From: a virus
Taxonomy: Duplodnaviria > Heunggongvirae > Uroviricota > Caudoviricetes
DNA length: 38,593 nucleotides
Direction: 5' to 3' (one strand)
Virus record (IMG/VR): IMGVR_UViG_2917865565_000005
Span: 1 to 38,593 of that record
Part shown: one piece after another, positions 1 through 38,593 of the stretch
Layout of the letters: each line of letters starts with the position of its first letter
Position numbering within the stretch: position 1 is the stretch's first letter
The notes under the pieces: generated by a model
Told to the model about the DNA's origin: nothing
The model's input: only the letters and a program-made list of their open reading frames with translations
Databases searched by the model: none
Position numbers and translations under genes: made by a program

Positions 1-1032
1 TCAAACAGTTGCTGTTGATGTTGGTAGTGTTGCCAGCGGATTAAACCGTAATGCAGTTTCCAGGTGATCCGGTGCCAGATGTGCGTAACGCATGGTCATT
101 TTTATGTCGTGATGTCCGAGGATTTTTTGCAAAGCAAGGATATTTCCACCCGACATCATGAAATGCGCCGCAAACGTATGGCGCAGAACGTGTGTCAGTT
201 GACCGCGAGGGAGCACGATAGACGTTTTTTCCATCACGGATAAAAATTGAAAATAGCAGTCTGTGAAGAAATTGAACCCATCAAGCGCCATGATCTCTTC
301 GTAAAGCTCTTTACTGATAGGGATGCTTCTGTTTTTCTTCCCCTTCGTTCTTACAAAGGTAATTCGGTATTTGGTCACCTGTGAGCGGGTAAGATTTACG
401 GCTTCTCGCCAGCGTGCGCCTGTGCTTAAGCATATTTTGACTACCAGAGCCAGAATTGGGTCCTGACGTTTGCAATCAGCCAGCAGTTCAACAATCTGCT
501 CATGGGTAAGCCATGCCATCTCTTTTTCTGCGATGGTGAATTTTCGCATGTTCTCCAGTGGGTTTGGATACGACCATTCGCCCAGGCGGGATAGTTCGCT
601 AAAAATACTACTTAGATAGCTTTGCTCCAGGTTAATGGTGACCGGGCTGGCTCCTTTCTTCCATTTCTCGCTGAAGTAGATCTCACCTGTCAGTCGTTTA
701 TCTCGATAATGGGCAAACATTTTAGATGTGAGATCGGTTGCAAGGGGATTGCCCAGAGCGTCAACCATCAGCAGCAATTTGTCATAGACATGCTGCCCAG
801 CAGTCAGTGATTTACCATGTAGCTTGAACCATAGCTCAACCACGTCTTTCAGTGTTCGACGATCTACTGATTCACCCAGCCAGGGCTTTGCTTCGGTTTC
901 TTCCATCGTGTGACGCTCAAAAGCCAGAGCTTCGCCTTTGGTGGCGAATTGTTTACGCACACGACGTCCACTACGTCCGGCGGGGTAACATTCGCAAAGC
1001 CATTTTCCTGTGGTGAGTTTTCGTACTGCCAT
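1..1032 (-). CDS. int: Phage tyrosine integrase (P2/186 family)
   Basis: 343-aa ORF; C-terminal tyrosine-recombinase catalytic region 'HVLRHTFAAHFMMSGGNILALQKILGHHDIKMTMRYAHL'; N-terminus resembles P2 Int as I recall it; stop codon is window bases 1-3, so attL lies just left of the window. Confidence 0.9.
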   Translation of the reverse strand: MAVRKLTTGKWLCECYPAGRSGRRVRKQFATKGEALAFERHTMEETEAKPWLGESVDRRTLKDVVELWFKLHGKSLTAGQHVYDKLLLMVDALGNPLATDLTSKMFAHYRDKRLTGEIYFSEKWKKGASPVTINLEQSYLSSIFSELSRLGEWSYPNPLENMRKFTIAEKEMAWLTHEQIVELLADCKRQDPILALVVKICLSTGARWREAVNLTRSQVTKYRITFVRTKGKKNRSIPISKELYEEIMALDGFNFFTDCYFQFLSVMEKTSIVLPRGQLTHVLRHTFAAHFMMSGGNILALQKILGHHDIKMTMRYAHLAPDHLETALRFNPLATLPTSTATV

Positions 1033-1057
1033 AAAAAAGCCCTCATGTCAGAGGGCT
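1033..1057 (-). terminator. Hairpin plus T-tract immediately 5' of the int start codon (minus-strand sense)
   Basis: 7-bp stem AGCCCTC/GAGGGCT (1038-1044 and 1051-1057), 6-nt loop; on the minus strand it is followed by T6 (complement of 1033-1038) abutting the int ATG (1030-1032). The stem also contains the only SD-like purine run for int. Confidence 0.35.
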
Positions 1058-1105
1058 AAATTTAACTGTATGTTTGACCAGTGATCAATGTATGTAAATA
1101 TTAAA

Positions 1106-2878
1106 TCATACGTCAGGGGTAATCCAGTCGACTAAAGCCTCAATACTTTCGAAATCTGCACAGATATCTGAAAGAGGTTGTGTATCTGCTTTTGTTTTGA
1201 AATCAGCCCATACTGATTCATTTTTTTCTGTAAGACCCAAATGGTTTTCTATCGAACCGTTTAGCCAAATCCAAATATTTGCATTTCTCAGTTTTGCGGC
1301 TAATGATGACAAAAATTCTCTGGCGCCGGGCTTTTGAGACATAAGAGCAAATGCTTCAGCTGCGGTAGTGTTACTACCCTTTGTAGGCAAACCGGATCCA
1401 TCGAGAGTGCATTCTCCATTAGCATGCATACTTCTCAAGATTTCTTTTAGTCGTAAAATATCCTCGTCATTATGTTCTAAGAAGTTGTTCCTTATTGCAC
1501 CGCGGAACGCAAAATCTAAATCAACAATTGCTTTTGTAGGTATATCCATTGAATTTAGAATTTGCATCGTTTTAGATATACTTTCAACGGACCCTGTTTC
1601 AATTAGTGCTATTTGCATCTGACCTAATGTTTTATTTTTAACTTTGTTAAAAAATAAATGGGAGCAGAGTAGTCTCTGTTTTACCTTCTGTTAGTATTAC
1701 ATTGTTAGCAAATAAAACTTTTGACGACTGTGTTAATGAAAATAAATGGGTTGCTTGTGCTGGTCGTTGTTCGATTACTTTATTGACTGCTTCTTTTAAT
1801 GTTAATCTGCAATGAGTGCCACGCTGACTGTTTTTTCTGATTAATACAGTGTCTTTTGCTAAGTCAGAGGTAATCATTTGAGATGAATGGGTAGAGAAAA
1901 TTATTTGATATCCATGATGAGATAGTGTTTTTAGAGATTCTCTAATTTGTTCGATAGCAAATGGGTGAAGATATAACTCAGGTTCATCTATTAACAGTAG
2001 AGTAGTTGTTTTAATATCATCACCGTTGGTTATATCAGCTAAATGTCTTATTAGAGCCATCTGAATCGAACGCTGTGTGCCATGACCATAAGAAGAACAG
2101 TCACGAGCAATTCCGGGAAATGAATCTTCATATACTTTTACAGTTCCTGATTTAAATATATCCTTGAAGTCAGGGAGTTCGAAGTGTAGTTTTAAACTTA
2201 TCCCTGGGAAGAAATCAGCAACTTTACTACTTATTGAATTATCAATATCATTGAGGTCCGATATTCGTTTATTACCGGTTGCAGTCATTCTTCTGTTAAC
2301 GGCATTTAAATGGCTTAGTATCCTTTGAGTGTGCTTCTCTTCTATTTTGCAACTCAATTCTGCCAGCAACTTACCTATTGTAGTACCTGTTTTTGATTTT
2401 GAAGAATCATCCGCTGCATTTTCCATTGCACCTATACGTATTGGATCTGGAAATAAAGCTTTTATCGCATTCTCAATACCCGTTGGTGATGTCCTGAATT
2501 CGTTATTTTCTGGGTTTTTAATTAATAACCTGACGTCTTTTGCACTTTGAGCACCAACAATCTGTTGACGCTTAAATATCAATACCCCATCAATAATGTA
2601 GGGTGAAATTCTAGTTCTGTTTTCTTCTGTTAAAGCTGACAAAATATCTTCAGTAATACCCTTAACTGTACCTATAACTTCTATAGGGTTATCTGGATTA
2701 GTATAATCATCAGAGGACAAAAGTTTTTTTCTTAAAAAGCCATTCAATAGCATTTAAAATCGTTGACTTACCTGCATTGTTGTAACCTATTAAAGGCGTG
2801 AATGAAGAAAAAATTGATATCAATATCTTTGCAAGATCTAAAGTTTTTTATAGAAATCTTTGAAAGATGATGATTCAT
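1106..2878 (-). pseudogene. old: OLD-family ATPase-TOPRIM nuclease (P2 Old-like); reading frame broken at three homopolymer runs in this sequence, probably intact in reality
   Basis: Minus-strand reading from ATG 2878 (SD GGAGGAG 6 nt upstream): 'MNHHLSKISIKNFRSC', Walker A 'LIGYNNAGKSTILNAIEW', Walker B-like 'LLLIDEPELYLHP', TOPRIM 'VILTEGKTE' then 'AIVDLD' about 45 aa later. These lie in successive frames joined at A6 2808-2813, T7 2724-2730 (or A5 2734-2738) and A6 1649-1654; removing one base at each gives about 589 codons. ORF-track pieces are 1647..2753 and 1106..1618. Confidence 0.7.
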
Positions 2879-2921
2879 TTTAGACTCCTCCAGTAAATAT
2901 TTAAAAGTAATGCCTGCAATG

Positions 2922-3860
2922 TTATTGTATTGTTAAGATGATGCTGGCTATAATTTGAATATCCTCAATGGAACACTCAAAATCCTTACTCCCACCAGAA
3001 ACAAGAATTTTGTTCTTAGGTAAACGAGTTAACTCTTTTAAAGATAACTCATTGTCAATTCCTACTAACCATTTTCCATCTCTAATTAGGTGAAATTCTT
3101 TATCACATATGACATGTTTTTCTCCATTGCTTACAAACATCAAACTGCTGGTTTCTTGCTTCGGAAGTAGACACCGATCCATGGATAAAAAACCTGACTC
3201 GACAAGCTCGCCATTGACCAAATTGAACTTATTTAAAATCACAGTGTTTTCTTTTTGTGAACCATTTGGCGTTTCGATTCCTGTAACTAGCCAGGTGAGG
3301 TCCGCTTTGGTTTCTAATGCGCATTTAATCACCCAATCCGCAGGGAAAGAATCTCGCATGTATCGTGTGGCTAATGTGCTTTTTGAAATACCAAGGTGAT
3401 CGGCTAAGGCTTGGCGGGTTTTAAACCCGTAAGCATTAACAATCCTCTCTATCGCGGCTTTTCCTCCGTTAGTAAGCTCAATGTGATTCTCAATGTGGCG
3501 CTTTAAGGATGATTGATGAGCGTTGCTGTTAAACCCCTCATGTGGGACTGTTTCATCATGTTGTTCCACATAAGGGGGGAAACTTTCTTCTGCATTGTTA
3601 GAACCAAAGGCCAGCCATTCTAGGGATGCGCCAGTTTCCATTGAACATATAACAACCCAATCAGCAGGGAAGGTATCGCGTGCATATCTATTAGCCATTG
3701 TACTTTGTGAAATACCAAGATGCTTACAGAAGGCTTGGCGTGATTTGAAACCATAGGCCTTGAGTATCCTCTCAATGACTTTTTGCCCTCCACGATTCTG
3801 CATGACCATAGCTTTCAGACTATCTTCGATATGGCGAAATGTGATTTTTTGAGTTGACAT
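2922..3860 (-). CDS. cI: CI-type immunity repressor (186 CI-like) with tandemly duplicated N-terminal HTH domain
   Basis: 312 aa; two copies of a 186-CI-like N-terminal domain ('ERILKAYGFKSRQAFCKHLGISQSTMANRYARDTFPADWVVICSMETGASLEWL' and 'ERIVNAYGFKTRQALADHLGISKSTLATRYMRDSFPADWVIKCALETKADLTWL') followed by a C-terminal domain; divergent from the apl-cII operon. Confidence 0.7.
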   Translation of the reverse strand: MSTQKITFRHIEDSLKAMVMQNRGGQKVIERILKAYGFKSRQAFCKHLGISQSTMANRYARDTFPADWVVICSMETGASLEWLAFGSNNAEESFPPYVEQHDETVPHEGFNSNAHQSSLKRHIENHIELTNGGKAAIERIVNAYGFKTRQALADHLGISKSTLATRYMRDSFPADWVIKCALETKADLTWLVTGIETPNGSQKENTVILNKFNLVNGELVESGFLSMDRCLLPKQETSSLMFVSNGEKHVICDKEFHLIRDGKWLVGIDNELSLKELTRLPKNKILVSGGSKDFECSIEDIQIIASIILTIQ

Positions 3861-3947
3861 ATTCTTTATGTGAACCTATTCTCCGTTTTGTGATGTTTTG
3901 TCACGATTAATACCGGCTCACCACAAGCCAATAGGAGATGTTGCATC
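3861..3947. promoter_or_regulatory. cI / apl intergenic switch region (expected lytic and lysogenic promoters and operators)
   Basis: 87-bp gap between divergent cI and apl starts; direct repeat TTTTGTGA / TTTTGTCA at about 3878-3900; position by analogy to the 186/P2 switch. Promoters not mapped. Confidence 0.4.
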
Positions 3948-4169
3948 ATGACCCCTAACATTTCAATAACTCTGAATACGCCACACGTCACAATTGAGCG
4001 TTATAGCGAACTTACTGGTCTTTCTATCGACACCATCAACGATATGCTGGCTGATGGTCGCATCCCTCGCCATCGCCTTCGGAAAGACAAGAAAAGAGAA
4101 AAGGTAATGATCAACCTTGCTGCTCTTACCGTTGATGCACTTACTGATTGCAATGTTGTATTCAACTAG
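3948..4169 (+). CDS. apl: Apl/Cox-like small HTH excisionase / transcriptional regulator
   Basis: 73-aa ORF, first gene of the rightward early operon, directly upstream of cII; HTH-like '[24 protein letters not shown]'; SD AGGAG 3933-3937. Confidence 0.5.
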
Positions 4170-4201
4170 TTCCATTTTGGGGTGCATCAGGAGTGTCGAC
4201 T

Positions 4202-4711
4202 ATGTTTGATTACCAAGTTTCCAAACATCCACATTTTGATGAAGCCTGTCGTGCATTTGCATTGCGCCACAACCTTGTGCAACTGGCAGAACGTGCAGGT
4301 ATGAATGTGCAGATTCTGCGGAACAAGCTGAATCCAGCTCAACCTCATTTATTAACCGCACCAGAAATCTGGTTGCTTACCGATCTGACTGAAGATTCAA
4401 CGCTGGTAGATGGCTTTCTGGCACAGATTCACTGCCTGCCATGTGTACCGATTAATGAGGTGGCAAAAGAGAAACTGCCGCATTACGTCATGAGTGCAAC
4501 TGCAGAGATAGGGCGTGTCGCGGCAGGTGCGGTTTCTGGCGATGTAAAAACCAGTGCAGGCCGTCGTGATGCGATCAGCAGCATTAACTCTGTTACACGA
4601 CTGATGGCGCTGGCTGCTGTTTCATTGCAGGCCCGTTTACAGGCTAATCCTGCGATGGCGAGTGCAGTTGATACCGTGACTGGCCTCGGTGCTTCATTCG
4701 GTTTGCTGTGA
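4202..4711 (+). CDS. cII: CII lysogeny-establishment activator (186 CII-like)
   Basis: From ATG 4202: '[24 protein letters not shown]...[25 protein letters not shown]...', closely matching 186 CII as I recall it; ORF track starts it at an upstream ATG (4148). Confidence 0.8.
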
Positions 4712-4718
4712 GGTGCTT

Positions 4719-5015
4719 ATGCTGACGAAAGAACCATCATTTGCATCGCTGCTGGTAAAACAAAGCCCGGCAATGCACTACGGTCACGGCTGGATCATGG
4801 GTGAGGATGGCAAACGCTGGCATCCATATCATTCACAAGATGAATTGCTGTCTGAATTGACCACGAGGAAACGGAGAAAGTCCAAATGTATTCGGCAGAA
4901 AGTGAAGTGGTTTATCAGTTTCGTTACAGAGGGGAGAGTTATTCAGTACCTGAAGATGATTTGCTCTGTTGCTATCCGTCGTTGTCGGGCGATGGTAGCT
5001 ACTTTTTCACGCTAA
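4719..5015 (+). CDS. Hypothetical early protein (Fil-like position); 3' end uncertain
   Basis: ORF with SD GAGGTG before ATG 4719; C-terminal about 40 aa overlap the next gene out of frame and look non-protein-like, so the true stop may be earlier. Confidence 0.3.
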   Translation: MLTKEPSFASLLVKQSPAMHYGHGWIMGEDGKRWHPYHSQDELLSELTTRKRRKSKCIRQKVKWFISFVTEGRVIQYLKMICSVAIRRCRAMVATFSR

Positions 5016-5110
5016 AGGATGGAACCTTTATACGTGGTGAAAGAGTACAAGAAGTGATGCGTATAAAGACATCACCTCTTGAACGTTATCGGCGAAATAT
5101 TTATCGGTAA
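4886..5110 (+). CDS. Hypothetical early protein
   Basis: 74-aa ORF with GGAG 9 nt upstream of the ATG. Confidence 0.4.
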   Translation: MYSAESEVVYQFRYRGESYSVPEDDLLCCYPSLSGDGSYFFTLKDGTFIRGERVQEVMRIKTSPLERYRRNIYR

Positions 5111-5349
5111 CGATCTATCAGTGTCTGTATCAGATGAGTGAATTCTTGCTGTTTAACCGAACCTAAAGGAAGTTTGTTTAATTCTTCGCGGAGGAGCTCA
5201 AAAAATGCTGATTGATTTGCTGAGTCAGTTCGAAATAAGGAGTGGATCAGACCTGAAACAAGAATTCGTTGAACAGCAACCTCATCGCGAAGACTGGAGA
5301 TCTCGTTTTCAAGTTGCTCTATACGCTCTCTTTCAACCGGGTTCAACAT
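5101..5349 (-). CDS. Hypothetical charged coiled-coil-like protein encoded antisense to the early operon
   Basis: 82-aa ORF 'MLNPVERERIEQLENEISSLRDEVAVQRI...'; SD AAGGA 8 nt upstream of the ATG (5347-5349); converges on the preceding plus-strand gene. Confidence 0.45.
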   Translation of the reverse strand: MLNPVERERIEQLENEISSLRDEVAVQRILVSGLIHSLFRTDSANQSAFFELLREELNKLPLGSVKQQEFTHLIQTLIDRYR

Positions 5350-5431
5350 TGATGATTCCTTCTAGCTATCAATACGTTGGTAATAGATCATATCAAAAAT
5401 TTTTTTAGTAGATGTGTTGTGGGATGCATAA

Positions 5432-5773
5432 ATGGCTATTGAAGGCGCTGCGGCGACTGTTCCATTAAGACCCGGTGAACGCCTGAATGGACTTAATCAT
5501 ATTGCGGAGTTAAGGGCGAAAGTTTTTGGTTTGAATATTGAGTCAGAGCTTGAGCGGTTTATTAAAGATATGCGTGATCCACGGGATATCAATAATGAAC
5601 AAAATAAACGGGCACTGGCTGCCATATTCTTTATGGCAAAAATTCCAGCTGAACGTCATAGCATCAACATTAATGAGCTGACCACTGACGAAAAGCGGGA
5701 GTTGATTAAAGCAATGAATCATTTTCGTGCAGTGGTGAGCTTATTTCCCAGACGGCTAACCATGCCGAATTAA
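5432..5773 (+). CDS. Hypothetical phage early protein
   Basis: 113-aa ORF in early operon; no recognisable motif. Confidence 0.5.
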   Translation: MAIEGAAATVPLRPGERLNGLNHIAELRAKVFGLNIESELERFIKDMRDPRDINNEQNKRALAAIFFMAKIPAERHSININELTTDEKRELIKAMNHFRAVVSLFPRRLTMPN

Positions 5774-5834
5774 CCAACTAATGAAATTCATGGCGTAAAC
5801 CCGCCGGGCATCCCTTTATCTAAATTCAGGAGAA

Positions 5835-6074
5835 TTGATTATGCGTAATATTGAAACCCTCACGACTAAAACCGGACCGGATGATGCAGGTCTTAATCTT
5901 TTACTGACAGAGGCCCGTCTTGAAGAACGTCGGGCAAGGGCTGAGGCAATGGCTGCCCGCCTTGATAGCCTGGCGTGTCATATCACATCCCGCCAGCTAA
6001 ACCACGTCGAAGCAGCAGAACTGCTGCGTGTGACCGCTGAAGCAATCCAGAACGAAGCGCAGGAGATCCACTAA
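5835..6074 (+). CDS. Hypothetical phage early protein
   Basis: 79-aa ORF; SD AGGAGA upstream; stop overlaps the next ATG (TAATG). Confidence 0.5.
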   Translation: MIMRNIETLTTKTGPDDAGLNLLLTEARLEERRARAEAMAARLDSLACHITSRQLNHVEAAELLRVTAEAIQNEAQEIH

Positions 6075-6301
6075 TGGCTGATGCAATGGATCTCGTACAG
6101 CAGCGCGTTGAAGAAGAACGCCAGCGCCATATCCGAGCTGCCCGTGCCAAAACACCGGGCGTGTCACGCGTACTTTGCATTGAATGTGAAGCGCCAATTC
6201 CGCCAGCACGCCGCCGCGCCATTCCTGGAGTGCAGCTTTGCATTACCTGTCAGGAAATCGCAGAGCTGAAAGGCAAACATTACAACGGAGGTGCTGTATG
6301 A
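6074..6301 (+). CDS. TraR/DksA-family C4 zinc-finger protein
   Basis: 75 aa with 'CIECEAPIP...(17 aa)...CITCQ' CxxC...CxxC spacing typical of TraR/DksA fingers. Confidence 0.7.
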   Translation: MADAMDLVQQRVEEERQRHIRAARAKTPGVSRVLCIECEAPIPPARRRAIPGVQLCITCQEIAELKGKHYNGGAV

Positions 6302-7155
6302 GCACCATCCTGAAATGGGCGGGAAATAAAACCGCCATTATGTCCGAACTGAAAAAACACCTTCCTGCTGGCCCGCGACTGGTTGAACCTTTCGCGGGTT
6401 CCTGTGCTGTGATGATGGAGACGGATTATCCCAGCTATCTGGTTGCGGATATTAATCCTGATTTAATCAACCTCTATAAAAAGGTTGCCGCTGATTGTGA
6501 ATCATTTATATCTCGCGCCAGAGTTTTATTTAAGGAAGCAAACAGGGAGGTGGCTTATTACAACATAAGGCAGGAGTTTAATTACTCAACTGAAATTACT
6601 GATTTCATGAAAGCGGTATATTTCCTGTATCTCAATCGTCACGGTTACCGTGGTTTATGTCGCTATAACAAGAGCGGGCATTTCAACATTCCCTACGGTA
6701 ATTATAAAAATCCGTATTTCCCTGAAAAAGAAATTCGCGAATTTGCAGAAAAAGCCCAGCGGGCAACGTTTATCTGCGCCAGCTTTGATGAAACGCTGGC
6801 GATGTTGAAGGCGGGGGATGTGGTGTATTGCGATCCGCCTTATGACGGTACGTTTTCCGGCTATCACACTGATGGTTTCACTGAAGATGACCAGTATCAC
6901 CTGGCATCCGTTCTTGAACATCGATCATCAGAAGGTCATCCGGTCATTGTTTCTAACAGTGACACATCCCTGATCCGTTCGCTGTATCGCAATTTCACTC
7001 ACCACTACATCAAGGCAAAACGCAGCATCGGCGTGTCAGCTGGCGAGAGTAAATCTGCAACAGAAATCATTGCTGTTTCCGGGCCGCGCTGCTGGATGGG
7101 ATTTGATCCTTCGCGTGGCGTGGATAGTTCTGCTGTGTACGAGGTGCGTGTATGA
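6298..7155 (+). CDS. dam: DNA N6-adenine methyltransferase (Dam family, no cognate endonuclease seen)
   Basis: 'ILKWAGNK', 'EPFAGSCAV', catalytic 'DPPY'; start ATG 6298 with SD GGAGG; ATGA overlaps with both neighbours. Confidence 0.8.
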
Positions 7156-9566
7156 GTCATGCCGATATGAGCAACTCTAGCGGCTTTAACGAGGCTGCCG
7201 CAGCATTTTCATGGAACGGCCCGAAAAAGGCCATTAACCCTTATCTGGAACCGGCGGAAGTTGCGCCGGAGTCTGCACTTTCAAACATGATCACTCTGTA
7301 CGCTGCCGATAACGAGCAGGAACAGCAGCGCCGCGAGGCACTGAGTGATCAGGTCTGGGAACGTTATTTCTTTAATGAATCCCGTGATCCTGTCCAGCGC
7401 GAAATGGAGCAGGATAAGCTCATTAGCCGGGCAAAGCTGGCGCATGAGCAGCAGCGTTTTGACCCGGACATGGTCATTCTGGCGGACGTCAGCGCCCAGC
7501 CTACCCACATCAGCAAGCCGCTGATGCAACGTATCGAATACTTCAGCAGCCTGGGCAGGCCAAAGGCTTATTCCCGCTATTTGCGTGAGACGATTAAGCC
7601 ATGTCTGGAGCGACTGGAGTATGTACGCGACAGTCAGCTATCCGCTTCTTTCCGTTTTATGGCAAGCCATCAAGGGCTTGAGGGCCTGCTGATCCTGCCT
7701 GAAATGAGTCAGGATCAGGTAAAACGCCTGTCCACCCTGGTAGCAGCGCATATGAGCATGTGTCTTGAGGCCGCTTGTGGTGATTTGTATGCCACCGATG
7801 ACGTTAAGCCAGAAGAAATCCGCAAGACATGGGAAAAGGTGGCAGCGGAAACCCTGCGTCTGGATGTTATCCCGCCTGCGTTTGAGAAACTTCGTCGGAA
7901 AAGAAACCGCCGCAAACCCGTGCCCTATGAACTCATTCCGGGTTCGCTGGCGCGTATGCTTTGCGCCGACTGGTGGTATCGGAAATTATGGAAGATGCGT
8001 AGCGAATGGCGGGAAGAGCAGTTGCGTGCTGTTTGCCTGGTCAGCAAAAAAGCATCTCCCTATGTCAGCTATGAAGCAGTGACGCATAAACGTGAGCAGC
8101 GCCGTAAGTCGCTGGAGTTTTTCCGTTCTCATGAACTGGTGAACGAAGACGGCGACACGCTGGATATGGAAGACGTGGTAAACGCCAGCAGCAGCAACCC
8201 TGCGCATCGCCGCAATGAGATGATGGCCTGTGTTAAAGGTCTGGAGCTTATCGCGGAAATGCGCGGTGACTGCGCCGTTTTCTACACCATCACCTGTCCG
8301 TCACGTTTCCATTCCACGCTCAACAACGGCAGACCCAACCCGACCTGGACAAATGCGACGGTAAGACAAAGCAGCGATTATCTGGTCGGCATGTTTGCTG
8401 CATTTCGTAAGGCGATGCACAAAGCCGGGTTGCGCTGGTATGGCGTGCGGGTGGCTGAGCCGCACCATGACGGTACTGTGCACTGGCATCTCATGTGTTT
8501 CATGCGCAAAAAAGACCGCCGCGCCATTACTGCTTTGTTGCGTAAGTTTGCCATCCGTGAAGACCGCGAGGAACTGGGCAATAACACGGGTCCACGCTTT
8601 AAGTCTGAGCTGATAAACCCGCGCAAAGGAACGCCGACAAGCTACATCGCGAAATACATCAGTAAGAACATTGACGGACGTGGTCTGGCTGGCGAGATCA
8701 GCAAGGAAACGGGTAAGTCCCTGCGTGATAACGCCGAATACGTTAATGCCTGGGCGTCTCTGCATCGTGTTCAGCAGTTCCGCTTCTTTGGTATTCCGGG
8801 GCGTCAGGCGTACCGTGAACTTCGCTTGCTGGCTGGTCAGGCGGCAAGGCAACAGGGTGACAAAAAAGCAGGTGCGCCGGTACTGGATGACCCGCGCCTT
8901 GATGCCATCCTGGCTGCCGCTGATGCTGGCTGTTTTGCCACCTACATCATGAAGCAGGGCGGCGTACTGGTTCCCCGCAAATATCACCTTATCAGAACAG
9001 CTTATGAAATTAACGAAGAGCCGACCGCTTATGGCGATCACGGTATTCGTATTTATGGCATCTGGTCACCCATTGTACAGGGCAAGATCTGCACTCATGC
9101 AATGAAATGGAAAATGGTTCGTAAGGCCGTTGACGTTCAGGAGGCGGCAGCCGACCAGGGCGCTTGCGCCCCTTGGACTCGTGGCAATAACTGTCCCCTT
9201 GCTGAAAATTTGAACCAACAGGAGAAAGATAAATCAGCTGATGGGGACACCAGAACGGACATTACCCGCATGGATGACAAGGAGTTGCACGATTACCTGC
9301 ACAGTATGAGCAAAAAAGAGCGCCGGGAACTGGCTGCAAGGTTACGCTTGGTGAAACCGAAACGGCGTAAAGACTACAAACAGCGAATTACAGATCATCA
9401 GCGACAGCAGCTCGTTTATGAGCTGAAGTCCAGAGGATTTGATGGCAGCGAGAAAGAGGTCGATTTACTCCTTCGCGGCGGCAGTATTCCGTCAGGAGCA
9501 GGCCTGCGTATCTTCTATCGGAACCAGCGTCTGCAGGAGGATGATAAATGGCGGAACCTGTATTAA
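7152..9566 (+). CDS. A: Replication initiation (rolling-circle) endonuclease gpA
   Basis: 804-aa ORF at the P2 gene A position after the small early genes; P2 A-like length; '[10 protein letters not shown]' region. Confidence 0.85.
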
Positions 9567-9636
9567 TTACGCTGGTTAACAATTCGTGCTCTTAATAATA
9601 CCAGGCATATCAGGCTGATGAGCGTAAAAAAAACGT

Positions 9637-9679
9637 TTTACATCAGTAAGATTATTATATACTGTAAATATAAACAGTG
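9637..9679 (+). promoter_or_regulatory. SOS-type promoter with LexA box
   Basis: TACTGTAAATATAAACAGTG (9660-9679) fits CTGT-N8-ACAG with an AT-rich spacer; overlaps a sigma70-like promoter (-35 TTTACA 9637-9642, -10 TATACT 9658-9663); directly upstream of ATG 9721. Confidence 0.6.
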
Positions 9680-9720
9680 TTTATGTGTACAGTATTGCTT
9701 GTGGTGTCATAGGAGGAAAA

Positions 9721-9910
9721 ATGCAGGACTATTTTTTGGAGTCTTTGAAGCTCCAGCGCATTGATTTTTTTTCTTAAGCTTGTAGCGGCTAGTGAGTGTA
9801 GTGATGAAGAGAAGGGACTGGCCCTGCAGTGGGTTTCTGAACTGACAGATGAACTCATGGCAAAAATCAGAACCCACGAATACAACCGCTCAATGGATGT
9901 CATCAGTTGA
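9721..9910 (+). CDS. N-terminal portion of a Tum-like SOS-inducible antirepressor (frame broken at a T8 run)
   Basis: ATG 9721 with SD GGAGG 9712-9716; as given it stops after 18 codons (9721..9777); removing one T from T8 (9765-9772) extends it to TGA 9908-9910. Confidence 0.4.
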
Positions 9911-9920
9911 GGTGACTTTT

Positions 9921-10154
9921 ATGCGCATTGAAATAATGATCGATAAAGAGCAGAAGATTAGCCAGTCTACCTTGGACGCCCTTGAATCCGAGCTTTACCG
10001 CAATCTGCGCCCCCTGTATCCCAAAACGGTAATTCGTATCCGTAAAGGTAGCTCTAACGGTGTGGAACTGACCGGACTGCAACTGGATGAAGAAAGAAAA
10101 CAAGTGATGAAAATTATGCAGAAGGTGTGGGAAGACGACAGCTGGCTGCATTAA
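9921..10154 (+). CDS. DinI-like domain protein (probably the C-terminal domain of the Tum-like antirepressor)
   Basis: From ATG 9921: 'MRIEIMIDKEQKISQSTLDALESELYRNLRPLYPKTVIRIRKG...KIMQKVWEDDSWLH', same length and pattern as E. coli DinI (MRIEVTI...WESADDWF) as recalled. Confidence 0.8.
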   Translation: MRIEIMIDKEQKISQSTLDALESELYRNLRPLYPKTVIRIRKGSSNGVELTGLQLDEERKQVMKIMQKVWEDDSWLH

Positions 10155-10162
10155 GAAACGTT

Positions 10163-10192
10163 GCCCCCAGGAGGATTCATTCTGATGGGGGC
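10163..10192. terminator. GC-rich hairpin between convergent genes
   Basis: Stem GCCCCCA (10163-10169) / TGGGGGC (10186-10192), 16-nt loop; lies between the stops of the DinI-like gene (10154) and the ASCH gene (10345). Long loop, weak T-tracts. Confidence 0.3.
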
Positions 10193-10344
10193 TAGTTTGG
10201 GCAACGAGTGAAACGAGGCGTAAGGTGGGTGGGCATTTTGATAAGTGCTCGTTCGCTTTGTGCCAGAGGCGGGCATTAATACAAATTTCACGTGATAAAA
10301 CGGTACTCAGTTATTCTAATCTGACATGCATAAACGTTGTTGGA

Positions 10345-10755
10345 TTACAAAACATCAACAACTTCAAACTCTTCCATAATCAGCTCCATATCGTCAGAAA
10401 AGTAACCTTCACATGTAAAAAATCGTTGATGCTCTCTCTGCCAATATTCAAGACTCAAATCGCCTTCACCTTCCTTGCGAGCGAACTCGGCAGTAACATC
10501 ACAAAAACGCACCAGTCGCATCGACACCAGCCGGGTCACGCATACCGGTACATCCTGGCCGTTAAGGATGATGTTATAGCTCCCAATCCTTGGGGCAAAC
10601 TCTTCCTTCTGGTAAGAGGCATAAGAGCCGCAGGAGGCCGTTTTAATCCCTTTTTTGATAAGTGCTGCAAGCTCGTTAGCCAGTTCAGGGCTGTCGCCCA
10701 CTTGCCAGGCATTCGCGTCCGGATATTTCATCTTTAATTCATCAACCGTAACCAT
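10345..10755 (-). CDS. ASCH/PUA-like domain protein
   Basis: 136 aa; 'LIKKGIKTASCGS' resembles the ASCH GxKT motif (compare YqfB 'ILAGRKTITIRD'); call by pattern recognition only. Confidence 0.5.
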   Translation of the reverse strand: MVTVDELKMKYPDANAWQVGDSPELANELAALIKKGIKTASCGSYASYQKEEFAPRIGSYNIILNGQDVPVCVTRLVSMRLVRFCDVTAEFARKEGEGDLSLEYWQREHQRFFTCEGYFSDDMELIMEEFEVVDVL

Positions 10756-11064
10756 TACAAGTCCTTTCTGATTGTAAAATAGATAAATAGCTGAGCATTA
10801 ATTGTTCAAATATTAACAGTGATGCTCTCTTGTTAGTATCATAGTCCGTTTCTCGTTCACAGCGGACTTTCATCTTTGTAAACCCGTATGATTCGCTTTT
10901 CAGCGGTCATTCAGATACGGATTTACGCTTCCCTTGGCTGTGCATGACTATGCTGCATGAAATCGCATGATCGATTGAGGATCGTTTTTGCAGAGACCTG
11001 CTAGAACTGGCGGGCTTTTACTCATGTCATGCAGGTGCATGAAAACCACTGCATAAAGCGGGCA

Positions 11065-11083
11065 GGCGTGGCGGGGATACGAG
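11065..11083. other. cos: cos cohesive-end site (P2/186-like)
   Basis: GGCGTGGCGGGGATACGAG followed by CGCGCGCTGAC; first 13 nt match the 186 cos 19-mer and the flank matches the P2 left end (GCGCGCTGAC), both recalled from memory. Confidence 0.5.
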
Positions 11084-11163
11084 CGCGCGCTGACATCGTT
11101 AAGTATTGACATATCAGATGTTTAAATAGGAAAATTACCAAAATCCAGAAAAAAGAAAAGAAT

Positions 11164-12313
11164 ATGAAGAAGTTAACTGCGAGACAAAGAGAGATTGACG
11201 TAAAACGCTCGATAAAGTTACGACAAGGGCGTGCTAAAGTTAGAAAAAAAGGTAAATCATTTCACTATAATGTTGAATGGCGTAAGGCTAACTATTGGAT
11301 TGAAGAACAATCAAAAAATGGATTAGATGTACAATTTGTAAGTAAAAAAAAGAAAGGGTTAATTCTAACTTTACCTTCTGAAATGAATTTTTCTACACAC
11401 TACGATGTTACTGTTCAGCATATTAATGCGATTCGAATGTTATCAGAGAGAAAAGGATTGCCTAATGCAGGTTATCAATTAGCATCTGTTAATTTTTTGT
11501 AATTTGAAGAAAATATCGACATCTGCAGCTCTTGTGTTAACTGCAGAGTTATCTAAATGGGATGATGCGATTAGGCAGAGGTTGACTCCAAAAATAGACG
11601 GTTGGGATAAAAATGTTCTACGTAATTTCTATGAATTGGGGTTCTTTGATTTATTCAAAAAAAGCAGGGATATAAAATTAAATTTTAATGATGAGTATTC
11701 AAAAATAAAAGGTAAGCGATTTGTAAAATATCTTAAAGGAAAGTGTGGGGAAATTAAGAAAACAAAAGTATTAAAAGAGGAGATTATTAAATTAGTTGGT
11801 GAGTCTATTGAAAAATGGACTTTCTTACATGGGGGCCTAAGTGAGGCTATTACCAATGTTTCTCATCATGCATATCCTTCTGATTGCGGATATAAAGAAT
11901 ATGATAAGAACTGGTATCTAACAGGATCTTATCATTTAGAAAGTAAGGAATTGAAGATAGTTTTTTATGATCAGGGTGTTGGTATCCCTAAAACTTTACC
12001 TGCATCAAAAGTTTGGGAAAAGGCATTAAATGTATTAGCATCAATTCCTGTATTGGAGCGATATCGTGATGAAGCACTCTTGAAAGCTGCGGTAGAGTTG
12101 GATAGGACAAGTACAGAAGAGGGAGATCGTGGTAAAGGCCTACAGGATCTACTTGAGTTTATTAAACAAAGAGAAAATGGTTATTTATCAATCATGAGCC
12201 TTAAGGGACTTTATAAACACTCAATGAATCAAGGTAATACAAAAATAAAAACTAAGAGTTTTGCATCCCCAATCTATGGTACACTAATAACTTGGAGTGT
12301 ATCTCTTGATTGA
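11164..12313 (+). CDS. GHKL (histidine-kinase-like ATPase fold) protein with basic N-terminal region; ORFs 11164..11502 and 11504..12313 are probably one gene
   Basis: Downstream ORF has N-box 'LSEAITNVSHHAY', G1 'VFYDQGVGIP', G2 'GDRGKGLQDL', G3 'YGTLITW'; it has no ATG or SD (starts at TTG one base after the upstream stop). Removing one T from T6 (11493-11498) fuses the two in frame. Confidence 0.6.
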
Positions 12314-12327
12314 GATGGAGGTTTAAT

Positions 12328-12735
12328 ATGAAAAATCTAGAAATTAATATAGGGAAAGAGTTTTCTTCTACTCCTTCAGGACGTTTCTATTCTGATATGA
12401 CAGATAGCAGCGGCGAACAGTTTAGAGAGGAGCTTTTATGGCCTCGCTTACAATTGCTTAAAGAAAAGCAAAAGATCGACATTATTTTGGATGATGACGT
12501 TGAAGGTTATGGTTCTTCTTTCCTCGTTGAAGGTTTTGCCGGTATAGTAAAATATGGATATATGGATAAACAACAACTATTAAGTAAACTTGAGTTAATT
12601 CAGAGAGATCCTGATTTTGCTTTGTTTAAGAGAAAAATAATACAATATATTAACGAGGCAGTGTTTGATTCAAAGGTTTATGAAAGTACCAAACCTATTT
12701 ATTTGTCTAAGTTGTTGACGCAAAAAAACACGTAA
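12328..12735 (+). CDS. Small STAS-like (anti-sigma-antagonist-like) protein
   Basis: 135 aa from ATG 12328 (SD GGAGG 12317-12321); 'KIDIILDDDVEGYGSSFLVEGFAGIVK' resembles the STAS phospho-serine loop region; stop overlaps the SD of the next gene. Confidence 0.5.
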   Translation: MKNLEINIGKEFSSTPSGRFYSDMTDSSGEQFREELLWPRLQLLKEKQKIDIILDDDVEGYGSSFLVEGFAGIVKYGYMDKQQLLSKLELIQRDPDFALFKRKIIQYINEAVFDSKVYESTKPIYLSKLLTQKNT

Positions 12736-12747
12736 GGAGTAAAGCAA

Positions 12748-13392
12748 ATGGAGCCCAATTATAATTATCATTATATGATGAGTAATAATGAGCTTTATTT
12801 TAGGGCGGGTTATGATGCTCAGCAATATGGGTTTGTTTTTTCTCATTCGGCTGTTGATGATGTCGACTTGGTACATATTATCAATGGTGGTTTTTCATCT
12901 GTTGCAGAAGCTATTAGTAACTCAGGAAACACCACACTTTCTGATGGGATTATACTTGCATTAGCAGGTGCGTTGAGTGCTTTTTTCTTTAATTTGATTC
13001 AAAAAGGAATTGACGCTAAGGCAAAACGTCTCACCAAATCTGGTGAAGCAATGTTATCCTTGATAAATGAATTGGAGGATATTGCAGTACGTTATTGGGT
13101 CAGAGGGCACGATTCATCTTGTGCTGATAATGAAAGCAATATTTGTGATGAGATTAATATCAAAGCCATGTTAATGACCTTGGATAAAAATATTAGGTTT
13201 ATGGTTGATAATTTACCGTTAAAAAACAAGTCTTTAAATAAAAATAAGCTGGAGAAATTTTCTTCTGATATTTATGATTTGGCATCTGGTGAAGATTTCG
13301 AAGCAGAGGTTAGGCCTCCCAATAAAACAAAGGCCTTTGCTATATCGAAAAAATGTAGTGAAGCAAAAGCCATCATTCTTGGTTTGATTTAA
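12748..13392 (+). CDS. Hypothetical protein with one hydrophobic (possible transmembrane) segment
   Basis: 214 aa; SD AAGGAG 12734-12739; hydrophobic stretch 'IILALAGALSAFFFNLI'; stop codon overlaps the portal gene stop on the other strand. Confidence 0.55.
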   Translation: MEPNYNYHYMMSNNELYFRAGYDAQQYGFVFSHSAVDDVDLVHIINGGFSSVAEAISNSGNTTLSDGIILALAGALSAFFFNLIQKGIDAKAKRLTKSGEAMLSLINELEDIAVRYWVRGHDSSCADNESNICDEINIKAMLMTLDKNIRFMVDNLPLKNKSLNKNKLEKFSSDIYDLASGEDFEAEVRPPNKTKAFAISKKCSEAKAIILGLI

Positions 13393-14417
13393 AAACGGTA
13401 ATCCTCAAAGTTAATTACTGTTATGTTTAACCAAATATTTAGCTCTGTTATTCTTTTCTGAAGAATTTCTAATTCATTTTTTACGAATACTTTGGCAGCT
13501 TTCTCCACATCCCCAAACCCCCCAACATTATTAGGCATTATCCCCATCATTTGCGGCGGCACTCGGTGTGCTGCCATCATGTCATCGCGGCTGACATTTT
13601 TGATATTCAGAAATTCATCCTTCGCCGCGACTTCTGACAGAGGAATGATCTGAAGCCCGTCCTTTTTGCCGTTAGGCGAGTACATAAACAGATTGCGGAA
13701 GTTGCCAGGGCCTTTGGCGCTTTTCATCGCATTGCGGAGGTTGTTCACATCCTCCTGGTTTTGCGCGGCATCGGTCATGTACATGATAAAGCCCGCATGG
13801 CTGCCGTTAATGTAATACTTGCGACGGAACAGCGTGGCGGACTCGTTGAGCAGGGCTGACGGAATGGCAGAAAGATAACCGGGCAGGCCGTAGATCTCCT
13901 GATTAATATCCGGTTCCATCAGGTGAAAAATGCTGCCTTTCGTGAACTGATACGGTTGCGTGGTCATGCCGTATTGCACAAACCAGTAGGTATCCAGATC
14001 TAATCCGCGTCGGGTGTATTTTGCCAGCGCAGGCTCAAGGGCGATAACTTCACCGAATCGGTTCGTGCGTTTCTCCAGGTAGGCGTTACCAAATACCAGA
14101 TAGTCCTGCACAAAACGTGAAAAAGCCTGTTGGCTGAGCAGCGGGTGAGGGATGTAGGTGCTGGTCAAAATGTTGCATTTCACCGCAATCGGTGAGCTGT
14201 GATGCACGGCGGCGCGGAAGGTTCGCGCCAGTCCGTCGAAACTTACAGGCGGCTCATACCAGCGATCCATCTGTACGCATTCCACATAGTCCAGCAGTTC
14301 ACGGCGGTCCAGAACAGGAACGGGATCGCCAAAGCTGAATGCTTCGGCTGAAGTTTGGCTTTTATGCTTGAGCTGATTCGTCGCCGCAGCGCGGTTCTTC
14401 TTACTCTTTCCCATCAA
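13389..14417 (-). CDS. Q: Capsid portal protein gpQ
   Basis: 342 aa, P2 Q-like length, paired with the terminase gene as in P2 (Q-P leftward). Confidence 0.9.
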   Translation of the reverse strand: MMGKSKKNRAAATNQLKHKSQTSAEAFSFGDPVPVLDRRELLDYVECVQMDRWYEPPVSFDGLARTFRAAVHHSSPIAVKCNILTSTYIPHPLLSQQAFSRFVQDYLVFGNAYLEKRTNRFGEVIALEPALAKYTRRGLDLDTYWFVQYGMTTQPYQFTKGSIFHLMEPDINQEIYGLPGYLSAIPSALLNESATLFRRKYYINGSHAGFIMYMTDAAQNQEDVNNLRNAMKSAKGPGNFRNLFMYSPNGKKDGLQIIPLSEVAAKDEFLNIKNVSRDDMMAAHRVPPQMMGIMPNNVGGFGDVEKAAKVFVKNELEILQKRITELNIWLNITVINFEDYRF

Positions 14418-16180
14418 AAAATCTCCACAATATTACTGGTATTGGCGGACTCGCCCTGCAGTGGTTCGTTAAACAGTGCGTGCATTGTTGCCCAGGCCAG
14501 ATCGGCGTGGCTGGCTTCTTCGCTGCGGTTGGCTTCATAGGTCGGGCGGTTGCCGCTGGCGGTAGTGGCGCGACGGATTGCCATAAATGATTGCGCAATG
14601 TCGGTGTGTCCGGCGTCAAATTCCAGGCGGCGGTGACTGATAATGTCGTAGGCCTTGAGTACCAGGGCGTTTTTAACGTTGGGGTTGTAGACAAACTCCC
14701 GGACGGCAGGAAAGAACGCTTTCACGTTCTCGTAAACCCCGTGACCGACGCCGGTTGAGTCGATACCGATATAGGTCACGTTGTACTGTTCAGTCAGTTT
14801 TTTGATGGCGTCAGCCTGGGCGCGGAAGTCCATCCCGCGCCACTGGTGACGCTCAAGAATGCGGAACTTACCGCCCGGCACCGCTGGCGGAGCCACCACC
14901 ACGCATCCGGCACTGTCGCCGTTTTGCGTACCTTTCGCCGGGTCATATCCGATCCACACTTCGCGCCAGCCAAACGGACGCAGGGCCAGTGCATGAAAGT
15001 CGGTCCAGACTTCCCAACTGTCCACCATGCACGCCTGCAGCTCGCTGAGCGGGAACACGGACGCGAGATCGTCCACAAACTCGCACATCAGCAGGTTCTG
15101 GTATTCGTCCGGGCTGTACTCCATGCGCAGCTGGTCGAGGTCGAATAGGTTACAGCCGCCGCGCACCGCATCTTCCACGGTGACTATCTGGCGGTATTGC
15201 CCGTCTGCACACAGCAGGCCGGGAGCCAGATTGCTGTGGGACAGGTCGATGTCCACCTTATCGGCTTTGTTGCGCCCACGGTTGAACAGCGCACCGGACC
15301 AGAACGGATAAGCACTGTGGGTCAGGCTGGATGGTGTGGAAAAATAGGTCTGTCGCCATTTCTTGTGAATAGCCATACCGGAAGCCACTTTGCGCAGCTC
15401 CTGGAATTTCGGTATCCAGAAATATTCATCCAGATACAGGTTGCCGTGGTAACTCTGGGCCGTGCGGGCATTGGTGCCGAGGAAGTAAAGCGTGGCCCCG
15501 TTGGGAAGCACCATCGGATCGCCTTTCAGCTCCACCTCCACTTCTTTGGCGAAGTCGATGATGTACTGTTTAAAGACGTGGGCCTGTGCCTTACTGGCGG
15601 AAAGGAAAATCTGGTTACGTCCGGTAAGCAGGGCGTCAATCAGGGCTTCACGGGCAAAGTAAAAGGTCGCGCCGATCTGGCGTGACTTCAGCAGGTTGCG
15701 GATGCGGTTGGTTTTTCCGGCTTCCCACCAGTGGCGCTGGTAGTTGAACATGGAGGAATGGAAAATTTCTTCCAGCTTCTCAATCTGTTCATCGGTGAAA
15801 ACGTTCTTTTCCGGCTGACGGCGTGGGCCTTTGTTGCGGTTGGCGACGTTAGGGTTTAAGTCGGCTTCGTTGCCGCCATTGTTAAACTTGCCGATCCGCG
15901 CGTGGCGTTCCGACTGGCGCGCCAGCAGGTCAATCTCTTTGAAATCTTTCCCTTCTTTGTGCTCCTTCATAATGAGCTGGCAGTAGCGTGCGGCGGTGGT
16001 GAGCTGCATCTGATCCAGCGGCCCATAGTCACCCCACTTGTCGCGTTTTTTCCAGCTGTGAACGGTTGCAACTTTCTCGCCCAGCATTTCAGCAATGCGG
16101 GCTACGCGGTATCCCTGAAAGTACAGCAGCATGGCCTGCCGACGGGGATCGAGATCTGCGGGTGTCAGTGTGGTGTTCAT
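14414..16180 (-). CDS. P: Terminase large (ATPase) subunit gpP
   Basis: 588-aa ORF; P2 P-like length and position; overlaps Q by 4 nt. Confidence 0.9.
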   Translation of the reverse strand: MNTTLTPADLDPRRQAMLLYFQGYRVARIAEMLGEKVATVHSWKKRDKWGDYGPLDQMQLTTAARYCQLIMKEHKEGKDFKEIDLLARQSERHARIGKFNNGGNEADLNPNVANRNKGPRRQPEKNVFTDEQIEKLEEIFHSSMFNYQRHWWEAGKTNRIRNLLKSRQIGATFYFAREALIDALLTGRNQIFLSASKAQAHVFKQYIIDFAKEVEVELKGDPMVLPNGATLYFLGTNARTAQSYHGNLYLDEYFWIPKFQELRKVASGMAIHKKWRQTYFSTPSSLTHSAYPFWSGALFNRGRNKADKVDIDLSHSNLAPGLLCADGQYRQIVTVEDAVRGGCNLFDLDQLRMEYSPDEYQNLLMCEFVDDLASVFPLSELQACMVDSWEVWTDFHALALRPFGWREVWIGYDPAKGTQNGDSAGCVVVAPPAVPGGKFRILERHQWRGMDFRAQADAIKKLTEQYNVTYIGIDSTGVGHGVYENVKAFFPAVREFVYNPNVKNALVLKAYDIISHRRLEFDAGHTDIAQSFMAIRRATTASGNRPTYEANRSEEASHADLAWATMHALFNEPLQGESANTSNIVEIF

Positions 16181-16226
16181 GGCACAAACCTACAGCCTTG
16201 AATGAAGGCTTTCCCCGCCTGCGGTT

Positions 16227-16244
16227 TGTGTGGTTGTCGGTACA
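16227..16244. promoter_or_regulatory. TGT-N12-ACA dyad (P2-type late-promoter activator site) upstream of gene O
   Basis: TGTgtggttgtcggtACA, centred about 87 bp upstream of the O ATG (16323), in the divergent P/O intergenic region. Confidence 0.5.
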
Positions 16245-16322
16245 AATACCGCGCATTGTTTCACTGCCCCCATCACCGCAACCATAAGGCTCCAGTAAGT
16301 TTTTTCTAACGGAGCACGGCTC

Positions 16323-17156
16323 ATGACAGTGAAAGCAAAGCGTTTTCGCATCGGGGTGGAAGGTGCCACCACCGACGGACGCGAAATCCAGCGTGAATGG
16401 CTGGAACAGATGGCAGCCAGCTACAACCCGGCGGTGTATACCGCGCTGATTAACCTTGAGCACATCAAGTCTTATCTGCCGGACAGCACCTTTAACCGCT
16501 ACGGCAAGGTGACGGCGCTGTTTGCTGAAGAAATCACGGAAGGTCCGCTGGCAGGCAAGATGGCGCTGTATGCCGACGTTGAGCCAACGGAATCTCTGGT
16601 GGAGCTGGTGAAAAAAGGCCAGAAATTATTCACCTCTATGGAAGTCAGCCCGAAGTTTGCTGATACGGGCAAAGCCTATCTGGTCGGCTTGGCTGCTACT
16701 GATGATCCCGCCAGTCTGGGTACGGAAATGCTGACATTCAGCGCCAGTGCAGCCCATAACCCGCTGGCAAACCGCAAGCAGAATCCCGCCAATCTTTTTA
16801 CCGCTGCAGAGGAAACGGTGATCGAACTGGAAGAAATCCAGGAGGACAAGCCGTCTCTGTTTGCCCGCGTCACGGCGCTGTTCACCAAAAAAGAGCAGTC
16901 CGATGATGCCAGGTTCTCTGATGTGCATAAGGCCGTGGAACTGGTCGCCACTGAGCAGCAAAACCTGAGCACGCGCACCGAAAAGTCCCTGTCTGAGCAG
17001 GAAGAACGCCTGTCTGAGATGGAGACTGCTCTGCAGGCACAACAAGCCGCCTTTAACGAACTGGTGGATAAGCTGAGTCATGAAGACAGCCGCCAGGACT
17101 ATCGCCAGCGTGCAACAGGCGGTAACGCCCCCGCTGACACTCTGACCAATTGCTGA
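16323..17156 (+). CDS. O: Capsid scaffolding protein gpO
   Basis: 277 aa; first gene of the rightward head operon; acidic coiled-coil C-terminal half. Confidence 0.85.
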   Translation: MTVKAKRFRIGVEGATTDGREIQREWLEQMAASYNPAVYTALINLEHIKSYLPDSTFNRYGKVTALFAEEITEGPLAGKMALYADVEPTESLVELVKKGQKLFTSMEVSPKFADTGKAYLVGLAATDDPASLGTEMLTFSASAAHNPLANRKQNPANLFTAAEETVIELEEIQEDKPSLFARVTALFTKKEQSDDARFSDVHKAVELVATEQQNLSTRTEKSLSEQEERLSEMETALQAQQAAFNELVDKLSHEDSRQDYRQRATGGNAPADTLTNC

Positions 17157-17172
17157 TGGAGCACAAAACCTG

Positions 17173-18228
17173 ATGAAGAAGAATACCCGCTTTGCTTTTA
17201 ACGCTTACCTGCAGCAGCTGGCGCGTCTGAACGGTGTGGCAGTTGAAGAACTGTCCAGCAAGTTCACTGTAGAGCCGTCTGTGCAGCAGACGCTGGAAGA
17301 CCAGATCCAGCAATCCGCCGCATTCCTGACGCTGATTAACGTCACGCCAGTGACTGAGCAGTCTGGTCAGTTGCTGGGGCTGGGTGTTGGCAGCACCATT
17401 GCCGGAACCACTGATACCACCGCAAAAGAGCGTGAGCCTGTCGATCCGACGCTGATGGTCGATGTGGAATATAAATGCGAGCAGACCAACTTTGACACGG
17501 TGCTGACCTACGCGAAGCTGGACCTGTGGGCGAAGTTTCAGGATTTCCAGGTGCGTATCCGTGACGCCATCGTGAAACGTCAGGCACTGGACCGCATCAT
17601 GATCGGCTTTAACGGCGTGAAGCGTGCGAAAACCTCCAACCGCAGCGAAAACCCGCTGCTGCAGGATGTGAATAAAGGCTGGCTACAGAAAATCCGTGAG
17701 GATGCACCGGATCACGTCATGGGCAGCACCACCACGGGCGGTGAAACCACACCGGGCGCGGTGAAAGTCGGTAAAGGTGGCGAATATGCCAACCTGGACG
17801 CCGTGGTGATGGATGCCGTTAATGAGCTTATCGACGTGGTCTACCAGGACGATGACGATCTGGTGGTGATTTGCGGTCGTGAACTGTTGTCTGATAAGTA
17901 TTTCCCGCTGGTCAACAAAGAGCAGGAAAACAGTGAAAAACTGGCTGCCGATATGATCATCAGCCAGAAACGCATGGGTGGCCTGCAGGCCGTGCGTGCG
18001 CCGTTCTTCCCGCCGAATGCGCTGCTGATCACTCGTCTGGATAACCTGTCCATCTACTGGCAGGAAGACACCCGCCGCCGTTCAGTTATCGACAACCCGA
18101 AACGTGACCGGATTGAAAACTTTGAATCCGTTAACGAAGCCTATGTGGTTGAGGACTACCGCTGCGCAGCACTGGTGGAAAACATCCAGATTGGCGACTT
18201 CAGCGTCGCCGCAGAAGCCGGAGCATAA
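17173..18228 (+). CDS. N: Major capsid protein gpN
   Basis: 351 aa, P2 N-like length and position after O. Confidence 0.9.
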   Translation: MKKNTRFAFNAYLQQLARLNGVAVEELSSKFTVEPSVQQTLEDQIQQSAAFLTLINVTPVTEQSGQLLGLGVGSTIAGTTDTTAKEREPVDPTLMVDVEYKCEQTNFDTVLTYAKLDLWAKFQDFQVRIRDAIVKRQALDRIMIGFNGVKRAKTSNRSENPLLQDVNKGWLQKIREDAPDHVMGSTTTGGETTPGAVKVGKGGEYANLDAVVMDAVNELIDVVYQDDDDLVVICGRELLSDKYFPLVNKEQENSEKLAADMIISQKRMGGLQAVRAPFFPPNALLITRLDNLSIYWQEDTRRRSVIDNPKRDRIENFESVNEAYVVEDYRCAALVENIQIGDFSVAAEAGA

Positions 18229-18231
18229 ACC

Positions 18232-18882
18232 ATGAGCCTGAGTCCCGCACGGCAGCATCGCCTGCGCGTTCAGGCTGAACAGGCCGCCCGCGAGGGTGGC
18301 AGTGTTCGCCACGCGTCGGGCTATGACCTGATGCTGCTGCAACTGGCGGAAGACCGCCGCCGTCTCAAGGGCGTTCAGTCCACGGTCAAAAAAGCGGAAA
18401 TCAAGGTGGAGCTGCTGCCGAAGTACGCCGCCTGGGCAGAGGGCGTCCTGGCTGCCGGAGGCACTCAACAGGATGACGTGCTGATGTACGTGATGCTGTG
18501 GCGCATTGATGCCGGAGATTATGCCGGGGCGCTGGAGATCGGGCGTCATGCCCTGCGTCATAGCTGGGTGATGCCACTGGGTAACCGCAATGTGCAGACC
18601 GTGCTGGCAGAGGAAATGGCAGACGCGGCGCAGAGCGCAATGCTTGCCGCCACCGGCTTTGATGCCGATCTGTTGCTGCAGACGCTGGAGCTGACAGACG
18701 GTCTGGATATGCCGGACCAGTCACGGGCGCGTCTGCATAAAGCGATTGGCGCTGTCCTGAGTGAAAGCAATCCGGCTTCCGCCCTTAACCATCTCAACCA
18801 TGCGTTGCAGCTCGATCACCGCTGTGGCGTGAAAAAAGACAAACAGCAGCTGGAGCGCAGACTGCGCAATGACAGCCGCTGA
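18232..18882 (+). CDS. M: Terminase small (endonuclease) subunit gpM
   Basis: 216-aa ORF after N as in P2. Confidence 0.8.
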   Translation: MSLSPARQHRLRVQAEQAAREGGSVRHASGYDLMLLQLAEDRRRLKGVQSTVKKAEIKVELLPKYAAWAEGVLAAGGTQQDDVLMYVMLWRIDAGDYAGALEIGRHALRHSWVMPLGNRNVQTVLAEEMADAAQSAMLAATGFDADLLLQTLELTDGLDMPDQSRARLHKAIGAVLSESNPASALNHLNHALQLDHRCGVKKDKQQLERRLRNDSR

Positions 18883-18977
18883 CAGAACGTGCCCCCGCGC
18901 ACGGGCGGCACGGGGTGGCGAAAGGCACAGCCACATCAAAACTCCGTCCACCGCCCTCTATTTCAGGAGAAAGCAGC

Positions 18978-19442
18978 ATGAAGTTTGTTGCGCCAGAACA
19001 GGCACCGGAACAGGCGGAAATCATCAGAAATACGCCGTTCTGGCCTGATGTGGACCTGTCGGAGTTCCGCAGTGTGATGCGCACTGACGGCACGGTGACG
19101 CAGCCGCGTTTAAAGCAGGTTGCGCTGTCGGCAATTTCGGAGGTCAACGCAGAGCTGTATGAGTTTCGCAGACGCCAGCAGATGCTGGGGTATGCCTCGC
19201 TGGCAGAGGTTCCGGCGGAACAGCTGGACGGCAAAAGTGAGCGTATTCAGCACTATTTCAACGCGGTTTACTGCTGGGCACGCGCCATGCTCAACGAACG
19301 ATACCAGGACTATGACGCCACGGCATCCGGTGTGAAGCGGGGCGAGGAACTGGCAGAAGCCAGCGGTGATTTGTGGCGTGACGCCCGCTGGGCCATCAGC
19401 CGGGTGCAGGATGCGCCGCACTGCACAGTGGAGCTTATCTGA
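18978..19442 (+). CDS. L: Head completion / stabilisation protein gpL
   Basis: ATG 18978 with SD AGGAGA (18965-18970); 'MKFVAPEQ...'; ORF track begins at an upstream in-frame ATG. Confidence 0.8.
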   Translation: MKFVAPEQAPEQAEIIRNTPFWPDVDLSEFRSVMRTDGTVTQPRLKQVALSAISEVNAELYEFRRRQQMLGYASLAEVPAEQLDGKSERIQHYFNAVYCWARAMLNERYQDYDATASGVKRGEELAEASGDLWRDARWAISRVQDAPHCTVELI

Positions 19443-19645
19443 TGAAAGTGCGTGCGCATCAGTATGACACGGTGGACGCGCTTTGCTGGCGTCATTACGG
19501 GCGCACGCAGGGTGTCACGGAGCAGGTACTGAAGGCAAATCCGGGGCTTGCCGAATACGGCCCCTTTTTACCTCACGGGCTGCAGGTGGAGCTCCCGGAC
19601 ATTCCGACCACCACCACCGTGCAGACCGTCCAGTTATGGGACTGA
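19442..19645 (+). CDS. X: Tail protein gpX
   Basis: 67 aa, same size and position as P2 X. Confidence 0.75.
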   Translation: MKVRAHQYDTVDALCWRHYGRTQGVTEQVLKANPGLAEYGPFLPHGLQVELPDIPTTTTVQTVQLWD

Positions 19646-19648
19646 ATT

Positions 19649-19864
19649 ATGACGCTTGAGCGAATCAGCGCCTTTATCACGTATTGCATCGCCGTCGTGC
19701 TGGCCTGGCTGGGCGATTTATCCATCAAGGATGCCTCAACGCTGGGCGGCCTGATGATCGGTGTGCTGATGCTGGCTATCAACTGGTACTACAAACACAA
19801 AGCCTACCAGCTTCTGCGCGACGGGCAGATCTCGCGGGAGGACTATGAATCCATCAATCGTTAA
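19649..19864 (+). CDS. Holin (two-TMD, pinholin-like)
   Basis: 71 aa with two hydrophobic helices ('ISAFITYCIAVVLAWLG', 'LGGLMIGVLMLAINWYY') and a charged C-terminus; immediately upstream of the endolysin. Confidence 0.6.
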   Translation: MTLERISAFITYCIAVVLAWLGDLSIKDASTLGGLMIGVLMLAINWYYKHKAYQLLRDGQISREDYESINR

Positions 19865-20360
19865 ACGCTGCCTTGTCGGGGCCGTGCTGGCTATTGCTGC
19901 CACGCTGCCGGGTTTTCAGCAGCTTCACACCTCCGTGGAGGGGCTGAAACTGATTGCCGATTACGAAGGCTGTCGTCTGCAGCCGTATCAGTGCAGCGCG
20001 GGTGTCTGGACCGACGGCATTGGTAATACGTCGGGCGTCATTCCCGGCAAAACTATTACGGAACGACAGGCAGCAGAAGGGCTGATCTCCAACGTGCTAC
20101 GTGTGGAGCGGGCGCTGGAAAGGTGTGTGAAGCAACAGCCGCCGCAGAAGGTGTATGACGCTACGGTGTCGTTTGCCTTCAACGTGGGGACGGGCAATGC
20201 CTGTAGTTCCACGCTGGTGAAATTGCTCAATCAGCGGCGCTGGGCGGATGCGTGCCGACAGTTGCCGCGCTGGGTTTATGTGAAAGGTGTTTTTAATCAG
20301 GGGCTGGATAACCGCCGTGCGCGGGAGATGGCCTGGTGCCTTAAAGGAGCTGGACTATGA
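19845..20360 (+). CDS. SAR-type endolysin (phage-21-like lysozyme)
   Basis: N-terminal weakly hydrophobic Gly/Ala-rich SAR segment 'CLVGAVLAIAATLPGF'; lysozyme motifs 'EGLKLIADYEG...GVWTDGIGNT' and 'FAFNVGTGNACSSTLVKLLNQ'. Confidence 0.85.
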   Translation: MNPSIVKRCLVGAVLAIAATLPGFQQLHTSVEGLKLIADYEGCRLQPYQCSAGVWTDGIGNTSGVIPGKTITERQAAEGLISNVLRVERALERCVKQQPPQKVYDATVSFAFNVGTGNACSSTLVKLLNQRRWADACRQLPRWVYVKGVFNQGLDNRRAREMAWCLKGAGL

Positions 20361-20785
20361 CACGTGCGCTGGCGGTAGTGGCGGCGCTGGCACTCGTTGC
20401 GCTGGTCTGGCAGTCGTGGCGGCTTAACAGCGCCAGCCACACCATCGAAACGCAGCGCGCGGCGCTGAAAAGTAAAGCGCACGAACTAACGAAGAAAAAT
20501 AGCCAGCTGATCAGTCTGTCCATTCTGGCTGAAACCAACAACCGGGAGCAGGCGCGGCTCTACGCCGAAGCAGAACAGACCAGTGCACTGCTGAGACAAC
20601 GACAACACCGGATCGAGGAACTGAAACGTGAGAACGAGGGTTTACGCCGCTGGGCTGATACTCCTTTGCCTGCTGACATTATCCGGCTGCGGGAACGTCC
20701 GACACTCACCGGAGGTGCAGCTTACCGTCAGTGGTTGTCCGCGAGTGACGCCGTGTCGGCTGGAGCAGGCAGCGCCGCGCACTAA
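20357..20785 (+). CDS. Rz-like inner-membrane spanin (LysB-like)
   Basis: 142 aa; N-terminal TM helix then coiled-coil-like periplasmic domain; follows the endolysin. Confidence 0.7.
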   Translation: MTRALAVVAALALVALVWQSWRLNSASHTIETQRAALKSKAHELTKKNSQLISLSILAETNNREQARLYAEAEQTSALLRQRQHRIEELKRENEGLRRWADTPLPADIIRLRERPTLTGGAAYRQWLSASDAVSAGAGSAAH

Positions 20786-20918
20786 CGGTGATCTGAACGC
20801 ATTGCTGGATGAAACGGAGGCCGCCTGGGCGGTCTGTGCAGACAAAGTGGACATGATTATTGCGTGTCAGGAGCGAAACATTGAACAAACCACAATCCCT
20901 GCGCCATGCCCTCAATAA
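20628..20918 (+). CDS. Rz1-like outer-membrane lipoprotein spanin (LysC-like), overlapping the i-spanin gene in another frame
   Basis: Signal peptide with lipobox 'LLTLSGC'; Pro/Cys-rich mature part; starts inside the i-spanin gene and extends past it. Confidence 0.6.
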   Translation: MRTRVYAAGLILLCLLTLSGCGNVRHSPEVQLTVSGCPRVTPCRLEQAAPRTNGDLNALLDETEAAWAVCADKVDMIIACQERNIEQTTIPAPCPQ

Positions 20919-21312
20919 AGCGGTGCCTTATGTCTGTAATAACCCGGACAAACTGCATCTGTTTGTGGATAACGGTTCGCTGGTTGCCACGGGGGCCAGC
21001 TCCATGTCATGGGAGTACCGTTACACCCTGAACGTGGTGATTGAGGATTTCAGCGGCGACCAGAATCTGCTGATGGCCCCGGTTTTGCTGTGGCTGCGGG
21101 ATAACCAGCCTGATGCCATCAATAATCCGGCGTTACGGGAAAAGGTATTCACCTTTGAGGTGGATATTCTGCGCAATGATGTCTGTGATATCAGCCTGAA
21201 CCTGCAACTGACGGAGCGTGTGCTGGTCAGCACTGACGGCAGTGTGTCGAGTGTTGAAGCGGTAGCGGAACCCGATGAACCTGAAGAAATGTGGACGGTG
21301 AAACGTGGCTGA
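20860..21312 (+). CDS. R: Tail completion protein gpR
   Basis: 150 aa; 'LNKPQSLRHALNKAV...LHLFVDNGS...' resembles P2 R as recalled; exact start uncertain. Confidence 0.8.
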   Translation: MRVRSETLNKPQSLRHALNKAVPYVCNNPDKLHLFVDNGSLVATGASSMSWEYRYTLNVVIEDFSGDQNLLMAPVLLWLRDNQPDAINNPALREKVFTFEVDILRNDVCDISLNLQLTERVLVSTDGSVSSVEAVAEPDEPEEMWTVKRG

Positions 21313-21751
21313 ATTGCAGAAGGTGGACGACTGGCTGAGTGCCTTGCTGGCGAATCTGGAGCCAGCCGCAAGAAGCCTCATGATGCGCCAGCTGGCGCAG
21401 GAACTGCGCCGGACACAGCAGCAGAATATCAGGATGCAGCGCAATCCTGATGGCAGCAGTTATGAACCGCGCAGGGTAACAGCACGCAGCAAGAAGGGGC
21501 GCATCAAACGTCAGATGTTTACAAAGCTGCGCACCACAAAATACCTGAAAACTGCCGCCAGCGCCGATTCTGCCAGCGTACAGTTTGAAGGTAAGGTGCA
21601 GCGCATTGCCCGCGTTCATCACTACGGCCTGCGCGATCGCGTCAGTCGTAAGGGACCGGAGGTCCGTTACGCAGAGCGTCGTTTGTTAGGTATTAATGAT
21701 GACGTAGAATCCTTAACCCACGATGTATTATTGCGCTGGCTATCTAATTGA
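21305..21751 (+). CDS. S: Tail completion / virion morphogenesis protein gpS
   Basis: 148 aa, P2 S-like size and position. Confidence 0.8.
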   Translation: MAELQKVDDWLSALLANLEPAARSLMMRQLAQELRRTQQQNIRMQRNPDGSSYEPRRVTARSKKGRIKRQMFTKLRTTKYLKTAASADSASVQFEGKVQRIARVHHYGLRDRVSRKGPEVRYAERRLLGINDDVESLTHDVLLRWLSN

Positions 21752-22636
21752 TTGTTTACCAATCGATGGAGTTAAGTTTTTAGGCCTGAGGGCGAGAAAT
21801 GGTTCATAGTCTATCCATGAGTCCCAGTTAATTAATCCATCATCGAATCCTATATATTTCATTAATACTAAAGGTAAAAGTAAATTTAGATTTGAATAAT
21901 AATCACTTAATTTAATGATACTGCTTGGATCATCTTTCTTAATGTATCCAATATAATTTCCATTGTGGAATAGAGAGTTTCGAAGCGTGCAATAGTGAAT
22001 CACGTTTCTTTGTGGTACAGGGTTGCCTTCTTTAGATACATTAAAACCATAATCTTTTAAAACCTTTGTAATTATTTGTGGTGTATAACTAGATGTCGAC
22101 TCGTTATCGATATATCTGCACAGGGATTCTAATGCTGAGAAATTAAGGAAGTATTTAACATCTACATAGTCCATTCTTTCCCTAAAAGAAAATATAGACT
22201 TATAGAACGCAGTTCTAAAAGGGTTTTGATGAGAATTAATATTTCTATGAAGTTTATCCATCGCAAGCTCAATGAACGCTGAGCGACTCTTTTCAGAGAA
22301 GCAATCTTCAACAATTATTCCTAGTGATGACTTTCTTTTTGACTTCAATTTTAGTGGGAAATTATTATCTAACTTTTCAGGTGTTTCATGTTTCTCTAGG
22401 AAGTTTGATATGATTACATTTTTTTGTGTTCAATGAAACTTAAAACAGCTGAAAGATCATAAATTATTTGAGTGACGGTGTTTTCAGAAGCATGTGCGGG
22501 AGAGAAAAATCCACTTAATACATATTCGCTTCCATCGCATTTATTCTCTTTTAGTTCCTTAAAGGATTTGTAACGAGGTATCAGTGTCCCTCCTTTAAAA
22601 GTAAATTCTTTCGTGAAGCAATATCCATAGATACCG
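21740..22636 (-). pseudogene. AT-rich accessory gene inserted between S and V; hypothetical protein with HEPN-like R-x4-H motif; two ORFs separated at a T7 run
   Basis: Upstream piece from ATG 22636 (SD AAGGAG); downstream piece (21740..22348) has only a TTG start and no SD, but its frame is open back to the upstream stop; adding one base at T7 22419-22425 joins them (about 299 aa). 'CTLRNSLFHNGNY' contains R-N-x3-H. Confidence 0.4.
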
Positions 22637-22674
22637 ATTTGTGTCATCTGTAACTCCTTTGCGCGGATAAACAT

Positions 22675-22692
22675 TGTGTAGTAAGTCATACA
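22675..22692. promoter_or_regulatory. TGT-N12-ACA dyad upstream of gene V (candidate late-promoter activator site)
   Basis: TGTgtagtaagtcatACA; only about 57 bp from the V ATG (22741), closer than at O and FI, so weaker. Confidence 0.35.
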
Positions 22693-22740
22693 TTTCTGAC
22701 TCAATGTCCCACAATATATGTTTGTGCAAATATCGTCGAC

Positions 22741-23319
22741 ATGAATGCACAACTAACCGAAATCATGCGCCTTATCACCAATCTGATCCGCACAGGTGTA
22801 GTCACCGAAGTGGACCGGGAAAACTGGCTGTGTCGGGTGAAAACGGGCGACCTCGAAACCAACTGGATTAACTGGCTGACACTGCGCGCGGGCAAATCGC
22901 GCACCTGGTGGAAACCGTCTGTGGGCGAGCAGGTTGTGCTGTTCAGCCTGGGTGGCAATCTGGAAACCGCGTTTGCCCTGCCTGCTGTCTACTCAAATCA
23001 GTTTCCACCACCTTCAGACTCTGAGGACGGCAACGTGGTTGAGTACCCGGACGGTGGCTGGTTTGAATACGAACCCGCGACCGGGCGCTGGTATGTCAGG
23101 GGCATCAAATCTATGGTCATTGAGGCCGTCGACAACATCACCCTGAAAACCAGTGAGTTTGTGCTGGAGGCTGACCGCACGCGTATTAACAGCGAAGTGG
23201 TGATCAATGGTGGTGTTACCCAGAGTGGCGGTGCAATGAGTTCTAACGGGATCGTGGTTAATGCGCATCAGCATACTGGCGTCCTGAAAGGCGGCGATAC
23301 CACCGGAGGCCCGGTATGA
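22741..23319 (+). CDS. V: Baseplate assembly / spike protein gpV
   Basis: 192 aa; N-terminus and 'WWKPSVGEQVVLFSLGG' align to P2 V as recalled. Confidence 0.85.
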   Translation: MNAQLTEIMRLITNLIRTGVVTEVDRENWLCRVKTGDLETNWINWLTLRAGKSRTWWKPSVGEQVVLFSLGGNLETAFALPAVYSNQFPPPSDSEDGNVVEYPDGGWFEYEPATGRWYVRGIKSMVIEAVDNITLKTSEFVLEADRTRINSEVVINGGVTQSGGAMSSNGIVVNAHQHTGVLKGGDTTGGPV

Positions 23320-23675
23320 CGCTTTATAGCGGGATGAACAATACCAGCGGTAAAGCTATTACTGATATTGACCATCTGCGCCAGTCGGTGCGGGACATTC
23401 TGCTGACACCGCAGGGTAGCCGCATTGCCCGTCGTGAATATGGTTCCCTGCTGTCGGCACTGATAGACCAGCCACAAAATCCGGCGTTACGCCTGCAGGT
23501 CATGTCGGCAGTGTATGTCGCGCTGAGTCGCTGGGAGCCACGGCTGACGCTGGATTCCATCACCATCAACAGCAATTTTGACGGTTCAATGGTGGTGGAG
23601 CTGACCGGGCGGCGGAATAACGGTGTGCCTGTTTCCCTTTCCGTATCAACAGGAGCAGAGAATGGCAGTGATTGA
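23316..23675 (+). CDS. W: Baseplate protein gpW
   Basis: 119 aa, P2 W-like size and position. Confidence 0.85.
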   Translation: MTLYSGMNNTSGKAITDIDHLRQSVRDILLTPQGSRIARREYGSLLSALIDQPQNPALRLQVMSAVYVALSRWEPRLTLDSITINSNFDGSMVVELTGRRNNGVPVSLSVSTGAENGSD

Positions 23676-24570
23676 CCTTTCGCAGTTACCTGCGCCGCAG
23701 ATTGTGGATGTGCCGGACTTTGAGACGCTGCTTGCCGAACGCAAGGCAGAATTTGTGGCGCTTCATCCGAAAGATGAGCAGGAAGCAGTGATGCGTACGC
23801 TGGAACTGGAATCTGAACCCGTCACTAAATTGCTGCAGGAGAACGCTTACCGTGAGTTGCTTCTGCGCCAGCGCATTAACGAAGCCGCGCAGGCTGTGAT
23901 GGTGGCTTACGCGATGGGCGGCGATCTTGACCAGCTCGCTGCTAACTACAACGTGAAACGCCTGACGGTGACACCTGCTGATGATGACGCTGTACCGCCC
24001 GTTGCGGCTGTGATGGAAAGTGATGAAGCGTTACGCCTGCGTGTGCCTGCAGCCTTTGAAGGGCTTTCTGTTGCTGGGCCAACTGCCGCTTATGAGTTTC
24101 ATGCACAAAGCGCCGACGGTCGGGTGGCGGATGCCAGTGCAACCAGTCCGGCACCTGCAGAGGTGGTGCTGACAGTTCTTAGCCGCGAAGGCGACGGAAC
24201 AGCAGAAAAAGACTTGCTGGATGTGGTGGAGAACGCCCTGAACAGTGAGAACGTCCGCCCGGTGGCTGATCGTCTGACGGTTCGCAGCGCAGAAATCATC
24301 CCGTACCGAGTGGAAGCCACCATTTTTCTTTATCCGGGACCGGAAGCAGAGCCGGTAATGGCAGCGGCAAAAGCCAGCCTGCAGAAGTACATCGCCAGTC
24401 AGACGCGGCTTGGTCGGGATATTCGCCGTAGCGCCATCTTTGCCGCCCTGCATGTTGAGGGAGTGCAGCGTGTGGAACTGGCTTCGCCGCTGGCGGATGT
24501 GGTCCTGAACAAAACACAGGCGGCATCATGTACGCAGTGGAGCGTAACCAACGGAGGAACGGATGAATAG
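23662..24570 (+). CDS. J: Baseplate protein gpJ
   Basis: From ATG 23662 (SD AGGAG): 'MAVIDLSQLPAPQIVDVPDFETLLAERKA...' aligns along its length to P2 J as recalled. Confidence 0.85.
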   Translation: MAVIDLSQLPAPQIVDVPDFETLLAERKAEFVALHPKDEQEAVMRTLELESEPVTKLLQENAYRELLLRQRINEAAQAVMVAYAMGGDLDQLAANYNVKRLTVTPADDDAVPPVAAVMESDEALRLRVPAAFEGLSVAGPTAAYEFHAQSADGRVADASATSPAPAEVVLTVLSREGDGTAEKDLLDVVENALNSENVRPVADRLTVRSAEIIPYRVEATIFLYPGPEAEPVMAAAKASLQKYIASQTRLGRDIRRSAIFAALHVEGVQRVELASPLADVVLNKTQAASCTQWSVTNGGTDE

Positions 24571-25168
24571 TTTGCTGCCGCCGGGTTCAACACCACTGGA
24601 GCGCCGACTGGCGCAAACCTGCAGCGGGATTTCTGATCTGCAGGTGCCACTGCGTGACCTGTGGGATCCGGCTACCTGTCCGGTCAGTTTCCTGCCTTAT
24701 CTCGCCTGGGCGTTCTCTGTGGATCGCTGGGACGAGGACTGGACGGAAAGCGTCAAACGCCAGGTGGTGAAGGATGCTTTTTATATTCATCAGCACAAAG
24801 GAACCACCAGTGCCGTGCGGCGGGTGGTGGAGCCGTTCGGCTTTCTGATCCGCATTATTGAGTGGTGGCAGACCGGAGAAACACCAGGCACGTTTCGCCT
24901 GGATATCGGCGTGCAGGACCAGGGCATCACCGAAGATACCTATCTGGAACTTGAGCGACTGATAAGCGATGCCAAACCATGTAGCCGTCACATGATCGGC
25001 ATGTCCATCAATCTGCAGACCAGCGGCCTGCATTGGGTGGGAGCCGCCAGCTATCTTGGCGAAGAAATCACGATCTATCCGTATATCAACGAAACAATTA
25101 TTTCCGGCGGCACCGCGCATGAAGGCGGGGCGGTCCACGTTATTGACACAGTGAGAGTGAATCCATGA
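24563..25168 (+). CDS. I: Baseplate / tail protein gpI
   Basis: 201 aa following J as in P2. Confidence 0.85.
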   Translation: MNSLLPPGSTPLERRLAQTCSGISDLQVPLRDLWDPATCPVSFLPYLAWAFSVDRWDEDWTESVKRQVVKDAFYIHQHKGTTSAVRRVVEPFGFLIRIIEWWQTGETPGTFRLDIGVQDQGITEDTYLELERLISDAKPCSRHMIGMSINLQTSGLHWVGAASYLGEEITIYPYINETIISGGTAHEGGAVHVIDTVRVNP

Positions 25169-26790
25169 GCACAAAATTTTATACCCTGCTGACGGAGATT
25201 GGTGCGGCGAAACTTGCCAGCGCCACTGCACTTGGTGTGCCGCTTAAAATTACTCATATGGCGGTGGGGGATGGTGGTGGAGCATTGCCGACGCCGGACG
25301 CAAAGCAGACGGCACTGGTAAATGAGAAACGCCGGGCTGCGCTGAATATGCTCTATATCGACCCGCAGAACAGCAGCCAGATTATTGCTGAACAGGTGAT
25401 CCCCGAAAACGAGGGCGGTTGGTGGATCCGTGAAGTGGGCCTGTTTGATGAATCCGGGGCATTGATTGCCGTGGGCAACTGCCCGGAAAGCTATAAGCCG
25501 CAACTGGCTGAAGGCAGCGGGCGTACCCAGACCGTGCGCATGGTGCTGATTACCAGCAGTACGGACAATATCATCCTGAAAATCGACCCTGCTGTAGTGC
25601 TGGCAACCCGCAAGTATGTGGATGACAAGGCACTGGAGCTGAAGGTGTACGTGGATGACCTGATGGCAAAACATCTTGCCGCACAGGACCCGCATTCACA
25701 GTATGCACCCAAAGAAAGTCCAACGTTTACCGGAACCCCCAAAGCGCCAACGCCAGCGGCGGGGAATAATACCACGCAGGTTGCGACCACCGCATTTGTT
25801 CAGGCGGCACTGACGGCTCTTATTAATGGTGCGCCAGCCACGCTGGACACGCTGAAAGAAATAGCCGCAGCCATAAACAATGATCCGAAATTCAGCACCA
25901 CTATTAACAATGCGCTGGCACTGAAAGCACCACTGTCGAGTCCGGCACTCAGCGGAACGCCGACAGCCCCCACGGCGGCGCAATCGGTCAACAATACACA
26001 GATTGCCACCACGGCATTTGTGAAATCGGCGATTGCGGCAATGGTGGGTTCTGCACCTGCGGCACTGGATACACTGAACGAACTGGCGGCGGCGCTGGGG
26101 AATGACCCGAACTTTGCCACGACAATAACTAACGCCCTTGCGGGGAAGCAGCCAAAGGATGCTACTTTAACGGCGTTGGCAGGGCTTTCTACATCAAAAG
26201 ATAAACTCCCTTATTTTACAGGGGAAGATCAGGCTGCCTTAACTGCACTGACAAGTGTTGGGCGTGCCATTCTTAGCAAGCCCAGCGCACAGGGCGTTCT
26301 TGATTATCTTGGTTTAGGGGATGGCTCTGCATTACCTGTTGGTGTCCCTGTTCCGTGGCCTTCTGCCATTCCACCGACAGGCTGGCTGAAATGCAACGGA
26401 GCGGCTTTTTCGGCAGAAGAATATCCCAAACTGGCAAAGGTTTATCCGACAAATAAATTGCCTGATTTACGTGGTGAGTTTATTCGCGGCTGGGATGATG
26501 GGCGTGGTATTGATGCTGGACGTGCTTTATTAAGCCTTCAGGCTGGAATGCTGGAAAAACACCGCCATATGGTTGTAGCCAACGATGGGTATGATTCAAA
26601 AGAGGAATGGGAACTGGCGGCAATCTTCAGAAAAGCATATACGCAAGGCCGGGGGCTTGATGCTGCCGATGCCGGAGGGACTCTGATTCCATCACCAACG
26701 CTACATACACGAGGGAGTATTGGTAACACAGGTGGGAGCGAAACCCGTCCACGAAATATTGCATTTAACTATATCGTGAGAGCTGCATAA
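25165..26790 (+). CDS. H: Tail fibre protein gpH
   Basis: 541 aa; conserved P2-H-like N-terminus; two tandem internal repeats containing 'NNTQ(I/V)ATTAFV'; C-terminal tail-collar-like region 'LRGEFIRGWDDGRGID...ETRPRNIAFNYIVR'. Confidence 0.85.
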   Translation: MSTKFYTLLTEIGAAKLASATALGVPLKITHMAVGDGGGALPTPDAKQTALVNEKRRAALNMLYIDPQNSSQIIAEQVIPENEGGWWIREVGLFDESGALIAVGNCPESYKPQLAEGSGRTQTVRMVLITSSTDNIILKIDPAVVLATRKYVDDKALELKVYVDDLMAKHLAAQDPHSQYAPKESPTFTGTPKAPTPAAGNNTTQVATTAFVQAALTALINGAPATLDTLKEIAAAINNDPKFSTTINNALALKAPLSSPALSGTPTAPTAAQSVNNTQIATTAFVKSAIAAMVGSAPAALDTLNELAAALGNDPNFATTITNALAGKQPKDATLTALAGLSTSKDKLPYFTGEDQAALTALTSVGRAILSKPSAQGVLDYLGLGDGSALPVGVPVPWPSAIPPTGWLKCNGAAFSAEEYPKLAKVYPTNKLPDLRGEFIRGWDDGRGIDAGRALLSLQAGMLEKHRHMVVANDGYDSKEEWELAAIFRKAYTQGRGLDAADAGGTLIPSPTLHTRGSIGNTGGSETRPRNIAFNYIVRAA

Positions 26791-27390
26791 TGGATAAAGC
26801 CGTATTAAATAGCGAACTTATTGCCACGAAGGCGGGGAATATTACCGTCTATAACTATGATGGTGAAACACGGGAATATATTTCTGAATCAACTGAATAT
26901 CTTGCTGTTGGCGTCGGTATTCCCGCACATTCGTGTTTAGATGCTCCTGGTTCATATAAGTCAGGTTATGTGTCCTGTCGAACTCTGGATTTGAGATCAT
27001 GGGAATATGTCCCTGACCACCGTGGTGAAACGGTCTATAACACATTGAACGGTAAACCGATAGAAATAAAAACCATTGGTGAATACCCGGAAAATGTGAC
27101 CACTCTTGCACCATCCACACCATATGATGTTTGGAATGGGAATGAATGGGTTGTGGACCTACAGGCGAAAAAAAAACGCATTAGAGAAAGTTTTTATAAC
27201 AGAAAGAGATATGGCGATTAATGAAGCTCTGAATTACATATCTCCTTTACAGAGTGAATTATTATTAGGGAGTATTTCGGAGCGAAATAAAGAAATTTTG
27301 CAGGTATGGTTAAACTATATTAATGAGTTAAAGGAAGCGGTATTTGTTTCTGATAAAGCTTCCTTATTGCCTGCTAAGCCAGAATGTTAG
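26790..27390 (+). pseudogene. G: Tail fibre assembly protein gpG; frame broken at an A9 run, probably intact in reality
   Basis: ORF 26790..27221 ends abnormally ('...QAKKKRIRESFYNRKRYGD*'); the conserved C-terminal part ('AINEALNYISPLQ...KEILQVWLNYINELKEA') is in ORF 27106..27390; one A fewer in A9 (27168-27176) joins them (about 200 aa). Confidence 0.75.
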
Positions 27391-27410
27391 TATTGCCTAA
27401 AGCTAGCCAT

Positions 27411-28401
27411 TTATTGGCTGGCTTTTGAGAGCAATATACTTTGTATGTGTGAAAATAATCGGTCCATGATTCTGGAAGAAATTGTACTGCTTAATAAGTA
27501 ACATATAGCAAAGCTGATTATTACTGTACCTACCAATATGAACGGCCATGACAACATCTTATTTAGGTAAGTGGAAATGTATAATATAAATAGACCATGT
27601 AACAGATATATACTAAGACTATTTTTTCCAAACCGCTCTAAAATTACACAGGTGGGTTTTAGCTGCATAAGAGCTAATACAAAAGCCGGAACCGCTGCGT
27701 AGTTGACTACTTTGTATAACATAAGTACAACTATAGATTTATCAAAATAAGAGAATGGAAAAGCGCCGTAGAGAAATATGGTAGGTGCAAGTATCGATAA
27801 AATCACTAATGCAATAACTGCTGAGAATAAAATGAGGTATATCGTATTTTTGTCGTGCCTTATACGTAATAAATTATTCCGATAAAATAACGCTCCTATA
27901 ATGAAGTAGGGTAGAAAATTAATTGTCCTCATAATGGATAGAGTCTGCGAACTGAAATCAATGAATTGAAATGCGAAGCTTATAAGTAAAGAAAGACAAA
28001 GAGGGTAACGGAAGGTGAATAGAACAGAAGCAATTATTTGCCAGAAAAAAAAGGCTTAAAAGATACCACATTATCCAATAAGGCGCGCCAATCTTAAGAT
28101 AACCAGAAATACTTCCTGTCAGCAAGAAGTTGATAAATTCATAAATAAAATTAAAAACAATGAATGGAACAAGAATATGTTTGCTTAATTTGTATATGTC
28201 AAGATTGCTACATCCCTTGCTAAGAAAACCAGAAATTAATACAAAGGCGGGCATGTGAAATGTGTAAATGAAATCATATATGTATTTCACTTGTTCATGT
28301 TCTACGCCACCGCCAAGTATGTGCGCCATAACCACCAGGAAAATTAACGCGCCTTTGAGCGTATCGATAGTGTTATCACGATTATCGATCTGTTGTGCCA
28401 C
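27411..28401 (-). pseudogene. Acyltransferase family 3 (O-antigen O-acetyltransferase-like) membrane protein; frame broken at an A8 run
   Basis: N-terminal motif 'NRDNTIDTLKGALIFLVVMAHIL' and 'FHMPAFVLISGFL'; multiple TM helices; two ORFs (27958..28407 and 27411..27932) join if A8 (28045-28052) is A7; GTG start 28401 with SD AAGGA (TTG 28407 in the ORF track). Confidence 0.7.
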
Positions 28402-28495
28402 GGACAATCCTTAAGTGTATATAGTTAGTTTTCTGTTGAAGACAGTATCCAGGGTAACGGATTCAATTAAAAGTATTAAATGAGAATCTGATAAT

Positions 28496-28513
28496 TGTGC
28501 TGGCCGTCGTACA
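28496..28513. promoter_or_regulatory. TGT-N12-ACA dyad (late-promoter activator site) upstream of FI
   Basis: TGTgctggccgtcgtACA, centred about 83 bp upstream of the FI ATG (28588). Confidence 0.5.
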
Positions 28514-28587
28514 AACGACCTCGCGTGACCTAAGGCAACTTTATTTTCATAGTAGGCATTATCCCTGTAAACCGGAGAGACTGCCTT

Positions 28588-29760
28588 ATGGCTCAGGATT
28601 ACCACCACGGGGTGCGCGTTGTTGAAGTCAACGAAGGCACCCGATCTATTACCACGGTGAGCACCGCCATCGTGGGCATGGTCTGCACGGGCGATGATGC
28701 CGATGCAAAAATGTTTCCTCTTAATAAACCCGTGCTGATCACTGATGTGCTGACTGCCAGCGGTAAAGCGGGTGAGTCCGGCACACTGGCCCGCTCGCTG
28801 GATGCCATCGCTGACCAGGCAAAACCCGTGACCGTTGTTGTGCGTGTGCCGCAGGGTGAAACGGAAGAAGAAACCACGACCAATATCATCGGCGCAGTGA
28901 CTGCTGAAGGTAAAAAAACAGGCATGAAAGCCCTGTTATCTGCCCAGACACAGCTCGGCGTTAAACCGCGCATTCTCGGCGTGCCAGGTCACGATAACAA
29001 AGCCGTTGCTACTGAGTTGCTGAGTGTGGCGCAAAGCCTGCGTGGGTTTGCCTACCTGTCAGCGTATGGCTGCAAGACGGTACAGGAGGCGATCACTTAC
29101 CGTGAAAATTTCAGCCAGCGCGAAGGAATGCTGATCTGGCCTGACTTTACTGGCTGGGACACGGTGCTGAATGCCGAAGCAACGGCATATGCCACCGCCC
29201 GTGCGCTTGGTCTGCGTGCCAAAATTGATGAGCAGACCGGGTGGCACAAAAGCCTGTCCAACGTGGGCGTGAACGGTGTCACCGGAATTTCTGCAGATGT
29301 GTTCTGGGATCTGCAGGACCCGGCAACCGATGCAGGTCTGCTGAACCAGAACGACGTCACCACGCTTGTGCGTAAAGACGGTTTCCGCTTCTGGGGTTCT
29401 CGCTGCCTGAGTGATGACCCGCTCTTTGCCTTCGAAAACTACACCCGCACGGCGCAGGTGCTGACGGACACAATGGCAGAAGCGCACATGTGGGCAGTGG
29501 ACAAACCGCTGAACCCGTCGCTGGCGCGCGACATTATCGAGGGCATCCGCGCCAAAATGCGCAGCCTGGTCAGTCAGGGGTATCTCATTGGTGGTGATTG
29601 CTGGCTGGACGAGTCGGTGAACGACAAAGACACGCTGAAAGCCGGAAAACTCACAATCGACTACGACTACACGCCAGTGCCGCCACTTGAAAACCTGATG
29701 TTGCGTCAGCGCATCACCGATCAGTACCTGGTGAATTTCGCCAGCCAGGTTAGCGCGTAA
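28588..29760 (+). CDS. FI: Contractile tail sheath protein gpFI
   Basis: 390 aa, P2 FI-like length and position. Confidence 0.9.
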
Positions 29761-29769
29761 GGGGACAAC

Positions 29770-30285
29770 ATGGCTTTACCACGCAAATTAAAACACCTGA
29801 ACCTGTTTAACGATGGGAACAACTGGCAGGGGATCGTTGAGTCGCTGACGCTGCCGAAATTCACCCGCAAATATGAGAAGTATCGCGGCGGCGGAATGCC
29901 GGGTGCAGTGGATGTGGATCTGGGGCTTGATGACAGTGCGCTGGACACAGAATTTTCCATTGGTGGTACTGAACTGCTGCTGTTTAAACAGATGGGCAAA
30001 GCCACGGTGGATGGCATCCAGTTGCGCTTTACCGGCTCTATCCAGCGTGATGATACCGGGGAAGTACAGTCCGTGGAGCTTGTGGTGCGTGGACGTCACA
30101 AAGAAGTGGACTCCGGCGAGTGGAAGACGGGCGAAAGCAACACCACCAAAGTGACCAGTACCAACAGCTACGCGAAGCTGACTATCAATGGTGAGGTGCT
30201 CTATGAAGTGGACCTTATCAACATGGTGGAAATTGTGGACGGTGTGGACCTGATGGAAGCGCACCGCAACGCCCTTGGCCTCTGA
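29770..30285 (+). CDS. FII: Tail tube protein gpFII
   Basis: 171 aa, directly after the sheath gene. Confidence 0.9.
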   Translation: MALPRKLKHLNLFNDGNNWQGIVESLTLPKFTRKYEKYRGGGMPGAVDVDLGLDDSALDTEFSIGGTELLLFKQMGKATVDGIQLRFTGSIQRDDTGEVQSVELVVRGRHKEVDSGEWKTGESNTTKVTSTNSYAKLTINGEVLYEVDLINMVEIVDGVDLMEAHRNALGL

Positions 30286-30339
30286 TGTATCTGAACGGCG
30301 CGGAATGCCGCGCCAGAACCCAATTTACAGGACAGCAAA

Positions 30340-30642
30340 ATGAGCGATAAGCAGACTGAAAAGACCATTCAACTGGACACCCCCATCATGCGCGGTAAAA
30401 CAGAAATTACCGAAATTGTGCTGCGTAAACCGCAGTCCGGTGCGCTGCGCGGTACACGCCTGCAGGCCATTATGGATATGGATGTGAACGCGATGATGAC
30501 CGTGATCCCCCGCATTTCCAGTCCGGCACTGACTGCACAGGAAATTGCAGAGATGGACCCAGCAGACCTCACTGCCATGTCGGTTGAGGTTGTCACTTTT
30601 TTGTTGAAGAAGTCGGTGCTTGCCGGTTTACCGACAGCCTGA
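30340..30642 (+). CDS. E: Tail assembly chaperone gpE
   Basis: 100-aa ORF before the tape-measure gene; contains slippery TTTTTTG at 30598-30604. Confidence 0.8.
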   Translation: MSDKQTEKTIQLDTPIMRGKTEITEIVLRKPQSGALRGTRLQAIMDMDVNAMMTVIPRISSPALTAQEIAEMDPADLTAMSVEVVTFLLKKSVLAGLPTA

Positions 30643-30776
30643 CGGTTGACGATCTGGTGGCAGATATCGCCACCATTTTTCACTGGCCGCCATCCGTTAC
30701 TGACGTTATGCCGCTGACCGAAGTGCTGGAATGGCGGTATAAAGCGATTCAGAGAAGCGGGGCCAACGATGAGTGA
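30340..30776 (+). CDS. E+E': gpE+E' extended tail chaperone made by programmed -1 ribosomal frameshift
   Basis: After a -1 slip at T TTT TTG the frame reads '...VEEVGACRFTDSLTVDDLVADIATIFHWPPSVTDVMPLTEVLEWRYKAIQRSGANDE*', ending at 30774-30776 just inside the T start. Confidence 0.65.
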
Positions 30777-33700
30777 TAATAACCTGCGCCTGCAGGTCAT
30801 TCTTAATGCGGTTGACAAACTCACCCGCCCATTCCGTGCTGCACAGGCCAGTTCGAAAGAGCTGGCTGGCGCAATCAGAAACTCCCGTGACGCATTAAAG
30901 CAACTCAATCAGGCGGGTAACAGCCTGGAAAAATTTCGCAAGCTGCAGGCCGATAACAAAAAGTTAGGCGACAGGCTGAACTATGCCAGACAGAAGGCAA
31001 ATTTGCTTAGTTCTGAGCTGGAAGCGATGGAACAACCATCACAACGGCACCTTGTGGCTTTAGGTCGGCAAACGCTGGCAGTCCAACGCCTGGAAGAACA
31101 ACAAAAATATTTGCAGAAGCAAACGGCGCTTGTGCGTGCAGAACTGTACCGGGCGGGAATTTCTGCGAAAGACGATGCGGGAGCAACCGCCCGTTTAGCC
31201 CGTGAAACATCACGTTATAACCAGGAACTTTCGAAACAGGAGGCGCGGCTGAAGCGATTGGGGGAAGCTCAGCGCAGGATGAATGCAGCGCGTGCCAGTT
31301 ATGCCCGTTCGCTGGAGGTGCGTGATCGTATTGCAGGTGCCGGAGCCACCACCACGGCTGCAGGACTAGCAATGGGCGCACCAGTGATGGCGGCAGTAAA
31401 AAGCTATACCAGCATGGAAGATGCCATGAAAGGTGTGGCAAAGCAGGTCAATGGTCTGCGTGACGATAATGGCAACCGCACTGCACGTTTTTATGAAATG
31501 CAGGATGCCATCAAGGCTGCCAGCGAACAGTTGCCGATGGAAAACGGTGCGGTGGACTTCGCTGCACTGGTTGAAGGTGGTGCGCGCATGAACGTCGCAA
31601 ACCCTGACGACAGCTGGGAAGACCAGAAACGTGACCTGCTGGCCTTCGCCAGTACGGCAGCAAAGGCGGCAACAGCCTTTGAGCTGCCAGCGGATGAACT
31701 GTCAGAAAGTCTGGGGAAAATCGCCCAGCTCTACAAAATACCTACCCGCAATATTGAACAGCTCGGCGATGCGCTGAACTATCTGGATGATAACGCCATG
31801 TCGAAAGGGGCGGACATCATTGATGTGATGCAACGTCTGGGCGGTGTGGCTGACCGTCTGGATTATCGTAAAGCGGCGGCACTGGGTTCCACCTTTCTGA
31901 CACTGGGCGCTGCGCCGGAGGTTGCAGCCAGTGCAGCAAACGCGATGGTGCGTGAATTGTCCATTGCCACCATGCAAAGCAAGAGTTTCTTTGAAGGGAT
32001 GAATCTGCTGAAACTCAATCCTGAAGTGATTGAAAAGCAGATGACGAAGGATGCGATGGGAACTATCCAGCGTGTGCTGGAGAAGGTGAACGCACTGCCG
32101 CAGGACAAGCGTCTGTCTGCCATGACCATGTTGTTTGGTAAAGAGTTTGGTGATGACGCGGCGAAACTGGCAAACAACCTTCCGGAACTGCAGCGCCAGC
32201 TAAAACTGACAGCGGGCAATGATGCGCTCGGTTCCATGCAGAAAGAATCCGACATCAACAAAGACTCACTTTCTGCTCAGTGGTTGCTGGTCAAAACCGG
32301 AGCGCAGAACACCTTCAGCAGCCTGGGCGAAACGCTGCGCCAGCCGCTGATGGATATTCTGTACACGGTGAAAAGCATCACGGGGGCGTTGCGCCGCTGG
32401 GTGGAAGCTAACCCGGAACTGACAGGCACACTGATGAAAGTAGCGGCTGTTGTGGCTGCGGTTACCGTAGGCCTCGGCACCTTAGCGGTGGCGCTGGCTG
32501 CAGTGCTGGGGCCGCTGGCAGTGATCCGTCTGGGATTCTCTGTGCTGGGTATCAAAACGTTACCTTCCGTTACGGCAGCAGTAACTCGAACCAGCAACGC
32601 GTTGTCCTGCCTGGCTGGCGCACCACTGGCACTGCTGCGACGCGGGCTTGCTTCATCGAGGAGCAGTGCGGGTTTGCTTACTGCGCCGCTGTTGTCTTTG
32701 CGCCGCACGGCATCACTGACGGGGAATGCCCTGAAAACTGTGGCAGCTGCGCCGGTTGCACTTTTGCGGTCTGGATTATCCGGTTTACGTGCTGTTACTG
32801 TGATGTTTATGAATCCTCTGGCGGTACTGCGCGGTGGACTGGCTGCCGCAGGCGCGGTGCTTCGTGTGCTTGCATCCGGTCCGCTGGCGATGCTGCGCGT
32901 TGCCCTGTATGCCATATCTGGTCTGTTAGGTGCTCTGCTCAGTCCGATAGGTCTTGTGGTTACTGCTCTGGCGGGTGTGGCGCTGGTTGTCTGGAAATAC
33001 TGGCAACCCATCACCGCATTTCTCGGTGGCGTGGTGGAAGGATTCAAAGCGGCGGCAGGTCCCGTCAGTGCCGCATTCGAACCGCTTAAGCCCGTGTTCC
33101 AGTGGGTTGGCGACAAAGTACAGGCGCTGTGGGGCTGGTTTACTGATCTGCTGACGCCCGTTAAGTCGACCTCTGCCGAACTGCAGAGTGCAGCGGCAAT
33201 GGGGCGGCGATTCGGGGAGGCACTGGCGGAAGGGCTGAATATGGTCATGCATCCGCTGGACTCCCTGAAATCCGGCGTTTCCTGGTTGTTGGATAAACTC
33301 GGCATTGTCAGTAAAGAGGCCGCAAAGGCAAAACTGCCGGAAAGCGTGACGCGTCAGCAACCTGCGACGGTGAATGCAGACGGTAAAGTGATGATGACAT
33401 CGGGTGGTTTTCCGTCATGGGGATATGGCTTTGCGGGGATGTATGACAGCGGCGGGTATATCCCGCGTGGGCAGTTTGGCATCGTCGGTGAAAATGGGCC
33501 GGAAATTGTTAACGGCCCGGCAAACGTGACCAGCCGGAGAAATACCGCTGCACTGGCTGCGGTTGTTGCCGGAATGATGGGCGTTGCTGCCGCGCCAGCA
33601 GAGCTTCCACCGTTGCATCCTTTGGCACTTCCCGCGAAAGGCGGTGAAGCGATGGTGAGTCGCGCAGCTACTGTGCCGCCCATTCAACGGATTGAGGCAC

Positions 33701-33846
33701 CGACGCAGATCATCATCCAGACGCAGCCAGGACAAAGTGCGCAGGATATTGCGCGGGAGGTGGCACGCCAGCTTGATGAACGTGAACGCAGGCTGAAGGC
33801 AAAGGCCAGGAGTAACTACAGCGATCAGGGGGGATACGACGCATGA
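30769..33846 (+). CDS. T: Tail tape measure protein gpT
   Basis: 1025 aa; coiled-coil N-terminus, Ala/Gly-rich hydrophobic middle. Confidence 0.9.
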   Translation: MSDNNLRLQVILNAVDKLTRPFRAAQASSKELAGAIRNSRDALKQLNQAGNSLEKFRKLQADNKKLGDRLNYARQKANLLSSELEAMEQPSQRHLVALGRQTLAVQRLEEQQKYLQKQTALVRAELYRAGISAKDDAGATARLARETSRYNQELSKQEARLKRLGEAQRRMNAARASYARSLEVRDRIAGAGATTTAAGLAMGAPVMAAVKSYTSMEDAMKGVAKQVNGLRDDNGNRTARFYEMQDAIKAASEQLPMENGAVDFAALVEGGARMNVANPDDSWEDQKRDLLAFASTAAKAATAFELPADELSESLGKIAQLYKIPTRNIEQLGDALNYLDDNAMSKGADIIDVMQRLGGVADRLDYRKAAALGSTFLTLGAAPEVAASAANAMVRELSIATMQSKSFFEGMNLLKLNPEVIEKQMTKDAMGTIQRVLEKVNALPQDKRLSAMTMLFGKEFGDDAAKLANNLPELQRQLKLTAGNDALGSMQKESDINKDSLSAQWLLVKTGAQNTFSSLGETLRQPLMDILYTVKSITGALRRWVEANPELTGTLMKVAAVVAAVTVGLGTLAVALAAVLGPLAVIRLGFSVLGIKTLPSVTAAVTRTSNALSCLAGAPLALLRRGLASSRSSAGLLTAPLLSLRRTASLTGNALKTVAAAPVALLRSGLSGLRAVTVMFMNPLAVLRGGLAAAGAVLRVLASGPLAMLRVALYAISGLLGALLSPIGLVVTALAGVALVVWKYWQPITAFLGGVVEGFKAAAGPVSAAFEPLKPVFQWVGDKVQALWGWFTDLLTPVKSTSAELQSAAAMGRRFGEALAEGLNMVMHPLDSLKSGVSWLLDKLGIVSKEAAKAKLPESVTRQQPATVNADGKVMMTSGGFPSWGYGFAGMYDSGGYIPRGQFGIVGENGPEIVNGPANVTSRRNTAALAAVVAGMMGVAAAPAELPPLHPLALPAKGGEAMVSRAATVPPIQRIEAPTQIIIQTQPGQSAQDIAREVARQLDERERRLKAKARSNYSDQGGYDA

Positions 33847-34328
33847 TGATGGTGCTGGGATTGTACGTGTTTATGCTGCGCACCGTGCCGTATCAGGAGC
33901 TGCAGTATCAGCGCAGCTGGCGACATGCGGCTAACAGCCGGGTTAACCGACGCCCGTCAACGCAGTTTCTGGGACCGGATAACGACATGCTGACGCTTTC
34001 TGGCGTTCTTATGCCGGAGATAACAGGCGGCAGGCTGTCGTTGCTGGCACTGGAGCAGATGGCAGAACAGGGGAAAGCATGGCCTCTGATTGAAGGCAGC
34101 GGCACGATTTACGGCATGTATGTGATTGAGGGACTGAATCAGACTAAAACGGAGTTTTTCCGCGACGGTATGCCGCGCCGGGTTGAGTTCACCCTGTCGC
34201 TCAAACGGGTGGATGAATCCCTGTCCGATATGTTCGGTGATCTCAGTTCGCAGTTGAATAATCTGCAGGACACGGCAACATCTGCATTAAGCGATATCAG
34301 TAAAACGGTGGGAGGGCTGCTGTCGTGA
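33843..34328 (+). CDS. U: Tail protein gpU
   Basis: 161 aa after T, P2 U-like. Confidence 0.85.
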   Translation: MMMVLGLYVFMLRTVPYQELQYQRSWRHAANSRVNRRPSTQFLGPDNDMLTLSGVLMPEITGGRLSLLALEQMAEQGKAWPLIEGSGTIYGMYVIEGLNQTKTEFFRDGMPRRVEFTLSLKRVDESLSDMFGDLSSQLNNLQDTATSALSDISKTVGGLLS

Positions 34329-35425
34329 ATTTCAGCTCTGAACTGCTTAACAAAGGTAACAAAACTCCCGCATTCAGCATCAGTATTGAGGGCAGGGATA
34401 TCACCACTGTGCTGGATAACCGCCTGATGAGTCTGACGCTGACGGACAATCGGGGCTTTGAAGCGGACCAGCTTGATCTGGAACTGGATGATGCCGACGG
34501 AAAAATCGTGCTGCCGCGCCGTGGTGCGGTCATTACGCTGGCGCTGGGCTGGAAGGGGCAGCCGCTTTTCCCAAAAGGGGCATTCACGGTGGATGAGATT
34601 GAACACACTGGCGCACCGGACCGCCTGACCATCCGGGCGCGAAGTGCTGATTTTCGGGAAACGCTGAATACCCGCCGTGAAAAATCGTGGCACAAGACCA
34701 CGGTCGGGGAAGTGGTGAAGGAAATAGCTGCGCGTCACAAACTGAAGATGGCACTGGGTAAAGACCTGTCGGATAAAACCGTGGATCATATAGACCAGAC
34801 TAATGAGAGTGACGGCAGTTTTCTGATGCGGCTGGCGCGCCAGTACGGTGCTATTGCGTCGGTGAAAAATAGCAATCTGTTATTCATCCGGCAGGGACAG
34901 GGTAAAAGTGCCAGCGGTAAACCACTGCCGGTGATCACTATCACACGCAAGGACGGCGACAGTCACCGCTTTACCCTGGCAGATCGCGGAGCCTATACGG
35001 GCGTAATTGCCAGCTGGTTGCATACCCGCGAACCCACCAAGAAAGAAAGCACTACAGTGAAGCGTAAGCGCAGGACTAAGAAGCAGAAGAAAGAGCCAGA
35101 AGCGAAGCAGGGCGATTACCTTGTGGGGACGGATGAAAATGTGCTGGTACTTAATCGCACTTATGCCACCCGGAGCAACGCCGAACGGGCCGCGAAAATG
35201 CAGTGGGAACGACTGCAACGCGGTGTTGCGTCATTCTCGCTACAACTGGCGGAAGGTCGGGCAGATCTCTACACGGAAATGCCTGTGAAAGTCAGTGGCT
35301 TTAAACAGCCGATAGATGATGCGGAATGGACCATTACCACCCTGACGCATACAGTCAGCCCGGATAACGGTTTTACGACCAGTCTGGAGCTTGAAGTGAA
35401 GATTGATGATTTCGAAATGGAATGA
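34325..35425 (+). CDS. D: Tail / late control protein gpD
   Basis: 366 aa; 'LSLTLTDNRGFEADQLDLELDD' and 'VKVSGFK' match P2 D as recalled. Confidence 0.85.
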   Translation: MNFSSELLNKGNKTPAFSISIEGRDITTVLDNRLMSLTLTDNRGFEADQLDLELDDADGKIVLPRRGAVITLALGWKGQPLFPKGAFTVDEIEHTGAPDRLTIRARSADFRETLNTRREKSWHKTTVGEVVKEIAARHKLKMALGKDLSDKTVDHIDQTNESDGSFLMRLARQYGAIASVKNSNLLFIRQGQGKSASGKPLPVITITRKDGDSHRFTLADRGAYTGVIASWLHTREPTKKESTTVKRKRRTKKQKKEPEAKQGDYLVGTDENVLVLNRTYATRSNAERAAKMQWERLQRGVASFSLQLAEGRADLYTEMPVKVSGFKQPIDDAEWTITTLTHTVSPDNGFTTSLELEVKIDDFEME

Positions 35426-35515
35426 TTCTTCGCAATGGAGAACTTTTAGGTTTTCAAAATGGAATAATGCGGTATCGTTATTGTGAATTTAGCAAAAATG
35501 GGGAGAACTCGAAAA

Positions 35516-35734
35516 ATGATGATTTGCCCACTGTGTGGAAGTGCCGCCCATACTCGCAGCAGTTTTCAGGTATCTTCATTGACCAAAGAGCGTTACAACC
35601 AGTGCCAGAACATTAACTGCAGCCATACTTTTGTTACCCATGAAACTTTTGTTCGTTCGATTGCAATGCCAAAAGAGTCAAATCCGGTTCAGCCGCATCC
35701 AATGAAATCAGGACAGGTGGCGCTCTCTCTTTGA
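35516..35734 (+). CDS. ogr: Ogr/Delta-type zinc-finger late transcription activator
   Basis: 'MMICPLCGSAAHTRSS...ERYNQCQNINCSHTF' gives the Cys4 finger CPLC...CQNxNC as in P2 Ogr; ORF track begins at an upstream GTG (35483). Confidence 0.8.
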   Translation: MMICPLCGSAAHTRSSFQVSSLTKERYNQCQNINCSHTFVTHETFVRSIAMPKESNPVQPHPMKSGQVALSL

Positions 35735-35814
35735 CGCTGCCGCCAATTTGTCGCCATCATTAAAAAACAGTGCTTCTAACATCATGATTTTAAAGAGCAT
35801 AAATTTTAGGCAAC

Positions 35815-35857
35815 AAAAAACCCATCAACCTTGAACCAAAATGGCGGGGTTGATGGG
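35815..35857 (-). terminator. Hairpin plus T-tract (minus-strand sense), about 115 nt downstream of the ybjL stop
   Basis: Perfect 10-bp inverted repeat CCCATCAACC (35821-30) / GGTTGATGGG (35848-57), followed on the minus strand by T6 (complement of 35815-20); large 17-nt loop. Confidence 0.4.
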
Positions 35858-35970
35858 CTCCACAAAATGGGGACATCAAAGAAAAGCAGTGGCACTAATT
35901 AAGACTGATGCCCCAAAGAAAAGTTCGCCGATTGTACAAAAAAAATTTCATTTTCAGGGCAACTTCAGTT

Positions 35971-37658
35971 TTATCCGAGTCCTGGCCATACCATGACAAT
36001 GATTGTCCCGGCCAGCGTTAGCAGTACGTTAGCTATTGCATAAGTGCCCGCATAACCTAAGGCTGGGATGTTACTGCGTGCGGTGTCGCTGATGATCTCC
36101 ATTGCCGGAGCACAAGTACGCGCGCCCATCATCGCGCCGAACAGGAGTGCGCGGTTCATACGCAGTACATAAGCGCCGAACAGGAAGCAGATAACCACCG
36201 GCACCAGACTGACAATCAATCCGGCAATTAACATCTGACCACCGATCGCGCCCAGGCCGTTATTAATGCCGCTACCGGCGCTTAAACCAACGCCTGCCAT
36301 AAACACCATCAAGCCGAACTCTTTCACCATGCTTAACGCCCCCTGCGGAATGTAACCGAAGGTCGGGTGGTTAGCGCGCATAAAGCCCAACATAATGCCG
36401 GCGAATAACAAGCCAGCAGCGTTACCCATGCCAAAGCTAAATGTACTGAACTGGAAGGTAATCATCCCGATCATCAGGCCAATAACAAAGAACGCGCAGA
36501 ATGCCAGCAGGTCTGTGACCTGGCTGTGAATCGAGATAAAGCCGATGCGGTCAGCAATGGTTTTCACGCGACGGGCATCGCCGCTCACCTGTAAAACATC
36601 ACCTTTATTAAGCACAACGTTGTCATCAATTGGCATCTCAATCTGGCTGCGGATGACGCGGTTAAGGAAGCAACCGTGATCGGTCAACTTTAGTTGTGCC
36701 AGACGTTTACCTACCGCGTTATGGTTTTTGACGACGACCTCTTCAGTGACGATACGCATGTCGAGAAGGTCACGATCAAAAACTTCTTTACCGTTACGGA
36801 AGCTGGGATCGAGGCGGGCGTGGGCGTCTGGATATCCCACTAACGCTATCTCATCGCCCATTTGCAGTACGGCGTCGCCATCTGGATTTGCCAGAATCCC
36901 GTTACGACGAATACGTTCAATGTAGCAACCGGTTTGACGATAAATACCCAATTCACGCAGATTTTTGCCGTCGGTCCAGGCCACCAGCTCCGGGCCGACA
37001 CGGTAGGCGCGGATCACCGGCAAATAAACTTTGCGGCTGGCATCGGTGTCCAGGCCACGTTCGCGAGCGATTTGTTGGGCGCTGGTCTGTAAATCCTGAT
37101 GTTGCAACTTCGGTAAATAACGTGCACCGACAATTAAACTCACCAGGCCAATTAAATAAGTTAACGCATACCCAAGGCTTAGATTATCCAGTGCTGTGGA
37201 GAGCTGTCCGCTTTCCATACCGGAATGGCGTAATGTGTCGCCAGCACCGACCAGAACCGGTGTCGATGTCATGGAGCCAGCCAACATACCGGCCGTCAGA
37301 CCGATATCCCAGCCAAACAGCTTACCCAACCCTAAGGCGATCGCCAGCGCACTGCTAACCATCACCAGAGCTAACATTAGGTAATTTTTCCCATCGCGGA
37401 AAAAAATGGAAAAAAAAGTTGGGTCCGGCTTCGACCCCGACGCAGAAAATAAACAACATAAAGCCAAGATTAAGCGCGTCGGTGTTAATGCTGAAATGTT
37501 GTTGCCCTAATAGTAACGATACGACTAAAAACGCCAATGGAATTACCCAGTTGGATTGAACCAAGTCGTAATTTTCCTAGACATAGTCCAAGCGCAAGGA
37601 CTACAAATAATAACAGAATGTAATTCCCATTTAACAATTCGGCGACGTTTATATTCAC
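35971..37658 (-). pseudogene. ybjL: Putative transport protein YbjL (host); reading frame broken twice at homopolymers in this sequence
   Basis: Three frame segments encode one contiguous YbjL-like protein; joints at A8 37410-37417 (gives '...[14 protein letters not shown]' versus the other frame '...[14 protein letters not shown]') and A5 37527-37531; span is 562 codons plus 2 extra bases; start GTG 37656-37658. Confidence 0.85.
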
Positions 37659-37925
37659 GGAGACTAACTTCTTGTTTACGAGTAAGCTGTTGAAAGAAAT
37701 GGTAATTTAAGATAATGTTTTTACCTGAAATCAGGGCGCGAATTCATTCAGCGCACTTAAGCAATAGTAAAGAAACAATATATTTTACTAGTGTAATCAC
37801 ATTAAGTACCAACGGCTATAAAAATTGCGTTGGCCTATATTAGCATGGAATGCGAAGCGGCTTTATCTTACTGAACGCCATAGTGGCGAAAATGTGTTCG
37901 ATAGAGGCAGTGTCAGGAGGAGCGA

Positions 37926-38304
37926 GTGAAACATAAACAACGTTGGGCGGGGGCAATCTGCTGTTTTGTCCTCTTCATTGTAGTGTGCCTGTTCCTGGCG
38001 ACGCAAATGAAAGGCGCTTTTCGGGCTGCCGGGCATCCTGAAATCGGCTTGCTGTTTTTCATTCTTCCTGGGGCGGTTGCCAGCTTTTTTTTCGCAGCGT
38101 AGAGAAGTCCTTAAACCGCTGTTTGGCGCAATGCTGGCGGCACCGTGTTCTATGTTAATTATGCGTCTGTTTTTTTCACCAACACGCTCATTCTGGCAAG
38201 AGCTGGCATGGTTATTGAGCGCCGTCTTCTGGTGTGCGTTGGGGGCGTTGTGTTTCTTGTTTATTAGTAGTTTGTTCAAGTCACAGCACAGAAAAAATCA
38301 ATAA
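37926..38304 (+). pseudogene. ybjM: Inner membrane protein YbjM (host); frame broken at a T8 run
   Basis: GTG 37926 reads 'VKHKQRWAGAICCFVLFIVVCLFLATQMKGAFRAAGHPEIGLLFFILPGAVASFFFAA*'; remainder is in the +1 frame (ORF 38077..38304 '...SQRREVLKPLFGAMLAAPCSMLIMR...'); joint at T8 38085-38092. Confidence 0.8.
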
Positions 38305-38335
38305 AGCCCTCAAACAGAGAGGGCTTATCCGGCAA

Positions 38336-38593
38336 TCAGGCTTCAAGATTCTCTTTCACCCAGGCAGCAAAATCGGTATAGCCGCCGATGTGTTGCTGAT
38401 CGACAAAAATCTGCGGTACGGTTTCTACTGGTTTACCCGCTTTCTGTTGTAAATCTTCTTTGCTAATCCCTTCTGCACGAATATCAACATACTGATATTC
38501 AAAGTCATCGCGTTCATTACTCAGTTTGTCTGCCAACTCTTTAGCACGCACGCAGTAAGGGCAACCCGGACGACCAAAAATAACGGTTTGCAT
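38336..38593 (-). CDS. grxA: Glutaredoxin 1 (host)
   Basis: 85 aa with active site 'CPYC' ('MQTVIFGRPGCPYCVRAKELA...'); start codon is the last three bases of the window. Confidence 0.9.
   Translation of the reverse strand: MQTVIFGRPGCPYCVRAKELADKLSNERDDFEYQYVDIRAEGISKEDLQQKAGKPVETVPQIFVDQQHIGGYTDFAAWVKENLEA

Follow-up and report, generated by a model that had tools for sequence, protein, structure and literature searches.

Homopolymer indels are a documented feature of Ion Torrent assemblies, with adenine the most affected base, a mean run length of 5.5 and a maximum of 9 (PMC12046094). Genomes from this platform are over-represented among RefSeq exclusions for "many frameshifted proteins", and when Ion Torrent was compared with Illumina in Listeria, deletions (77%) were far commoner than insertions (12%) (PMC12046094). 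In mismatch-repair-deficient E. coli approximately seven substitutions accompany each indel (6.02 vs. 0.85 per CDS) (PMC8510543).

We analyzed a stretch of 38,593 nucleotides, here called the window, in which several genes appear broken at A or T homopolymers. At 100% identity it corresponds to GenBank contig PDIJ01000005.1 (GCA_004745205.1), part of the draft genome PDIJ00000000 of a cryptic clade II strain, Escherichia sp. E2562. It contains a P2/186-like prophage that extends from int to ogr, and after this ybjL, ybjM, and grxA. The E2562 genome was sequenced single-end by Ion Torrent at approximately 50x, and MIRA 4.0.2 and SPAdes 3.6.0 were used for the assembly (PMC6639607). The sequence thus originates from a flow-based platform, as homopolymer consensus errors would. 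The gene breaks are almost certainly consensus errors of this draft genome and not a biological feature.

The window was compared with Logan assemblies of SRR8835204 and SRR6148323, both known here by run accession alone, with the strain unconfirmed and, for SRR8835204, the platform as well. The SRR8835204 assembly covered the whole window with no substitutions and differed from it at 15 places only (Table 1). At all 15 the window was the longer sequence, 14 times by a single base in an A or T run and once by an additional GT. When these 16 bases were removed the window matched the SRR8835204 contig exactly over all 38,577 nt, and the identity extended through another 8.1 kb of flanking DNA. 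The SRR6148323 assembly covered 14 of the sites and had the shorter run at 12 of them. Its contigs were interrupted exactly at the T run at 2724, one stopping at 2722 and the next beginning at 2734. It shared the A8 of the window at the two intergenic runs at 9626 and 35938, which may truly vary in length or may have been miscalled in the same systematic way. The SRR6148323 assembly also carried two single-base deletions of its own.

Resequencing, proposed in the initial annotation as a check, was in effect available from public data. GenBank has another assembly under the name Escherichia sp. E2562 (FEK43_ locus tags, contig of 423,630 bp), and four of its proteins are identical to repaired forms: TLI83831.1 (Old), TLI83802.1 (301-aa protein), TLI83796.1 (tail-fibre assembly), and TLI83795.1 (acyltransferase). 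The shortened versions, with CQJ28_ tags, were confined to the first E2562 assembly. Hence, the errors were not repeated in independent sequencing and assembly, as both the FEK43_ proteins and the SRR8835204 contig correspond to the repaired forms.

Table 1. Extra bases and affected genes in the window (An and Tn, run of n bases; Logan, both the SRR8835204 and SRR6148323 assemblies; Escherichia, E. coli and five other Escherichia species)
Feature	Positions	Strand	In window	True or repaired form	Effect	Independent sequences
Run	1649..1654		A6	A5	frameshift 1 of 3 in old	SRR8835204, SRR6148323, E. coli prophage L005: A5
Run	2724..2730		T7	T6	frameshift 2 of 3 in old	SRR8835204, L005: T6
Run	2808..2813		A6	A5	frameshift 3 of 3 in old	Logan, L005: A5
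Run	5400..5406		T7	T6	intergenic	Logan, L005: T6
Run	9626..9633		A8		intergenic, gene A / orf62	SRR8835204, E. coli L005: A7; SRR6148323: A8
Run	9765..9772		T8	T7	frameshift in orf62	Logan, L005: T7
Run	11493..11498		T6	T5	frameshift in 382-aa gene	Logan: T5
Run	12722..12728		A7	A6	C-terminus of DUF4325 gene altered	Logan: A6
Extra GT	22426..22427		TGTG	TG	+2 shift in 301-aa gene	Logan: GT absent
Run	27168..27176		A9	A8	frameshift in tail-fibre assembly gene	Logan: A8
Run	28045..28052		A8	A7	frameshift in acyltransferase gene	Logan: A7
Run	35938..35945		A8		intergenic, ogr / ybjL	SRR8835204, Escherichia: A7; SRR6148323: A8
Run	37410..37417		A8	A7	frameshift in ybjL	Logan, Escherichia: A7
Run	37527..37531		A5	A4	frameshift in ybjL	Logan, Escherichia: A4
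Run	38085..38092		T8	one base fewer	frameshift in ybjM	Logan: T7
old (OLD-family ATPase/TOPRIM nuclease)	1106..2878	-	at least 3 ORFs	589 aa
orf62 (small, conserved, upstream of DinI-like gene)	9721..9910	+	broken	62 aa
382-aa cargo gene	11164..12313	+	112 aa + 269 aa	382 aa
DUF4325 (STAS-like) cargo gene	12328..12742	+	135 aa in GenBank record, wrong C-terminus	137 aa
301-aa gene, insert between tail genes S and V	21740..22647	-	split	301 aa		Logan contigs: 301 aa
Tail-fibre assembly gene (P2 G-like)	26790..27390	+		199 aa
Acyl_transf_3 family acyltransferase gene	27411..28401	-		329 aa
ybjL (aspartate:alanine antiporter family)	35971..37658	-		561 aa
ybjM	37926..38304	+		125 aa

The distribution of the events was far from random. 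A/T runs of at least four bases make up 4.9% of the sequence and contained 14 of the 15 events (p = 7e-18), nine in A runs and five in T runs, and every event was an insertion (15/15, p = 6e-5). The over-call rate rose with true run length from 1/271 (0.4%) at four bases to 3/93 (3.2%) at five, 3/40 (7.5%) at six, 6/13 (46%) at seven, and 1/2 (50%) at eight (Fisher p = 9e-9). Only A/T runs were affected because the window has no G/C runs of seven or more bases and only 23 of five or more. With the exception of the GT, the differences were thus changes in run length with essentially no substitutions, as flow-based errors would be. From the rates in the window approximately 3.5 errors were predicted in the 8.1 kb of flanking host DNA and none was found (p of approximately 0.03), and the errors are therefore unevenly spread.

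Twelve of the 15 events fell in coding sequence, where they made nine genes look split or shortened. Each of these events, once repaired, yielded one long open reading frame, and family profiles ran unbroken over the shift sites. All nine genes were restored: old, orf62, the 382-aa, DUF4325, and 301-aa genes, the tail-fibre assembly and acyltransferase genes, ybjL, and ybjM. The repaired Old aligned over the full length of the PADLOC Old profile (E = 4e-234), the 301-aa protein aligned with phrog_4373 over positions 1-283 of 283 (E = 9e-112), and the acyltransferase matched Acyl_transf_3 at residues 11-303 (E = 6e-21), its 147-aa fragment (TGC20159.1) belonging to the first assembly. The Caudo_TAP match in the tail-fibre assembly protein (residues 78-181) crosses the shift site, as does the alignment of phrog_3364 to residues 67-381 of the 382-aa protein, where the shift lies at approximately residue 110. 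The exact 382-aa protein was found on 135 contigs and the 269-aa fragment (TGC20138.1) in E2562 only; likewise, the exact 137-aa DUF4325 protein was found on 153 contigs and the 135-aa form (TGC20139.1) in E2562 only. The product of orf62, called as a 62-aa gene in the Logan contigs, aligned with phrog_698 (function unknown) over residues 1-62 of 63 (E = 4e-38) and was present in exact form on at least 1000 contigs. Exact matches to the repaired YbjL were found in other clade II strains, and to the repaired YbjM on 32 contigs of unclassified Escherichia.

For the two host genes the comparison was extended to six lineages: E. coli, Escherichia sp. E1V33, E. whittamii, L008, E. albertii, and E. 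ruysiae. The extra bases in ybjL and ybjM were found in none of the six. Four of them (E. whittamii, L008, E. albertii, and E. ruysiae) share the T7 of the Logan assemblies at the ybjM run; in E1V33 and E. coli the local sequence is different, yet it too is one base shorter than in the window. An alignment of this region to an E. coli reference had been suggested in the initial annotation, and the comparison returned the shorter runs in E. coli and in the five other Escherichia species.

The initial annotation had attributed the broken genes to homopolymer over-calling at 12 runs in at least nine genes. All 12 runs were present in the sequence at their given coordinates, the count of nine genes proved correct, and so did the direction of the change and its limitation to A/T runs, with 14 of 15 events being one extra base in such a run. 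Extra sequence relative to the SRR8835204 assembly was confirmed at 11 of the 12 sites. The remaining one, A5 at 9862-9866, had the same length in every reference and is not a frameshift site. The joining of orf62 and the DinI-like gene into a single gene broken at 9862 was rejected, as the two are separate genes in all relatives. The gene between S and V had rightly been set apart from the single-base pattern, but its T7 (22419-22425) is of correct length and the event is the GT insertion immediately following it. The labels "tum-like" for orf62 and "GHKL" for the 382-aa gene found little support; the former matches phrog_698, and the latter gave only sub-threshold matches to HATPase_c_2 and RsbW (E = 0.02-0.05). 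Four over-called sites (5400, 9626, 12722, and 35938) were additional to those listed. The warning that genes would be split or missed applies to PDIJ01000005.1, where ybjL, ybjM, and the tail-fibre assembly gene are missing from the gene calls and old and the 382-aa, 301-aa, and acyltransferase genes are split.

In flow-based sequencing the length of a homopolymer is read from the size of one signal, and the longer the run, the less certain is the estimate. Assembly with MIRA and SPAdes included contig merging and gap closure by hand, and its consensus kept the longer call at the 14 A/T runs and acquired a spurious GT directly after the T7 run. All 15 events were insertions although deletions dominate in the literature, and an assembler-specific cause is therefore needed. 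We infer that the one-way bias came from the consensus rule of the assembler and not from the raw base-calls alone. The GT insertion probably reflects a phasing artefact that followed the T7 run.

The strongest competing hypothesis, itself very improbable, is that the frameshifts are true mutations in the E2562 culture first sequenced, for instance a mismatch-repair-deficient mutator or a strain with a decaying prophage and neighboring genes. Prophage cargo genes are frequently dispensable, and replication slippage likewise climbs steeply with run length (PMC8510543). However, for 12 coding indels the mismatch-repair-deficient spectrum predicts approximately 85 substitutions, and none was seen against two other data sets in 38.6 kb and the 8.1 kb of flanks. 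Neither the substitution excess nor the two indel directions of a mutator were found in the window. The density, if typical, corresponds to approximately 1,900 indels per genome, a load at which many essential genes would be expected to be inactivated. Coding sequence was not spared, whereas the indels truly common to the comparison lineages in the ybjL-ybjM region are all intergenic. Furthermore, the lesions were not present in every E2562 data set, as Old and the 301-aa, tail-fibre assembly, and acyltransferase proteins are intact in the other assembly that bears this strain name. That independent data show the genes intact agrees with the initial preference for over-calling over prophage decay.

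Acyltransferase and other surface-modification genes are phase-variable via homopolymer tracts in some bacteria. By this precedent the tracts could be hypervariable in vivo, as contingency loci present at mixed lengths in culture, with each assembly capturing another state, and the two intergenic runs that differ between the Logan assemblies fit such a view. We consider this even less probable than true mutation. The housekeeping genes ybjL and ybjM and short runs (A4, A5, and T5) were affected alike, and the latter are much too short for slippage at a useful rate. No tract polymorphism was found among relatives in ybjL and ybjM, where run lengths were constant across six Escherichia lineages (E. 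coli and five other species). The change was one-way, from n to n+1, and occurred in the Ion Torrent consensus only, and the known error mode of the platform already accounts for everything.

Runs such as A8, A9, and T8 are able to promote polymerase slippage, and the window holds one true programmed frameshift site (the P2 E/E+E' TTTTTTG at 30597-30603), but decoding of the affected genes across the shifts by programmed ribosomal frameshifting or transcriptional slippage at A/T runs is the least credible hypothesis of all, since homologues and the other E2562 assembly encode the proteins in a single frame, no conserved two-frame architecture was found among homologues, the E/E+E' site lies outside the listed runs and does not vary between the assemblies, and the extra base is missing from independent data.

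Reading the breaks as consensus errors, we compared the locus with three known systems. The P2 E/E+E' programmed -1 frameshift, in which a T-rich slippery run joins two frames, is present in the window, conserved, and the same in all assemblies, whereas the reported runs have single-frame homologues. Slippage in mismatch-repair-deficient or decaying bacteria shares with the window single-base indels at mononucleotide runs and a length-dependent rate, but the window has no substitutions or deletions, its changes are not reproducible in the strain, and their density in conserved genes is implausible. Flow-based miscalls (Ion Torrent and 454) have been described in both directions, more often as deletions, whereas here all 15 events were over-calls, and the GT insertion adjoins a run without altering its length. 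Shared with such miscalls are the Ion Torrent platform, the confinement to run length, the rise with run length, the bias towards A, the split coding sequences, and the failure to recur in independent data.

A single contig from the Logan assembly of public read run SRR8835204 (SRR8835204_1) spanned the whole window. The alignment revealed no substitutions and 15 differences, and the window was the longer sequence at all 15. Removal of 16 bases at these 15 places made the window identical to SRR8835204_1 (38,577 nt), and the +GT was the sole event that did not change the length of a run. The initial annotation had listed 12 A/T runs as frameshift sites in at least nine genes. All 12 runs were found in the sequence at their coordinates and 11 of the sites were real, whereas the A5 at 9862 was the same in every reference. 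In Fels-2, other P2-like phages and E. coli prophages, orf62 is a gene distinct from the DinI-like gene. Four sites (5400, 9626, 12722, and 35938) had been missed, and the number of affected genes found was nine. The observation itself is confirmed with these minor corrections. Once repaired, each coding event lay inside one long open reading frame, and family profiles ran unbroken through the shift positions.

Extra-base sites and other features of the window, with gene products after repair. TLI accessions are identical proteins in the second E2562 assembly (FEK43_ locus tags).
Feature	Position	Strand	Window	SRR8835204	Product after repair
int (ORF listing and similarity searches)	1-1032	-
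Site in old	1649		A6	A5	Old, 589 aa; PADLOC Old profile end to end, E 4e-234; TLI83831.1
Site in old	2724		T7	T6
Site in old	2808		A6	A5
Intergenic site	5400		T7	T6
Intergenic site, upstream of orf62/DinI-like genes	9626		A8	A7
Site in orf62	9765		T8	T7	phrog_698 over 1-62 of 63
Three-gene cargo block	11164-13392	+
Site in 382-aa gene	11493		T6	T5	phrog_3364 over residues 67-381
Site in DUF4325 gene	12722		A7	A6	137 aa
301-aa gene	21740-22647	-
Site in 301-aa gene, directly after correct T7	22426-22427		TGTG (+GT)	TG	phrog_4373 over 1-283 of 283; TLI83802.1
Site in tail-fibre assembly gene	27168		A9	A8	199 aa; Caudo_TAP over residues 78-181; TLI83796.1
Acyltransferase gene	27411-28401	-
Site in acyltransferase gene	28045		A8	A7	329 aa; Acyl_transf_3 over residues 11-303; TLI83795.1
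P2 E/E+E' programmed -1 frameshift heptamer, TTTTTTG	30597-30603	+
Intergenic site, between ogr and ybjL	35938		A8	A7
Site in ybjL	37410		A8	A7	YbjL, 561 aa
Site in ybjL	37527		A5	A4
Site in ybjM	38085		T8	T7	YbjM, 125 aa

ORF listing and similarity searches identified a P2/186-like prophage with int, old, a CI repressor, replication gene A, head and tail genes, D, and ogr, followed by the host genes ybjL, ybjM, and grxA. The host genes were only ~91% identical to E. coli. The nearest species representatives were Escherichia sp. E1V33 (96.4%) and E. whittamii (95.2%), which places the organism in Escherichia cryptic clade II. Exact-protein look-ups led to GenBank contig PDIJ01000005.1 (GCA_004745205.1), which matched the window at 100% identity. 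The parent record, PDIJ00000000, is Escherichia sp. E2562, sequenced with Ion Torrent single-end reads at ~50x and assembled with MIRA 4.0.2 and SPAdes 3.6.0, after which contigs were merged and gaps closed manually (PMC6639607). The prophage site (window 1-35800 plus the left flank) lies between rcdA (ybjK) and ybjL, a site that P2-like relatives in E. coli also occupy; E. coli B/BL21 carries a remnant there (ogr and partial tail genes).

An exact-sequence look-up retrieved a second GenBank assembly named Escherichia sp. E2562 (FEK43_ locus tags, 423,630-bp contig). This assembly encodes four proteins identical to the repaired translations, while the truncated TGC20138.1, TGC20139.1, and TGC20159.1 were confined to the first assembly (CQJ28_ locus tags, 592,185-bp contig). 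In the literature searched for the origin of the FEK43_ assembly and the SRR runs, the accession appeared only in the original announcement; the follow-up clade II paper applied PacBio to other strains only, and E2562 is absent from it. The Logan assembly of a second read run, SRR6148323, also displayed no substitutions relative to the window, but was fragmented. Of the 14 sites it covers, 12 have the short run, and a contig break fell exactly at the 2724-2730 T run. In its contig _153, two private single-base deletions, at 14815 (CC to C) and 24984 (G lost), split the terminase gene and tail gene I, respectively; both genes are intact in the window. This behavior fits a noisy, indel-prone read set, and the breaks and private deletions show that automated re-assemblies of such reads err differently.

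Comparison with related genomes gave the same picture. At the old and orf62 sites the window had extra bases at A/T runs relative to E. coli prophages ~96-97% identical to it. Alignment of the ybjL-ybjM region, proposed in the initial annotation as a check, showed that the extra bases at 37410, 37527, and 38085 were absent in all lineages compared: E. coli, E1V33, E. whittamii, a further Escherichia locus (L008), E. albertii, and E. ruysiae. True lineage indels relative to E. coli were present at 37718, 37889, and ~38312-38314, each common to other clade II genomes or other species. These shared indels were all intergenic, around ybjM, whereas the window-specific extra bases strike coding sequence; this contrast is the one that selection is expected to give for real changes but not for errors.

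The distribution of the events was strongly non-random. A/T runs of at least 4 made up 4.9% of the sequence and yet contained 14 of the 15 events (p = 7e-18), and insertions accounted for all 15 (p = 6e-5). The over-call rate climbed steadily with true A/T run length, from 0.4% at length 4 (1/271) through 3.2% at length 5 (3/93) and 7.5% at length 6 (3/40) to 46% at length 7 (6/13) and 50% at length 8 (1/2). No special cause is needed for the restriction to A/T: G/C runs in the window never reach length 7, and just 23 are of length 5 or above. Within 8.1 kb of flanking sequence no errors were found, against ~3.5 expected from the window rates (p ~0.03), indicating that the errors are patchy.

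We considered whether a few tracts are truly variable in length within the lineage. Candidates for such variation are the A runs in intergenic DNA at 9626 and 35938, together with the A7/A8 tract of the acyltransferase gene. SRR6148323 shared the long run of the window only at 9626 and 35938; these are A8 in the GenBank assembly as well as in the re-assembled SRR6148323 reads, and A7 in SRR8835204. At these two runs the length may truly vary, or one systematic miscall may have recurred. If the candidate tracts were variable, they could work as switches prone to slippage, in a mixed culture, but we regard this as very improbable. That the frameshifts are real, arising from a mutator mutation or from gene decay, is in practice excluded. 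In E. coli lines deficient in mismatch repair, ~7 substitutions build up for every small indel (6.02 vs. 0.85 per CDS; PMC8510543), so that ~85 substitutions would be expected alongside the 12 coding indels; none was found in 38.6 kb plus the 8.1 kb flanks. Furthermore, the window density, if typical, would amount to ~1,900 indels per genome. Phase variation or recoding is rejected, as the affected runs include short ones (A4-A5) and housekeeping genes, the tracts are invariant between species, and the homologues are in a single frame. The sole true programmed frameshift site in the window, the P2 E/E+E' heptamer, is a real T6 run without over-call, intact and identical in all assemblies.

We conclude that the frameshifts are an artefact, without biological novelty, of how an Ion Torrent draft genome was sequenced and assembled. 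The earlier preference for homopolymer over-calling rather than decay is supported by the second E2562 assembly, by the SRR8835204 contig, and by the Escherichia references. The biology itself is ordinary: an intact P2/186-like prophage beside intact ybjL and ybjM. On the Ion Torrent platform the length of a run is read off the size of a single flow signal, and the uncertainty thus increases with run length. Published Ion Torrent comparisons report homopolymer indels with adenine most affected; the runs hit average 5.5 in length and reach at most 9, and Ion Torrent genomes are over-represented among RefSeq exclusions for "many frameshifted proteins" (PMC12046094). The strict +1 direction differs from the published comparison, in which deletions dominated (PMC12046094); a consensus rule in the pipeline that keeps a base over a gap may have produced this one-way bias. 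The +GT after the T7 run may be an incomplete extension (phasing) artefact downstream of a long run.

The consequence is one of data quality, bearing on annotation of the record and on pseudogene and gene-content work built on it. As the initial annotation had warned, genes are lost to ORF-level annotation: the GenBank record splits or under-calls at least nine in 38.6 kb. Truncated artefact proteins have entered RefSeq and UniRef as singletons found in E2562 only, among them TGC20138.1 (269 aa; WP_135406270.1, 259 aa), TGC20139.1/WP_135406271.1 (135 aa), and TGC20159.1/WP_135406281.1 (147 aa). Across the project's 16 clade II genomes sequenced by Ion Torrent, counts of pseudogenes, gene presence/absence, and functional divergence could be distorted, and findings of a "split gene" or "novel short ORF" in the window that rest on these runs should be discounted.

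The 301-aa gene, located between tail genes S and V but oppositely oriented, matched phrog_4373 (function unknown) over its full length, and P2-like prophages of E. coli carry it at the corresponding place; one cluster member has the name "Apea-like HEPN domain-containing protein" in UniRef. PDB sequence searches with the 382-aa and 301-aa proteins gave no match. The Acyl_transf_3 O-acetyltransferase-like gene has the tail-fibre assembly gene on one side and the sheath gene on the other, at a place where E. coli relatives have a further tail-fibre cassette together with an invertase. The gene may function in lysogenic conversion, through surface polysaccharide acetylation. The cargo block lies in a P2 accessory hotspot, flanked by the DinI/ASCH genes and the portal gene, and encodes the 382-aa protein, a DUF4325 STAS-like protein of 137 aa, and one of 214 aa. 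Identical proteins are present on ~135-150 Escherichia contigs. The 214-aa protein had no matches, and PADLOC matched none of the cargo genes of the window except Old. The 382-aa protein had sub-threshold, GHKL-like matches to HATPase_c_2, RsbW, and SpoIIAB (E 0.02-0.05; Pfam, NCBIfam). Its pairing with the DUF4325 protein resembles an anti-sigma/anti-anti-sigma partner-switching pair, and on this likeness the block could be an uncharacterised module for defence or regulation.

What the first reader, a model, noticed from the sequence alone, without database searches (positions are those of the whole stretch)
1106..2921. P2 Old-like OLD-family nuclease inserted between cI and int in the lysogenic operon
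Walker A 'GYNNAGKST', Walker B-like 'LLLIDEPELYLHP' and TOPRIM 'EGKTE ... DLD' define a class-1 OLD ATPase-TOPRIM nuclease of about 589 codons, like P2 Old. In P2, old lies near cos; here it sits directly downstream of cI (43-bp gap) and upstream of int on the same strand, so it would be co-transcribed with the repressor in the lysogen. That fits a prophage-expressed exclusion function but at an unusual locus. The two-ORF appearance could be mistaken for a two-gene system.
Basis: partly seen in the sequence, partly recalled or inferred. Interest (0 to 1): 0.6.

Follow-up and report, generated by a model that had tools for sequence, protein, structure and literature searches.

The report
Prophage OLD nuclease with artefactual frameshifts
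A P2/186-type prophage carries, directly after its repressor gene, an ordinary single-gene OLD-family anti-phage nuclease, and its apparent break into several reading frames is an Ion Torrent sequencing error, not biology.

Summary
Window 1106-2878 (- strand) encodes an ATPase-Toprim OLD-family protein between cI (2922-3860) and int (1-1032). It is broken by three one-base insertions in A/T runs (2808-2813, 2724-2730, 1649-1654), not one.

These insertions are artefacts. The window comes from Escherichia sp. E2562 (cryptic clade II), assembly PDIJ01, made from Ion Torrent reads. My corrected 589-aa protein is identical to TLI83831.1, 'OLD family endonuclease [Escherichia sp. E2562]', from a second assembly. 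An independent read-set assembly matches 31.7 kb of the window with 0 substitutions and 15 indels. All 15 are extra bases in window homopolymers, and they also break ybjL, ybjM and five other phage genes.

The true gene is a single Class 1 OLD. It matches the PADLOC Old profile end to end (777 bits) and is 37% identical to P2 Old. The tested P2 catalytic residues are conserved except D541 (Ser here), and dN/dS is 0.07-0.08.

The cI-OLD-int order recurs in 14 complete E. coli genomes and in Citrobacter, Klebsiella and Serratia prophages. Sibling prophages hold other cargo in that slot, and the literature already describes it as a minor hotspot.

Verdict: correct identification, ordinary biology, low novelty.

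The parts
1106..2878 (-). OLD-family nuclease gene as printed (1773 nt, including three spurious bases). The true gene is 1770 nt: 589 codons plus stop.
   Evidence: The corrected nucleotide sequence is identical base for base to the intact gene in L014. The corrected protein equals TLI83831.1/WP_138158498.1. Pfam AAA_15 + OLD-like_TOPRIM; PADLOC Old 776.6 bits.
2808..2813 (-). Spurious extra base 1: T6 on the coding strand, true length T5. It shifts the frame after codon 23.
   Evidence: One base shorter in E. coli OkiPb01716, in Logan SRR8835204 (L014) and in Logan SRR6148323 (L016).
2724..2730 (-). Spurious extra base 2: A7 on the coding strand, true length A6. It shifts the frame after codon ~51.
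   Evidence: The L016 contig ends at 2734, right beside this run.
1649..1654 (-). Spurious extra base 3: T6 on the coding strand, true length T5. It separates the '368-aa' and '170-aa' ORFs.
2761..2787 (-). Walker A / P-loop GYNNAGKST (K37).
   Evidence: K37 aligns with P2 Old K37, whose K37A mutant is inactive (PMC7049728).
1962..2000 (-). Walker B LLLIDEPELYLHP (D297, E298) with the D-loop His304. The H-loop His330 follows in FSTH at 1887-1898.
   Evidence: These residues align with P2 D299, H306 and H332.
1674..1688 (-). Toprim EGKTE: E397 (metal A) and E401 (metal B).
   Evidence: These align with P2 E398 and E402, and with Ts OLD E377 and D381 (PMC7049728).
1514..1522 (-). Toprim DxD: D452 and D454 (metal A).
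   Evidence: These align with P2 D453 and D455.
1223..1255 (-). SIENHLGLTEK: S541 and E543 (metal B) and K551 (transition-state Lys).
   Evidence: P2 has D541, E543 and K550; Ts OLD has S478, E480 and R487. E543 and K551 are invariant in 33 homologues.
2879..2921 (-). 43-nt cI-OLD spacer with the SD GGAGGAG 7 nt before the ATG. It holds no terminator-like site.
   Evidence: The homologous spacers are 20-52 nt in Serratia, Klebsiella and Citrobacter.
1033..1105 (-). 73-nt OLD-int spacer. Positions 1038-1057 form a GC-rich hairpin (AGCCCTC-N6-GAGGGCT) followed by U6, directly before the int ATG. The int SD (GAGG) lies in the 3' arm.
   Evidence: Terminator-like hit. Positions 1033-1094 are shared with 34 E. 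coli prophages that lack OLD.
2922..3860 (-). cI repressor, 312 aa, with two tandem Phage_CI_repr HTH domains plus a CI C-terminal domain. It is the upstream gene.
   Evidence: RefSeq orthologue WP_042096903.1.
1..1032 (-). Tyrosine integrase, 343 aa. It is the downstream gene.

Best explanation
The locus is one intact gene for a 589-aa Class 1 (stand-alone) OLD-family ATPase-Toprim nuclease. It is carried as low-GC cargo in the cI-int slot of a 186/P2-like prophage of Escherichia sp. E2562. The three frameshifts in the window are Ion Torrent homopolymer over-calls in assembly PDIJ01, not mutations. This part is shown.

Inferred from anatomy: the gene is translated from its own SD on the leftward lysogenic transcript that also makes CI. 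It would therefore be present in the lysogen and fall when the lysogenic promoter is shut off at induction. A hairpin plus U-tract after the gene probably ends much of that transcript before int.

Inferred from homology: it acts as an abortive-infection defence of the P2 Old type. The protein is harmless at rest. An infection cue, for P2 Old the inhibition of RecBCD by Gam-like proteins, triggers ATP hydrolysis by the ABC ATPase. That activates the two-metal Toprim nuclease, which destroys an essential nucleic acid (for P2 Old, the anticodon stem of tRNA-Thr(UGU)). This stops translation and the competing phage. The trigger and the substrate of this particular protein are not known.
For: Artefact:
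- The source is PDIJ01000005.1 of GCA_004745205.1, sequenced on Ion Torrent at 50x and assembled with MIRA and SPAdes (PMC6639607).
- The corrected protein is an exact match to TLI83831.1 'OLD family endonuclease [Escherichia sp. E2562]', found on a different contig.
- The Logan assembly of SRR8835204 matches window 1-13865 and 20765-38593 with 0 substitutions and 15 indels. All 15 are extra bases in the window: 14 lengthen an A/T run by one base and one is a 2-nt insertion beside a T run. They include the three in OLD and those that break ybjL and ybjM.
- In that assembly OLD is one 589-aa gene and its nucleotide sequence equals my correction.
- Fourteen complete E. coli genomes have the shorter runs and a single CDS.

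Identity:
- Pfam AAA_15 plus OLD-like_TOPRIM.
- PADLOC Old 776.6 bits, full length.
- 36.9% identity to P2 Old over residues 1-585.
- Ten of the eleven P2 residues whose mutation abolishes killing are conserved; P2 D541 is Ser, as in Ts OLD (PMC7049728).
- The best sequence match and the best fold match (AF2 pLDDT 84.7; 6P74, E 4e-21) are both the Class 1 Ts OLD.

Functional constraint: dN/dS is 0.08 against the E. coli orthologue and 0.07 against Citrobacter.

Stand-alone status: the neighbours are cI and int, with no helicase, no RT and no Rfam ncRNA.

Expression: the spacers are 20-52 nt and the cI-OLD-int order holds in four genera. No terminator and no above-chance promoter lies in the gap.

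Mechanism of P2 Old: PMC12445682 and PMC7049728.
Against: - No expression or activity data exist for this protein.
- At 37% identity to P2 Old, the trigger and substrate may differ. The other studied Class 1 enzyme, Vc OLD, is a DNA nickase that works without RecBCD perturbation (PMC12392090).
- P2 old has its own mapped promoter. Here none was detected, but the scan is crude.
- The strain label of SRR8835204 is not visible to me. It is the same strain or a clonally identical one.
- Window 13866-20764 was not compared with the independent assembly.
Confidence: 0.75

Rival explanations
1. Same intact Class 1 OLD gene, but it works like Vibrio cholerae Vc OLD. It would nick or degrade the DNA of the invading phage and block its replication, independently of RecBCD status, rather than cleaving tRNA after RecBCD inhibition.
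For: Vc OLD is a Class 1 enzyme with exactly this behaviour (PMC12392090). Ts OLD and P2 Old cut DNA in vitro (PMC7049728). At 37% identity to P2 Old, substrate and trigger could have diverged. The closest relatives at 47-84% identity are all uncharacterised.
Against: Vc OLD is under 25% identical to P2 and Ts OLD (PMC12392090). This protein matches the P2-derived PADLOC Old profile end to end at 777 bits and is 37% identical to P2 Old, so P2 Old is the nearer characterised relative.
Confidence: 0.2
2. The gene is a genuine pseudogene in this strain, inactivated by three slipped-strand insertions and decaying neutrally.
For: The window shows three frameshifts in 1.8 kb. A first tally suggested that the indels avoid intact genes.
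Against: A second assembly of the same strain encodes the intact protein. An independent read assembly has none of the 15 extra bases and 0 substitutions. The platform is Ion Torrent. Conserved host genes ybjL and ybjM carry the same kind of 'mutation' only in this assembly. The tally was circular, because 'coding' was defined by intact ORFs.
Confidence: 0.02
3. It is a two-gene ATPase plus Toprim-nuclease system of the PARIS (AriA/AriB) or Gabija type, with separate starts.
For: The window shows a 368-aa ATPase ORF and a 170-aa ORF carrying the DxD half of Toprim. PADLOC gives secondary hits to AriA and GajA profiles.
Against: The ORF boundary falls inside the Toprim domain and coincides with a spurious base. 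The gene is one ORF everywhere else. No GajB-like helicase is adjacent. The AriA and GajA scores (117 bits or less) are far below Old (777 bits).
Confidence: 0.01
4. The frameshifts are a regulatory device: phase variation or programmed frameshifting at homopolymers that tunes a toxic nuclease.
For: All three sites are A/T runs.
Against: The true runs are only 5-6 nt, and three independent recoding events would be required. The same strain gives an uninterrupted gene. Identical +1 differences occur in intergenic DNA and in unrelated genes across the window.
Confidence: 0.01

Closest known systems
Bacteriophage P2 Old (UniProt P13520; NP_046798.1), the founding Class 1 OLD nuclease
   Same: Same length class (586 vs 589 aa) and same ABC-ATPase-with-insert plus Toprim architecture. 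It aligns end to end at 37-38% identity. Ten of the eleven residues whose mutation abolishes P2 Old activity are conserved. Both are single genes carried by a P2-family prophage, and P2 Old is expressed in the lysogen.
   Different: P2 old lies beside cosR in the gpA-gpQ hotspot with tin and has its own mapped transcript starts. This gene lies between cI and int with no detected promoter of its own. Sequence divergence is 63%. P2 D541 is Ser here. The trigger (RecBCD inhibition) and target (tRNA-Thr UGU) are untested for this protein.
Thermus scotoductus OLD (PDB 6P74), the Class 1 structural reference
   Same: It is the best sequence hit among solved structures (E 1.9e-13) and the best fold match of the AF2 model (E 4e-21, TM 0.54/0.61). 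Both have Ser at the metal-B position (S478 / S541).
   Different: Only ~16% identity in the structural alignment. It is chromosomal in a thermophile and has no known phage-defence role.
Vibrio cholerae Vc OLD (HAS2513945.1), a Class 1 DNA nickase
   Same: A stand-alone OLD next to an integrase on a mobile element, with an abortive-infection phenotype that needs the Walker A/B and Toprim Asp residues (PMC12392090).
   Different: Under 25% identity to P2 and Ts OLD, and a different clade. It is RecBCD-independent, is encoded on a phage defence element with DarTG rather than in a prophage immunity operon, and is countered by ICP1 Oad1.
Gabija GajA (helicase-linked OLD class) and retron-linked OLDs (Retron-Eco8)
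   Same: Same ATPase-Toprim fold. They are the next-best fold matches (8U7I, 8SM3, 9LPA) and give secondary PADLOC hits.
   Different: They need a partner (GajB helicase, or RT plus ncRNA) that is absent here. The profile scores are 98 bits or less, against 777 for Old.
cI-int / int-gpA defence hotspot of P2-related prophages (Rousset et al. 2022, PMC9122126; NAR 2026, PMC13586616)
   Same: Variable defence cargo sits between the immunity repressor and the integrase. Here the slot holds OLD, PDC-M18 in E. coli 1105, and two unknown genes in WWCOL-315.
   Different: The explicit cI-int description was for Vibrionaceae K139-like phages. For enterobacterial P2-like prophages only the broader 'integrase to primase' interval (8% of systems) is reported. 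In the text I read, OLD is not singled out at this site.

Membership tests
OLD family nucleases (general) | N-terminal ABC-type ATPase with Walker A Lys, Walker B acidic residue, and D-loop and H-loop His | tested here: met
   K37, D297/E298, H304 and H330 align with P2 K37, D299, H306 and H332. Pfam AAA_15 3e-32 and AAA_21 5e-17. They are invariant in 33 homologues.
OLD family nucleases (general) | C-terminal Toprim domain with metal-A (E, DxD) and metal-B ligands plus a Lys/Arg | tested here: met
   Residues E397, D452, D454, E401, S541, E543 and K551. Pfam OLD-like_TOPRIM 1.5e-16 over profile positions 1-67 of 67. The one difference from P2 (D541 to S) matches Ts OLD S478 (PMC7049728).
OLD family nucleases (general) | Helical dimerisation domain inserted in the ATPase fold; overall fold like Ts OLD | tested here: met
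   AF2 model of P0003, a 99%-identical proxy: pLDDT 84.7, with long helices at 166-198 and 206-222. The top PDB match is 6P74, E 4e-21. This rests on a predicted structure, not a solved one.
OLD family nucleases (general) | ATP hydrolysis and metal-dependent nuclease activity | not testable with these tools
   Needs purified protein.
Class 1 OLD (stand-alone) | Single gene with no UvrD/PcrA/Rep-like helicase (GajB) immediately downstream | tested here: met
   The downstream gene is the integrase and the upstream gene is cI. The same holds in Citrobacter, Klebsiella and Serratia.
Class 1 OLD (stand-alone) | No adjacent reverse transcriptase or retron ncRNA | tested here: met
   No RT ORF is present. 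Rfam finds nothing above threshold in 1-5000.
Class 1 OLD (stand-alone) | Shorter C-terminus lacking the Class 2 helical domain / Toprim insert | tested here: inconclusive
   The length (589 aa) equals that of P2 Old (586 aa), and the best fold match is Class 1 Ts OLD. I did not make a domain-level superposition against Class 2 structures.
P2 Old type (PADLOC 'Old') | Full-length match to the Old profile | tested here: met
   PDLC02358 Old, E 4e-234, 776.6 bits, protein residues 3-585 against profile positions 2-578 of 578.
P2 Old type (PADLOC 'Old') | Position in the gpA-gpQ (cos-proximal) hotspot with tin, with its own constitutive promoter | tested here: not met
   P2 old lies at 31620-33380 beside cosR with mapped transcript starts. 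Here the gene is between cI and int, the gpA-gpQ slot holds other genes, and no above-chance promoter was found. This is a positional trait, not a requirement for family membership.
P2 Old type (PADLOC 'Old') | Lambda exclusion dependent on Gam, killing of recBC hosts, and cleavage of the tRNA-Thr(UGU) anticodon stem | not testable with these tools
   The phenotypes are defined in PMC12445682 and PMC7049728. They require experiments.
PARIS (AriA/AriB) or other split ATPase + Toprim systems | Separate ATPase and Toprim-nuclease genes | tested here: not met
   The apparent split is caused by spurious bases. It is a single ORF in independent assemblies and in all relatives.
Gabija (GajA/GajB) | GajA adjacent to a GajB helicase | tested here: not met
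   No helicase lies within the locus. GajA profile scores are 98 bits or less, against 777 for Old.

The most novel reading that the evidence does not exclude
The conserved placement of OLD directly behind cI may itself be functional. The order holds in 186-like prophages of at least four genera while the protein diverges to 63% identity. Tying OLD synthesis to the lysogenic transcript would make the nuclease a repressor-coupled guard. It would be present only while the prophage is repressed and would switch off automatically when the lytic promoter takes over, so the prophage's own lytic replication is spared. This diverged clade could also sense a cue or cut a substrate different from P2 Old.
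Probability: 0.2. Interest if true: 0.4.

Novelty: new member of a known kind. Interest (0 to 1): 0.15.

Why it matters
The main value is as a caution. This window comes from an Ion Torrent assembly with at least 15 homopolymer over-calls in 31.7 kb, so any 'split gene', 'two-ORF system' or 'pseudogene' read from it (OLD, ybjL, ybjM and five other phage genes) is suspect.

Biologically, the locus adds one more example of defence cargo in the repressor-integrase slot of enterobacterial P2/186-like prophages. It also offers a 37%-identical relative of P2 Old. That relative could be used to ask whether RecBCD guarding and tRNA anticodon-stem cleavage are general to phage-borne Class 1 OLDs. Neither point would surprise a specialist.

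Tried and rejected
1. Test of whether the homopolymer indels avoid coding DNA. It gave 0 of 104 A/T runs changed in 'intact' genes against 10 of 45 elsewhere, which looked like real mutations filtered by selection. I rejected it as circular. The independent assembly showed that five further genes I had taken as short ORFs or gaps are also broken by extra bases.
2. Exact-sequence look-ups of ybjL fragments, tried to reach more of the source contig, found nothing. The gpU look-up returned only other genomes, though it did show ybjL and ybjM intact there. The tape-measure protein finally retrieved the right flank.
3. A genome-contig scan with the 368-aa fragment found only one remote hit at 30% identity, so species representatives gave no distribution data.
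4. The near-identity DNA search of the phage collection found no match. The protein search found only P2 as a full-length relative.
5. The promoter scan was not above the shuffled expectation (11 sites against 10.5 ± 3.5), so no dedicated old promoter can be claimed or excluded.
6. Rfam found nothing above threshold. A sub-threshold RyhB-like hit (28 bits against a 55-bit cut-off) covers the OLD-int spacer hairpin, and I treat it as chance.
7. The pseudogene, phase-variation, programmed-frameshift and two-gene readings were considered and rejected (see the rival explanations).
Full report
WHAT IS THERE

On the - strand the window reads int (1-1032), a 73-nt spacer, an OLD-like coding region (1106-2878), a 43-nt spacer, and then cI (2922-3860). 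The divergent apl and cII genes follow on the + strand. The OLD region is printed in four frame pieces. The pieces join perfectly if one base is removed from each of three homopolymers (coding-strand T6 at 2808-2813, A7 at 2724-2730, T6 at 1649-1654), which gives 589 codons. GC content is 30-37% from about 1100 to 3300, against about 45-55% for the surrounding phage DNA. OLD and the 3' half of cI therefore look like imported DNA.

THE FRAMESHIFTS ARE SEQUENCING ERRORS

The 368-aa ORF is on record only from NCBI GCA_004745205.1, contig PDIJ01000005.1. PDIJ00000000 is Escherichia sp. E2562, a cryptic clade II isolate from Hong Kong intertidal sediment. It was sequenced with single-end Ion Torrent reads at 50x and assembled with MIRA and SPAdes (PMC6639607).

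- My corrected 589-aa sequence is an exact match to TLI83831.1/WP_138158498.1, 'OLD family endonuclease [Escherichia sp. E2562]'. That protein sits on a different contig (423,630 bp), which means a second assembly of the same strain.
- A Logan assembly of run SRR8835204 aligns to window 1-13865 and 20765-38593 with zero substitutions and 15 indel sites. All 15 are extra bases in the window: 14 lengthen an A/T run by one base and one (22425) is a 2-nt insertion beside a T run. The positions are 1654, 2730, 2813, 5406, 9633, 9772, 11498, 12728, 22425, 27168, 28045, 35938, 37410, 37527 and 38085.
- In that assembly OLD is a single 589-aa gene, and its nucleotide sequence equals my correction base for base.
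- A Logan assembly of SRR6148323 also lacks 7 of the 9 insertions it covers, and it breaks off right beside the 2724-2730 run.
- The same artefact breaks the conserved host genes ybjL (561 aa) and ybjM (125 aa), which are intact in every other genome examined.
- It also splits a 382-aa gene, a 301-aa gene, a tail-fibre assembly gene and an acyltransferase, and alters the C-terminus of a 137-aa gene.
- Fourteen complete E. coli genomes carry the orthologue at 98.6-98.8% DNA identity, with the shorter runs and one annotated CDS (WP_059238449.1, 589 aa).

WHAT THE GENE IS

- Pfam gives AAA_15 and AAA_21 at the N-terminus and OLD-like_TOPRIM at residues 388-454.
- The PADLOC 'Old' profile matches end to end at 776.6 bits. 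The next profiles (AriA, GajA) score 117 bits or less.
- P2 Old is the only full-length relative in the phage collection (36.9% identity, E 2e-113).
- Schiltz et al. showed that K37, D299, H306, H332, E398, E402, D453, D455, D541, E543 and K550 are each needed for P2 Old killing of recBC cells (PMC7049728). In a seven-sequence alignment these correspond here to K37, D297, H304, H330, E397, E401, D452, D454, S541, E543 and K551.
- The only change, Asp to Ser at 541, reproduces the Ser at that metal-B position in Ts OLD.
- Ts OLD (6P74) is the best solved-structure hit by sequence. It is also the best fold match for an AlphaFold model of the 99%-identical cluster representative (pLDDT 84.7; E 4e-21). 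GajA and the Retron-Eco8 OLD come next.
- dN/dS is 0.08 against the E. coli orthologue and 0.07 against the Citrobacter homologue, so the gene is under purifying selection.
- The neighbours are cI and int. There is no helicase, RT or retron RNA. By the gene-context definition (PMC7049728, PMC10568477) it is Class 1.

CONTEXT

- The prophage sits between rcdA and ybjL.
- The host flank is only about 90% identical to E. coli, while the prophage is 96-99% identical to E. coli prophages.
- The cI-OLD-int order recurs with OLD homologues of 84% (Citrobacter freundii), 78% (Klebsiella michiganensis) and 63% (Serratia bockelmannii) identity. These prophages have ordinary 185-189-aa cI genes and cI-OLD spacers of 20-52 nt.
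- A 53%-identical Vibrio homologue lies in a different integrase island.
- Sibling E. coli prophages at the same chromosomal site carry other cargo in the same slot. E. coli 1105 has the PADLOC candidate system PDC-M18A/B, and WWCOL-315 has two unknown genes.
- The slot is therefore a variable cargo site. That is already in the literature. Rousset et al. describe a cI-integrase hotspot in K139-like P2-related vibriophages (PMC9122126). A 2026 survey assigns 8% of P2 defence systems to the integrase-primase interval (PMC13586616).
- In P2 itself, old lies by cosR with tin and has mapped transcript starts. In this window the equivalent gpA-gpQ slot holds an ASCH gene and three unknown genes.

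EXPRESSION (INFERRED)

The cI-OLD spacer has a strong SD (GGAGGAG) and no terminator-like site. Promoter-like matches in the region are no more frequent than in shuffled sequence. In 186-type phages the lysogenic promoter pL faces the lytic promoter pR (PMC7498355). From my own knowledge of phage 186, pL drives cI and the genes behind it. Read-through from cI is therefore the simplest source of OLD mRNA.

After OLD, a 7-bp GC-rich hairpin followed by U6 abuts the int ATG and buries the int SD (window 1038-1057). The element is conserved whatever the cargo. In WWCOL-315 the same structure forms from a different sequence. It may terminate the cI-old transcript, limit int translation, or both. 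This is not tested.

MECHANISM (INFERRED BY HOMOLOGY)

P2 Old is made constitutively in the lysogen and is harmless until RecBCD is inhibited by lambda Gam or T7 Gp5.9. ATP hydrolysis then licenses the Toprim nuclease to cut both strands of the anticodon stem of tRNA-Thr(UGU), which arrests translation and aborts the infection (PMC12445682). I take this as the most likely mode here because P2 Old is the nearest characterised relative.

The alternative is a Vc OLD-like DNA nickase that is independent of RecBCD (PMC12392090). I rate it at about 0.2. Nothing in the sequence discriminates between the two.

NOVELTY

The protein is already annotated as an OLD family endonuclease. The family, the class and the hotspot are all known, and the odd ORF pattern is technical. 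I rate it a new (uncharacterised, 37%-identical) member of a known kind, with low interest.

Noticed in passing
window 5406, 9633, 9772, 11498, 12728, 22425, 27168, 28045, 35938, 37410, 37527, 38085: Twelve further extra-base artefacts outside OLD, relative to an independent assembly with 0 substitutions. They falsely split or alter a 382-aa gene (11164-12313), a 137-aa gene (12328-12735), a 301-aa gene (- strand, ~21740-22650), a 199-aa tail-fibre assembly gene (26790-27390), a 329-aa Acyl_transf_3 gene (- strand, 27411-28407), ybjL (35971-37660) and ybjM (~37925-38305). Window 13866-20764 was not compared.
   Followed up: yes
window 2922-3860 (- strand): The cI repressor is 312 aa, with two tandem Phage_CI_repr HTH domains (about residues 21-85 and 135-197) before the CI C-terminal domain. 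The cI genes of the Citrobacter, Klebsiella and Serratia OLD-bearing prophages are 185-189 aa. Sibling E. coli prophages also have long cI genes (293 and 313 aa). The second HTH, the C-terminal domain and OLD share the low-GC segment.
   Followed up: partly
window 1038-1057 (- strand), within spacer 1033-1105: A GC-rich 7-bp hairpin plus U6 ends directly at the int ATG, with the int Shine-Dalgarno (GAGG) in its 3' arm. It is conserved in prophages with different cI-int cargo, and in L018 the same fold forms from a different sequence. It could be a terminator for the cI-cargo transcript, a translational brake on int, or both. A sub-threshold Rfam RyhB hit (28 bits against a 55-bit cut-off) covers it.
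   Followed up: partly
L017 4081-5806 (E. coli 1105); L018 1951-3607 (E. coli WWCOL-315): Sibling prophages at the same rcdA/ybjL site carry other two-gene cargo between cI and int. E. coli 1105 has the PADLOC candidate defence system PDC-M18A/B. WWCOL-315 has a 349-aa plus 201-aa pair with no Pfam or PADLOC match.
   Followed up: partly
window 10345-13392: The classical P2 old/tin hotspot (between gpA and gpQ) holds an ASCH-domain gene (- strand) and three genes of 382, 137 (weak DUF4325/STAS-like hit) and 214 aa. None has a PADLOC match, so this may be an undescribed cargo system.
   Followed up: partly
window 21740-22650 and 27411-28407 (- strand): Two more reverse-oriented cargo genes sit inside the late region. 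One is a 301-aa protein with no family hit, between S and V. The other is a 329-aa Acyl_transf_3 acyltransferase next to the tail-fibre genes (Z/fun-type position), possibly a surface-modifying lysogenic-conversion gene.
   Followed up: no
L003 13086-18066 versus window 21-20000: The host flank (rcdA to ybjG) is only ~90% identical to E. coli, as expected for cryptic clade II. The prophage is 96-99% identical to E. coli prophages inserted at the same site, which points to recent exchange of this phage between Escherichia lineages.
   Followed up: partly

What the first reader, a model, noticed from the sequence alone, without database searches (positions are those of the whole stretch)
2922..3860. 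Immunity repressor carries a tandem duplication of its N-terminal DNA-binding domain
Two about 60-aa segments (roughly aa 26-86 and 135-195, DNA about 3603-3785 and 3276-3458) are roughly 60 percent identical and each resembles the 186 CI N-terminal HTH domain; a single C-terminal domain follows. 186 CI is about 192 aa as I recall, this protein is 312 aa. A single chain with two DNA-binding heads could change operator recognition and immunity specificity.
Basis: seen in the sequence. Interest (0 to 1): 0.5.

Follow-up and report, generated by a model that had tools for sequence, protein, structure and literature searches.

The report
Two-headed 186-type phage immunity repressor
The prophage's immunity repressor does carry two DNA-binding heads on one oligomerising tail, but this is an old, widespread fusion of two different head types (also in the cultured phage PsP3), not a one-off duplication, and its function has not been studied in the literature I could search.

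Summary
ORF 2922-3860(-) encodes 312 aa with two Pfam PF07022 HTH heads (aa 22-89 and 130-197; 40/68 identical), a roughly 38-aa disordered linker and one PF16452 C-terminal domain that matches the 186 CI fold.

It is not an artefact and not a recent duplication. Synonymous sites between the heads are saturated. Each head is closer to the head of a single-head CI (89% and 86%) than to its partner (63%). About 45 protein clusters in Enterobacterales share the architecture, as do phages 4LV2017 and PsP3; Shewanella proteins seem to have gained it separately.

The end of the linker matches the N-terminus of a complete single-head CI, so the gene looks like a foreign head fused onto a whole cI. 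In all three head-1 classes examined, the operators at the lytic promoter follow the type of head 1. The window also keeps one strong operator of head 2's type (3246-3262), at the position homologous to 186 FL.

Best reading: a bivalent repressor in which both heads bind DNA, inferred from sequence only. It is a new variant of a known kind and moderately interesting.

The parts
2922..3860 (-). cI gene: two-headed 186-type immunity repressor, 312 aa counted from the first ATG (possibly 293-295 aa if Met18 or Met20 is the real start)
   Evidence: ORF; Pfam 2x PF07022 plus PF16452; 186 CI structure 2fjr matches aa 136-308 at E 1e-27; 98% identical single CDS in 14 E. coli genomes.
3798..3860 (-). 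N-terminal extension (codons 1-21), which overlaps the pR -35 hexamer and operator O1
   Evidence: Synonymous divergence is low (pS 0.17-0.37, against 0.26-0.75 in head 1 for the same sequence pairs: lower in all four, far lower in three, where head 1 is 0.73-0.75) and dN/dS is 0.4-1.0. This points to constraint on the DNA rather than the protein. The same extension occurs in the single-head 'Q-type' CIs of L052 and L058.
3594..3797 (-). Head 1 (aa 22-89), HTH of the 'Q' class, recognition helix SQSTMANRYARD
   Evidence: It is 89% identical to the head of single-head CI P0082. Purifying selection: pN 0.03-0.12, with pS near saturation (0.73-0.75) in three of the four comparisons and 0.26 against the close relative 4LV2017. 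AF2 pLDDT about 80-90.
3474..3593 (-). Inter-head linker (aa 90-129); it contains the in-frame direct repeat CTCAATGTG x2 at 3477-3497
   Evidence: AF2 pLDDT is below 50 for aa 89-126 and pTM is 0.40. Only 18-33% aa identity among relatives. In most tandems the linker end matches the N-terminus of KN-type single-head CIs. Repeat found.
3270..3473 (-). Head 2 (aa 130-197), HTH of the 'KT' class, recognition helix SKSTLATRYMRD, in the canonical position next to the C-terminal domain
   Evidence: It is 86% identical to the head of single-head CI P0038. pN 0.13-0.21 with high or saturated pS (0.54-0.89). pLDDT about 87-94.
2925..3233 (-). C-terminal oligomerisation domain (aa 210-312)
   Evidence: PF16452, E 1.7e-23. 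The model matches the 186 CI C-terminal domain 2fkd_A with TM 0.89 and rmsd 1.2 A. This module is 67-68% identical to P0036 (single-head) and P0003 (another tandem type) but only 32-42% to other Q-type tandems, so modules are shuffled.
3246..3262 (+). FL-like distal operator GTTTTCTTTTTGTGAAC, inside the codons of the head 2 to C-terminal-domain linker
   Evidence: Best hit in the whole 38.6-kb window to a weight matrix built only from operators of KT-type single-head phages: 20.6 bits, against a maximum of 17.7 in 30 shuffles. It is the positional homologue (-614 = -236 - 378) of the FL site of KT singles and of 186 FL at -285. The half-sites are conserved while the spacer and flanking codons diverge.
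3830..3846 (+). Candidate operator O1 (TATGGCGAAATGTGATT), upstream of the pR -35
   Evidence: 18.6 bits with a Q-type matrix built from other loci, against a shuffle maximum of 16.7. Part of the only cluster of three TGTGA[AT] motifs within 80 bp in the window.
3859..3875 (+). Candidate operator O2 (ATATTCTTTATGTGAAC), between the pR -35 and -10
   Evidence: 12.7 bits with the Q-type matrix and 12.5 bits with the KT-type matrix, where it is the third-best hit in the window. Neither score is significant alone; the position is homologous to site 2 of all related switches.
3879..3895 (+). Candidate operator O3 (TTCTCCGTTTTGTGATG), just downstream of the pR -10
   Evidence: 19.4 bits, the top Q-type matrix hit in the window. 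Conserved in all Q-type loci.
3854..3882 (+). Predicted lytic promoter pR (-35 TTGACA at 3854-3859, -10 TATTCT at 3877-3882). The -35 overlaps the cI ATG on the other strand
   Evidence: Consensus scan, 10 of 12 matches. Conserved across tandem, Q-type and KN-type switches. By analogy with the annotated 186 pR.
3948..4169 (+). apl/cox-like first gene of the lytic operon (73 aa, no Pfam hit)
   Evidence: ORF; no family; same position as 186 apl; about 98% nucleotide identity to Klebsiella phage 4LV2017.
4202..4711 (+). cII (186-type lysogeny activator)
   Evidence: PF06892 Phage_CP76, E 3e-42.
9660..10154 (+). LexA box (TACTGTAAATATAAACAGTG, 9660-9679) followed by a Tum-like gene with a DinI-like C-terminus, apparently split over three frames at homopolymer runs. 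Presumed SOS antirepressor acting on this CI
   Evidence: The only CTGT-N8-ACAG in the window. DinI domain, E 1e-22. Frame analysis. In 186, induction works through the LexA-controlled antirepressor Tum (PMC7708051). Its action on this CI is inferred.

Best explanation
This is a bivalent 186-type CI immunity repressor. One PF16452 C-terminal domain has the fold that in 186 builds dimers and a 14-mer wheel. It carries the usual HTH head next to it (head 2, KT class). A second, different HTH head (head 1, Q class) hangs on a roughly 38-residue disordered tether at the N-terminus.

The gene most likely arose by in-frame fusion of a Q-type head, together with its own pR and operator DNA, onto an essentially complete cI of another immunity class. 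Later homologous exchange then shuffled the heads and C-terminal domains.

Proposed mechanism (inferred, not shown): both heads bind DNA.
- Head 1 recognises the pR-proximal sites O1 and O3, which contain TGTGAW and are inherited together with it. It therefore sets the prophage's own immunity.
- Head 2 recognises 186 FL/FR-type 17-bp sites (GWTCAC-N5-GTGAWC). These include the strong FL-like site at 3246-3262 inside cI, and perhaps O2.
- The oligomer can therefore hold pR and a distal site together, or wrap them, through two kinds of contact. Specificity becomes a combination of two modules.
For: Architecture and folding.

Both heads are kept by selection. pN is 0.03-0.12 for head 1 and 0.13-0.21 for head 2, against saturated or high pS. 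The linkers drift freely. Both recognition helices are nearly invariant across about 45 clusters.

Fusion origin:
- The linker end (xPxEIxINPNQGGK) equals the N-terminus of KN-type single-head CIs, MSTSKYPNEIKINPNQGGK.
- Each head's nearest relative is the head of a single-head CI.

The operator type at pR follows head 1 in all three tandem classes:
- Q+KT and Q+KN tandems share the Q-type site pattern (spacing 29 and 20 bp) with Q-type singles.
- The KT+KN tandem L056 has the KT pattern, with sites at +1, +30 and +60.
- The SS+KN tandem L057 has its own CTCAC-N5-GTGAG sites.
- The palindrome specific to KN singles is absent from tandem loci.

Head 2 has a cognate site. 3246-3262 is the best KT-matrix hit in the window, scores above every shuffle, and lies at the position homologous to 186 FL.

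Against Klebsiella phage 4LV2017, the heads (93% and 78% aa identity) and the switch DNA (about 98% identical from the operator region through apl; 93% mean over the whole aligned stretch) travel together. The C-terminal domain is replaced (29% aa identity).

The architecture recurs in the PsP3 lineage and, apparently independently, in Shewanella.
Against: - No binding data exist; every operator assignment is by sequence comparison.
- Q-type single-head CIs have the same pR site pattern. Head 2 is therefore not needed for pR recognition as such, and its role rests mainly on one distal site.
- That FL-like site is absent from the other Q-type tandems examined (L002, L054, L055), so it cannot be the general reason head 2 is kept.
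- Operator type tracking head 1 is also what simple genetic linkage would produce.
- The Q-type sites show no clear dyad symmetry, which is unexpected for a symmetric pair of heads.
- No FR-like site was found.
- Wheel formation by this C-terminal domain is assumed from fold similarity only.
Confidence: 0.5

Rival explanations
1. Stacked immunity. The two heads serve two different sets of targets. Head 1 represses the prophage's own pR. Head 2, with the C-terminal domain, keeps the ability to bind the operators of heteroimmune KT/KN-type 186-like phages. One repressor then makes the lysogen immune to two immunity classes.
For: Head 2 has the same recognition helix as the KT single-head CIs and is 86% identical to one of them. 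Its type of operator is nearly absent from the prophage's own pR, yet it is under purifying selection. Tandems combine head classes that also exist as separate immunity types (Q, KT, KN, SS). The architecture has evolved repeatedly.
Against: There is no test of cross-immunity and no co-occurrence statistics. Repression by 186-type CIs depends on cooperative arrays of sites, so an identical helix does not guarantee repression of a foreign switch. The window keeps an internal site for head 2, so a role within the prophage itself is sufficient.
Confidence: 0.2
2. Only head 1 is a working operator reader. Head 2 is kept for a job other than specific DNA binding, for example correct geometry or dimer contacts next to the C-terminal domain, non-specific DNA affinity on the wheel, or the docking surface for the Tum-like antirepressor.
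For: The pR operator type follows head 1 in every class. Q-type single-head CIs manage the same pR without a second head. Most tandem loci show no clear head-2-type palindrome. A LexA-controlled Tum-like gene is present.
Against: The solvent-exposed recognition helix of head 2 is as conserved as in single-head CIs, which a purely structural role does not require. A significant head-2-type site sits at the FL-homologous position. Tandems with a KN-type head 2 keep a KN-like TCTCAnTTGGGnAC element in the linker codons.
Confidence: 0.2
3. Intramolecular pseudo-dimer. Heads 1 and 2 of one chain sit side by side on a single asymmetric operator, each reading one half. Each subunit would then behave like a natural 'single-chain' repressor dimer.
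For: The pR sites of Q-type switches are asymmetric: a conserved right half TGTGAW and a non-matching left half. A 38-residue flexible linker could allow such an arrangement.
Against: Single-head Q-type CIs have the same asymmetric sites. AF2 gives no confident head-to-head packing (pTM 0.40). No conserved left-half motif matches head 2's known half-site.
Confidence: 0.08
4. Artefact or decaying gene: an assembly or sequencing error, or a pseudogene fusion, with no functional two-headed protein.
For: The window carries single-base homopolymer insertions in the adjacent OLD-family nuclease gene and probably in the tum-like gene. Its base-level accuracy is therefore imperfect.
Against: cI has no indel relative to 14 complete genomes. 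The architecture is conserved down to 40% identity under purifying selection. It is also present in isolated or induced phages, namely PsP3, SEN1, SW9, Midge and 4LV2017.
Confidence: 0.02

Closest known systems
Coliphage 186 CI repressor (192 aa; PDB 2FJR and 2FKD)
   Same: Same two Pfam families. The C-terminal domain has the same fold (TM 0.89). Same gene position in the cI-int operon, facing apl-cII. Three sites around pR and an FL-type site in the codons of the head-to-C-terminal-domain linker. A LexA-controlled Tum-like gene is present.
   Different: It has two heads per subunit instead of one. The extra head is of another sequence class and sits on a disordered 38-aa tether. The pR -35 overlaps the cI start codon. 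The pR sites are asymmetric TGTGAW sites rather than the 186 inverted repeats. FL lies about 600 bp from pR instead of about 285 bp. No FR site was found.
CI of Salmonella phage PsP3 (286 aa) and relatives (SEN1, SW9, SI22, Midge)
   Same: Also 2x PF07022 plus PF16452, in a cultured 186-like phage. This shows the two-headed design works in a viable phage.
   Different: It is a different lineage, with about 30% identity between that lineage and Q-type tandems of the window's kind. The head classes and switch region differ, and the cox/apl analogue is unrelated. Its extra length was described in 2011 as a 'longer C-terminal domain' (PMC3448106). I found no paper that describes it as a second head.
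Single-head Q-type (207-209 aa), KT-type (185-191 aa) and KN-type (196-202 aa) CIs of enterobacterial 186-like prophages
   Same: They are the apparent parents of the modules. Head 1 is 84-89% identical to Q-type singles, which also share the pR layout. Head 2 is 81-86% identical to KT and KN singles. The C-terminal domain is 67% identical to a KT single.
   Different: One head each.
Engineered single-chain tandem HTH repressors (for example single-chain 434 repressor); recalled from my own knowledge, not checked here
   Same: Two HTH domains joined covalently in one chain, so that specificities can be combined.
   Different: Those are artificial, lack an oligomerising wheel domain, and place both heads on one operator. 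That arrangement is not supported here (pTM 0.40).
Monomeric mycobacteriophage immunity repressor that reads an asymmetric site with two domains (PMC9283540), and the P2 C repressor that binds direct repeats (PMC2995052)
   Same: They are precedents for phage immunity repressors that recognise non-palindromic sites (titles and abstracts seen).
   Different: The protein families are unrelated, and the second domain is not a repeat of the HTH head.

Membership tests
186-type CI immunity repressor (PF07022 + PF16452) | N-terminal Phage_CI_repr HTH domain | tested here: met
   PF07022, E 2.8e-58, present twice (aa 22-89 and 130-197).
186-type CI immunity repressor (PF07022 + PF16452) | C-terminal Phage_CI_C domain with the 186 CI C-terminal fold | tested here: met
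   PF16452, E 1.7e-23. The AF2 model matches 2fkd_A with TM 0.89 and rmsd 1.2 A.
186-type CI immunity repressor (PF07022 + PF16452) | First gene of the leftward lysogenic operon upstream of int, facing an apl/cox-like gene and a 186-type cII | tested here: met
   int 1-1032(-), cI 2922-3860(-), 73-aa ORF 3948-4169(+), cII (PF06892) 4202-4711(+). Same order as annotated in 186. An OLD-family nuclease gene is inserted between cI and int.
186-type CI immunity repressor (PF07022 + PF16452) | Cluster of three CI sites over pR plus flanking distal sites (FL, FR) | tested here: inconclusive
   Three candidate sites lie at the positions expected relative to pR. Two score above all shuffles. An FL-like site is significant. 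No FR-like site was found. None is verified experimentally.
186-type CI immunity repressor (PF07022 + PF16452) | Assembly into dimers and a 14-mer wheel that wraps or loops DNA | not testable with these tools
   Only monomer fold similarity is available. The wheel is described for 186 in 10.1101/2021.10.29.466366.
186-type CI immunity repressor (PF07022 + PF16452) | Induction by a LexA-controlled antirepressor (Tum) rather than by RecA-mediated self-cleavage | tested here: inconclusive
   A perfect LexA box at 9660-9679 precedes a DinI-like/Tum-like ORF that is interrupted in this assembly. Interaction with CI was not tested.
Two-headed CI sub-architecture (2x PF07022 + PF16452) | Two intact HTH heads in one ORF, separated by a variable linker and followed by one C-terminal domain | tested here: met
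   Met by the window protein, by about 45 clusters at 90% identity, by at least 13 full-length representatives at 50% identity, and by phages 4LV2017 and PsP3.
Recent in-place tandem duplication | The two copies are each other's closest relatives, with low synonymous divergence | tested here: not met
   pS between the heads is 0.72 and third-position identity is 40%. Each head is 86-89% identical to a single-head CI head but only 63% to its partner. By contrast, the heads of Shewanella protein P0221 are each other's nearest relatives at 70%.

The most novel reading that the evidence does not exclude
Head fusion is a recurrent way for 186-like phages to 'stack' immunities. A single repressor wheel carries two classes of DNA-reading heads. 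It silences its own lytic promoter through the tethered outer head. Through the inner head it also binds the operators of a second, heteroimmune class of 186-like phages. It may in addition bridge pR to a distal intragenic site. New immunity specificities and cross-immunities would then arise by shuffling head modules rather than by point mutation.
Probability: 0.2. Interest if true: 0.65.

Novelty: new variant of a known kind. Interest (0 to 1): 0.45.

Why it matters
Phage 186 CI is one of the few repressors whose higher-order mechanism is understood: a 14-mer wheel that wraps pR and loops to FL and FR. A natural, common version with twice as many heads, of two kinds and one on a long tether, asks directly how operator grammar, cooperativity and immunity specificity depend on head number and placement.

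The variants are ready-made experimental material. Matched single-head and two-head relatives share pR regions or C-terminal domains. If the second head confers cross-immunity or distal bridging, it would explain how immunity types diversify by module exchange in P2/186-like prophages. These prophages are very common in E. coli, Salmonella and Klebsiella.

Practically, genome annotation calls all these proteins 'phage repressor protein CI' and says nothing about the architecture. The one paper I found that noticed the extra length attributed it to the C-terminal domain.

Tried and rejected
- **FR-like operator.** I first took the conserved TAGTTCCATTTTGRGR element between apl and cII (window about 4170-4190) for a head-2-type FR operator. 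It is conserved in all head classes, so it is more likely part of the pE/cII region. Rejected.
- **GTGA-N7-TCAC at 3890-3904.** It looked like an inverted-repeat operator. However, the TGTCACGA half belongs to a framework shared with KN-type switches, and the spacing varies between 7 and 8. It is not used as evidence.
- **KN-type palindrome.** GTTCCCATTTGGGGAC gives no match in the window with up to 3 mismatches and none in tandem loci.
- **Generic pattern GWTCAC-N5-GTGAWC.** It is not enriched in the window: 5 hits found against 4.1 expected. Only the weight-matrix scan singled out 3246-3262.
- **Scan of species-representative genomes**. It returned mostly single-head CIs and only two tandems. 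These served as controls but not for tandem diversity.
- **AF2 on the monomer**. It gave no inter-domain packing, so it could not decide between head arrangements. No coordinates or PAE were available, and complexes with DNA or oligomers cannot be modelled with these tools.
- **PsP3 switch region**. It showed no repeat pattern I could interpret.
- **Literature searches**. They found no description of a two-headed 186-type CI.
- **Co-occurrence test of cross-immunity.** This was not feasible because genome hit lists are capped.
- **O2 and head-2 type.** O2 appears to differ between tandems with KT-type and KN-type head 2. The loci fall into only two lineages, so I do not count this as covariation.
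Full report
**1. The observation**

The ORF 2922..3860 on the minus strand is open for 312 codons. Pfam finds the phage CI HTH domain PF07022 twice (whole-protein E 2.8e-58) and the CI C-terminal domain PF16452 once, at aa 210-308 (E 1.7e-23).

The two halves align with 44/78 identities, E 4e-32. Ungapped, 40 of 68 residues are identical, and none of 100,000 shuffles reaches that. The solved 186 CI structure (2fjr) aligns to aa 136-308 at E 1e-27. 186 CI itself is 192 aa and aligns with head 2 plus the C-terminal domain, and again with head 1.

**2. Not an artefact**

- Fourteen complete E. coli genomes carry a 98% identical stretch in which the gene is annotated as one CDS of the same length.
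- Of the 120 best protein clusters at 90% identity, about 45 have two heads. They are 227-330 aa long (most 290-330), with about 1,590 member sequences by my tally. They come from E. coli, Salmonella, Klebsiella, Citrobacter, Enterobacter, Kosakonia and Edwardsiella, at identities down to 40%.
- In a search of 1.84 billion representatives at 50% identity with a head-only profile, the whole family is small (332 hits). At least 13 full-length representatives have two heads.
- Two-headed CIs occur in deposited phage genomes. One group is Klebsiella phage 4LV2017 and its relatives. A second, distant lineage includes the cultured Salmonella phage PsP3, plus SEN1, SW9, SI22 and Midge. Pfam confirms two PF07022 domains plus PF16452 in both PsP3 and 4LV2017.
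- A caution about the window. The neighbouring OLD-family nuclease gene has three single-base insertions, all in homopolymer runs, relative to an intact 589-aa homologue. The tum-like gene also looks frameshifted. cI has no such lesion.

**3. Not a recent tandem duplication**

- The two heads are 62% identical in DNA, with only 40% identity at third codon positions and pS 0.72.
- The heads of this family fall into a few discrete classes defined by nearly invariant recognition helices:
  - Q: SQSTMANRYARD
  - KT: SKSTLATRYMRD
  - KN: SKSTLANRY[ML]RD
  - SS: SSSTLANRYTRD
- Each class also occurs as the only head of single-head CIs. Q singles are 207-209 aa, KT singles 185-191 aa and KN singles 196-202 aa.
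- The window protein is Q+KT. Other tandems are Q+KN, SS+KN and KT+KN.
- Head 1 of the window is 89% identical to the head of the single-head CI P0082. Head 2 is 86% identical to that of P0038. The two heads are only 63% identical to each other. A neighbour-joining tree of domains gives the same picture.
- In most tandems the residues before head 2 (for example KYPNEISVNPNQGGK) reproduce the N-terminus of KN-type single-head CIs, MSTSKYPNEIKINPNQGGK. The junction therefore lies at about codon 5 of a complete cI.
- Modules are exchanged freely. The N-terminus plus head 1 is 91% identical to tandem P0005. The C-terminal domain is 67-68% identical to a KT single (P0036) and to an SS+KN tandem (P0003), but only 32-42% to other Q tandems.
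- In Shewanella proteins the two heads are each other's closest relatives (70% in P0221). That suggests a separate origin of the architecture there.

**4. Both heads look functional**

- Against four tandem relatives, head 1 has pN 0.03-0.12 and head 2 has pN 0.13-0.21. pS is high or saturated. The linkers keep only 6-33% aa identity.
- AF2 with 41 homologues gives three well-folded domains (pLDDT about 80-96), a disordered linker (aa 89-126, pLDDT below 50) and pTM 0.40. There is no confident packing between the domains.
- The C-terminal domain of the model superposes on that of 186 CI (2fkd_A) with TM 0.89 and rmsd 1.2 A.

**5. The switch DNA**

- The 186 record annotates three CI sites over pR, plus FL (CTTCACTTAATGTGAAT, 285 bp inside cI) and FR (ATTCACTTTATGTGAAT).
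- KT-type single-head prophages have three 17-bp GWTCAC-N5-GTGAWC-like sites at +1, +30 and +60 from the cI ATG. They also have an FL site at -236.
- KN-type singles have a characteristic GTYCCC-N4-GGGRAC palindrome after the -10.
- In the window, pR is predicted with -35 TTGACA at 3854-3859, overlapping the cI ATG, and -10 TATTCT at 3877-3882.
- Three TGTGA[AT] motifs at 3840, 3869 and 3889 form the only such cluster in the 38.6-kb window.
- A weight matrix built from Q-type sites of other loci scores O3 (3879-3895) at 19.4 bits and O1 (3830-3846) at 18.6 bits. The shuffle maximum is 16.7. O2 (3859-3875) scores 12.7 bits.
- The same layout, with spacing of 29 and 20 bp, is found in Q-type single-head prophages (L052, L058) and in all Q-type tandems.
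- The KT+KN tandem of Edwardsiella (L056) has a KT-type pR. The SS+KN tandem of Kosakonia (L057) has its own CTCAC-N5-GTGAG sites.
- So the pR operators follow the class of head 1 in all three tandem classes. The KN palindrome is missing from tandems whose head 2 is KN.
- Codons 1-21 of cI, which overlie O1 and the -35, have unusually low synonymous divergence and dN/dS near 0.4-1. This fits DNA-level constraint. It also leaves open that translation starts at Met18 or Met20.

**6. A site for head 2**

- A matrix built only from the operators of KT-type single-head phages has its best hit in the whole window at 3246-3262 (GTTTTCTTTTTGTGAAC). The score is 20.6 bits, against a shuffle mean of 14.3 and maximum of 17.7.
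- This site lies in the codons of the linker between head 2 and the C-terminal domain. That is exactly the position homologous to the FL of KT singles (-614 = -236 - 378) and to 186 FL.
- Across relatives the two half-sites are kept, while the spacer and the flanking codons diverge.
- The other Q-type tandems examined (L002, L054, L055) lack this site.
- Tandems with a KN-type head 2 keep a KN-like TCTCAnTTGGGnAC element in their linker codons. This is the former pR-proximal site of the recipient cI, but coding constraint could also explain it.

**7. Comparison with Klebsiella phage 4LV2017**

- Its CI is 93% identical in head 1, 33% in the linker, 78% in head 2 (with an identical recognition helix) and 29% in the C-terminal domain.
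- The DNA from the operator region through apl is about 98% identical, and the whole aligned stretch averages 93%.
- Both heads therefore travel with the operator region as one immunity module, and the oligomerisation domain is swapped.

**8. Interpretation**

The best-supported reading is a bivalent 186-type repressor.
- The inner head, in the canonical position, reads FL/FR-type sites.
- The outer, tethered head reads the pR-proximal sites that came with it.
- I put this at about 0.5.

The rivals are listed in the Rival explanations section:
- A head 2 that mainly provides immunity against a second class of phages (0.2).
- A head 2 kept for a role other than specific DNA binding (0.2).
- An intramolecular pseudo-dimer on asymmetric sites (0.08).
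- An artefact (0.02).

Everything about binding is inferred from sequence. The oligomeric state is assumed from the fold.

**9. What is known**

- In the library I could search, I found no description of a two-headed 186-type CI.
- Nilsson and co-workers noted that the CI of PsP3 and of one E. coli prophage is longer, but they ascribed this to 'a longer C-terminal domain' (PMC3448106).
- Databases name these proteins simply 'phage repressor protein CI'.
- The wheel model, the FL and FR sites and the Tum antirepressor are established for 186 (10.1101/2021.10.29.466366; PMC7708051).

**10. Verdict**

The finding is real and its description is accurate. The 'duplication' is better described as an ancient, recurrent fusion of two head classes. 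The architecture is common rather than peculiar to this window. It is a new, functionally uncharacterised variant of a well-known repressor type. It is of moderate interest, mainly to people working on phage switches and immunity evolution.

Noticed in passing
window 1106-2876 (-): An OLD-family ATP-dependent nuclease gene (AAA_15/AAA_21 plus an OLD-like TOPRIM domain) lies between cI and int. It is broken into three ORFs by single-base insertions at 1649, 2724 and 2808, all in homopolymer runs, relative to the intact 589-aa gene of E. coli CP028166. Either the assembly has homopolymer errors or the defence gene is decaying.
   Followed up: partly
window 9660-10154 (+): A perfect LexA box (TACTGTAAATATAAACAGTG) is followed by a Tum-like reading frame whose pieces lie in three frames: MQDYFLESLKLQRIDFF..., then ...LVAASECSDEEKGLALQWVSELTDELMAKI..., then a DinI-like C-terminus. 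The frame changes fall at a T-run and an A-run. It is probably the SOS antirepressor gene, frameshifted in this sequence.
   Followed up: partly
window 3477-3497 (+): There is an exact direct repeat CTCAATGTG x2, 12 bp apart, in the inter-head linker codons (peptide HIENHIEL). It could be a small in-frame duplication or a leftover regulatory element. It is not conserved in relatives.
   Followed up: partly
loci L017-L045 (Xenorhabdus and Photorhabdus species genomes): About 28 species carry a 204-206-aa single-head CI with an almost identical N-terminus (MKNTNIEIKMGADSGGRPAIERLV...) and the helix SKSTMANRY. Such conservation across species is unusual for an immunity repressor. It may mark a domesticated P2-like element, for example a tailocin regulator.
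   Followed up: no
L005 (Dryocola sp. BD586, gene at 4001; P0041) and P0050: These are two-headed proteins of 227-229 aa that stop before the C-terminal domain. They could be truncated pseudogenes or 'heads-only' proteins.
   Followed up: no
between cI and int in window, L053, L054, L055, L056, L057 and L058: The cargo at this position varies: an OLD-family nuclease (window, L053), GmrSD_N plus HEPN (L054), or unannotated 295-327-aa ORFs (L055-L058). This fits the reported P2-like hotspot for anti-phage systems (PMC9122126, seen).
   Followed up: no
L059 (JGI metagenome contig, Q-type single-head CI): In this locus the genes facing cI are small unknown ORFs and a ParA/CbiA-family ATPase, not apl-cII-fil, and the usual TTGACAT at the cI start is altered. 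It may be a plasmid-prophage or a rearranged element.
   Followed up: no
window about 4170-4190, and the same place in all related loci: The element TAGTTCCATTTTGRGR between apl and cII is conserved across all head classes (186 itself has FR there instead). It probably belongs to the pE/CII control region rather than being a CI operator.
   Followed up: partly
window 35971-37467 (-): The last phage gene seen is gpD (34325-35425). It is followed by a host-type Asp-Al_Ex/TrkA_C transporter gene, so the right prophage end and attachment site should lie near 35.4-35.9 kb.
   Followed up: no

What the first reader, a model, noticed from the sequence alone, without database searches (positions are those of the whole stretch)
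9637..10154. LexA-controlled Tum-like antirepressor with C-terminal DinI-like domain, apparently split into three frames
A near-consensus LexA box (TACTGTAAATATAAACAGTG, 9660-9679) overlaps a sigma70-like promoter and precedes an ATG with a strong SD. The downstream coding runs through three frames (9721-9777, 9773-9910, 9849-10154); removing one T from T8 9765-9772 and one A from A5 9862-9866 gives a single protein of about 150 aa ending in a clear DinI-like domain. That is the size and architecture I recall for the 186 Tum antirepressor, whose SOS-controlled expression makes 186 UV-inducible. If correct, this prophage is SOS-inducible through an antirepressor rather than RecA-mediated repressor cleavage.
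Basis: partly seen in the sequence, partly recalled or inferred. Interest (0 to 1): 0.6.

Follow-up and report, generated by a model that had tools for sequence, protein, structure and literature searches.

The report
Known phage SOS switch, sequencing artefact
This is the already described DNA-damage switch of a Fels-2/186-type prophage: a LexA-repressed small antirepressor gene followed by a separate DinI-like gene. Its apparent frameshift is almost certainly an Ion Torrent homopolymer error, not biology.

Summary
The sequence features are all at the stated coordinates: LexA box 9660-9679, SD plus ATG 9721, T8 9765-9772, A5 9862-9866, and a DinI-like ORF ending at 10154. The three-frame reading does not hold.

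In 34 related loci, and in more than 1,000 E. coli genomes, the T run is T7. That gives an intact 62-aa gene (tumA, stop TGA 9908-9910). A separate 77-aa DinI-family gene follows (tumB, own SD, ATG 9921). The A5 run is identical everywhere, so the second "frameshift" is an ordinary gene boundary.

The window is Escherichia cryptic clade II strain E2562 (PDIJ01000005.1), sequenced on Ion Torrent only. Read-based assemblies of the same prophage differ from it by 14 insertion-only homopolymer events and no substitutions in 30 kb. The shorter versions restore eight broken genes, including ybjL and ybjM.

The split tumA/tumB layout is published for Fels-2 and PSP3. The corrected TumA is 61/62 identical to the E. 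coli HS prophage "tum". Deleting that gene, or using lexA(Ind-), abolishes mitomycin C induction. TumA is homologous to the N-terminal half of 186 Tum (hhalign 94.7%, E 5.7e-8).

The parts
9637..9642 (+). -35-like hexamer TTTACA of the tum promoter
   Evidence: Read from the sequence. It lies 17 nt upstream of TACTGT. Phage 186 p95 has the same layout, with the -10 annotated as the first six bases of the LexA box. The consensus scan did not call it, because TACTGT matches TATAAT at only 3 of 6 positions.
9660..9665 (+). -10-like hexamer TACTGT, which forms the left arm of the LexA box
   Evidence: Assigned by analogy with the annotated -10 of 186 p95, TACTGT. This is an inference, not a test.
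9660..9679 (+). LexA (SOS) box 1, TACTGTAAATATAAACAGTG
   Evidence: Matches 17/20 of the consensus and has a perfect CTGT-N8-ACAG core. The identical box is present in 29 of 34 related loci, and a one-base variant in 2 more. 186 and PSP3 carry a LexA box at the equivalent place.
9675..9694 (+). Second, weaker LexA-like box CAGTGTTTATGTGTACAGTA, overlapping box 1 by 5 nt
   Evidence: Matches 15/20 of the consensus, with a GTGT-N8-ACAG core. MAFFT aligned the single 186 and PSP3 boxes to this one. Its function is inferred only.
9711..9716 (+). Shine-Dalgarno AGGAGG of tumA
   Evidence: Read from the sequence, 4 nt before ATG 9721.
9721..9910 (+). tumA, a small antirepressor gene. It is 190 nt in the window because of one extra T. 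The true length is 189 nt, encoding 62 aa plus TGA.
   Evidence: With T7 the product is identical (62/62) to the protein in many other genomes. It is 61/62 identical to E. coli HS ECHS_RS04495. It matches phrog_698 at 3.6e-38. hhalign to 186 Tum residues 5-44 gives probability 94.7% and E 5.7e-8. The deletion primers of the DuoHS delta-tum mutant map to 9701-9723 and 9908-9930.
9765..9772 (+). T8 run. One T is an assembly artefact, and the true run is T7.
   Evidence: T7 is found in 34 of 34 independent loci and in the read-based assembly of the same prophage. The source genome was sequenced on Ion Torrent only.
9909..9913 (+). Shine-Dalgarno GAGGT of tumB, overlapping the tumA stop codon TGA 9908-9910
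   Evidence: Read from the sequence. The stop/SD/ATG arrangement is conserved in 30 of 34 loci.
9921..10154 (+). tumB, a free-standing DinI-family gene (77 aa)
   Evidence: Pfam DinI 6.6e-23 over residues 14-76. It is 41% identical to 186 Tum residues 71-145 (E 3e-24). It aligns from residue 1 to solved E. coli DinI 1ghh. Fels-2, PSP3 and RefSeq E. coli all annotate a 234-nt gene here.
10163..10192 (+). GC-rich hairpin after tumB, a possible weak or partial terminator
   Evidence: RNA fold of 10150-10215 gives -20.4 kcal/mol and z -2.1, with a 7-bp GC-rich stem and a poor T tail. It lies at the same position as the partial terminator t95a of 186. This is an inference.
2922..3860 (-). 186-type CI repressor (312 aa), the presumed target of TumA
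   Evidence: Pfam Phage_CI_repr 2.8e-58 (two HTH stretches) and Phage_CI_C 1.7e-23, with no S24 peptidase domain. The 312-aa length is confirmed in read-based assemblies.

Best explanation
The region is the SOS operon of a Fels-2-like (P2/186 family) prophage. The prophage is integrated between rcdA and ybjL in Escherichia cryptic clade II strain E2562. A sigma-70 promoter whose -10 lies inside a LexA box (9660-9679) drives two separate genes. These are tumA (62 aa, a predicted two-helix hairpin) and tumB (77 aa, DinI family), followed by a hairpin.

Proposed mechanism. In a lysogen, LexA keeps the operon off. DNA damage activates RecA, LexA cleaves itself, and TumA is made. TumA binds the non-cleavable 186-type CI repressor and keeps it off its operators, which starts lytic growth. 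TumB probably modulates RecA filaments as DinI does.

What is shown and what is inferred. Shown here: the anatomy, its conservation, and the homologies. Shown by others in a 61/62-identical homologue: tum and cleavable LexA are both required for mitomycin C induction. Inferred: TumA binding to this 312-aa CI, and the role of TumB.

The T8 run that breaks tumA in the window is an Ion Torrent homopolymer overcall in the GenBank assembly. The real gene is intact. The "second frameshift" at A5 is not a frameshift but the normal tumA stop and tumB start.
For: Architecture. Fels-2, PSP3 and RefSeq E. coli all annotate a 60-62-aa gene followed by a 77-aa DinI-family gene directly after gene A. PSP3 names them tumA ("similar to 5' end 186 tum; UV induction of prophage") and tumB. 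All 34 independent loci have T7 and 33 have A5; the A5 region of the 34th lies beyond the end of its locus. None of 1,097 E. coli records matches the T8 version exactly.

Artefact. The window is 100% identical to PDIJ01000005.1. That genome was sequenced only on Ion Torrent, 35-400-nt single reads at 50x (PMC6639607). The Logan assembly of SRR8835204 carries the same prophage at the same site. It differs by 14 events in 30.4 kb compared, all of them insertions in the window, 13 of them single-base extensions of A/T runs, and no substitutions. SRR6148323 agrees with it at 6 of the 7 such sites that its contigs cover. The shorter versions restore Old (589 aa), TumA (62), a 382-aa gene, a 301-aa gene, tail-fibre assembly (199), an acyltransferase (329), ybjL (561) and ybjM (125).

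Homology. TumA matches phrog_698 at 3.6e-38, and 186 Tum residues 1-70 also hit phrog_698, phrog_8554 and phrog_1993. Smith-Waterman score is 57 against shuffles of 21.2 +/- 3.9, with 0 of 5000 shuffles reaching it. A 38-sequence profile against 186 Tum gives probability 94.7% and E 5.7e-8, aligning residues 5-44 to 5-44. TumB is 41% identical to 186 Tum 71-145.

Function. Lemire et al. state that Fels-2 and PSP3 have tum split in two by a stop codon, with the antirepressor upstream and the DinI homologue downstream, and that Tum binds CI and prevents operator binding (PMC3121763). In E. coli HS prophage DuoHS, an in-frame tum deletion or lexA(Ind-) abolishes mitomycin C lysis (PMC12055606). 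The deletion primers delimit exactly the 62-aa ORF and leave the DinI gene intact. CI lacks an S24 domain.
Against: The two read-based assemblies probably come from the same Ion Torrent project, so they are not an independent technology. I could not see run metadata to prove that either run is strain E2562. I could not retrieve the tumA region of the SRR6148323 contig.

The window's CI is 312 aa with a duplicated HTH domain. It is only 55% identical to the DuoHS CI over the shared part. That TumA neutralises this particular CI is therefore extrapolated.

BLASTP finds no TumA/186 Tum similarity, and a low-diversity profile gave only 14% probability. The promoter scan did not call the proposed promoter. 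LexA binding was not tested.
Confidence: 0.9

Rival explanations
1. The extra T is real. tumA in strain E2562 carries a recent +1 frameshift, making only an 18-aa peptide. The prophage can then no longer be induced by the SOS response, and only the DinI-like gene is still expressed from the LexA-controlled promoter.
For: The deposited sequence does read T8. Homopolymer tracts are natural frameshift hotspots. The read-based assemblies may derive from a sister isolate, or from the same error-prone chemistry.
Against: The same record shows 13 further insertion-only homopolymer differences and no substitutions against assemblies of the same prophage. These break seven other genes, including the conserved host genes ybjL (twice) and ybjM. 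That many real +1 frameshifts in 38 kb is implausible. No other genome among 34 loci or about 1,100 E. coli records has T8.
Confidence: 0.05
2. The T tract is a programmed or phase-variable switch. Transcriptional slippage, +1 ribosomal slippage, or slipped-strand replication on the U/T run restores TumA in a fraction of transcripts or cells, which tunes inducibility.
For: On GAU UUU UUU UCU, a +1 shift of Phe-tRNA would re-pair perfectly and recreate the wild-type sequence FFLKL (read from the sequence). From general knowledge, runs of 8-9 T or A are known sites of RNA polymerase slippage.
Against: The tract is T7 with an in-frame ORF in every other locus, so no shift is needed. No stimulatory element or rare codon follows. 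The T8 state itself is best explained as an artefact.
Confidence: 0.02
3. One reading: the ancestral gene is one 186-like Tum of about 143-150 aa (antirepressor fused to DinI) that has suffered two frameshifts, at T8 and at A5.
For: Removing one T and one A yields a 143-aa ORF. 186 Tum is a 146-aa fusion of the two homologous halves.
Against: A5, the TGA stop at 9908-9910 and the SD plus ATG 9921 are conserved in relatives. The bridging 24 codons (9849-9920) are simply the +1 frame of the tumA 3' end. DinI homology starts at Met 9921. The exhaustive profile search found 85 representatives. Nearly all are 22-104 aa, four are longer (123-1,205 aa), and none is Tum-sized with an N-terminal match. 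The split is published.
Confidence: 0.01

Closest known systems
tum of the E. coli HS prophage DuoHS (ECHS_RS04495) with its DinI-like neighbour ECHS_RS04500 (Phollow study, PMC12055606)
   Same: Same prophage type and the same insertion site (rcdA...ybjL). TumA is 61/62 identical. The LexA box, SD and tumA-stop/tumB-start junction are the same. Requirement of tum and cleavable LexA for mitomycin C induction was shown experimentally there.
   Different: The DuoHS CI is 189 aa. Here it is 312 aa with a second HTH domain, and 55% identical over the shared part. The cargo genes downstream of tumB differ.
PSP3 tumA/tumB and Fels-2 STM2728/STM2726.1
   Same: A two-gene SOS operon after gene A: a small upstream antirepressor, a 77-aa DinI homologue downstream, and a LexA box in the promoter (PMC3121763). 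The Fels-2 DNA is 97.6% identical over the locus.
   Different: PSP3 TumA (60 aa) is only weakly similar to this TumA (SW 33, 156 of 5000 shuffles as good; hhalign E 0.0044) and is closer to 186 Tum. Fels-2 carries an orf97 homologue downstream. This prophage carries an ASCH gene and other cargo instead.
Tum of coliphage 186 (146 aa; p95 promoter and LexA site)
   Same: Same genomic position after gene A. The LexA box overlaps the -10. The N-terminal 44 residues are homologous to TumA, and the C-terminal half is 41% identical to TumB. The CI repressor is of the same Pfam families. Tum acts by binding CI and preventing operator binding (Shearwin et al. 1998, cited in PMC3121763).
   Different: In 186 the two halves are one polypeptide with internal starts. 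Here they are two genes separated by a stop codon. 186 has one LexA box, whereas this promoter has a second overlapping LexA-like box.
E. coli DinI (PDB 1ghh)
   Same: TumB matches it over its full length (2.7e-6, residues 1-75 to 1-77) and ends in the acidic WEDDSW tail.
   Different: TumB is phage-borne and co-transcribed with an antirepressor. Its effect on RecA is untested.
Gifsy/Fels-1 LexA-controlled antirepressor operons (dinI-gfoA/gftA-irsA)
   Same: The same logic: a LexA-repressed operon encoding a small antirepressor plus a DinI homologue, acting on a non-cleavable repressor (PMC3121763).
   Different: The gene order is reversed (dinI first). No GfoA/GftA-like family appeared among the profile matches of TumA. 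The repressor is of the DicA/RacR type and the phages are lambdoid.

Membership tests
Fels-2/PSP3-type split tum operon (tumA + tumB) | Two separate ORFs after gene A: about 60-62 aa, then a stop codon, then a 77-aa ORF with its own SD | tested here: met
   Met for the T7 sequence found in read-based assemblies of this prophage and in 34 of 34 related loci. In the window as deposited, tumA is broken by one extra T.
Fels-2/PSP3-type split tum operon (tumA + tumB) | The upstream product belongs to the antirepressor family shown genetically to be needed for induction | tested here: met
   61/62 identical to DuoHS Tum. The published deletion primers map to the ORF ends.
Fels-2/PSP3-type split tum operon (tumA + tumB) | The downstream product is a DinI-family protein | tested here: met
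   PF06183 at 6.6e-23, above the gathering score. phrog_189 at 1.5e-29. DinI 1ghh at 2.7e-6.
Fels-2/PSP3-type split tum operon (tumA + tumB) | A LexA operator overlapping the promoter | tested here: met
   17/20 consensus box at 9660-9679 overlapping the -10-like hexamer and conserved in relatives. This is a sequence-level test only.
Fels-2/PSP3-type split tum operon (tumA + tumB) | SOS-dependent prophage induction requires tumA | not testable with these tools
   Shown only in the E. coli HS homologue.
186 Tum (fused antirepressor-DinI protein) | An N-terminal domain homologous to Tum residues 1-70 | tested here: met
   hhalign probability 94.7%, E 5.7e-8, residues 5-44. SW z of about 9. Shared PHROG hits. 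BLASTP was negative.
186 Tum (fused antirepressor-DinI protein) | Antirepressor and DinI-like domains on one polypeptide of about 146 aa | tested here: not met
   A conserved TGA at 9908-9910 followed by SD and ATG 9921. Of the family representatives found, nearly all are 22-104 aa and none is Tum-sized with an N-terminal match.
186 Tum (fused antirepressor-DinI protein) | The cognate repressor is a 186-type CI without a self-cleavage domain | tested here: met
   PF07022 and PF16452 are present and no Peptidase_S24 is found.
186 Tum (fused antirepressor-DinI protein) | Direct binding to CI that blocks operator binding | not testable with these tools
   Known for 186 Tum (Shearwin 1998). Untested for TumA and the 312-aa CI.
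Genuine frameshifted pseudogene | The frame-breaking indel is present in the organism's DNA, not only in one assembly | tested here: not met
   It is absent from read-based assemblies of the same prophage. It is one of 14 insertion-only homopolymer differences in an Ion Torrent assembly. Raw reads were not inspected.

The most novel reading that the evidence does not exclude
The T8 allele is real in strain E2562, and the T7/T8 tract in tumA acts as a slippage-prone, heritable on/off switch of SOS inducibility. This would be a phase-variable antirepressor that lets a lysogen lineage temporarily lock its prophage in.
Probability: 0.03. Interest if true: 0.4.

Novelty: already known. Interest (0 to 1): 0.07.

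Why it matters
It matters mainly as a caution. A plausible frameshifted-regulator story came from a single homopolymer overcall in an Ion Torrent draft genome. The same record carries at least 13 more such errors in this 38-kb stretch, breaking Old, ybjL, ybjM, tail-fibre genes and others. Pseudogene or frameshift calls from this record should not be trusted without read support, and the other Ion Torrent assemblies of BioProject PRJNA412557 deserve the same check.

Biologically, the corrected locus predicts that this clade II Escherichia strain carries a fully SOS-inducible Fels-2-like prophage. It would work through the known LexA, then TumA, then CI route. This adds one more host lineage to a very widespread system but no new mechanism.

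Tried and rejected
- BLASTP of corrected TumA against 186 Tum gave no alignment. Pfam gave nothing for TumA, and there was no PDB sequence match. A low-diversity profile gave only 14% hhalign probability. Homology became clear only with PHROG profiles, a shuffle-calibrated Smith-Waterman test and a 38-sequence profile.
- Two exact-pattern scans of GTDB species representatives found nothing. One used the T8 context and the other a host-flank 33-mer. The source was instead identified through exact-protein look-ups and the genome announcement.
- I tried to retrieve the tumA part of the SRR6148323 contig through cII and an 82-aa neighbour. Both proteins are too common, so other genomes came back.
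- Bunny et al. 2002 (PMC151935) is not held, so it is cited only through PMC3121763.
- The promoter scan found only an opposite-strand match and did not call the + strand promoter. I treat the minus-strand hit as chance in AT-rich palindromic DNA.
- I considered that the 312-aa CI might itself be a fusion artefact, because a C6 run lies in the linker. I rejected this: the same 312-aa ORF is in the read-based assemblies and in an E. coli complete genome.
- The AlphaFold model of TumA is a confident two-helix hairpin (pLDDT 90). I did not run a fold search, because helical hairpins match non-specifically.

Full report
**What is in the sequence.**
- A -35-like TTTACA lies at 9637-9642. Seventeen bases further on is TACTGT, the left arm of the palindrome TACTGTAAATATAAACAGTG (9660-9679).
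- This palindrome matches 17/20 of the LexA consensus and is the only CTGT-N8-ACAG in the window.
- AGGAGG is at 9711-9716 and the ATG at 9721.
- A T8 run lies at 9765-9772, followed by a TAA in frame at 9775-9777.
- A second frame is open to TGA 9908-9910.
- A third frame is open from ATG 9849 to 10154, and its last 77 codons are a clear DinI domain (Pfam 6.6e-23).

The bare motif is not above chance for 38.6 kb: 0.59 expected, and 43 of 100 shuffles have at least one. Its weight comes from position and conservation.

**Context.** The upstream 804-aa ORF is the P2/186 gene A replication endonuclease. The window is a complete Fels-2-like prophage, running from int to ogr, followed by ybjL, ybjM and grxA. 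The locus is 97.6% identical to Fels-2 and 95-99% identical to prophages in about 1,100 of 5,426 complete E. coli genomes.

In all of these the annotation is the same: a 189-nt "hypothetical" gene (62 aa), 10 nt of spacer, then a 234-nt DinI-family gene. PSP3 names the equivalent pair tumA ("similar to 5' end 186 tum; UV induction of prophage") and tumB. In 186 itself the two halves form one 146-aa Tum, behind promoter p95 and an annotated LexA site that overlaps the -10 TACTGT.

**The two supposed frameshifts.** Aligning the window with Fels-2 and two E. coli prophages gives one coding difference, T8 against T7.
- An 80-nt probe centred on the run found 1,097 E. coli records, and none matched the T8 version exactly.
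- With T7 the first two frames join into MQDYFLESLKLQRIDFFLKLVAASECSDEEKGLALQWVSELTDELMAKIRTHEYNRSMDVIS, which is identical to the protein of many other genomes.
- The A5 run (9862-9866) is unchanged in 33 of the 34 relatives; in the 34th its region lies beyond the end of the locus. The TGA at 9908-9910 and the GAGGT SD plus ATG 9921 are present in 30 of the 34.
- DinI homology starts at that methionine.

The 9849 ATG is therefore only an in-frame upstream extension. Gene callers sometimes pick it in other genomes too, overlapping the 62-aa gene. The second frameshift does not exist.

**The first frameshift is an assembly artefact.** Exact-protein look-ups show the window is 100% identical to GenBank PDIJ01000005.1 (GCA_004745205.1). 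That record is Escherichia cryptic clade II strain E2562. It was sequenced only with Ion Torrent single-end reads at 50x and assembled with MIRA and SPAdes (PMC6639607). This fits the 92% identity of the host flank to E. coli.

Logan read-based assemblies of two runs, SRR8835204 and SRR6148323, carry the same prophage at the same site.
- Over the 30.4 kb I could compare (window 1-12569 and 20765-38593), SRR8835204 differs at 14 places.
- Every difference is an insertion in the window. Thirteen are single-base extensions of A/T runs.
- There are no substitutions.
- SRR6148323 agrees with it at 6 of the 7 such sites that its contigs cover. The exception is the intergenic A run at 35938.

Ten of the events lie in coding sequence. 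The shorter version restores a full-length conserved gene every time:

| Gene | Restored length |
|---|---|
| P2 Old homologue (PADLOC 4.2e-234) | 589 aa |
| TumA | 62 aa |
| Unnamed cargo gene | 382 aa |
| Unnamed gene | 301 aa |
| Tail-fibre assembly | 199 aa |
| Acyltransferase | 329 aa |
| ybjL (two hits) | 561 aa |
| ybjM | 125 aa |

Caveats:
- The run metadata were not visible to me.
- The runs probably come from the same Ion Torrent project.
- I could not retrieve the tumA stretch of the second run.

Even so, eight genes broken by +1 homopolymer insertions in 38 kb, in one assembly only, is the signature of flow-chemistry overcalls and not of biology. I put the artefact at about 93-95%.

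- BLASTP finds nothing, and Pfam has no family for it.
- It matches phrog_698 (3.6e-38), phrog_8554 and phrog_1993. 186 Tum residues 1-70 hit the same three families in the same register.
- Smith-Waterman gives 57 against 21.2 +/- 3.9 for shuffles, with 0 of 5000 as good. The alignment is ungapped, residues 6-41 on 6-41.
- The word-indexed search found 482 relatives across Enterobacterales, mostly 62 aa and unnamed.
- The exhaustive profile search found 85 representatives at 50% identity. Nearly all are 22-104 aa, four are longer (123-1,205 aa), and none is Tum-sized with an N-terminal match.
- A 38-sequence profile built from them aligns to 186 Tum residues 5-44 with 94.7% probability and E 5.7e-8.
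- PSP3 TumA is closer to 186 Tum than to this protein.
- AlphaFold predicts a confident two-helix hairpin (pLDDT 90).
- TumB is 41% identical to 186 Tum residues 71-145.

The two genes therefore correspond to the two halves of 186 Tum. The free-standing form is the common one.

**Function.** Lemire et al. state that Tum binds its repressor and prevents operator binding. They also state that Fels-2 and PSP3 have tum split by a stop codon, with the antirepressor upstream and the DinI homologue downstream (PMC3121763).

The Phollow study gives genetics for the closest relative. In the E. coli HS prophage DuoHS, which sits at the same insertion site, an in-frame deletion of tum (ECHS_RS04495) or lexA(Ind-) abolishes mitomycin C-induced lysis and virion foci (PMC12055606). 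Their deletion primers fuse the ATG after GTGGTGTCATAGGAGGAAAG to the TGA before GGTGACTTTTATGCGCATTG. These map to window 9701-9723 and 9908-9930. The deleted gene is exactly the 62-aa ORF, and the DinI gene is left intact. DuoHS Tum is 61/62 identical to the corrected product here.

The window's repressor (2922-3860, minus strand) has the 186 CI HTH and C-terminal domains and no S24 peptidase domain.

Two points remain extrapolated:
- This CI is 312 aa with two HTH domains and is only 55% identical to the DuoHS CI. TumA action on it is inferred.
- The role of TumB is unknown. Deleting dinI homologues had no clear effect in Gifsy phages.

**Verdict.** This is an ordinary, already described Fels-2/PSP3-type LexA-controlled tumA-tumB operon. 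The three-frame split has two causes: one sequencing artefact and one normal gene boundary. Interest is low. The main practical outcome is a warning about homopolymer errors throughout this GenBank record.

Noticed in passing
window 1654, 2730, 2813, 5406, 9626-9633, 11493-11498, 22425-22426, 27168-27176, 28045-28052, 35938-35945, 37410-37417, 37527-37531, 38085-38092: Thirteen further insertion-only homopolymer differences from read-based assemblies of the same prophage, with no substitutions. They split Old (589 aa), a 382-aa gene, a 301-aa gene, tail-fibre assembly (199 aa), an acyltransferase (329 aa), ybjL (twice) and ybjM. The source is an Ion Torrent-only draft (strain E2562). The stretch 12570-20764 was not compared.
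   Followed up: yes
window 2922-3860 (-): The CI repressor is 312 aa with two tandem 186-type HTH domains (residues 23-93 and 127-200) before the CI C-terminal domain. The usual size is about 190 aa. It is real, being present in read-based assemblies and in an E. coli complete genome. Related prophages carry CIs of 189, 198, 210, 216, 292 and 311 aa, while TumA stays nearly invariant. This raises the question of which conserved part of CI TumA recognises.
   Followed up: partly
window 9675-9694: A second LexA-like box (CAGTGTTTATGTGTACAGTA, 15/20) overlaps the strong box by 5 nt and lies between the -10 and the SD. 186 and PSP3 have a single box. It may act as a tandem operator for tighter repression.
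   Followed up: partly
window 10345-13392: The variable cargo between tumB and the portal gene comprises an ASCH-domain gene (10345-10755, minus strand), a 382-aa gene (11164-12313, split by an artefact), a gene of about 135-141 aa with a weak DUF4325/STAS-like match, and a 214-aa gene. None hits PADLOC. At the same spot relatives carry retron Ec67, KAP NTPase, SIR2 plus AAA ATPase, DndB-like, GAPS4 PDDEXK, AIPR or DUF4062 genes. This may be an uncharacterised defence cassette in a known P2-like hotspot.
   Followed up: partly
window 1106-2753 (-): A P2 Old-type nuclease (PADLOC Old 4.2e-234 for the corrected 589-aa protein) sits between int and CI. In the window it is split into 368-aa and 170-aa ORFs by homopolymer artefacts.
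   Followed up: yes
window 9899-9916: A small hairpin (GTCATC...GGTGAC) spans the tumA stop codon and the tumB SD and is followed by TTTTAT. It could couple tumB translation to tumA, or attenuate transcription. The fold is weak (-10.5 kcal/mol, z -1.4).
   Followed up: partly
window 35971-38593: The host flank (ybjL, ybjM, grxA) is only about 92% identical to E. coli. This fits the source being Escherichia cryptic clade II. The prophage sits at the same rcdA/ybjL site as DuoHS in E. coli HS.
   Followed up: yes
L027 (GCA_046838465.1, CP177308.1) 11792-13279 and 2681-4168: In one related E. coli prophage a 495-aa reverse-transcriptase (RVT_1) gene, possibly a group II intron, is inserted between gene A and tumA. 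This is the region where the tum promoter normally lies. A second copy lies near int.
   Followed up: no
L047 (GCA_900448685.1) 1944-2132: One related prophage has the 62-aa tumA but no DinI-like gene called after it. tumB therefore seems dispensable for carrying the antirepressor.
   Followed up: no

Follow-up and report, generated by a model that had tools for sequence, protein, structure and literature searches.

A predicted GHKL-STAS-membrane gene cassette in the cos-to-portal slot of a 186/Fels-2-type prophage

The cos sites of P2, P4 and 186 comprise a core of about 55 bp with 19-nt 5' cohesive ends (Ziermann & Calendar 1990, as cited), and the same core and ends are described for P2/P4-type cos in PMC5694545 and PMC2231350. 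Cargo between cos and the portal gene is likewise a described arrangement (Dodd & Egan 1996 and Nakayama 1999, as cited in PMC5694545 and PMC6868368). Retrons Ec67 and Ec86 of 186-related prophages lie directly after cosL and are reported to replace about 180 bp between cos and the terminator past the portal gene, while ctx of phiCTX and ORF1-4 of Ralstonia phiRSY1 (PMC5694545) occupy the same cos-to-portal position; in these accounts all of them are read towards the convergent portal gene. In P4, the gop-beta-cII hotspot begins 247 bp after cosL. Rousset et al. 2022 (PMC9122126) described the gpA-gpQ region of P2-like phages as a “cos-adjacent” hotspot, and a 2026 NAR study (PMC13586616) leaves open how the cassettes are swapped. 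Where these two studies delimit the hotspot, it is bounded by protein-coding genes and the two sides of cos are not separated.

We analysed a stretch of viral DNA of 38,593 nt (hereafter “the window”) in which genes for the P2-type terminase, portal, scaffold and capsid are all present. With a probability of about 85%, it represents a complete-looking P2-family prophage of the 186/Fels-2 type that has its cos site at 11036-11091 and carries, in the normal accessory or defence hotspot of its lineage between cos and the portal gene Q, a cassette of the GHKL-STAS-membrane type. With the gene order A, DinI, cos, (cargo), Q, P, O, N, M, the site has the replication/accessory region on one side and the Q-P packaging genes on the other (Table 1).

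Table 1. Features around cos and the cargo slots, in window coordinates
Feature	Position	Strand	Remarks
Gene A	7152-9566		
DinI/Tum-like gene	9849-10154	+	Pfam DinI, E=1.3e-22; last conserved gene ahead of the cos-proximal variable region
Variable slot 1, A side of cos	10165-10939	.	holds a single ASCH-domain gene
ASCH-domain gene	10345-10755	-	Pfam ASCH, E=1.4e-22
Conserved block ahead of cos	10940-11035	+	includes terminator-like hairpin 10997-11014
cos core	11036-11091	+	counterpart of the ~55-bp core common to P2 and P4
Predicted 19-nt 5' cohesive end	11065-11083	+	GGCGTGGCGGGGATACGAG; register agrees with the cohesive ends annotated for P2 and 186
Sigma-70-like promoter candidate for the cassette	11106-11135	+	TTGACA, 18-nt spacer, GAAAAT; consensus scan, 10/12, pattern match only
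Gene 1, GHKL-type ATPase, 382 aa when intact	11164-12313	+	split here into 11164-11502 and 11504-12313
Gene 2, STAS-like DUF4325 protein, 135 aa	12328-12735	+	Pfam DUF4325, E=1.9e-4
Gene 3, 214 aa	12748-13392	+	one predicted transmembrane helix, residues 67-85; stop overlaps the Q stop
Q 3' tail, last ~36 codons	13389-13498	-	AT-rich, inherited with the cassette
Portal gene Q	13389-14417	-	Pfam Phage_portal; 62% identical to P2 gpQ over 339 residues, tail included
Large terminase gene P	14414-16180	-	Pfam Terminase_5, Terminase_6N, Terminase_6C
Small terminase gene M	18232-18882	+	Pfam Phage_term_smal

A P2/P4/186-type core of 56 bp was located by ungapped comparison with the circularised genomes of P2, P4 and 186, whose ends were taken as annotated in NC_001895 and NC_001317. 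The core has 43/56 identities to P2, 43/56 to P4 and 44/56 to 186; for scale, P2 and 186 agree with each other at 48/56. Within it, the predicted cohesive end matches P2 at 14 and 186 at 15 of 19 positions, and its first 13 nt are those of 186. The window shares with P2, P4 and 186 the arm TGCAT-AAAACC-hairpin-AAGCGGGC, the G-rich 19-mer and the CGCGCGC flank, as well as the terminase type and the place of the site relative to the Q-P packaging genes, while its hairpin loop and the last six bases of the 19-mer (ATACGAG) differ from those of P2 and 186. This variant is common to Fels-2, SopEPhi, RE2010, SEN8 and many Klebsiella prophages, and the 19-mer is unchanged in the first four; the SEN8 record begins at it and labels it there as “putative cos site”. 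Database entries with this 19-mer name the site as putative, and the start of the SEN8 record was therefore rejected as an indirect mapping of the ends. In addition, a degenerate cos pattern of 36 nt has a single occurrence in the window, and 100 shuffles yielded none. By this homology, the segment is the cos site of the window prophage. Cleavage at the variant is predicted, and the exact cut positions are extrapolated since the 19-mer differs from that of P2 at 5/19 positions. An earlier sequence-only reading had called cos at a P2/186-like 19-mer, and alignment with the P2 and 186 ends bears this out; the coordinates it gave for the quoted sequence, 11065-11093, are right at the start and one base short at the end (11094).

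By homology with P2, P4 and 186, a terminase of the gpM/gpP type would make nicks 19 nt apart at cos, yielding a linear genome whose left end starts with the predicted cohesive end. The cassette, a self-contained low-GC trio that would be transcribed from cos towards Q, would thus lie at about nt 100-2,330 of the packaged DNA. The gene order agrees with the sequence-only reading, which had the cargo lying between cos and Q, at the far left of what would be the packaged genome. Its estimate of about 2.3 kb of cargo is matched by the 2,305 bp that separate the 19-mer from the Q stop, and the overlap it saw between the last cargo gene and the Q stop codon is due to the tetranucleotide TTAA at 13389-13392, which belongs to both convergent reading frames. 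The openly searchable literature offered nothing usable on the order in which the ends of P2 DNA enter or leave the capsid. The interval has a GC content of 0.25-0.40 versus about 0.5. Its left edge is sharp: homology ends at 11090-11094 among the best matches listed, with 1,273 E. coli records matching. Integration linked to tRNA was ruled out as no tRNA gene is present in the window.

The same reading had considered this an unusual insertion point, which does not hold for the relatives. We surveyed 137 loci with a recognisable cos from the 186/Fels-2-like, DinI/Tum-carrying branch of the P2 family: the distance from cos to Q exceeds 300 bp in 126 of them (median 1,684 bp), and their intervals encode 113 protein clusters, nearly all oriented convergently to Q. 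The encoded proteins match AbiL, AriA, OLD, GmrSD, TIR, RT, DprA, SieB and other families, and many of the clusters match defence families. Four E. coli relatives with inspected annotation all carry cos-Q genes, which differ and include DprA and retron Ec67; the retron fills the slot in an E. coli prophage with 95.6% identity. The ctx locus of phiCTX and cargo of phages SEN8 and Cartapus sit in the same place. One locus (L070) has a cos-Q distance of exactly 2,305 bp as well, which we take as a coincidence, since it has no cargo sequence in common with the window. Among complete E. coli genomes, none covers at least 80% of 9600-14600, though 1,288 share the flanks. Cargo between cos and Q is therefore the rule in this branch, an already known arrangement.

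The contrast with P2 drawn by the sequence-only reading holds for the P2-type (Peduovirus) lineage, where the interval is compact in 77/79 loci, and fails for the 186/Fels-2-like branch. What it said of P2 itself is correct: cosL occupies 1-19 and Q 187-1221, with tin and old across cos at 30684-33380. Cargo is found on the A side of cos in the P2-type lineage and mainly on the Q side in the 186/Fels-2-type lineage.

The A side of cos in the window is also variable. Homology to near-identical prophages extends to 10164, and slot 1, which begins there, is 775 bp long in the window versus 69 bp in the prophages L174-L177, elsewhere 97-98% identical; in E. coli relatives it contains ASCH together with a restriction endonuclease. 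Between this slot and the cos core lies a conserved block whose terminator-like hairpin, detected by a scan, has a position similar to that of t95b of 186, annotated upstream of cos. Two cargo slots flank cos, with the Q-side slot starting immediately outside the core; its left edge is fixed by the essential cos core and its right edge falls within the last ~36 codons of Q. The published gpA-gpQ hotspot corresponds to slots 1 and 2 of the window together, and the window's Q-side slot falls inside it; unlike the delimitation given in those studies, the two sides of cos here behave as independent slots.

The trio in the Q-side slot resembles the partner-switching pairs SpoIIAB-SpoIIAA and RsbW-RsbV, which combine a GHKL serine kinase with a STAS protein; such modules have a phosphorylatable serine on the latter and a sigma factor as the sequestered output. 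Gene 1 is split by one extra T (+1) in a T6 run at 11493-11498, and deletion of one T restores a 382-aa protein that is 100% identical to P0001; each of its 443 homologues is a single protein of about 375-385 aa. By sequence alone, it matches Pfam HATPase_c_2 at E=0.05, below the curated cut-off, and a sequence search of the PDB found nothing. In a Foldseek search against the PDB, its AlphaFold model (pLDDT 79, pTM 0.78) has SpoIIAB as the best match (E=1.9e-5, target TM 0.70), followed by GyrB ATPase domains, and the invariant residues E227, N231, D269, G271, G323 and G325 fit the N, G1 and G2 boxes of the Bergerat fold. The modelled C-terminal GHKL fold is thus predicted to be closest to SpoIIAB, with the residues of these motifs invariant. 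Beside the GHKL gene lies a candidate for the STAS partner: gene 2 scores 21.5 bits against DUF4325 (just below the cut-off of 23), the same family passes in relatives, and the partner gene of E. coli P2-type prophages shares 60% identity with it. Unlike those pairs, gene 1 has an extra N-terminal domain of about 200 residues, a sigma factor gene is missing, and the product of a conserved third gene is predicted to span the membrane once.

This third protein has no match in family searches, Pfam, PADLOC and PHROGs among them, but is 31-32% identical to the third gene product of the trios of E. coli (L178) and Cycloclasticus (L183), two of the relatives in which the trio is kept together. The Kyte-Doolittle 19-residue maxima of these three proteins are 1.70-1.88, all located in the aligned N-terminal segment. 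A protein of the same 90%-identity cluster as P0001, WP_124880485, is listed with a DUF4325 partner in the supplementary gpA-gpQ table of Rousset et al. 2022. PADLOC (PADLOC-DB v2) returned no match, whether queried with the window proteins, with intact P0001 or with the trios of E. coli and Cycloclasticus, and PHROGs returned only families of unknown function for the cassette. As neither PADLOC nor the PDB sequence search gave a match, we rejected its identity with a catalogued defence system. Based on the modelled fold, the composition of the trio and its location, we suggest that it represents a sensor of the partner-switching type coupled to a membrane effector, and that it probably serves in anti-phage defence or exclusion. 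The +1 frameshift in gene 1 probably means that the trio is inactive in the window genome, or else mis-sequenced. Altogether three cargo genes of the window prophage are split, the other two breaks lying at about 1650 and about 27940, which would fit either a decaying element or homopolymer errors in the assembly.

Over its last ~36 codons Q is hypervariable, and this stretch is linked to the cargo and not to the body of the gene, an observation that may be new; the searchable literature held nothing relevant on hypervariable portal tails. Nucleotide homology of Q to most relatives stops at 13470-13498, beyond which the tail has a GC content of 0.27-0.28 versus about 0.5 in the Q body. Pairs of loci with the same cargo have a tail identity of 0.979 and pairs with different cargo 0.637, while the corresponding values for the body are 0.955 and 0.932. 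Tail and body are equally conserved in the P2-type control lineage, although this set consists of the 80 best matches, a choice that favours conserved tails. Unlike in Ec67 and Ec86, the replaced segment goes about 110 bp into the portal reading frame and leaves no terminator. We suppose that related phages would exchange cassettes through homologous recombination in which the cos block and the Q/P genes act as arms, and that linked divergence would then build up beside a locus under diversifying selection. Homologous recombination and hitchhiking alone do not explain why the Q tails linked to the cassettes are uniformly AT-rich.

An alternative is that the portal C-terminus is functionally co-adapted to the resident cassette, for example to avoid self-triggering or to manage convergent transcription, and that the trio is a new partner-switching anti-phage system. 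This combined proposal, which takes as its premise that every cargo cassette in the lineage is accompanied by its own AT-rich version of the last ~36 codons of Q, seems unlikely. We hold it quite unlikely, too, that the tail alone has been selected with the cargo, for example as a portal C-terminus that escapes the resident defence or as one tuned to convergent transcription from the cargo. The linkage of tail and cargo is tight, residues 321-340 vary at the amino acid level (identity 0.44-0.60), and the terminator that follows Q in P2 and 186 is absent from the window, where the genes overlap. However, the linkage holds for many unrelated kinds of cargo, and the changes in codons 301-320 are mostly synonymous (identity 0.89 for amino acids versus 0.74-0.79 for nucleotides), as expected of old linked lineages under purifying selection, while conservation of the tail motif extends to P2.

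The cos-like sequence might also be a relic, with the packaging site located elsewhere, for example beside Q, or with a defective prophage that is never packaged, in which case a left end of the packaged genome would be meaningless. The three disrupted accessory genes would fit this, as would a large deletion joining the C-terminal terminase region to the sheath gene in the near-identical metagenomic copies L174 and L175. Yet all backbone genes checked are intact, and a loose 13-mer search of the 38.6-kb window revealed no second cos-like site beside Q and only chance-level matches elsewhere. Moreover, the block of about 150 bp formed by 10940-11035 and the cos core is 86-99% conserved in 45 phage records and in 1,269 of 5,426 E. 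coli genomes, and it is found in isolated plaque-forming or induced phages (SopEPhi, RE2010, SEN8 and Cartapus), which makes a relic very unlikely. A recent one-off insertion of the 2.3-kb cassette by a transposon, IS or integron-like element, suggested by its low GC content and abrupt borders, is highly improbable, since a search of the cos-Q interval found no transposase, integrase, terminal inverted repeats or flanking direct repeats, more than 100 unrelated cassettes use the same borders, and the cassette carries its own Q tail, which fits phage-phage exchange and not transposition.

As stated by the sequence-only reading, the finding amounts to calling cos correctly within a textbook arrangement, situated in the best-studied defence hotspot of P2-like phages. 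A smaller point that could be useful is the structure of this hotspot, which really consists of two independent slots split by the terminator-plus-cos block, with different lineages favouring different sides; this matters for the automatic delimitation of cassettes. The trio is widespread, with at least 443 homologues ranging from enterobacterial prophages to a Cycloclasticus chromosome, and represents a candidate system. Finally, the unit exchanged in the cos-Q slot includes the 3' end of the portal gene, which offers a concrete handle on the swapping of cassettes.

The sequence that the sequence-only reading had matched to the P2/186 cohesive end was found at 11065–11094, and its identification is upheld by alignment with the annotated ends of P2 (cosL 1–19, cosR 33575–33593), 186 and P4, taken from public records and rebuilt as circular junctions. 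The cos core of the window (11036–11091) aligned in register and without gaps, with 43/56 identities to P2, 43/56 to P4 and 44/56 to 186 (for comparison, P2 and 186 have 48/56 in common), while the 19-mer at 11065–11083, the predicted cohesive end, matched P2 in 14/19 and 186 in 15/19 positions. P2 and P4 have a stretch in common that begins some 29 bp ahead of the 19-mer and extends 8 bp beyond it; this stretch corresponds to the ~55-bp core credited to Ziermann and Calendar 1990 in PMC5694545 and PMC2231350. A 36-nt degenerate cos pattern occurred once in the window and in none of 100 shuffles, and a loose 13-mer search of the window found no second cos near the portal gene Q. We have high confidence, from sequence comparison, that the cos call is correct.

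The geometry proposed for this region also agrees with our measurements. The cargo of about 2.3 kb between cos and the Q stop spans 2,305 bp from the 19-mer, and the last cargo gene overlaps the Q stop, the TTAA at 13389–13392 being common to both ORFs. The position at the extreme left end holds for the predicted linear genome. The description of P2 was also right: in its annotation, Q starts 167 bp past the 19-mer, and tin and old are located on the opposite side of cos. The window contents are a P2-family prophage, whose layout is summarised in the table.

Features of the prophage and of the region around cos (positions in the window)
Feature	Position	Strand	Remarks
Integrase	1–1032	minus	
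CI-type repressor			between integrase and gene A in left-to-right order
Replication gene A	7152–9566		
DinI/Tum-like gene	9849–10154		
Slot 1	10165–10939		single ASCH gene at 10345–10755, minus strand
Conserved block	10940–11091		terminator-like hairpin 10997–11014, then cos core
Promoter-like site	11106–11135		in slot 2, along with three genes
Portal Q	13389–14417	minus	
Q 3' tail	13389–13498	minus	last ~36 codons; loci L009–L168 (surveyed relatives) compared
Large terminase P	14414–16180	minus	
Scaffold O, capsid N			right of terminase P, left of M
Small terminase M	18232–18882		
Lysis and tail genes			right of M, as far as host permease gene at 35971

The region consists of two independent variable slots flanking one conserved block, in which the hairpin is placed similarly to t95b of 186. 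Slot 1, on the A side of cos, comprises 775 bp in the window versus 69 bp in four prophages (L174–L177) that otherwise match the window at 97–98% identity and share its slot-2 cassette; the contents of slot 1 in E. coli MB06022 and 2547 are ASCH and a restriction endonuclease. Slot 2, the cos-to-Q interval, begins 8–11 bp past the 19-mer and has a GC content of 0.25–0.40 versus ~0.5 in the backbone. No repeats or recombinase genes were found flanking the cassette. Two of the four prophages, the metagenomic copies L174 (11249–12305) and L175 (10344–11400), have a large deletion, so that the C-terminal region of the terminase runs straight into the tail sheath gene at its C-terminal part, with the loss of capsid, lysis and most tail genes.

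The suggestion that this is an unusual insertion point must be abandoned. Of 5,426 complete E. coli genomes, 1,269 contain the conserved block of ~150 bp, as do 45 phage records; among the best matches listed, homology ends at 11090–11094, just beyond the cos core. Genes separate the cos-core edge from the portal gene in every relative inspected: SopEPhi (orf14 and orf15), the isolated phages SEN8 and Cartapus, and three E. coli prophages, one of them with DprA (a DprA-PRTase system of the gpA–gpQ hotspot is described by Rousset et al. 2022, PMC9122126). Exactly the same slot is occupied by a retron Ec67-family reverse transcriptase in E. coli 2547, whose flanks show 95.6% identity to the window; the cytotoxin gene of phiCTX, ctx, is placed between cosL and Q, and in P4 the gop-beta-cII genes begin 247 bp past cosL. 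A survey covered 160 loci encoding relatives of the window Q, drawn from one genome of each species and from IMG/VR contigs. A cos could be recognised in 137, of which 126 have a cos–Q interval above 300 bp (median 1,684 bp, maximum 3,499 bp). These intervals contain 210 ORFs (113 clusters), almost all of which point from cos to Q like the window cassette, with family matches to AbiL, AriA, OLD, PtuA, SspE, GmrSD, TIR, reverse transcriptase, AIPR, PIN_12, DprA, SieB, Cap4 nuclease and others. The contrast drawn with P2 stands for the P2-type lineage, where 77 of the 79 loci with a recognisable cos have a compact interval of 156–170 bp and variable DNA is on the A side of cos, but it fails beyond that lineage. 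The arrangement is ordinary and previously described for the window's lineage: Rousset et al. 2022 (PMC9122126) define a hotspot “adjacent to the cos site” whose limits are gpA and gpQ. The cassette family is already catalogued at this locus; the supplementary table of the same paper lists WP_124880485, which clusters at 90% identity with the intact gene 1 protein, alongside a DUF4325 partner.

On one surveyed contig, labelled Chryseobacterium sp. 18061 (L070), a P2-like locus combines a Q of 65% identity to that of the window with an exact cos motif of the enterobacterial type; the label may reflect contamination or a mislabelled contig. Its cos–Q distance, also 2,305 bp, is a coincidence, because the two have no cargo sequence in common.

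The cassette-linked DNA reaches into the portal gene. Nucleotide homology of the window Q to most relatives stops at 13470–13498, ~36 codons before the stop, and the tail has a GC content of 0.27–0.28. Among Q genes otherwise ~94% identical, nucleotide identity falls to 0.56 in the tail, and GC3 drops from ~0.65 to 0.28 over the same span.

Mean pairwise identity along 78 distinct Q genes whose proteins are at least 93% identical to the window Q
Codons	Nucleotide	Amino acid
1–300	0.87–0.98	~0.95–1.00 (0.72 in codons 11–20)
301–310	0.79	0.89
311–320	0.74	0.90
321–330	0.64	0.61
331–340	0.56	0.44

Across 161 loci, 133 distinct 36-residue tails occur. Loci with the same cargo (43 pairs) have a tail identity of 0.979, and those with different cargo (3,197 pairs) one of 0.637, while the Q body in these pairs gives 0.955 versus 0.932; the tail follows, and is inherited with, the neighbouring cargo. 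The C-terminus of P2 gpQ can be aligned with the window tail, which is therefore a constrained part of the portal. The P2-type loci have no cargo abutting Q; in the 80 of them that matched best, a choice favouring conserved tails, the tail (0.96–0.99) is conserved to the same degree as the body and no AT-rich hypervariable tail is seen. On the simplest reading, related phages swap cassettes, Q tail included, by homologous recombination, crossing over once in the cos block and once within Q; DNA beside a locus under diversifying selection would then gather old, linked divergence. Such exchange leaves the uniform AT-richness of the tails unexplained. We found no earlier description of a cassette-linked portal tail in the searchable literature; the correlations that a 2026 NAR study (PMC13586616) reports between core genes and defence content are weak ones only, at the level of whole genes.

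P2 and 186 have a terminator after Q (tQ and tW, respectively), whereas no intrinsic terminator was found after Q in the window. As predicted from sequence, late P–Q transcripts would run antisense through the cargo. The minus-strand hairpins in 13012–13392 and 11046–11061 are only weak, one inside gene 3 and one beside cos.

In the cassette itself, the ORFs 11164–11502 and 11504–12313 are parts of a single gene, whose frame is interrupted by an additional T within the T-run 11493–11498 (T6). Removing one T gives a 382-aa protein 100% identical to P0001, the intact version found in E. coli and gut metagenomes, and all 443 of 443 homologues are single proteins of ~375–385 aa. TGC20138.1 from Escherichia sp. 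E2562 clusters with the intact protein at 90% identity and has the length of the frameshifted second ORF (269 aa). Either the sequence is in error at the break or the gene is a pseudogene particular to the strain. Two further accessory genes are disrupted, while the backbone genes checked are all intact. An OLD-like nuclease gene (1106–2753, minus strand; AAA_15/AAA_21 and OLD-like TOPRIM domains), sited between the integrase and the CI repressor, is split into ORFs of 368 and 170 aa next to a T-run, just past the Toprim-like VILTEGKTE sequence. An Acyl_transf_3 acyltransferase gene (27411–28407, minus strand), between the tail-fibre assembly and sheath genes (the P2 Z/fun position), is the third; it is broken into two ORFs, which match profile positions 3–134 and 188–324.

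A structure model of the gene 1 protein built from 52 homologues (pLDDT 79, pTM 0.78) predicts a C-terminal GHKL domain, with SpoIIAB as the best PDB match (E=1.9e-5, target TM 0.70), followed by GyrB ATPase domains; the invariant residues E227, N231, D269, G271, G323 and G325 fit the ATP-binding boxes. SpoIIAB is an anti-sigma factor and serine kinase. Gene 2 is STAS-like (DUF4325), scoring slightly below the Pfam cut-off, and gene 3 has one predicted membrane helix. No PADLOC model matched the trio. It is kept as a unit in a Pantoea prophage, again between cos and Q; in E. coli prophages of the P2 type, where it lies across cos, on the A side (in one of these, L178, the cassette is at 6001–8160 and the 19-mer at 8293); and in a Cycloclasticus chromosome (L183, 5001–7125), where the 5 kb to each side are free of phage genes. 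On the basis of fold, location and the association of the genes, we read the trio as a putative partner-switching-like sensor with a membrane effector, probably serving as an exclusion or abortive-infection module. The putative function of this GHKL/STAS/membrane trio and the cassette-linked portal tail are the only parts that might repay more work.

Follow-up and report, generated by a model that had tools for sequence, protein, structure and literature searches.

A predicted kinase, a DUF4325 protein, and a membrane protein in the defence hotspot of a P2-like prophage: a candidate phosphorylation-gated anti-phage module

Organization of the Cassette

The DNA analyzed here (IMG/VR record IMGVR_UViG_2917865565_000005; 38,593 nucleotides, hereafter the window) contains a P2-like prophage that carries a three-gene operon at 11164-13392, between the cos core and the portal gene (table 1). 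Both landmarks agree with the position given in a preliminary description of this DNA, which had placed the block in the A-to-Q variable region, and this gpA-cos-gpQ slot is a documented P2 defence hotspot. Rousset et al. cloned a P2-like fragment (E1114) whose cos region has the identical core and flanks, and the core resembles the cos sequence GGCGAGGCGGGGAAAGCAC of P4 and P2. The AT-richness previously noted by eye was borne out, with a GC content of 0.32-0.36 over 11001-13500 versus 0.51-0.60 (about 0.55) in the flanking phage genes. The cassette is small (2.2 kb) and self-contained. Its genes encode a predicted kinase (gene 1, K), a STAS-like protein (gene 2, S), and a membrane protein (gene 3, M), and the stop codon of gene 3 overlaps that of the convergent portal gene (13389-13392). 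The translational coupling earlier proposed for genes 2 and 3 stands in part: the arrangement is tight, and the gene-3 Shine-Dalgarno sequence overlaps the gene-2 stop, but the two open reading frames (ORFs) do not overlap and are separated by 12 nt. A weak candidate for a sigma-70-like promoter lies 29 nt 5' of the gene-1 ATG, in a region where promoter-like sites are not above those of shuffled sequence.

Table 1. Features of the cassette and its flanks (positions in the window)
Feature	Position	Strand	Remarks
cos cohesive-end core	11065..11083		GGCGTGGCGGGGATACGAG; flanks and core match E1114 fragment
Promoter candidate, sigma-70-like (weak)	11106..11135	+	TTGACA-18 nt-GAAAAT; consensus scan, 10/12 matches
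Gene 1 (K), 382-aa predicted serine kinase	11164..12313	+	ORFs 11164-11502 and 11504-12313; read through extra T at 11493-11498
K N-terminal basic region, aa 1-54	11164..11325	+	17 Lys/Arg; two predicted helices
K middle alpha/beta domain, aa 55-181	11326..11707	+	invariant motif ISTSAALVLTAELSKWDD
T6 run with +1 insertion	11493..11498	+	splits gene 1; every other copy has T5
K GHKL (Bergerat) kinase domain, aa 183-382	11711..12310	+	N-box, G1, G2, G3
N-box EAITNVSHH	11843-11869	+	K GHKL domain
G1 DQGVG	11969-11983	+	K GHKL domain
G2 DRGKGL	12125-12142	+	K GHKL domain
G3 TLITWS	12281-12298	+	K GHKL domain
Gene-2 Shine-Dalgarno GGAGG	12318-12322	+	seen in sequence
Gene 2 (S), 135-aa DUF4325 STAS-like protein	12328..12735	+	conserved C-terminal extension
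STAS loop	12472-12546	+	gene 2; KIDIILDDDVEGYGSSFLVEGFAGI
Ser63-Ser64, candidate phospho-acceptor	12514..12519	+	within Y-G-S-S-F-L-x-E motif
Gene-3 Shine-Dalgarno AAGGAG		+	overlaps gene-2 stop
Gene 3 (M), 214-aa single-pass membrane protein	12748..13392	+
M transmembrane (TM) helix, aa 67-84	12946..12999	+	GIILALAGALSAFFFNLI; hydropathy analysis
M cytoplasmic four-helix bundle, aa 85-214	13000..13389	+	predicted
Portal gene	13389-14417	minus	convergent with gene 3

Gene 1 Encodes a Divergent GHKL Kinase

Each of the Bergerat motifs previously quoted for gene 1 (N-box, G1, G2, and G3) was found at its place in the C-terminal domain, and E227 and N231 (EAITN), D269, G271, and G273 (DQGVG), and G323 and G325 (DRGKGL) are invariant in 45 homologues. 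The AF2 model of gene 1 (pLDDT 79, pTM 0.77) resembles solved anti-sigma kinases, with SpoIIAB and RsbW as the closest structural matches. The Pfam match expected for this domain was obtained only in part: the GHKL motifs and fold are present, but HATPase_c_2 scored 14-15 bits against a cut-off of 27.4, and 33 of the 45 family members likewise matched only below threshold. The NCBIfam RsbW and SpoIIAB models gave E values of about 0.02, far short of their cut-offs, and searches of the PDB with the gene-1 and gene-2 family profiles returned nothing meaningful, the VapS and CapS entries being apparently absent or too distant. Judged by its motifs and fold, K is thus a divergent GHKL family and a predicted serine kinase of the RsbW/SpoIIAB type, of which S is the putative substrate.

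A lysine/arginine-rich region of about 200 aa had been described ahead of the kinase domain. Such a region is present, but it spans only ~54 aa, with 17 Lys/Arg, and is followed by a folded alpha/beta domain of ~125 aa. M1, K2, K3, D12, R20, and W45 are nearly invariant among the family, and this basic N-terminus is possibly a nucleic-acid-binding or sensor part. The middle domain, which includes the motif ISTSAA, has a beta-beta-alpha-beta-alpha secondary structure in the AF2 model and is by eye colinear with the STAS domain of VapK. It may accordingly be STAS-like by position and secondary-structure pattern, an assignment that is unconfirmed: hhalign gave no significant match of this domain to VapK-N or DUF4325, and no STAS fold appeared among the fold-search matches listed for K. 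Pfam and profile searches detected no HTH in gene 1.

Gene 1 is split in the window by the T6 run, and the suggestion that it is nonetheless a single gene proved right. Its homologues are intact at ~380 aa; the T6 of the window is T5 in three other DNA copies; removal of one T yields an intact 382-aa ORF; and P0001, which is 99% identical to gene 1, reads VNFCNLKK across the T-run site. Two further genes of the window are also split, an Old-like gene (1106-2753) and an acyltransferase gene (27411-28407), both AT-rich cargo, and in the Old-like gene a one-base deletion in a 6-mer run (1649-1654) restores the frame. The same one-base defect of a 6-mer in gene 1 and the Old-like gene suggests a homopolymer assembly error. 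Programmed frameshifting was considered and rejected, because T_TTT_TTG would shift by -1 into a dead frame; the T5 run of the other copies and the like defect in the Old-like gene also argue against it.

Gene 2 Encodes a STAS-Like Protein with an Invariant Serine Pair

The STAS-like character proposed for gene 2, and the Pfam match expected from it, were upheld across the family. Window S itself matches DUF4325 (PF14213) with an E value of 1.9e-4 and 21.5 bits, just below the cut-off of 23, and each of the 42 aligned relatives gives a match with an E value of 0.01 or lower (1.3e-9 at best). Many of these relatives hold precomputed PF14213 annotation, and their NCBI name is "STAS-like domain-containing protein." The YGSSFL.E motif, which lies in the predicted loop and includes S63 and S64, is invariant in the 42 S sequences, and the pair is kept in distant triads as GSSFLEE, PSSFLEE, and GSSYLEE. 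In a direct profile comparison of S with VapS that is not significant as a whole (hhalign, E 0.19), S63 is set on VapS S48; GSS64F of S matches the SSF pattern of CapS, DSS54F. Thus, Ser63 and Ser64 are candidate phospho-acceptors, at the position of VapS S48 and CapS S54; this is the start of helix 2, where SpoIIAA, CapS, and VapS have their phospho-acceptor.

Gene 3 Encodes a Predicted Inner-Membrane Protein

The single hydrophobic helix first recognized in gene 3 is a property of the family, since hydropathy analysis gave one TM helix in 134 of 149 M representatives. This helix contains a conserved small-xxx-small pattern (A71, G74, A75, and A78) together with F81 and N82. On average, 0.66 Lys plus Arg residues flank it N-terminally and 3.66 C-terminally, and an N-out/C-in topology in the inner membrane is predicted for 98.5% of the members. 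The conserved residues of the cytoplasmic bundle are E110, Y116, W117, E135, K139, D177, G181, F184, E185, R189, and C203. With this conserved cytoplasmic surface and the packing motif of its TM helix, M is predicted to be positioned for contact with cytoplasmic partners. No Pfam family matches gene 3, and a fold search returned generic four-helix bundles only and no enzymatic fold, so that the fold of M gives no clue to its function. The length of the periplasmic N-terminus varies between ~0 and 120 aa, and the AS1, Vibrio, and Novosphingobium proteins and many metagenomic members almost lack it; a periplasmic-sensor role for this region is weakened by its lack in so many members. In total, the M family comprises at least 220 clusters at 50% identity, from Alpha- to Deltaproteobacteria, phages, and plasmids.

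Distribution and Genomic Context

In all 27 loci with enough sequence, from Gamma-, Beta-, and Deltaproteobacteria, K, S, and M are adjacent and in conserved order, with a homologous third gene at every locus; this co-occurrence in 27/27 loci is far beyond chance. More distant triads of K, S, and a small TM protein were observed in Marinobacter phage AS1 and in Novosphingobium, Vibrio, and Acinetobacter plasmids, and Francisella phage KIRK has an apparent further one. The cassette genes are under purifying selection, with pN/pS of 0.14 (gene 1), 0.18 (gene 2), and 0.28 (gene 3) at saturated synonymous sites. Apart from the T-run, the cassette of the window is 98-99% identical to intact copies. 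Megablast of the cassette against phages and complete Escherichia coli genomes gave no match, and blastn identified a 64%-identical variant in the same P2 slot in 15 of 5426 complete E. coli genomes.

The neighbours at other copies include integrases, AbiEii/PARIS-type ATPases, type I restriction-modification systems, Mrr, and ZorD, and plasmid copies adjoin MazEF and RelE modules. Several chromosomal copies lie among housekeeping genes. The cassette is mobile, and in the window it occupies a defence hotspot.

A Proposed Phospho-Switch and Its Alternatives

We propose, as the likeliest reading, that K-S-M is a phosphorylation-gated, toxin-antitoxin-like anti-phage module carried by prophages; we assign it slightly less than an even chance. 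In an uninfected lysogen, S would sit on the cytoplasmic bundle of M and keep M inert. An infection cue, possibly nucleic acid perceived through the N-terminal parts of K, would activate K, which would phosphorylate S at Ser63 or Ser64, and S~P would leave M. The freed M would then self-associate through its small-xxx-small TM helix, compromise the membrane, and abort the infection. The switch would be one-way, since no phosphatase is encoded. In this scheme, the binding partners, the trigger, the toxicity of M, and the role in defence are taken by analogy from VapKSC. The earlier hypothesis of a phage-sensing partner switch that would control a membrane-acting effector is compatible with all of the observations. 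If the extra T is real, the kinase gene of this particular copy is broken.

The opposite wiring deserves consideration, since it is that of SpoIIAB and RsbW, the nearest structural relatives of K. Like an anti-sigma factor, K itself would keep M, or else a protein of the host or phage, inactive and would phosphorylate S to sideline it. Unphosphorylated S would compete for K and free the target, the trigger being a drop in ATP or a surge of newly made S and not activation of the kinase. RsbW-type switches do respond to ATP level. We regard this wiring as unlikely, because the cassette has neither a PP2C phosphatase nor a sigma factor, and in VapKSC it is the STAS protein that binds the toxin, which the kinase does not hold (PMC13373217). 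Moreover, with a toxic M, this arrangement would make a broken K lethal, yet K is split here, perhaps as an artefact. An unlikelihood of the same order attaches to M being a membrane anchor or sensor for K and S whose output falls on another protein, or serving non-abortive superinfection exclusion or lysogenic conversion at the inner membrane. The dispensable N-terminus of M speaks against a periplasmic sensor, the cassette encodes no other output protein, and RsbW-type kinases are normally specific for their own STAS partner.

Whatever the family does elsewhere, the cassette of the window might be a dead remnant in which the frameshift of gene 1 is real, as the extra T and the splits of the Old-like and acyltransferase genes could suggest. 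This is quite improbable, considering that the breaks in gene 1 and the Old-like gene are each mended by a one-base deletion in a 6-mer homopolymer and that the remainder of the cassette is nearly identical to intact copies. Furthermore, a +1 slip on UUU_U would, from the sequence, regenerate exactly the wild-type K.

More tentatively than the phosphorylation-gated module itself, we suggest that K-S-M may be a widespread, unnamed anti-phage system in which phosphorylation of a STAS-like antitoxin frees a new membrane executioner. Its single TM helix and cytoplasmic four-helix bundle would make this executioner a bacterial counterpart, in logic only, of killers like MLKL, whose four-helix bundle is gated by a kinase, and the pair of GHKL kinase and DUF4325 protein would be a general, portable trigger, joined to effectors as unrelated as a PIN nuclease and a membrane protein. 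If the phosphorylation-gated module is right, an uncharacterised membrane protein family would become a phospho-switch-gated effector, and the VapKSC phospho-switch, whose mechanism so far comes from a single paper, would serve as a modular sensor that has been combined with two or more unrelated effectors. In that case, the "hypothetical + hypothetical + DUF4325" set that recurs in the P2 hotspot of prophages in E. coli and Klebsiella would also gain a function; defence-annotation tools at present miss it. The hypothesis is directly testable, as it makes predictions for point mutants at N231 and D269 of K and at S63 and S64 of S.

Comparison with Known Systems

The preliminary description had recognized no named defence system in this combination, and our searches led to the same result: PADLOC v2 contains no model of K, S, or M and gave no match, and the triad is unnamed and undescribed in the literature searched. 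Old and Tin of P2 and the validated "hp+hp+hp" system of Rousset et al. (Rst_3HP) occupy the same gpA-cos-gpQ slot, and Rst_3HP also consists of three genes without clear domains. Old and Tin are unrelated in sequence to the cassette genes. Identity with Rst_3HP was rejected, as the sequences of Table S2A (E1114 proteins of ~336, 349, and 226 aa by a count of the printed residues) by eye share nothing with genes 1-3. Among the P2 loci tabulated in that paper are "hypothetical + hypothetical + DUF4325 (+DinI)" arrangements, and the parts of it available to us give no sign of their having been tested.

The cassette had also been likened to a classic partner-switching pair. The SpoIIAB-SpoIIAA-SpoIIE and RsbW-RsbV-RsbU systems provide the best structural matches of the kinase and share the logic of a kinase with a single-domain STAS protein, and the kinase and STAS features of such a pair were found; however, neither a PP2C phosphatase nor a sigma factor was found in the cassette or between cos and the portal gene, so that this likeness holds only in part. 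In addition, the cassette is prophage and plasmid cargo, with S of the divergent DUF4325 family, whereas those systems are chromosomal regulons of stress or sporulation.

Control of an anti-phage toxin through phosphorylation of a DUF4325/STAS protein by a GHKL kinase has been demonstrated experimentally for VapKSC and CapK/CapS (PMC13373217). In CapK-CapS, a GHKL serine kinase phosphorylates the conserved serine of its STAS partner, and S shares the SSF pattern. CapK-CapS controls CBASS, Bub, and Thoeris operons, with CapS, which has a wHTH, repressing the downstream immune operon. In contrast, S has 135 aa with DUF4325 only and no HTH, the N-terminal HTH of CapK was not detected in K, and the cassette is followed not by an operon but by the convergent portal gene.

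In VapKSC, the kinase phosphorylates a DUF4325 antitoxin and thereby frees a PIN toxin (Chambers et al., EMBO J 2026; PMC13373217). The cassette is not a VapKSC member, because it has no PIN domain: VapC is a PIN nuclease (PIN E 4.7e-7), whereas M consists of a TM helix and a four-helix bundle. K is also ~90 aa longer than VapK, with a Lys/Arg-rich N-terminus, and its middle domain has no detectable sequence similarity to the VapK STAS domain. The residue that stacks on ssDNA, F54 in VapK and W68 in CapK, has no evident counterpart in K, where a by-eye alignment, in a region without significant match, places K/I of "LKxISTS" at this position; thus, the trigger may differ. Nevertheless, in each system three genes form an operon that runs from kinase through STAS protein to effector, and both are mobile, defence-associated, and without a phosphatase. 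In both, a SpoIIAB-like GHKL kinase domain follows an extra N-terminal domain (K versus VapK, hhalign E 9e-6), and the middle gene encodes a small protein of the DUF4325 family that has a conserved Ser where helix 2 begins and is extended at its C-terminus, VapS matching the same Pfam family as S at E 2.7e-17. Taken together, VapKSC is the closest known system to the cassette, and the idea of a kinase acting with a STAS protein already has its precedent there and in CapK/CapS.

Genomic Setting of the Cassette

The backbone of the window is a P2-like prophage, and its portal-to-capsid region showed 96% identity to those of Escherichia phage Cartapus and many P2-like phages of Klebsiella. The cassette, comprising genes for a GHKL kinase-like protein (gene 1, K), a DUF4325 STAS-like protein (gene 2, S), and a membrane protein (gene 3, M), was as AT-rich as the preliminary description had noted, with a GC content of 0.32–0.36 at 11001–13500 compared with 0.51–0.60 in the surrounding phage genes. 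Given the positions of the cos core and the portal gene, the cassette is flanked by cos on one side and the convergent portal gene on the other. The cos core and its flanks are identical to those of a P2-like phage cloned by Rousset et al., whose study defined the gpA–gpQ slot as the P2 defense hotspot; "DUF3850/ASCH" and "DinI" recur in its lists of hotspot arrangements. The cassette is thus positioned within this slot. The gene 3 stop (TAA, plus strand) and the convergent portal stop share TTAA at 13389–13392, and no terminator-like site was found between the two stops.

Features of the window and domains of the gene 1 product
Feature	Position	Strand	Remarks
Old-like gene	1106–2753	minus	between integrase and CI repressor genes
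CI-repressor ORF	2922–3860	minus	312 aa
gpA	end at 9566
DinI-like gene	9849–10154	plus	between gpA and cos, opposite side of cos from cassette
ASCH-domain gene	10345–10755	minus	between gpA and cos, opposite side of cos from cassette
cos core	11065–11083		GGCGTGGCGGGGATACGAG
Gene 1, first ORF	11164–11502	plus	ORF calling
Gene 1, second ORF	11504–12313	plus	ORF calling
Gene 2	12328–12735	plus	ORF calling
Gene 3	12748–13392	plus	ORF calling
Portal gene	13389–14417	minus	convergent with cassette
AT-rich island	21740–22752	minus	GC 0.33–0.41
Acyltransferase gene	27411–28407	minus	Acyl_transf_3
K basic N-terminus	aa 1–54		two helices, 17 Lys/Arg; AF2 model
K middle alpha/beta domain	aa 55–181		AF2 model
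K GHKL domain	aa 183–382		AF2 model

Other features were noted elsewhere in the window. Two ORFs of about 201 and 111 aa lie in the island in the structural-gene region; neither has a family match in Pfam or PADLOC, and the island may be another cargo slot. The acyltransferase gene, located within an AT-rich island that follows the gene for tail-fibre assembly, is broken into two ORFs in different frames and is a possible O-antigen-modifying lysogenic-conversion gene. The CI-repressor ORF has two Phage_CI_repr HTH stretches and a 189-aa counterpart in near-identical metagenomic prophages; its N-terminus may have been duplicated, or the ORF may be called too long.

Distribution and Conservation of the Three Genes

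The intact cassette was present in near-identical P2-like prophages of human-gut metagenomes, and also in a Klebsiella lambdoid prophage, still joined to a P2-type portal gene fragment. In two Klebsiella chromosomal loci (L008, 6001–8796, and L009), the surrounding lambdoid prophage carries Rep_O/P, YdaS/T, and DUF977 genes, and in L008 the cassette is directly followed by a called gene of 128 aa that weakly matches Phage_portal (P2-type). Apparently, the cassette has moved between unrelated prophage types, carrying a piece of its P2 flank along. Among 5426 complete E. coli genomes, 15 carried a 64% identical variant in the gpA–gpQ slot, where it is annotated "ATP-binding protein | DUF4325 | hypothetical". 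The 133 neighboring ORFs from 20 loci included six integrases, five AbiEii/PARIS/Septu-type ATPases, two type I R-M sets, Mrr, and ZorD; at some loci, housekeeping genes were the sole neighbors.

When HMMs built from the three gene alignments were run on the ORFs of homologous loci, K, S, and M lay side by side on one strand, with their order unchanged, at each of the 27 loci with room; the one exception (L025) was a 994-bp contig. Hosts of the triad include Cycloclasticus, Methylotenera, Nitrosomonas, Colwellia, Vibrio, Shewanella, Alteromonas, Pseudidiomarina, Desulfocapsaceae, and Desulfuromusa. Between the window and one Klebsiella copy, synonymous sites were saturated (pS 0.70–0.80) and pN was 0.10, 0.14, and 0.19 for genes 1, 2, and 3; thus, all three are under purifying selection, with gene 3 evolving fastest. 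Far more distant triads kept this layout: the kinase is accompanied by a DUF4325 protein containing GSSF/YLEE and by a small protein whose TM helix is N-terminal. These were found in Marinobacter phage AS1 (gp41-40-39, adjoining its cro/cI region), whose kinase matched the whole of K (hhalign, 99.2%); on plasmids of Novosphingobium, Vibrio (beside MazEF), and Acinetobacter (beside RelE); and, by published annotation, in Francisella phage KIRK.

Properties of the Three Proteins

The preliminary description had read gene 1 as probably a single GHKL gene across a T6 run, gene 2 as STAS-like, and gene 3 as encoding a membrane protein, and each assignment was borne out. Across 45 gene 1 homologs, the N-box (E227, N231), G1 (D269, G271), and G2 (D321, R322, G323, G325) residues were invariant; HATPase_c_2 matched 33 of the 45, below its curated threshold, and the NCBIfam RsbW/SpoIIAB models also reached the family only below threshold (E about 0.02). 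In the AF2 model (pLDDT 79, pTM 0.77), the secondary structure of the middle domain follows the order beta-beta-alpha-beta-alpha. The motif ISTSAALVLTAELSKWDD in this domain is invariant, and by eye the domain is colinear with the VapK STAS domain; because profile and fold searches gave no support for this identity, we regard it as STAS-like but unproven. PHROGs places gene 1 in phrog_3364, of unknown function there.

Homologs of the second gene 1 ORF are approximately 380 aa long, and a protein homolog (P0001) 99% identical to gene 1 reads through the junction as VNFCNLKK. The run is T5 in three independent DNA copies compared with T6 in the window, and deleting one T restores an intact 382-aa ORF. 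The AT-rich Old-like nuclease gene, a second defense cargo gene of this prophage with the same kind of defect, is broken in two (PADLOC Old, E 1e-146 and 2e-50), and taking a single base out of the 6-mer run at 1649–1654 gives one 548-aa ORF. Since both genes show identical 5-to-6 homopolymer defects, assembly error rather than decay is suggested.

All 42 aligned gene 2 relatives matched the Pfam family DUF4325, "STAS-like" (best E 1.3e-9), whereas the window copy, at 21.5 bits, falls short of the cut-off of 23; in public annotation, the homologs are named STAS-like/DUF4325 proteins. Their invariant motif is Y61-G62-S63-S64-F65-L66-x-E68. The gene 2 match to phrog_5816, of unknown function in PHROGs, covers only positions 339–437 of the 441-position profile; this suggests that in some phages DUF4325 forms the C-terminus of a far larger protein, perhaps one in which it is fused to its partner.

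A word-indexed search with gene 3 found only 13 close relatives; with a full HMMER scan, 220 cluster representatives of 150–280 aa were recovered, conserved over residues 45–214. Exactly one hydrophobic helix was observed in 134 of 149 representatives. Counts of Lys plus Arg within 15 residues of this helix averaged 0.66 before it and 3.66 after it; the C side has more in 98.5% of members, so that an N-out/C-in topology is predicted. The helix has a conserved small-xxx-small pattern (A71, G74, A75, A78) with F81 and N82; E110, Y116, W117, E135, K139, D177, G181, F184, E185, R189, and C203 are conserved in the cytoplasmic part.

Proposed Mechanism

The analysis shows the folds and motifs, the synteny and selection, the predicted topology, and the hotspot location; on what binds to what, what triggers the switch, whether M is toxic, and whether the cassette acts in defense at all, we infer the following model. 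S would keep the cytoplasmic bundle of M inactive; an infection cue would switch on K, which would phosphorylate S63 or S64; phosphorylated S would leave M; and M, associating via its TM motif, would damage the membrane and abort infection. This model is the best supported, although we hold it tentatively. The phage-sensing partner switch with a membrane effector in the preliminary description is plausible.

An opposite, SpoIIAB-style wiring of K, S, and M seems unlikely. A role for M as an anchor, a sensor, or an exclusion protein is about equally unlikely. That the window copy is dead, with the gene 1 break taken as real, is improbable.

Comparison with Known Systems

None of the three proteins is covered by a PADLOC v2 model, and to that extent the combination is unrecognized, as the preliminary description held; however, the kinase and STAS pairing has experimental precedent (Chambers et al., EMBO J 2026, PMC13373217) and is less new than that term implies. 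Rousset et al. list P2 arrangements "hypothetical + hypothetical + DUF4325 (+DinI)", with no record of their testing found in the available part of that study. The "hp+hp+hp" system validated there is unrelated in sequence and was ruled out.

In Chambers et al. (PMC13373217), the appearance of ssDNA leads CapK (HTH-STAS-GHKL) to phosphorylate a conserved serine of CapS (STAS-wHTH). In the three-gene vapKSC operon, which protects against phage Bas42, VapK (STAS-GHKL) is proposed to phosphorylate S48 of VapS (a STAS domain with a C-terminal helix), freeing the PIN toxin VapC. Using sequences from the supplements of that study, VapS was a strong DUF4325 member (E 2.7e-17), and the gene 1 profile matched the VapK GHKL domain including the G1–G2 insert (E 9e-6). 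In a weak alignment, S63 of gene 2 falls on VapS S48, and the "SSF" pattern of gene 2 matches CapS S54. The product of gene 3, unlike VapC, is no PIN protein, so membership in VapKSC failed on the toxin; the cassette lacks the wHTH domain and downstream operon of CapKS, and the phosphatase and sigma factor of a classical partner switch, and therefore belongs to neither. The cassette thus lies outside VapKSC while probably working in a like manner. In Table S1 of Rousset et al. (P4 hotspot), system 69 is a two-gene "HATPase_c | DUF4325" pair with nine occurrences in P4-satellite hotspots; its kinase has a basic N-terminus similar to that of gene 1, with no significant similarity to gene 1 over the 100 aa compared. 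Pairs of GHKL and DUF4325 proteins may form a wider, modular superfamily.

What the first reader, a model, noticed from the sequence alone, without database searches (positions are those of the whole stretch)
21740..22740. AT-rich minus-strand insertion between tail genes S and V encoding a possible HEPN-type protein
In P2 the R-S-V genes are contiguous; here about 1 kb of AT-rich DNA on the opposite strand is inserted. The coding (two ORFs that join across T7 22419-22425, about 299 aa) contains 'RNSLFH', an R-x4-H motif of the kind that forms the HEPN RNase active site in abortive-infection and toxin proteins. Six residues can occur by chance, so this is a lead, not a call. This site is not one of the P2 cargo hotspots I know of.
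Basis: partly seen in the sequence, partly recalled or inferred. Interest (0 to 1): 0.55.

Follow-up and report, generated by a model that had tools for sequence, protein, structure and literature searches.

The report
Broken HEPN RNase gene in prophage
A P2-like prophage carries, in a known variable slot between two tail genes, a foreign AT-rich gene for a predicted HEPN-type RNA-cutting protein of a kind phages use to exclude rival phages, but this copy is broken by a 2-base insertion.

Summary
Window 21709-22740 is a ~1 kb AT-rich block (GC ~0.3 against ~0.57) between P2-like genes S and V, absent from the closest phages. It carries one minus-strand gene split into two ORFs.

- **R-S-V contiguity.** P2 itself has the nonessential orf30 in this gap, a classic variable region. 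About 40% of sampled related E. coli prophages carry varied cargo there.
- **The T7 run.** It has normal length. The break is a 2-bp duplication beside it, and eight E. coli genomes have the same gene intact (>=99.4% identical).

No Pfam, PADLOC or PDB sequence hit is significant, and no partner gene is conserved. A single-protein abortive-infection RNase is my inference and is untested. Verdict: a new member of a known kind, inactivated in this window, of moderate interest.

The parts
21709..22740 (.). AT-rich cargo module replacing the 68-bp S/V spacer of empty-site relatives. It brings its own last ~14 codons of S and its own pV promoter region.
   Evidence: Homology to phage 500465-1 ends at 21708 and resumes at 22741. 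GC profile.
21305..21751 (+). P2-type gene S (virion morphogenesis / tail completion). Its stop overlaps the stop of the cargo gene by 12 bp, convergently.
   Evidence: PF05069 Phage_tail_S on the identical locus. 97% aa identity to annotated S in L001.
22741..23319 (+). P2-type gene V (baseplate assembly / spike).
   Evidence: PF04717 Phage_base_V. Annotated homologues.
22414..22647 (-). ORF-A: the first 74 residues of the family protein, then HKKM and a premature stop (77 aa). It is the N-terminal fragment of the alpha/beta domain.
   Evidence: Translation. Annotated as WP_240783004.1 in Escherichia sp. E2562 only.
22654..22659 (-). Shine-Dalgarno AAGGAG, 6 nt upstream of the ATG at 22647.
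   Evidence: Read directly from the sequence.
22426..22427 (-). 2-bp insertion that breaks the reading frame. On the coding strand GAACAAAAAAAT became GAACACAAAAAAAT. Its placement within GTGT 22426-22429 is ambiguous.
   Evidence: Alignment with intact copies L001 and L003.
22419..22425 (-). A7 run on the coding strand (T7 on +). It has the same length in intact copies. A -1 slip here would restore the frame.
   Evidence: The repaired product was computed.
21740..22413 (-). ORF-B: the remainder of the gene in the -1 frame (family residues ~75-301). It holds the rest of the N-terminal domain and the whole HEPN-like helical domain.
   Evidence: Translation. phrog_4373 matches the joined protein 1-284 over profile 1-282/283, E=3e-109.
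22115..22129 (-). E-S-L-C-R, the E-x3-[RK] motif in predicted HEPN helix-2 (E173, R177).
   Evidence: E in 68/69 and R/K in 67/69 members. Helix 161-179 in the model. Motif definition from PMC3710099.
21965..21982 (-). R-N-S-L-F-H, the R-x4-H motif at the end of predicted HEPN helix-3 (R222, N223, H227).
   Evidence: R in 68/69, N/H/D in 68/69 and H in 68/69 members. Helix 215-228.
21809..21850 (-). GFDDGxINWxSWxD, a strongly conserved C-terminal tail motif of unknown role.
   Evidence: F267, D269, N273, W274, W277 and D279 are conserved.
22675..22692 (+). TGT-N12-ACA dyad, the type of Ogr activator site of P2 late promoters, 49-66 bp upstream of the V ATG. It is the only conserved element of the cargo-V spacer.
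   Evidence: Conserved in four phages. P2 has an annotated activator site at the equivalent place. That this consensus is the Ogr site is my own knowledge.

Best explanation
The block is a horizontally acquired single-gene 'moron' in the orf30 slot of a P2-like (Wadgaonvirus-like) prophage of Escherichia sp. E2562. The slot lies between the end of the O/lysis/R-S operon and the late promoter of the V operon.

The gene belongs to a small, patchily distributed family of ~285-300-aa two-domain proteins. The N-terminal ~110 residues form an alpha/beta domain of unknown type. The C-terminal ~170 residues form a HEPN-fold helical bundle carrying E-x3-R and R-N-x3-H.

Inferred mechanism: the intact protein is a metal-independent HEPN endoribonuclease, probably acting as a dimer. 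It is held inactive by, or gated through, its N-terminal domain. It is unleashed on infection by another phage, cleaves cellular or phage RNA, and aborts the infection. That would make it a prophage-encoded exclusion or abortive-infection gene.

In this window the gene is inactivated by a 2-bp duplication after codon 74. At most a trace of full-length protein could arise by -1 slippage on the adjacent A7 run.

Shown: the insertion, the frameshift, the family, motif conservation, the predicted fold, slot variability, and the absence of a partner gene. Inferred: RNase activity, regulation by the N-terminal domain, and the defence role.
For: - **Insertion and boundaries:**
- **Intact single 906-nt CDS in 8 E. 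coli chromosomes at >=99.4% identity; lesion mapped:**
- **Full-length family match:** phrog_4373, E=3e-109. 44 close and 189 cluster-level homologues share the same two-domain length.
- **Motif conservation:**
- **Structure:** the AF2 model has pLDDT 85 and pTM 0.84. Helix 161-179 carries ExxxR. Helix 215-228 ends in RNSLFH, followed by a hairpin and helix 246-264. This matches the published HEPN description: Rx4-6H at the end of helix-3, a polar N/D/H after R, Ex3[KR] in helix-2, and an insert between helices 2 and 3 (PMC3710099).
- **Database name:** UniRef calls a near-identical protein 'Apea-like HEPN domain-containing protein'. 3 of 69 relatives give weak HEPN_Apea hits.
- **Same family, same slot:** it occupies the S/V slot in Klebsiella Gegevirus (58% aa) and Salmonella RE-2010 (35% aa).
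- **Slot variability:** 20 of 49 sampled E. coli prophages are occupied. Cargo includes a TIR protein, the PADLOC candidate PDC-S59, DUF6216 and others, all AT-rich.
- **Distant homologues:** they sit in other mobile or defence contexts. These include a position next to PDC-S65 SIR2, between TmtA-like genes, and next to a resolvase and an integrase.
- **No partner:** no conserved neighbour gene in 15 loci.
Against: - No significant sequence-profile hit to any HEPN, Abi or defence model for this protein (Pfam, NCBIfam, PADLOC, PDB sequences).
- The fold rests on a predicted model.
- No experiment or paper on this family was found.
- No recognisable promoter for the gene, so expression in the lysogen is assumed.
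- The N-terminal domain is unidentified, so the trigger is pure inference.
- The copy in the window is broken, so nothing about it works here as read.
Confidence: 0.6

Rival explanations
1. The frameshift is a sequencing or assembly artefact, and the gene is intact and functional in Escherichia sp. E2562.
For: The truncated 77-aa product occurs in a single assembly. A second AT-rich cargo gene of the same prophage, the acyltransferase at 27411-28407, is also frameshifted. Apart from the indel, the gene differs from intact copies by only a few substitutions.
Against: A 2-bp dinucleotide duplication is not the usual 1-bp homopolymer error. All phage core genes in the window read through intact. 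The collection records the contig for two samples.
Confidence: 0.2
2. The split is bypassed. A -1 ribosomal slip, or transcriptional slippage, on the A7 run right after the insertion yields full-length protein (…IEHKKNVII…). The gene would then be expressed at a low, possibly tuned, level.
For: The needed shift is exactly -1 and the A7 run sits at the junction. The repaired product is colinear with the family over its whole length. Lys-tRNA slippage on A-runs is well known in E. coli (my own knowledge).
Against: All homologues, including >=99.4% identical ones, are single ORFs with the same A7, so the arrangement is not conserved. The heptamer is C-AAA-AAA, not a canonical X-XXY-YYZ. No stimulatory structure was looked for or seen. 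The repaired product has an extra residue and Q->H in the conserved FIEQKNV strand.
Confidence: 0.07
3. The family is a genuine HEPN RNase but not an anti-phage defence. It could be an addiction or toxin module that stabilises the element, or serve the phage's own RNA processing or host shut-off.
For: HEPN domains also act in toxin-antitoxin systems and RNA processing (PMC3710099). No PADLOC model matches. The gene lies next to a late promoter.
Against: No antitoxin-like neighbour is conserved, and there is no room for one here: 94 bp upstream and an overlap with S downstream. No repeats or RNA family that could be an RNA antitoxin. It is dispensable, since most close relatives lack it. Other cargo in the slot is defence-like: TIR, PDC-S59 and an HNH-like gene.
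Confidence: 0.15
4. The helical domain is not a catalytic HEPN, and the R-x4-H is conserved for structural or other reasons.
Confidence: 0.08

Closest known systems
ApeA-like HEPN family (Pfam PF18739, HEPN_Apea; Anantharaman et al. 2013, PMC3710099)
   Same: C-terminal HEPN-type bundle with conserved R-N-x3-H and an upstream acidic motif. The domain is fused to an N-terminal domain and found in conflict or mobile contexts. UniRef uses this name for a near-identical protein, and 3 of 69 relatives give weak hits.
   Different: The protein itself does not reach any threshold for PF18739 in the local Pfam copy. The described ApeA-NTD1 is ~300 aa and mostly beta. Here the N-terminal domain is ~110 aa and alpha/beta.
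Minimal HEPN toxins of MNT-HEPN toxin-antitoxin pairs (HI0074 1jog, TTHA0636 1wwp, SO_3166 5yep, 8xdj, 7ae2)
   Different: Sequence identity is only 7-12%. No MNT nucleotidyltransferase or any other conserved partner gene is present. The protein has an additional N-terminal domain and a conserved C-terminal FDDGxINWxxWxD tail.
Single-protein HEPN abortive-infection and defence effectors (AbiA C-terminal HEPN 8oz7; PrrC/RloC; Csm6)
   Different: The N-terminal domain is not an RT, ABC-ATPase or CARF domain by any search done here. No phenotype is known.
P2 orf30 and the orf30 variable region of P2-like phages
   Same: Same genomic slot (S/V gap), same opposite-strand orientation, same AT-richness (GC 0.34), and nonessential. 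The orf30 region is listed with the TO and Z regions as a place where P2-like phages carry horizontally acquired genes (PMC3091744).
   Different: Orf30 has no sequence similarity to this protein and has no R-x4-6-H motif.

Membership tests
HEPN superfamily | Conserved R-x4-6-H motif with a polar N/D/H right after the R | tested here: met
   RNSLFH. R222 in 68/69, N/H/D at 223 in 68/69, and H227 in 68/69 of diverse homologues. Definition from PMC3710099.
HEPN superfamily | Second conserved acidic residue in helix-2, typically E-x3-[KR] | tested here: met
   E173 in 68/69 and R/K177 in 67/69 members, on predicted helix 161-179.
HEPN superfamily | [quoted passage not shown] | tested here: met
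HEPN superfamily | Significant sequence-profile similarity to a curated HEPN family | tested here: not met
   No HEPN family at E<=10 for this protein. HEPN_Apea appears only in 3 of 69 relatives, best E=0.0037. PDB profile searches were negative. HEPN families are notoriously divergent, so this lowers family assignment more than fold assignment.
HEPN superfamily | Metal-independent endoribonuclease activity dependent on R and H | not testable with these tools
   Needs biochemistry.
Known anti-phage defence systems (PADLOC-DB 2.0) | Match to a model of a known or candidate defence protein | tested here: not met
   0 families for this protein and for its 288-aa E. coli relative.
Abortive-infection / prophage exclusion gene (functional class) | Carried as accessory cargo in a variable slot of a mobile element, with defence-type neighbours or slot-mates | tested here: met
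   The S/V slot is occupied in 20 of 49 sampled prophages by >=10 unrelated AT-rich genes, including TIR and PDC-S59. Distant homologues lie next to PDC-S65 and TmtA-like genes, a resolvase and an integrase.
Abortive-infection / prophage exclusion gene (functional class) | Protects a population from phage at the cost of the infected cell | not testable with these tools
   Needs plaque and growth assays.
Type II HEPN-MNT (or other two-gene) toxin-antitoxin system | Adjacent conserved antitoxin gene | tested here: not met
   No neighbour family is shared by more than 2 of 15 loci. In the window there is no room for a second gene.
Type III toxin-antitoxin (RNA antitoxin repeats) | Tandem repeats upstream of the toxin gene | tested here: not met
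   No tandem or direct repeats beyond one 12-nt chance pair, and no Rfam hit.

The most novel reading that the evidence does not exclude
The family defines a previously untested single-gene anti-phage system: a HEPN RNase gated by a new ~110-aa N-terminal sensor domain and a conserved FDDGxINWxxWxD tail. The S/V (orf30) gap would then be a third, largely overlooked defence hotspot of P2-like phages. In E. coli it holds TIR, HNH-like, ATPase (PDC-S59), HEPN and small membrane-protein cargo in ~40% of prophages of this lineage.
Probability: 0.4. Interest if true: 0.55.

Novelty: new member of a known kind. Interest (0 to 1): 0.4.

Why it matters
If the intact gene is an anti-phage RNase, it adds a compact single-gene HEPN effector with an unknown sensing domain to the defence repertoire.

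It would also show that the orf30 slot of P2-like phages is worth mining alongside the old/tin and Z/fun hotspots. The hotspot papers I read name other P2 sites explicitly and not the S/V gap. One mentions a hotspot 'within the tail genes' that I could not map.

For this particular window the practical message is more modest. The gene is a pseudogene as read, so the locus illustrates decay of a defence-like moron rather than an active system. The intact alleles (WP_161620926.1 and relatives) are the ones to test.

Tried and rejected
- **T-run length error or phase variation as the cause of the split.** Rejected: T7 is identical in intact copies and the lesion is a 2-bp insertion.
- **Homology to P2 Orf30.** None.
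- **Pfam, NCBIfam and PADLOC on the repaired protein.** Nothing meaningful; the SBDS_domain_II and TviA hits are sub-threshold noise.
- **The precomputed PF26308 tag on one relative.** It turned out to be a 'faint' YopA_M hit and is irrelevant.
- **PDB sequence and profile searches.** Only noise: 2p1a at E=0.03 and P450 at E~1.
- **Foldseek against PDB and BFVD.** Nothing significant. The afdb50 library was not available.
- **Locating the three HEPN_Apea-hitting relatives.** I scanned the 10 most divergent members and found none among them.
- **Second iterative homologue search with the 69-sequence profile.** No new distant links and no Pfam-tagged relatives.
- **Conserved partner gene among 15 distant loci.** None.
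- **P2 S/V context for distant homologues.** Absent.
- **Exact frameshifted junction in viral contigs.** 0 hits.
- **Repeats and Rfam in the block.** Nothing.
- **Sigma-70 promoter for the cargo gene.** No convincing site upstream of 22647. The only conserved spacer element is the late-promoter dyad.
- **Literature searches by accession and PHROG id.** No papers.
- **N-terminal domain.** I considered a GIY-YIG nuclease because of 'GIYGY' at residues 5-9. It is left as unknown.

Full report
**What is there**

The window is a P2-like prophage, about 90% identical at the nucleotide level to Escherichia phage 500465-1 (genus Wadgaonvirus). It comes from contig PDIJ01000005.1 of Escherichia sp. E2562, assembly GCA_004745205.1.

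Between gene S (21305-21751) and gene V (22741-23319) lies a block with GC 0.29-0.36. The flanks have GC 0.52-0.62. In the closest relatives S and V are 68 bp apart. Homology to the window stops at 21708, inside the last ~14 codons of S, and resumes exactly at the V start codon, 22741. So about 1.03 kb has been swapped in. The swapped segment includes an alternative 3' end of S and an alternative V-promoter region. That region keeps a TGT-N12-ACA dyad at 22675-22692. This is the type of site bound by the Ogr activator at P2 late promoters (my own knowledge). P2 has an annotated activator site at the equivalent place.

**The gene and its lesion**

- On the minus strand an ORF starts at ATG 22647, preceded by AAGGAG 6 nt upstream. 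It stops after 77 codons at 22414.
- The -1 frame continues open to the stop at 21740.
- Eight complete E. coli chromosomes carry the same insert at >=99.4% identity. In them it is one 906-nt CDS, WP_161620926.1 and allelic variants, 301 aa.
- Alignment shows that the T7 run (22419-22425) has the same length in the intact copies.
- The window instead has two extra bases right next to the run. On the coding strand GAA-CAA-AAA-AAT (E-Q-K-N) became GAA-CAC-AAA-AAA-ATG-TAA.
This is a dinucleotide duplication, not a homopolymer-length change.
- The truncated 77-aa product is on record for this one assembly only.
- A -1 slip on the A7 run would restore the frame, giving …IEHKKNVII…. Nothing suggests this is programmed, because all homologues are single ORFs.

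**What the protein is**

- The repaired protein matches PHROG 4373 ('unknown function') end to end: E=3e-109, residues 1-284 on profile positions 1-282 of 283.
- It has no meaningful Pfam, NCBIfam or PADLOC hit and no PDB sequence relative.
- The family is small and patchy, with 189 clusters at 50% identity among 1.84 billion representatives.
- It occurs in Enterobacterales, Acinetobacter, Vibrio, Marinobacter, Halopseudomonas, Methylobacter, Burkholderiales, Thiobacillus, Gallionella, Nitrospira and Smithella.
- Almost all members are 265-320 aa with the same two-domain layout.

Motif counts in a 69-sequence alignment reaching down to ~20% identity:

| Position | Residue(s) | Members |
|---|---|---|
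| 222 | R | 68/69 |
| 223 | N 63, H 3, D 2 | 68/69 |
| 226 | F | 63/69 |
| 227 | H | 68/69 |
| 173 | E | 68/69 |
| 177 | R 63, K 4 | 67/69 |

- A second RNxxxH at residues 134-139 of this protein is not conserved at all. Conservation is what carries the argument.
- Anantharaman et al. 2013 (PMC3710099) define the HEPN active site by four features. These are Rx4-6H at the end of helix-3, a polar N/D/H after the R, an acidic residue in helix-2 usually as Ex3[KR], and an insert between helices 2 and 3.
- The AlphaFold2 model (pLDDT 85, pTM 0.84) has exactly this layout. Helix 161-179 carries E173-x3-R177. An insert follows that includes helix 188-198. Helix 215-228 ends in RNSLFH. A hairpin and helix 246-264 complete the bundle.
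- Two weak independent pointers agree. Three of 69 relatives hit Pfam HEPN_Apea (best E=0.0037). UniRef names a near-identical Escherichia protein 'Apea-like HEPN domain-containing protein'.
- The N-terminal ~110 residues (beta-beta-beta-alpha-beta-alpha-beta-beta) and the strongly conserved C-terminal FDDGxINWxxWxD tail have no identified relatives.

**Context**

P2 (NC_001895) has the nonessential Orf30, 261 aa, on the opposite strand. It lies between the O-operon terminator and the V promoter. Orf30 is unrelated in sequence to this protein.
- The orf30 region is one of three regions where P2-like phages commonly carry foreign genes. The others are the TO region and the Z/fun region (PMC3091744).
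- Recent hotspot papers concentrate on gpA-gpQ, Z/fun and int/C. One mentions a hotspot 'within the tail genes' that I could not map. None names the S/V gap explicitly.
- I took an evenly spaced sample of 1058 E. coli records that match the S-V region. Of the 49 rows that span both genes, 29 have the empty spacing (1077-1080 bp) and 20 are occupied.
- The occupants I fetched are mutually unrelated, AT-rich (GC 0.33-0.37) single genes, mostly on the opposite strand:
  - this HEPN gene;
  - a 288-aa relative of it (56% identical);
  - a TIR-domain protein;
  - a 429-aa P-loop protein that is PADLOC candidate PDC-S59 (E=2e-197);
  - a DUF6216 protein (the one in E. coli BL21);
  - a 271-aa protein with an HNH-like N-terminus (by eye);
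  - a 384-aa protein with a C-terminal RDKIAH (by eye);
  - small membrane proteins.
- The same HEPN family sits in the same slot in Klebsiella Gegevirus phages (58% aa identity) and in Salmonella phage RE-2010 (35%).
- Distant homologues are not in P2-like phages and share no conserved neighbour.
- Some distant homologues lie next to defence candidates: PDC-S65 SIR2 in L008 and TmtA-like genes on both sides in L016.
- Others lie next to a resolvase and a tyrosine recombinase at the edge of other integrated elements.

**How it most likely works**

- Shown: a stand-alone, horizontally mobile gene. It encodes a two-domain protein whose C-terminal domain has the fold and both catalytic motifs of HEPN RNases. 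It is carried as dispensable cargo in a variable prophage slot.
- Inferred: the intact protein is a metal-independent endoribonuclease, most likely dimeric as HEPN enzymes generally are. Its activity is kept in check by the N-terminal domain and released by a cue from an infecting phage. RNA cleavage then arrests the cell and aborts the infection. This is the logic of single-chain HEPN effectors such as PrrC/RloC, AbiA or Csm6.
- There is no room for, and no conservation of, an antitoxin partner. There are no RNA-antitoxin-type repeats.
- Expression in the lysogen is assumed. I found no convincing promoter.
- In this window the gene is broken after residue 74, inside the N-terminal domain.
- The best internal restart is ATG 22174, with a purine-rich stretch before it. 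It would begin at helix-2 and lack part of the bundle.
- I therefore regard the window copy as non-functional. The exceptions would be that the indel is an assembly error (about 0.2) or that A7 slippage rescues a trace.

**Novelty and score**

The family is experimentally uncharacterised, and I found no paper on it. It is nevertheless a recognisable HEPN protein. A public database already tags it as Apea-like HEPN. It sits in a slot that the older P2 literature already lists as variable. I file it as a new member of a known kind.

The most novel reading not excluded has two parts. First, the family is a new single-gene defence system with a new sensor domain. Second, the orf30 slot is an under-mined defence hotspot. 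I give this a probability of about 0.4.

Interest is 0.4. It is a solid and testable lead, but not surprising to a specialist, and the copy in this window is a pseudogene.

Noticed in passing
window 27411-28407 (-): At the Z/fun-type slot after the tail-fibre genes, an AT-rich (GC 0.35) Acyl_transf_3 acyltransferase is split by a frameshift into two ORFs. ORF 27958-28407 covers profile positions 3-134 and ORF 27411-27932 covers 188-324. This is a second disrupted cargo gene in the same prophage.
   Followed up: partly
window 11164-13392 (+): The classic gpA-gpQ (old/tin) hotspot holds four co-oriented ORFs of 112, 269, 141 and 214 aa. None has a PADLOC hit, and the only Pfam hit is a weak STAS-like DUF4325 on 12310-12735. 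This is an uncharacterised candidate defence operon.
   Followed up: partly
window 9849-10154 (+): A DinI-like protein gene (PF06183, E=1e-22) lies downstream of the replication gene.
   Followed up: no
L029 768-1568; L032 699-1988; L031 594-1400; L034 597-1412; L037 530-1684: Other E. coli prophages of this lineage carry unrelated AT-rich cargo in the same S/V slot. Examples are a TIR-domain protein, the PADLOC candidate PDC-S59 (429-aa P-loop protein), and DUF6216 (present in E. coli BL21). Two more were judged by eye only: a 271-aa protein with an HNH-like CxxC…EHIIP start, and a 384-aa protein with a C-terminal ELRDKIAH that looks like another HEPN motif.
   Followed up: partly
L017 2108-2978: The Vibrio variabilis homologue of the HEPN family is also split into two overlapping ORFs (151 and 155 aa). 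This is a second independent disruption of a family member.
   Followed up: no
L005 7198-7764 (-): In Rahnella woolbedingensis, the gene next to the family homologue encodes a 188-aa protein with GRLRNITVHA, another R-N-x3-H motif. It has no PADLOC hit and may be a second small HEPN protein.
   Followed up: no
L009 4258-5250 (-) and L014 8413-9153 (-): The Marinobacter and an uncultured gammaproteobacterial homologue lie near related tyrosine recombinases. By eye these resemble integron integrases, which suggests the gene may also travel as an integron cassette. I did not test this with profiles or an attC search.
   Followed up: no
window 22245-22262 (-), protein residues 134-139: A second R-N-x3-H (RNINSH) occurs in the same protein but is not conserved in the family (the commonest residue at position 134 is D). 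It is a concrete example that the bare motif arises by chance.
   Followed up: yes
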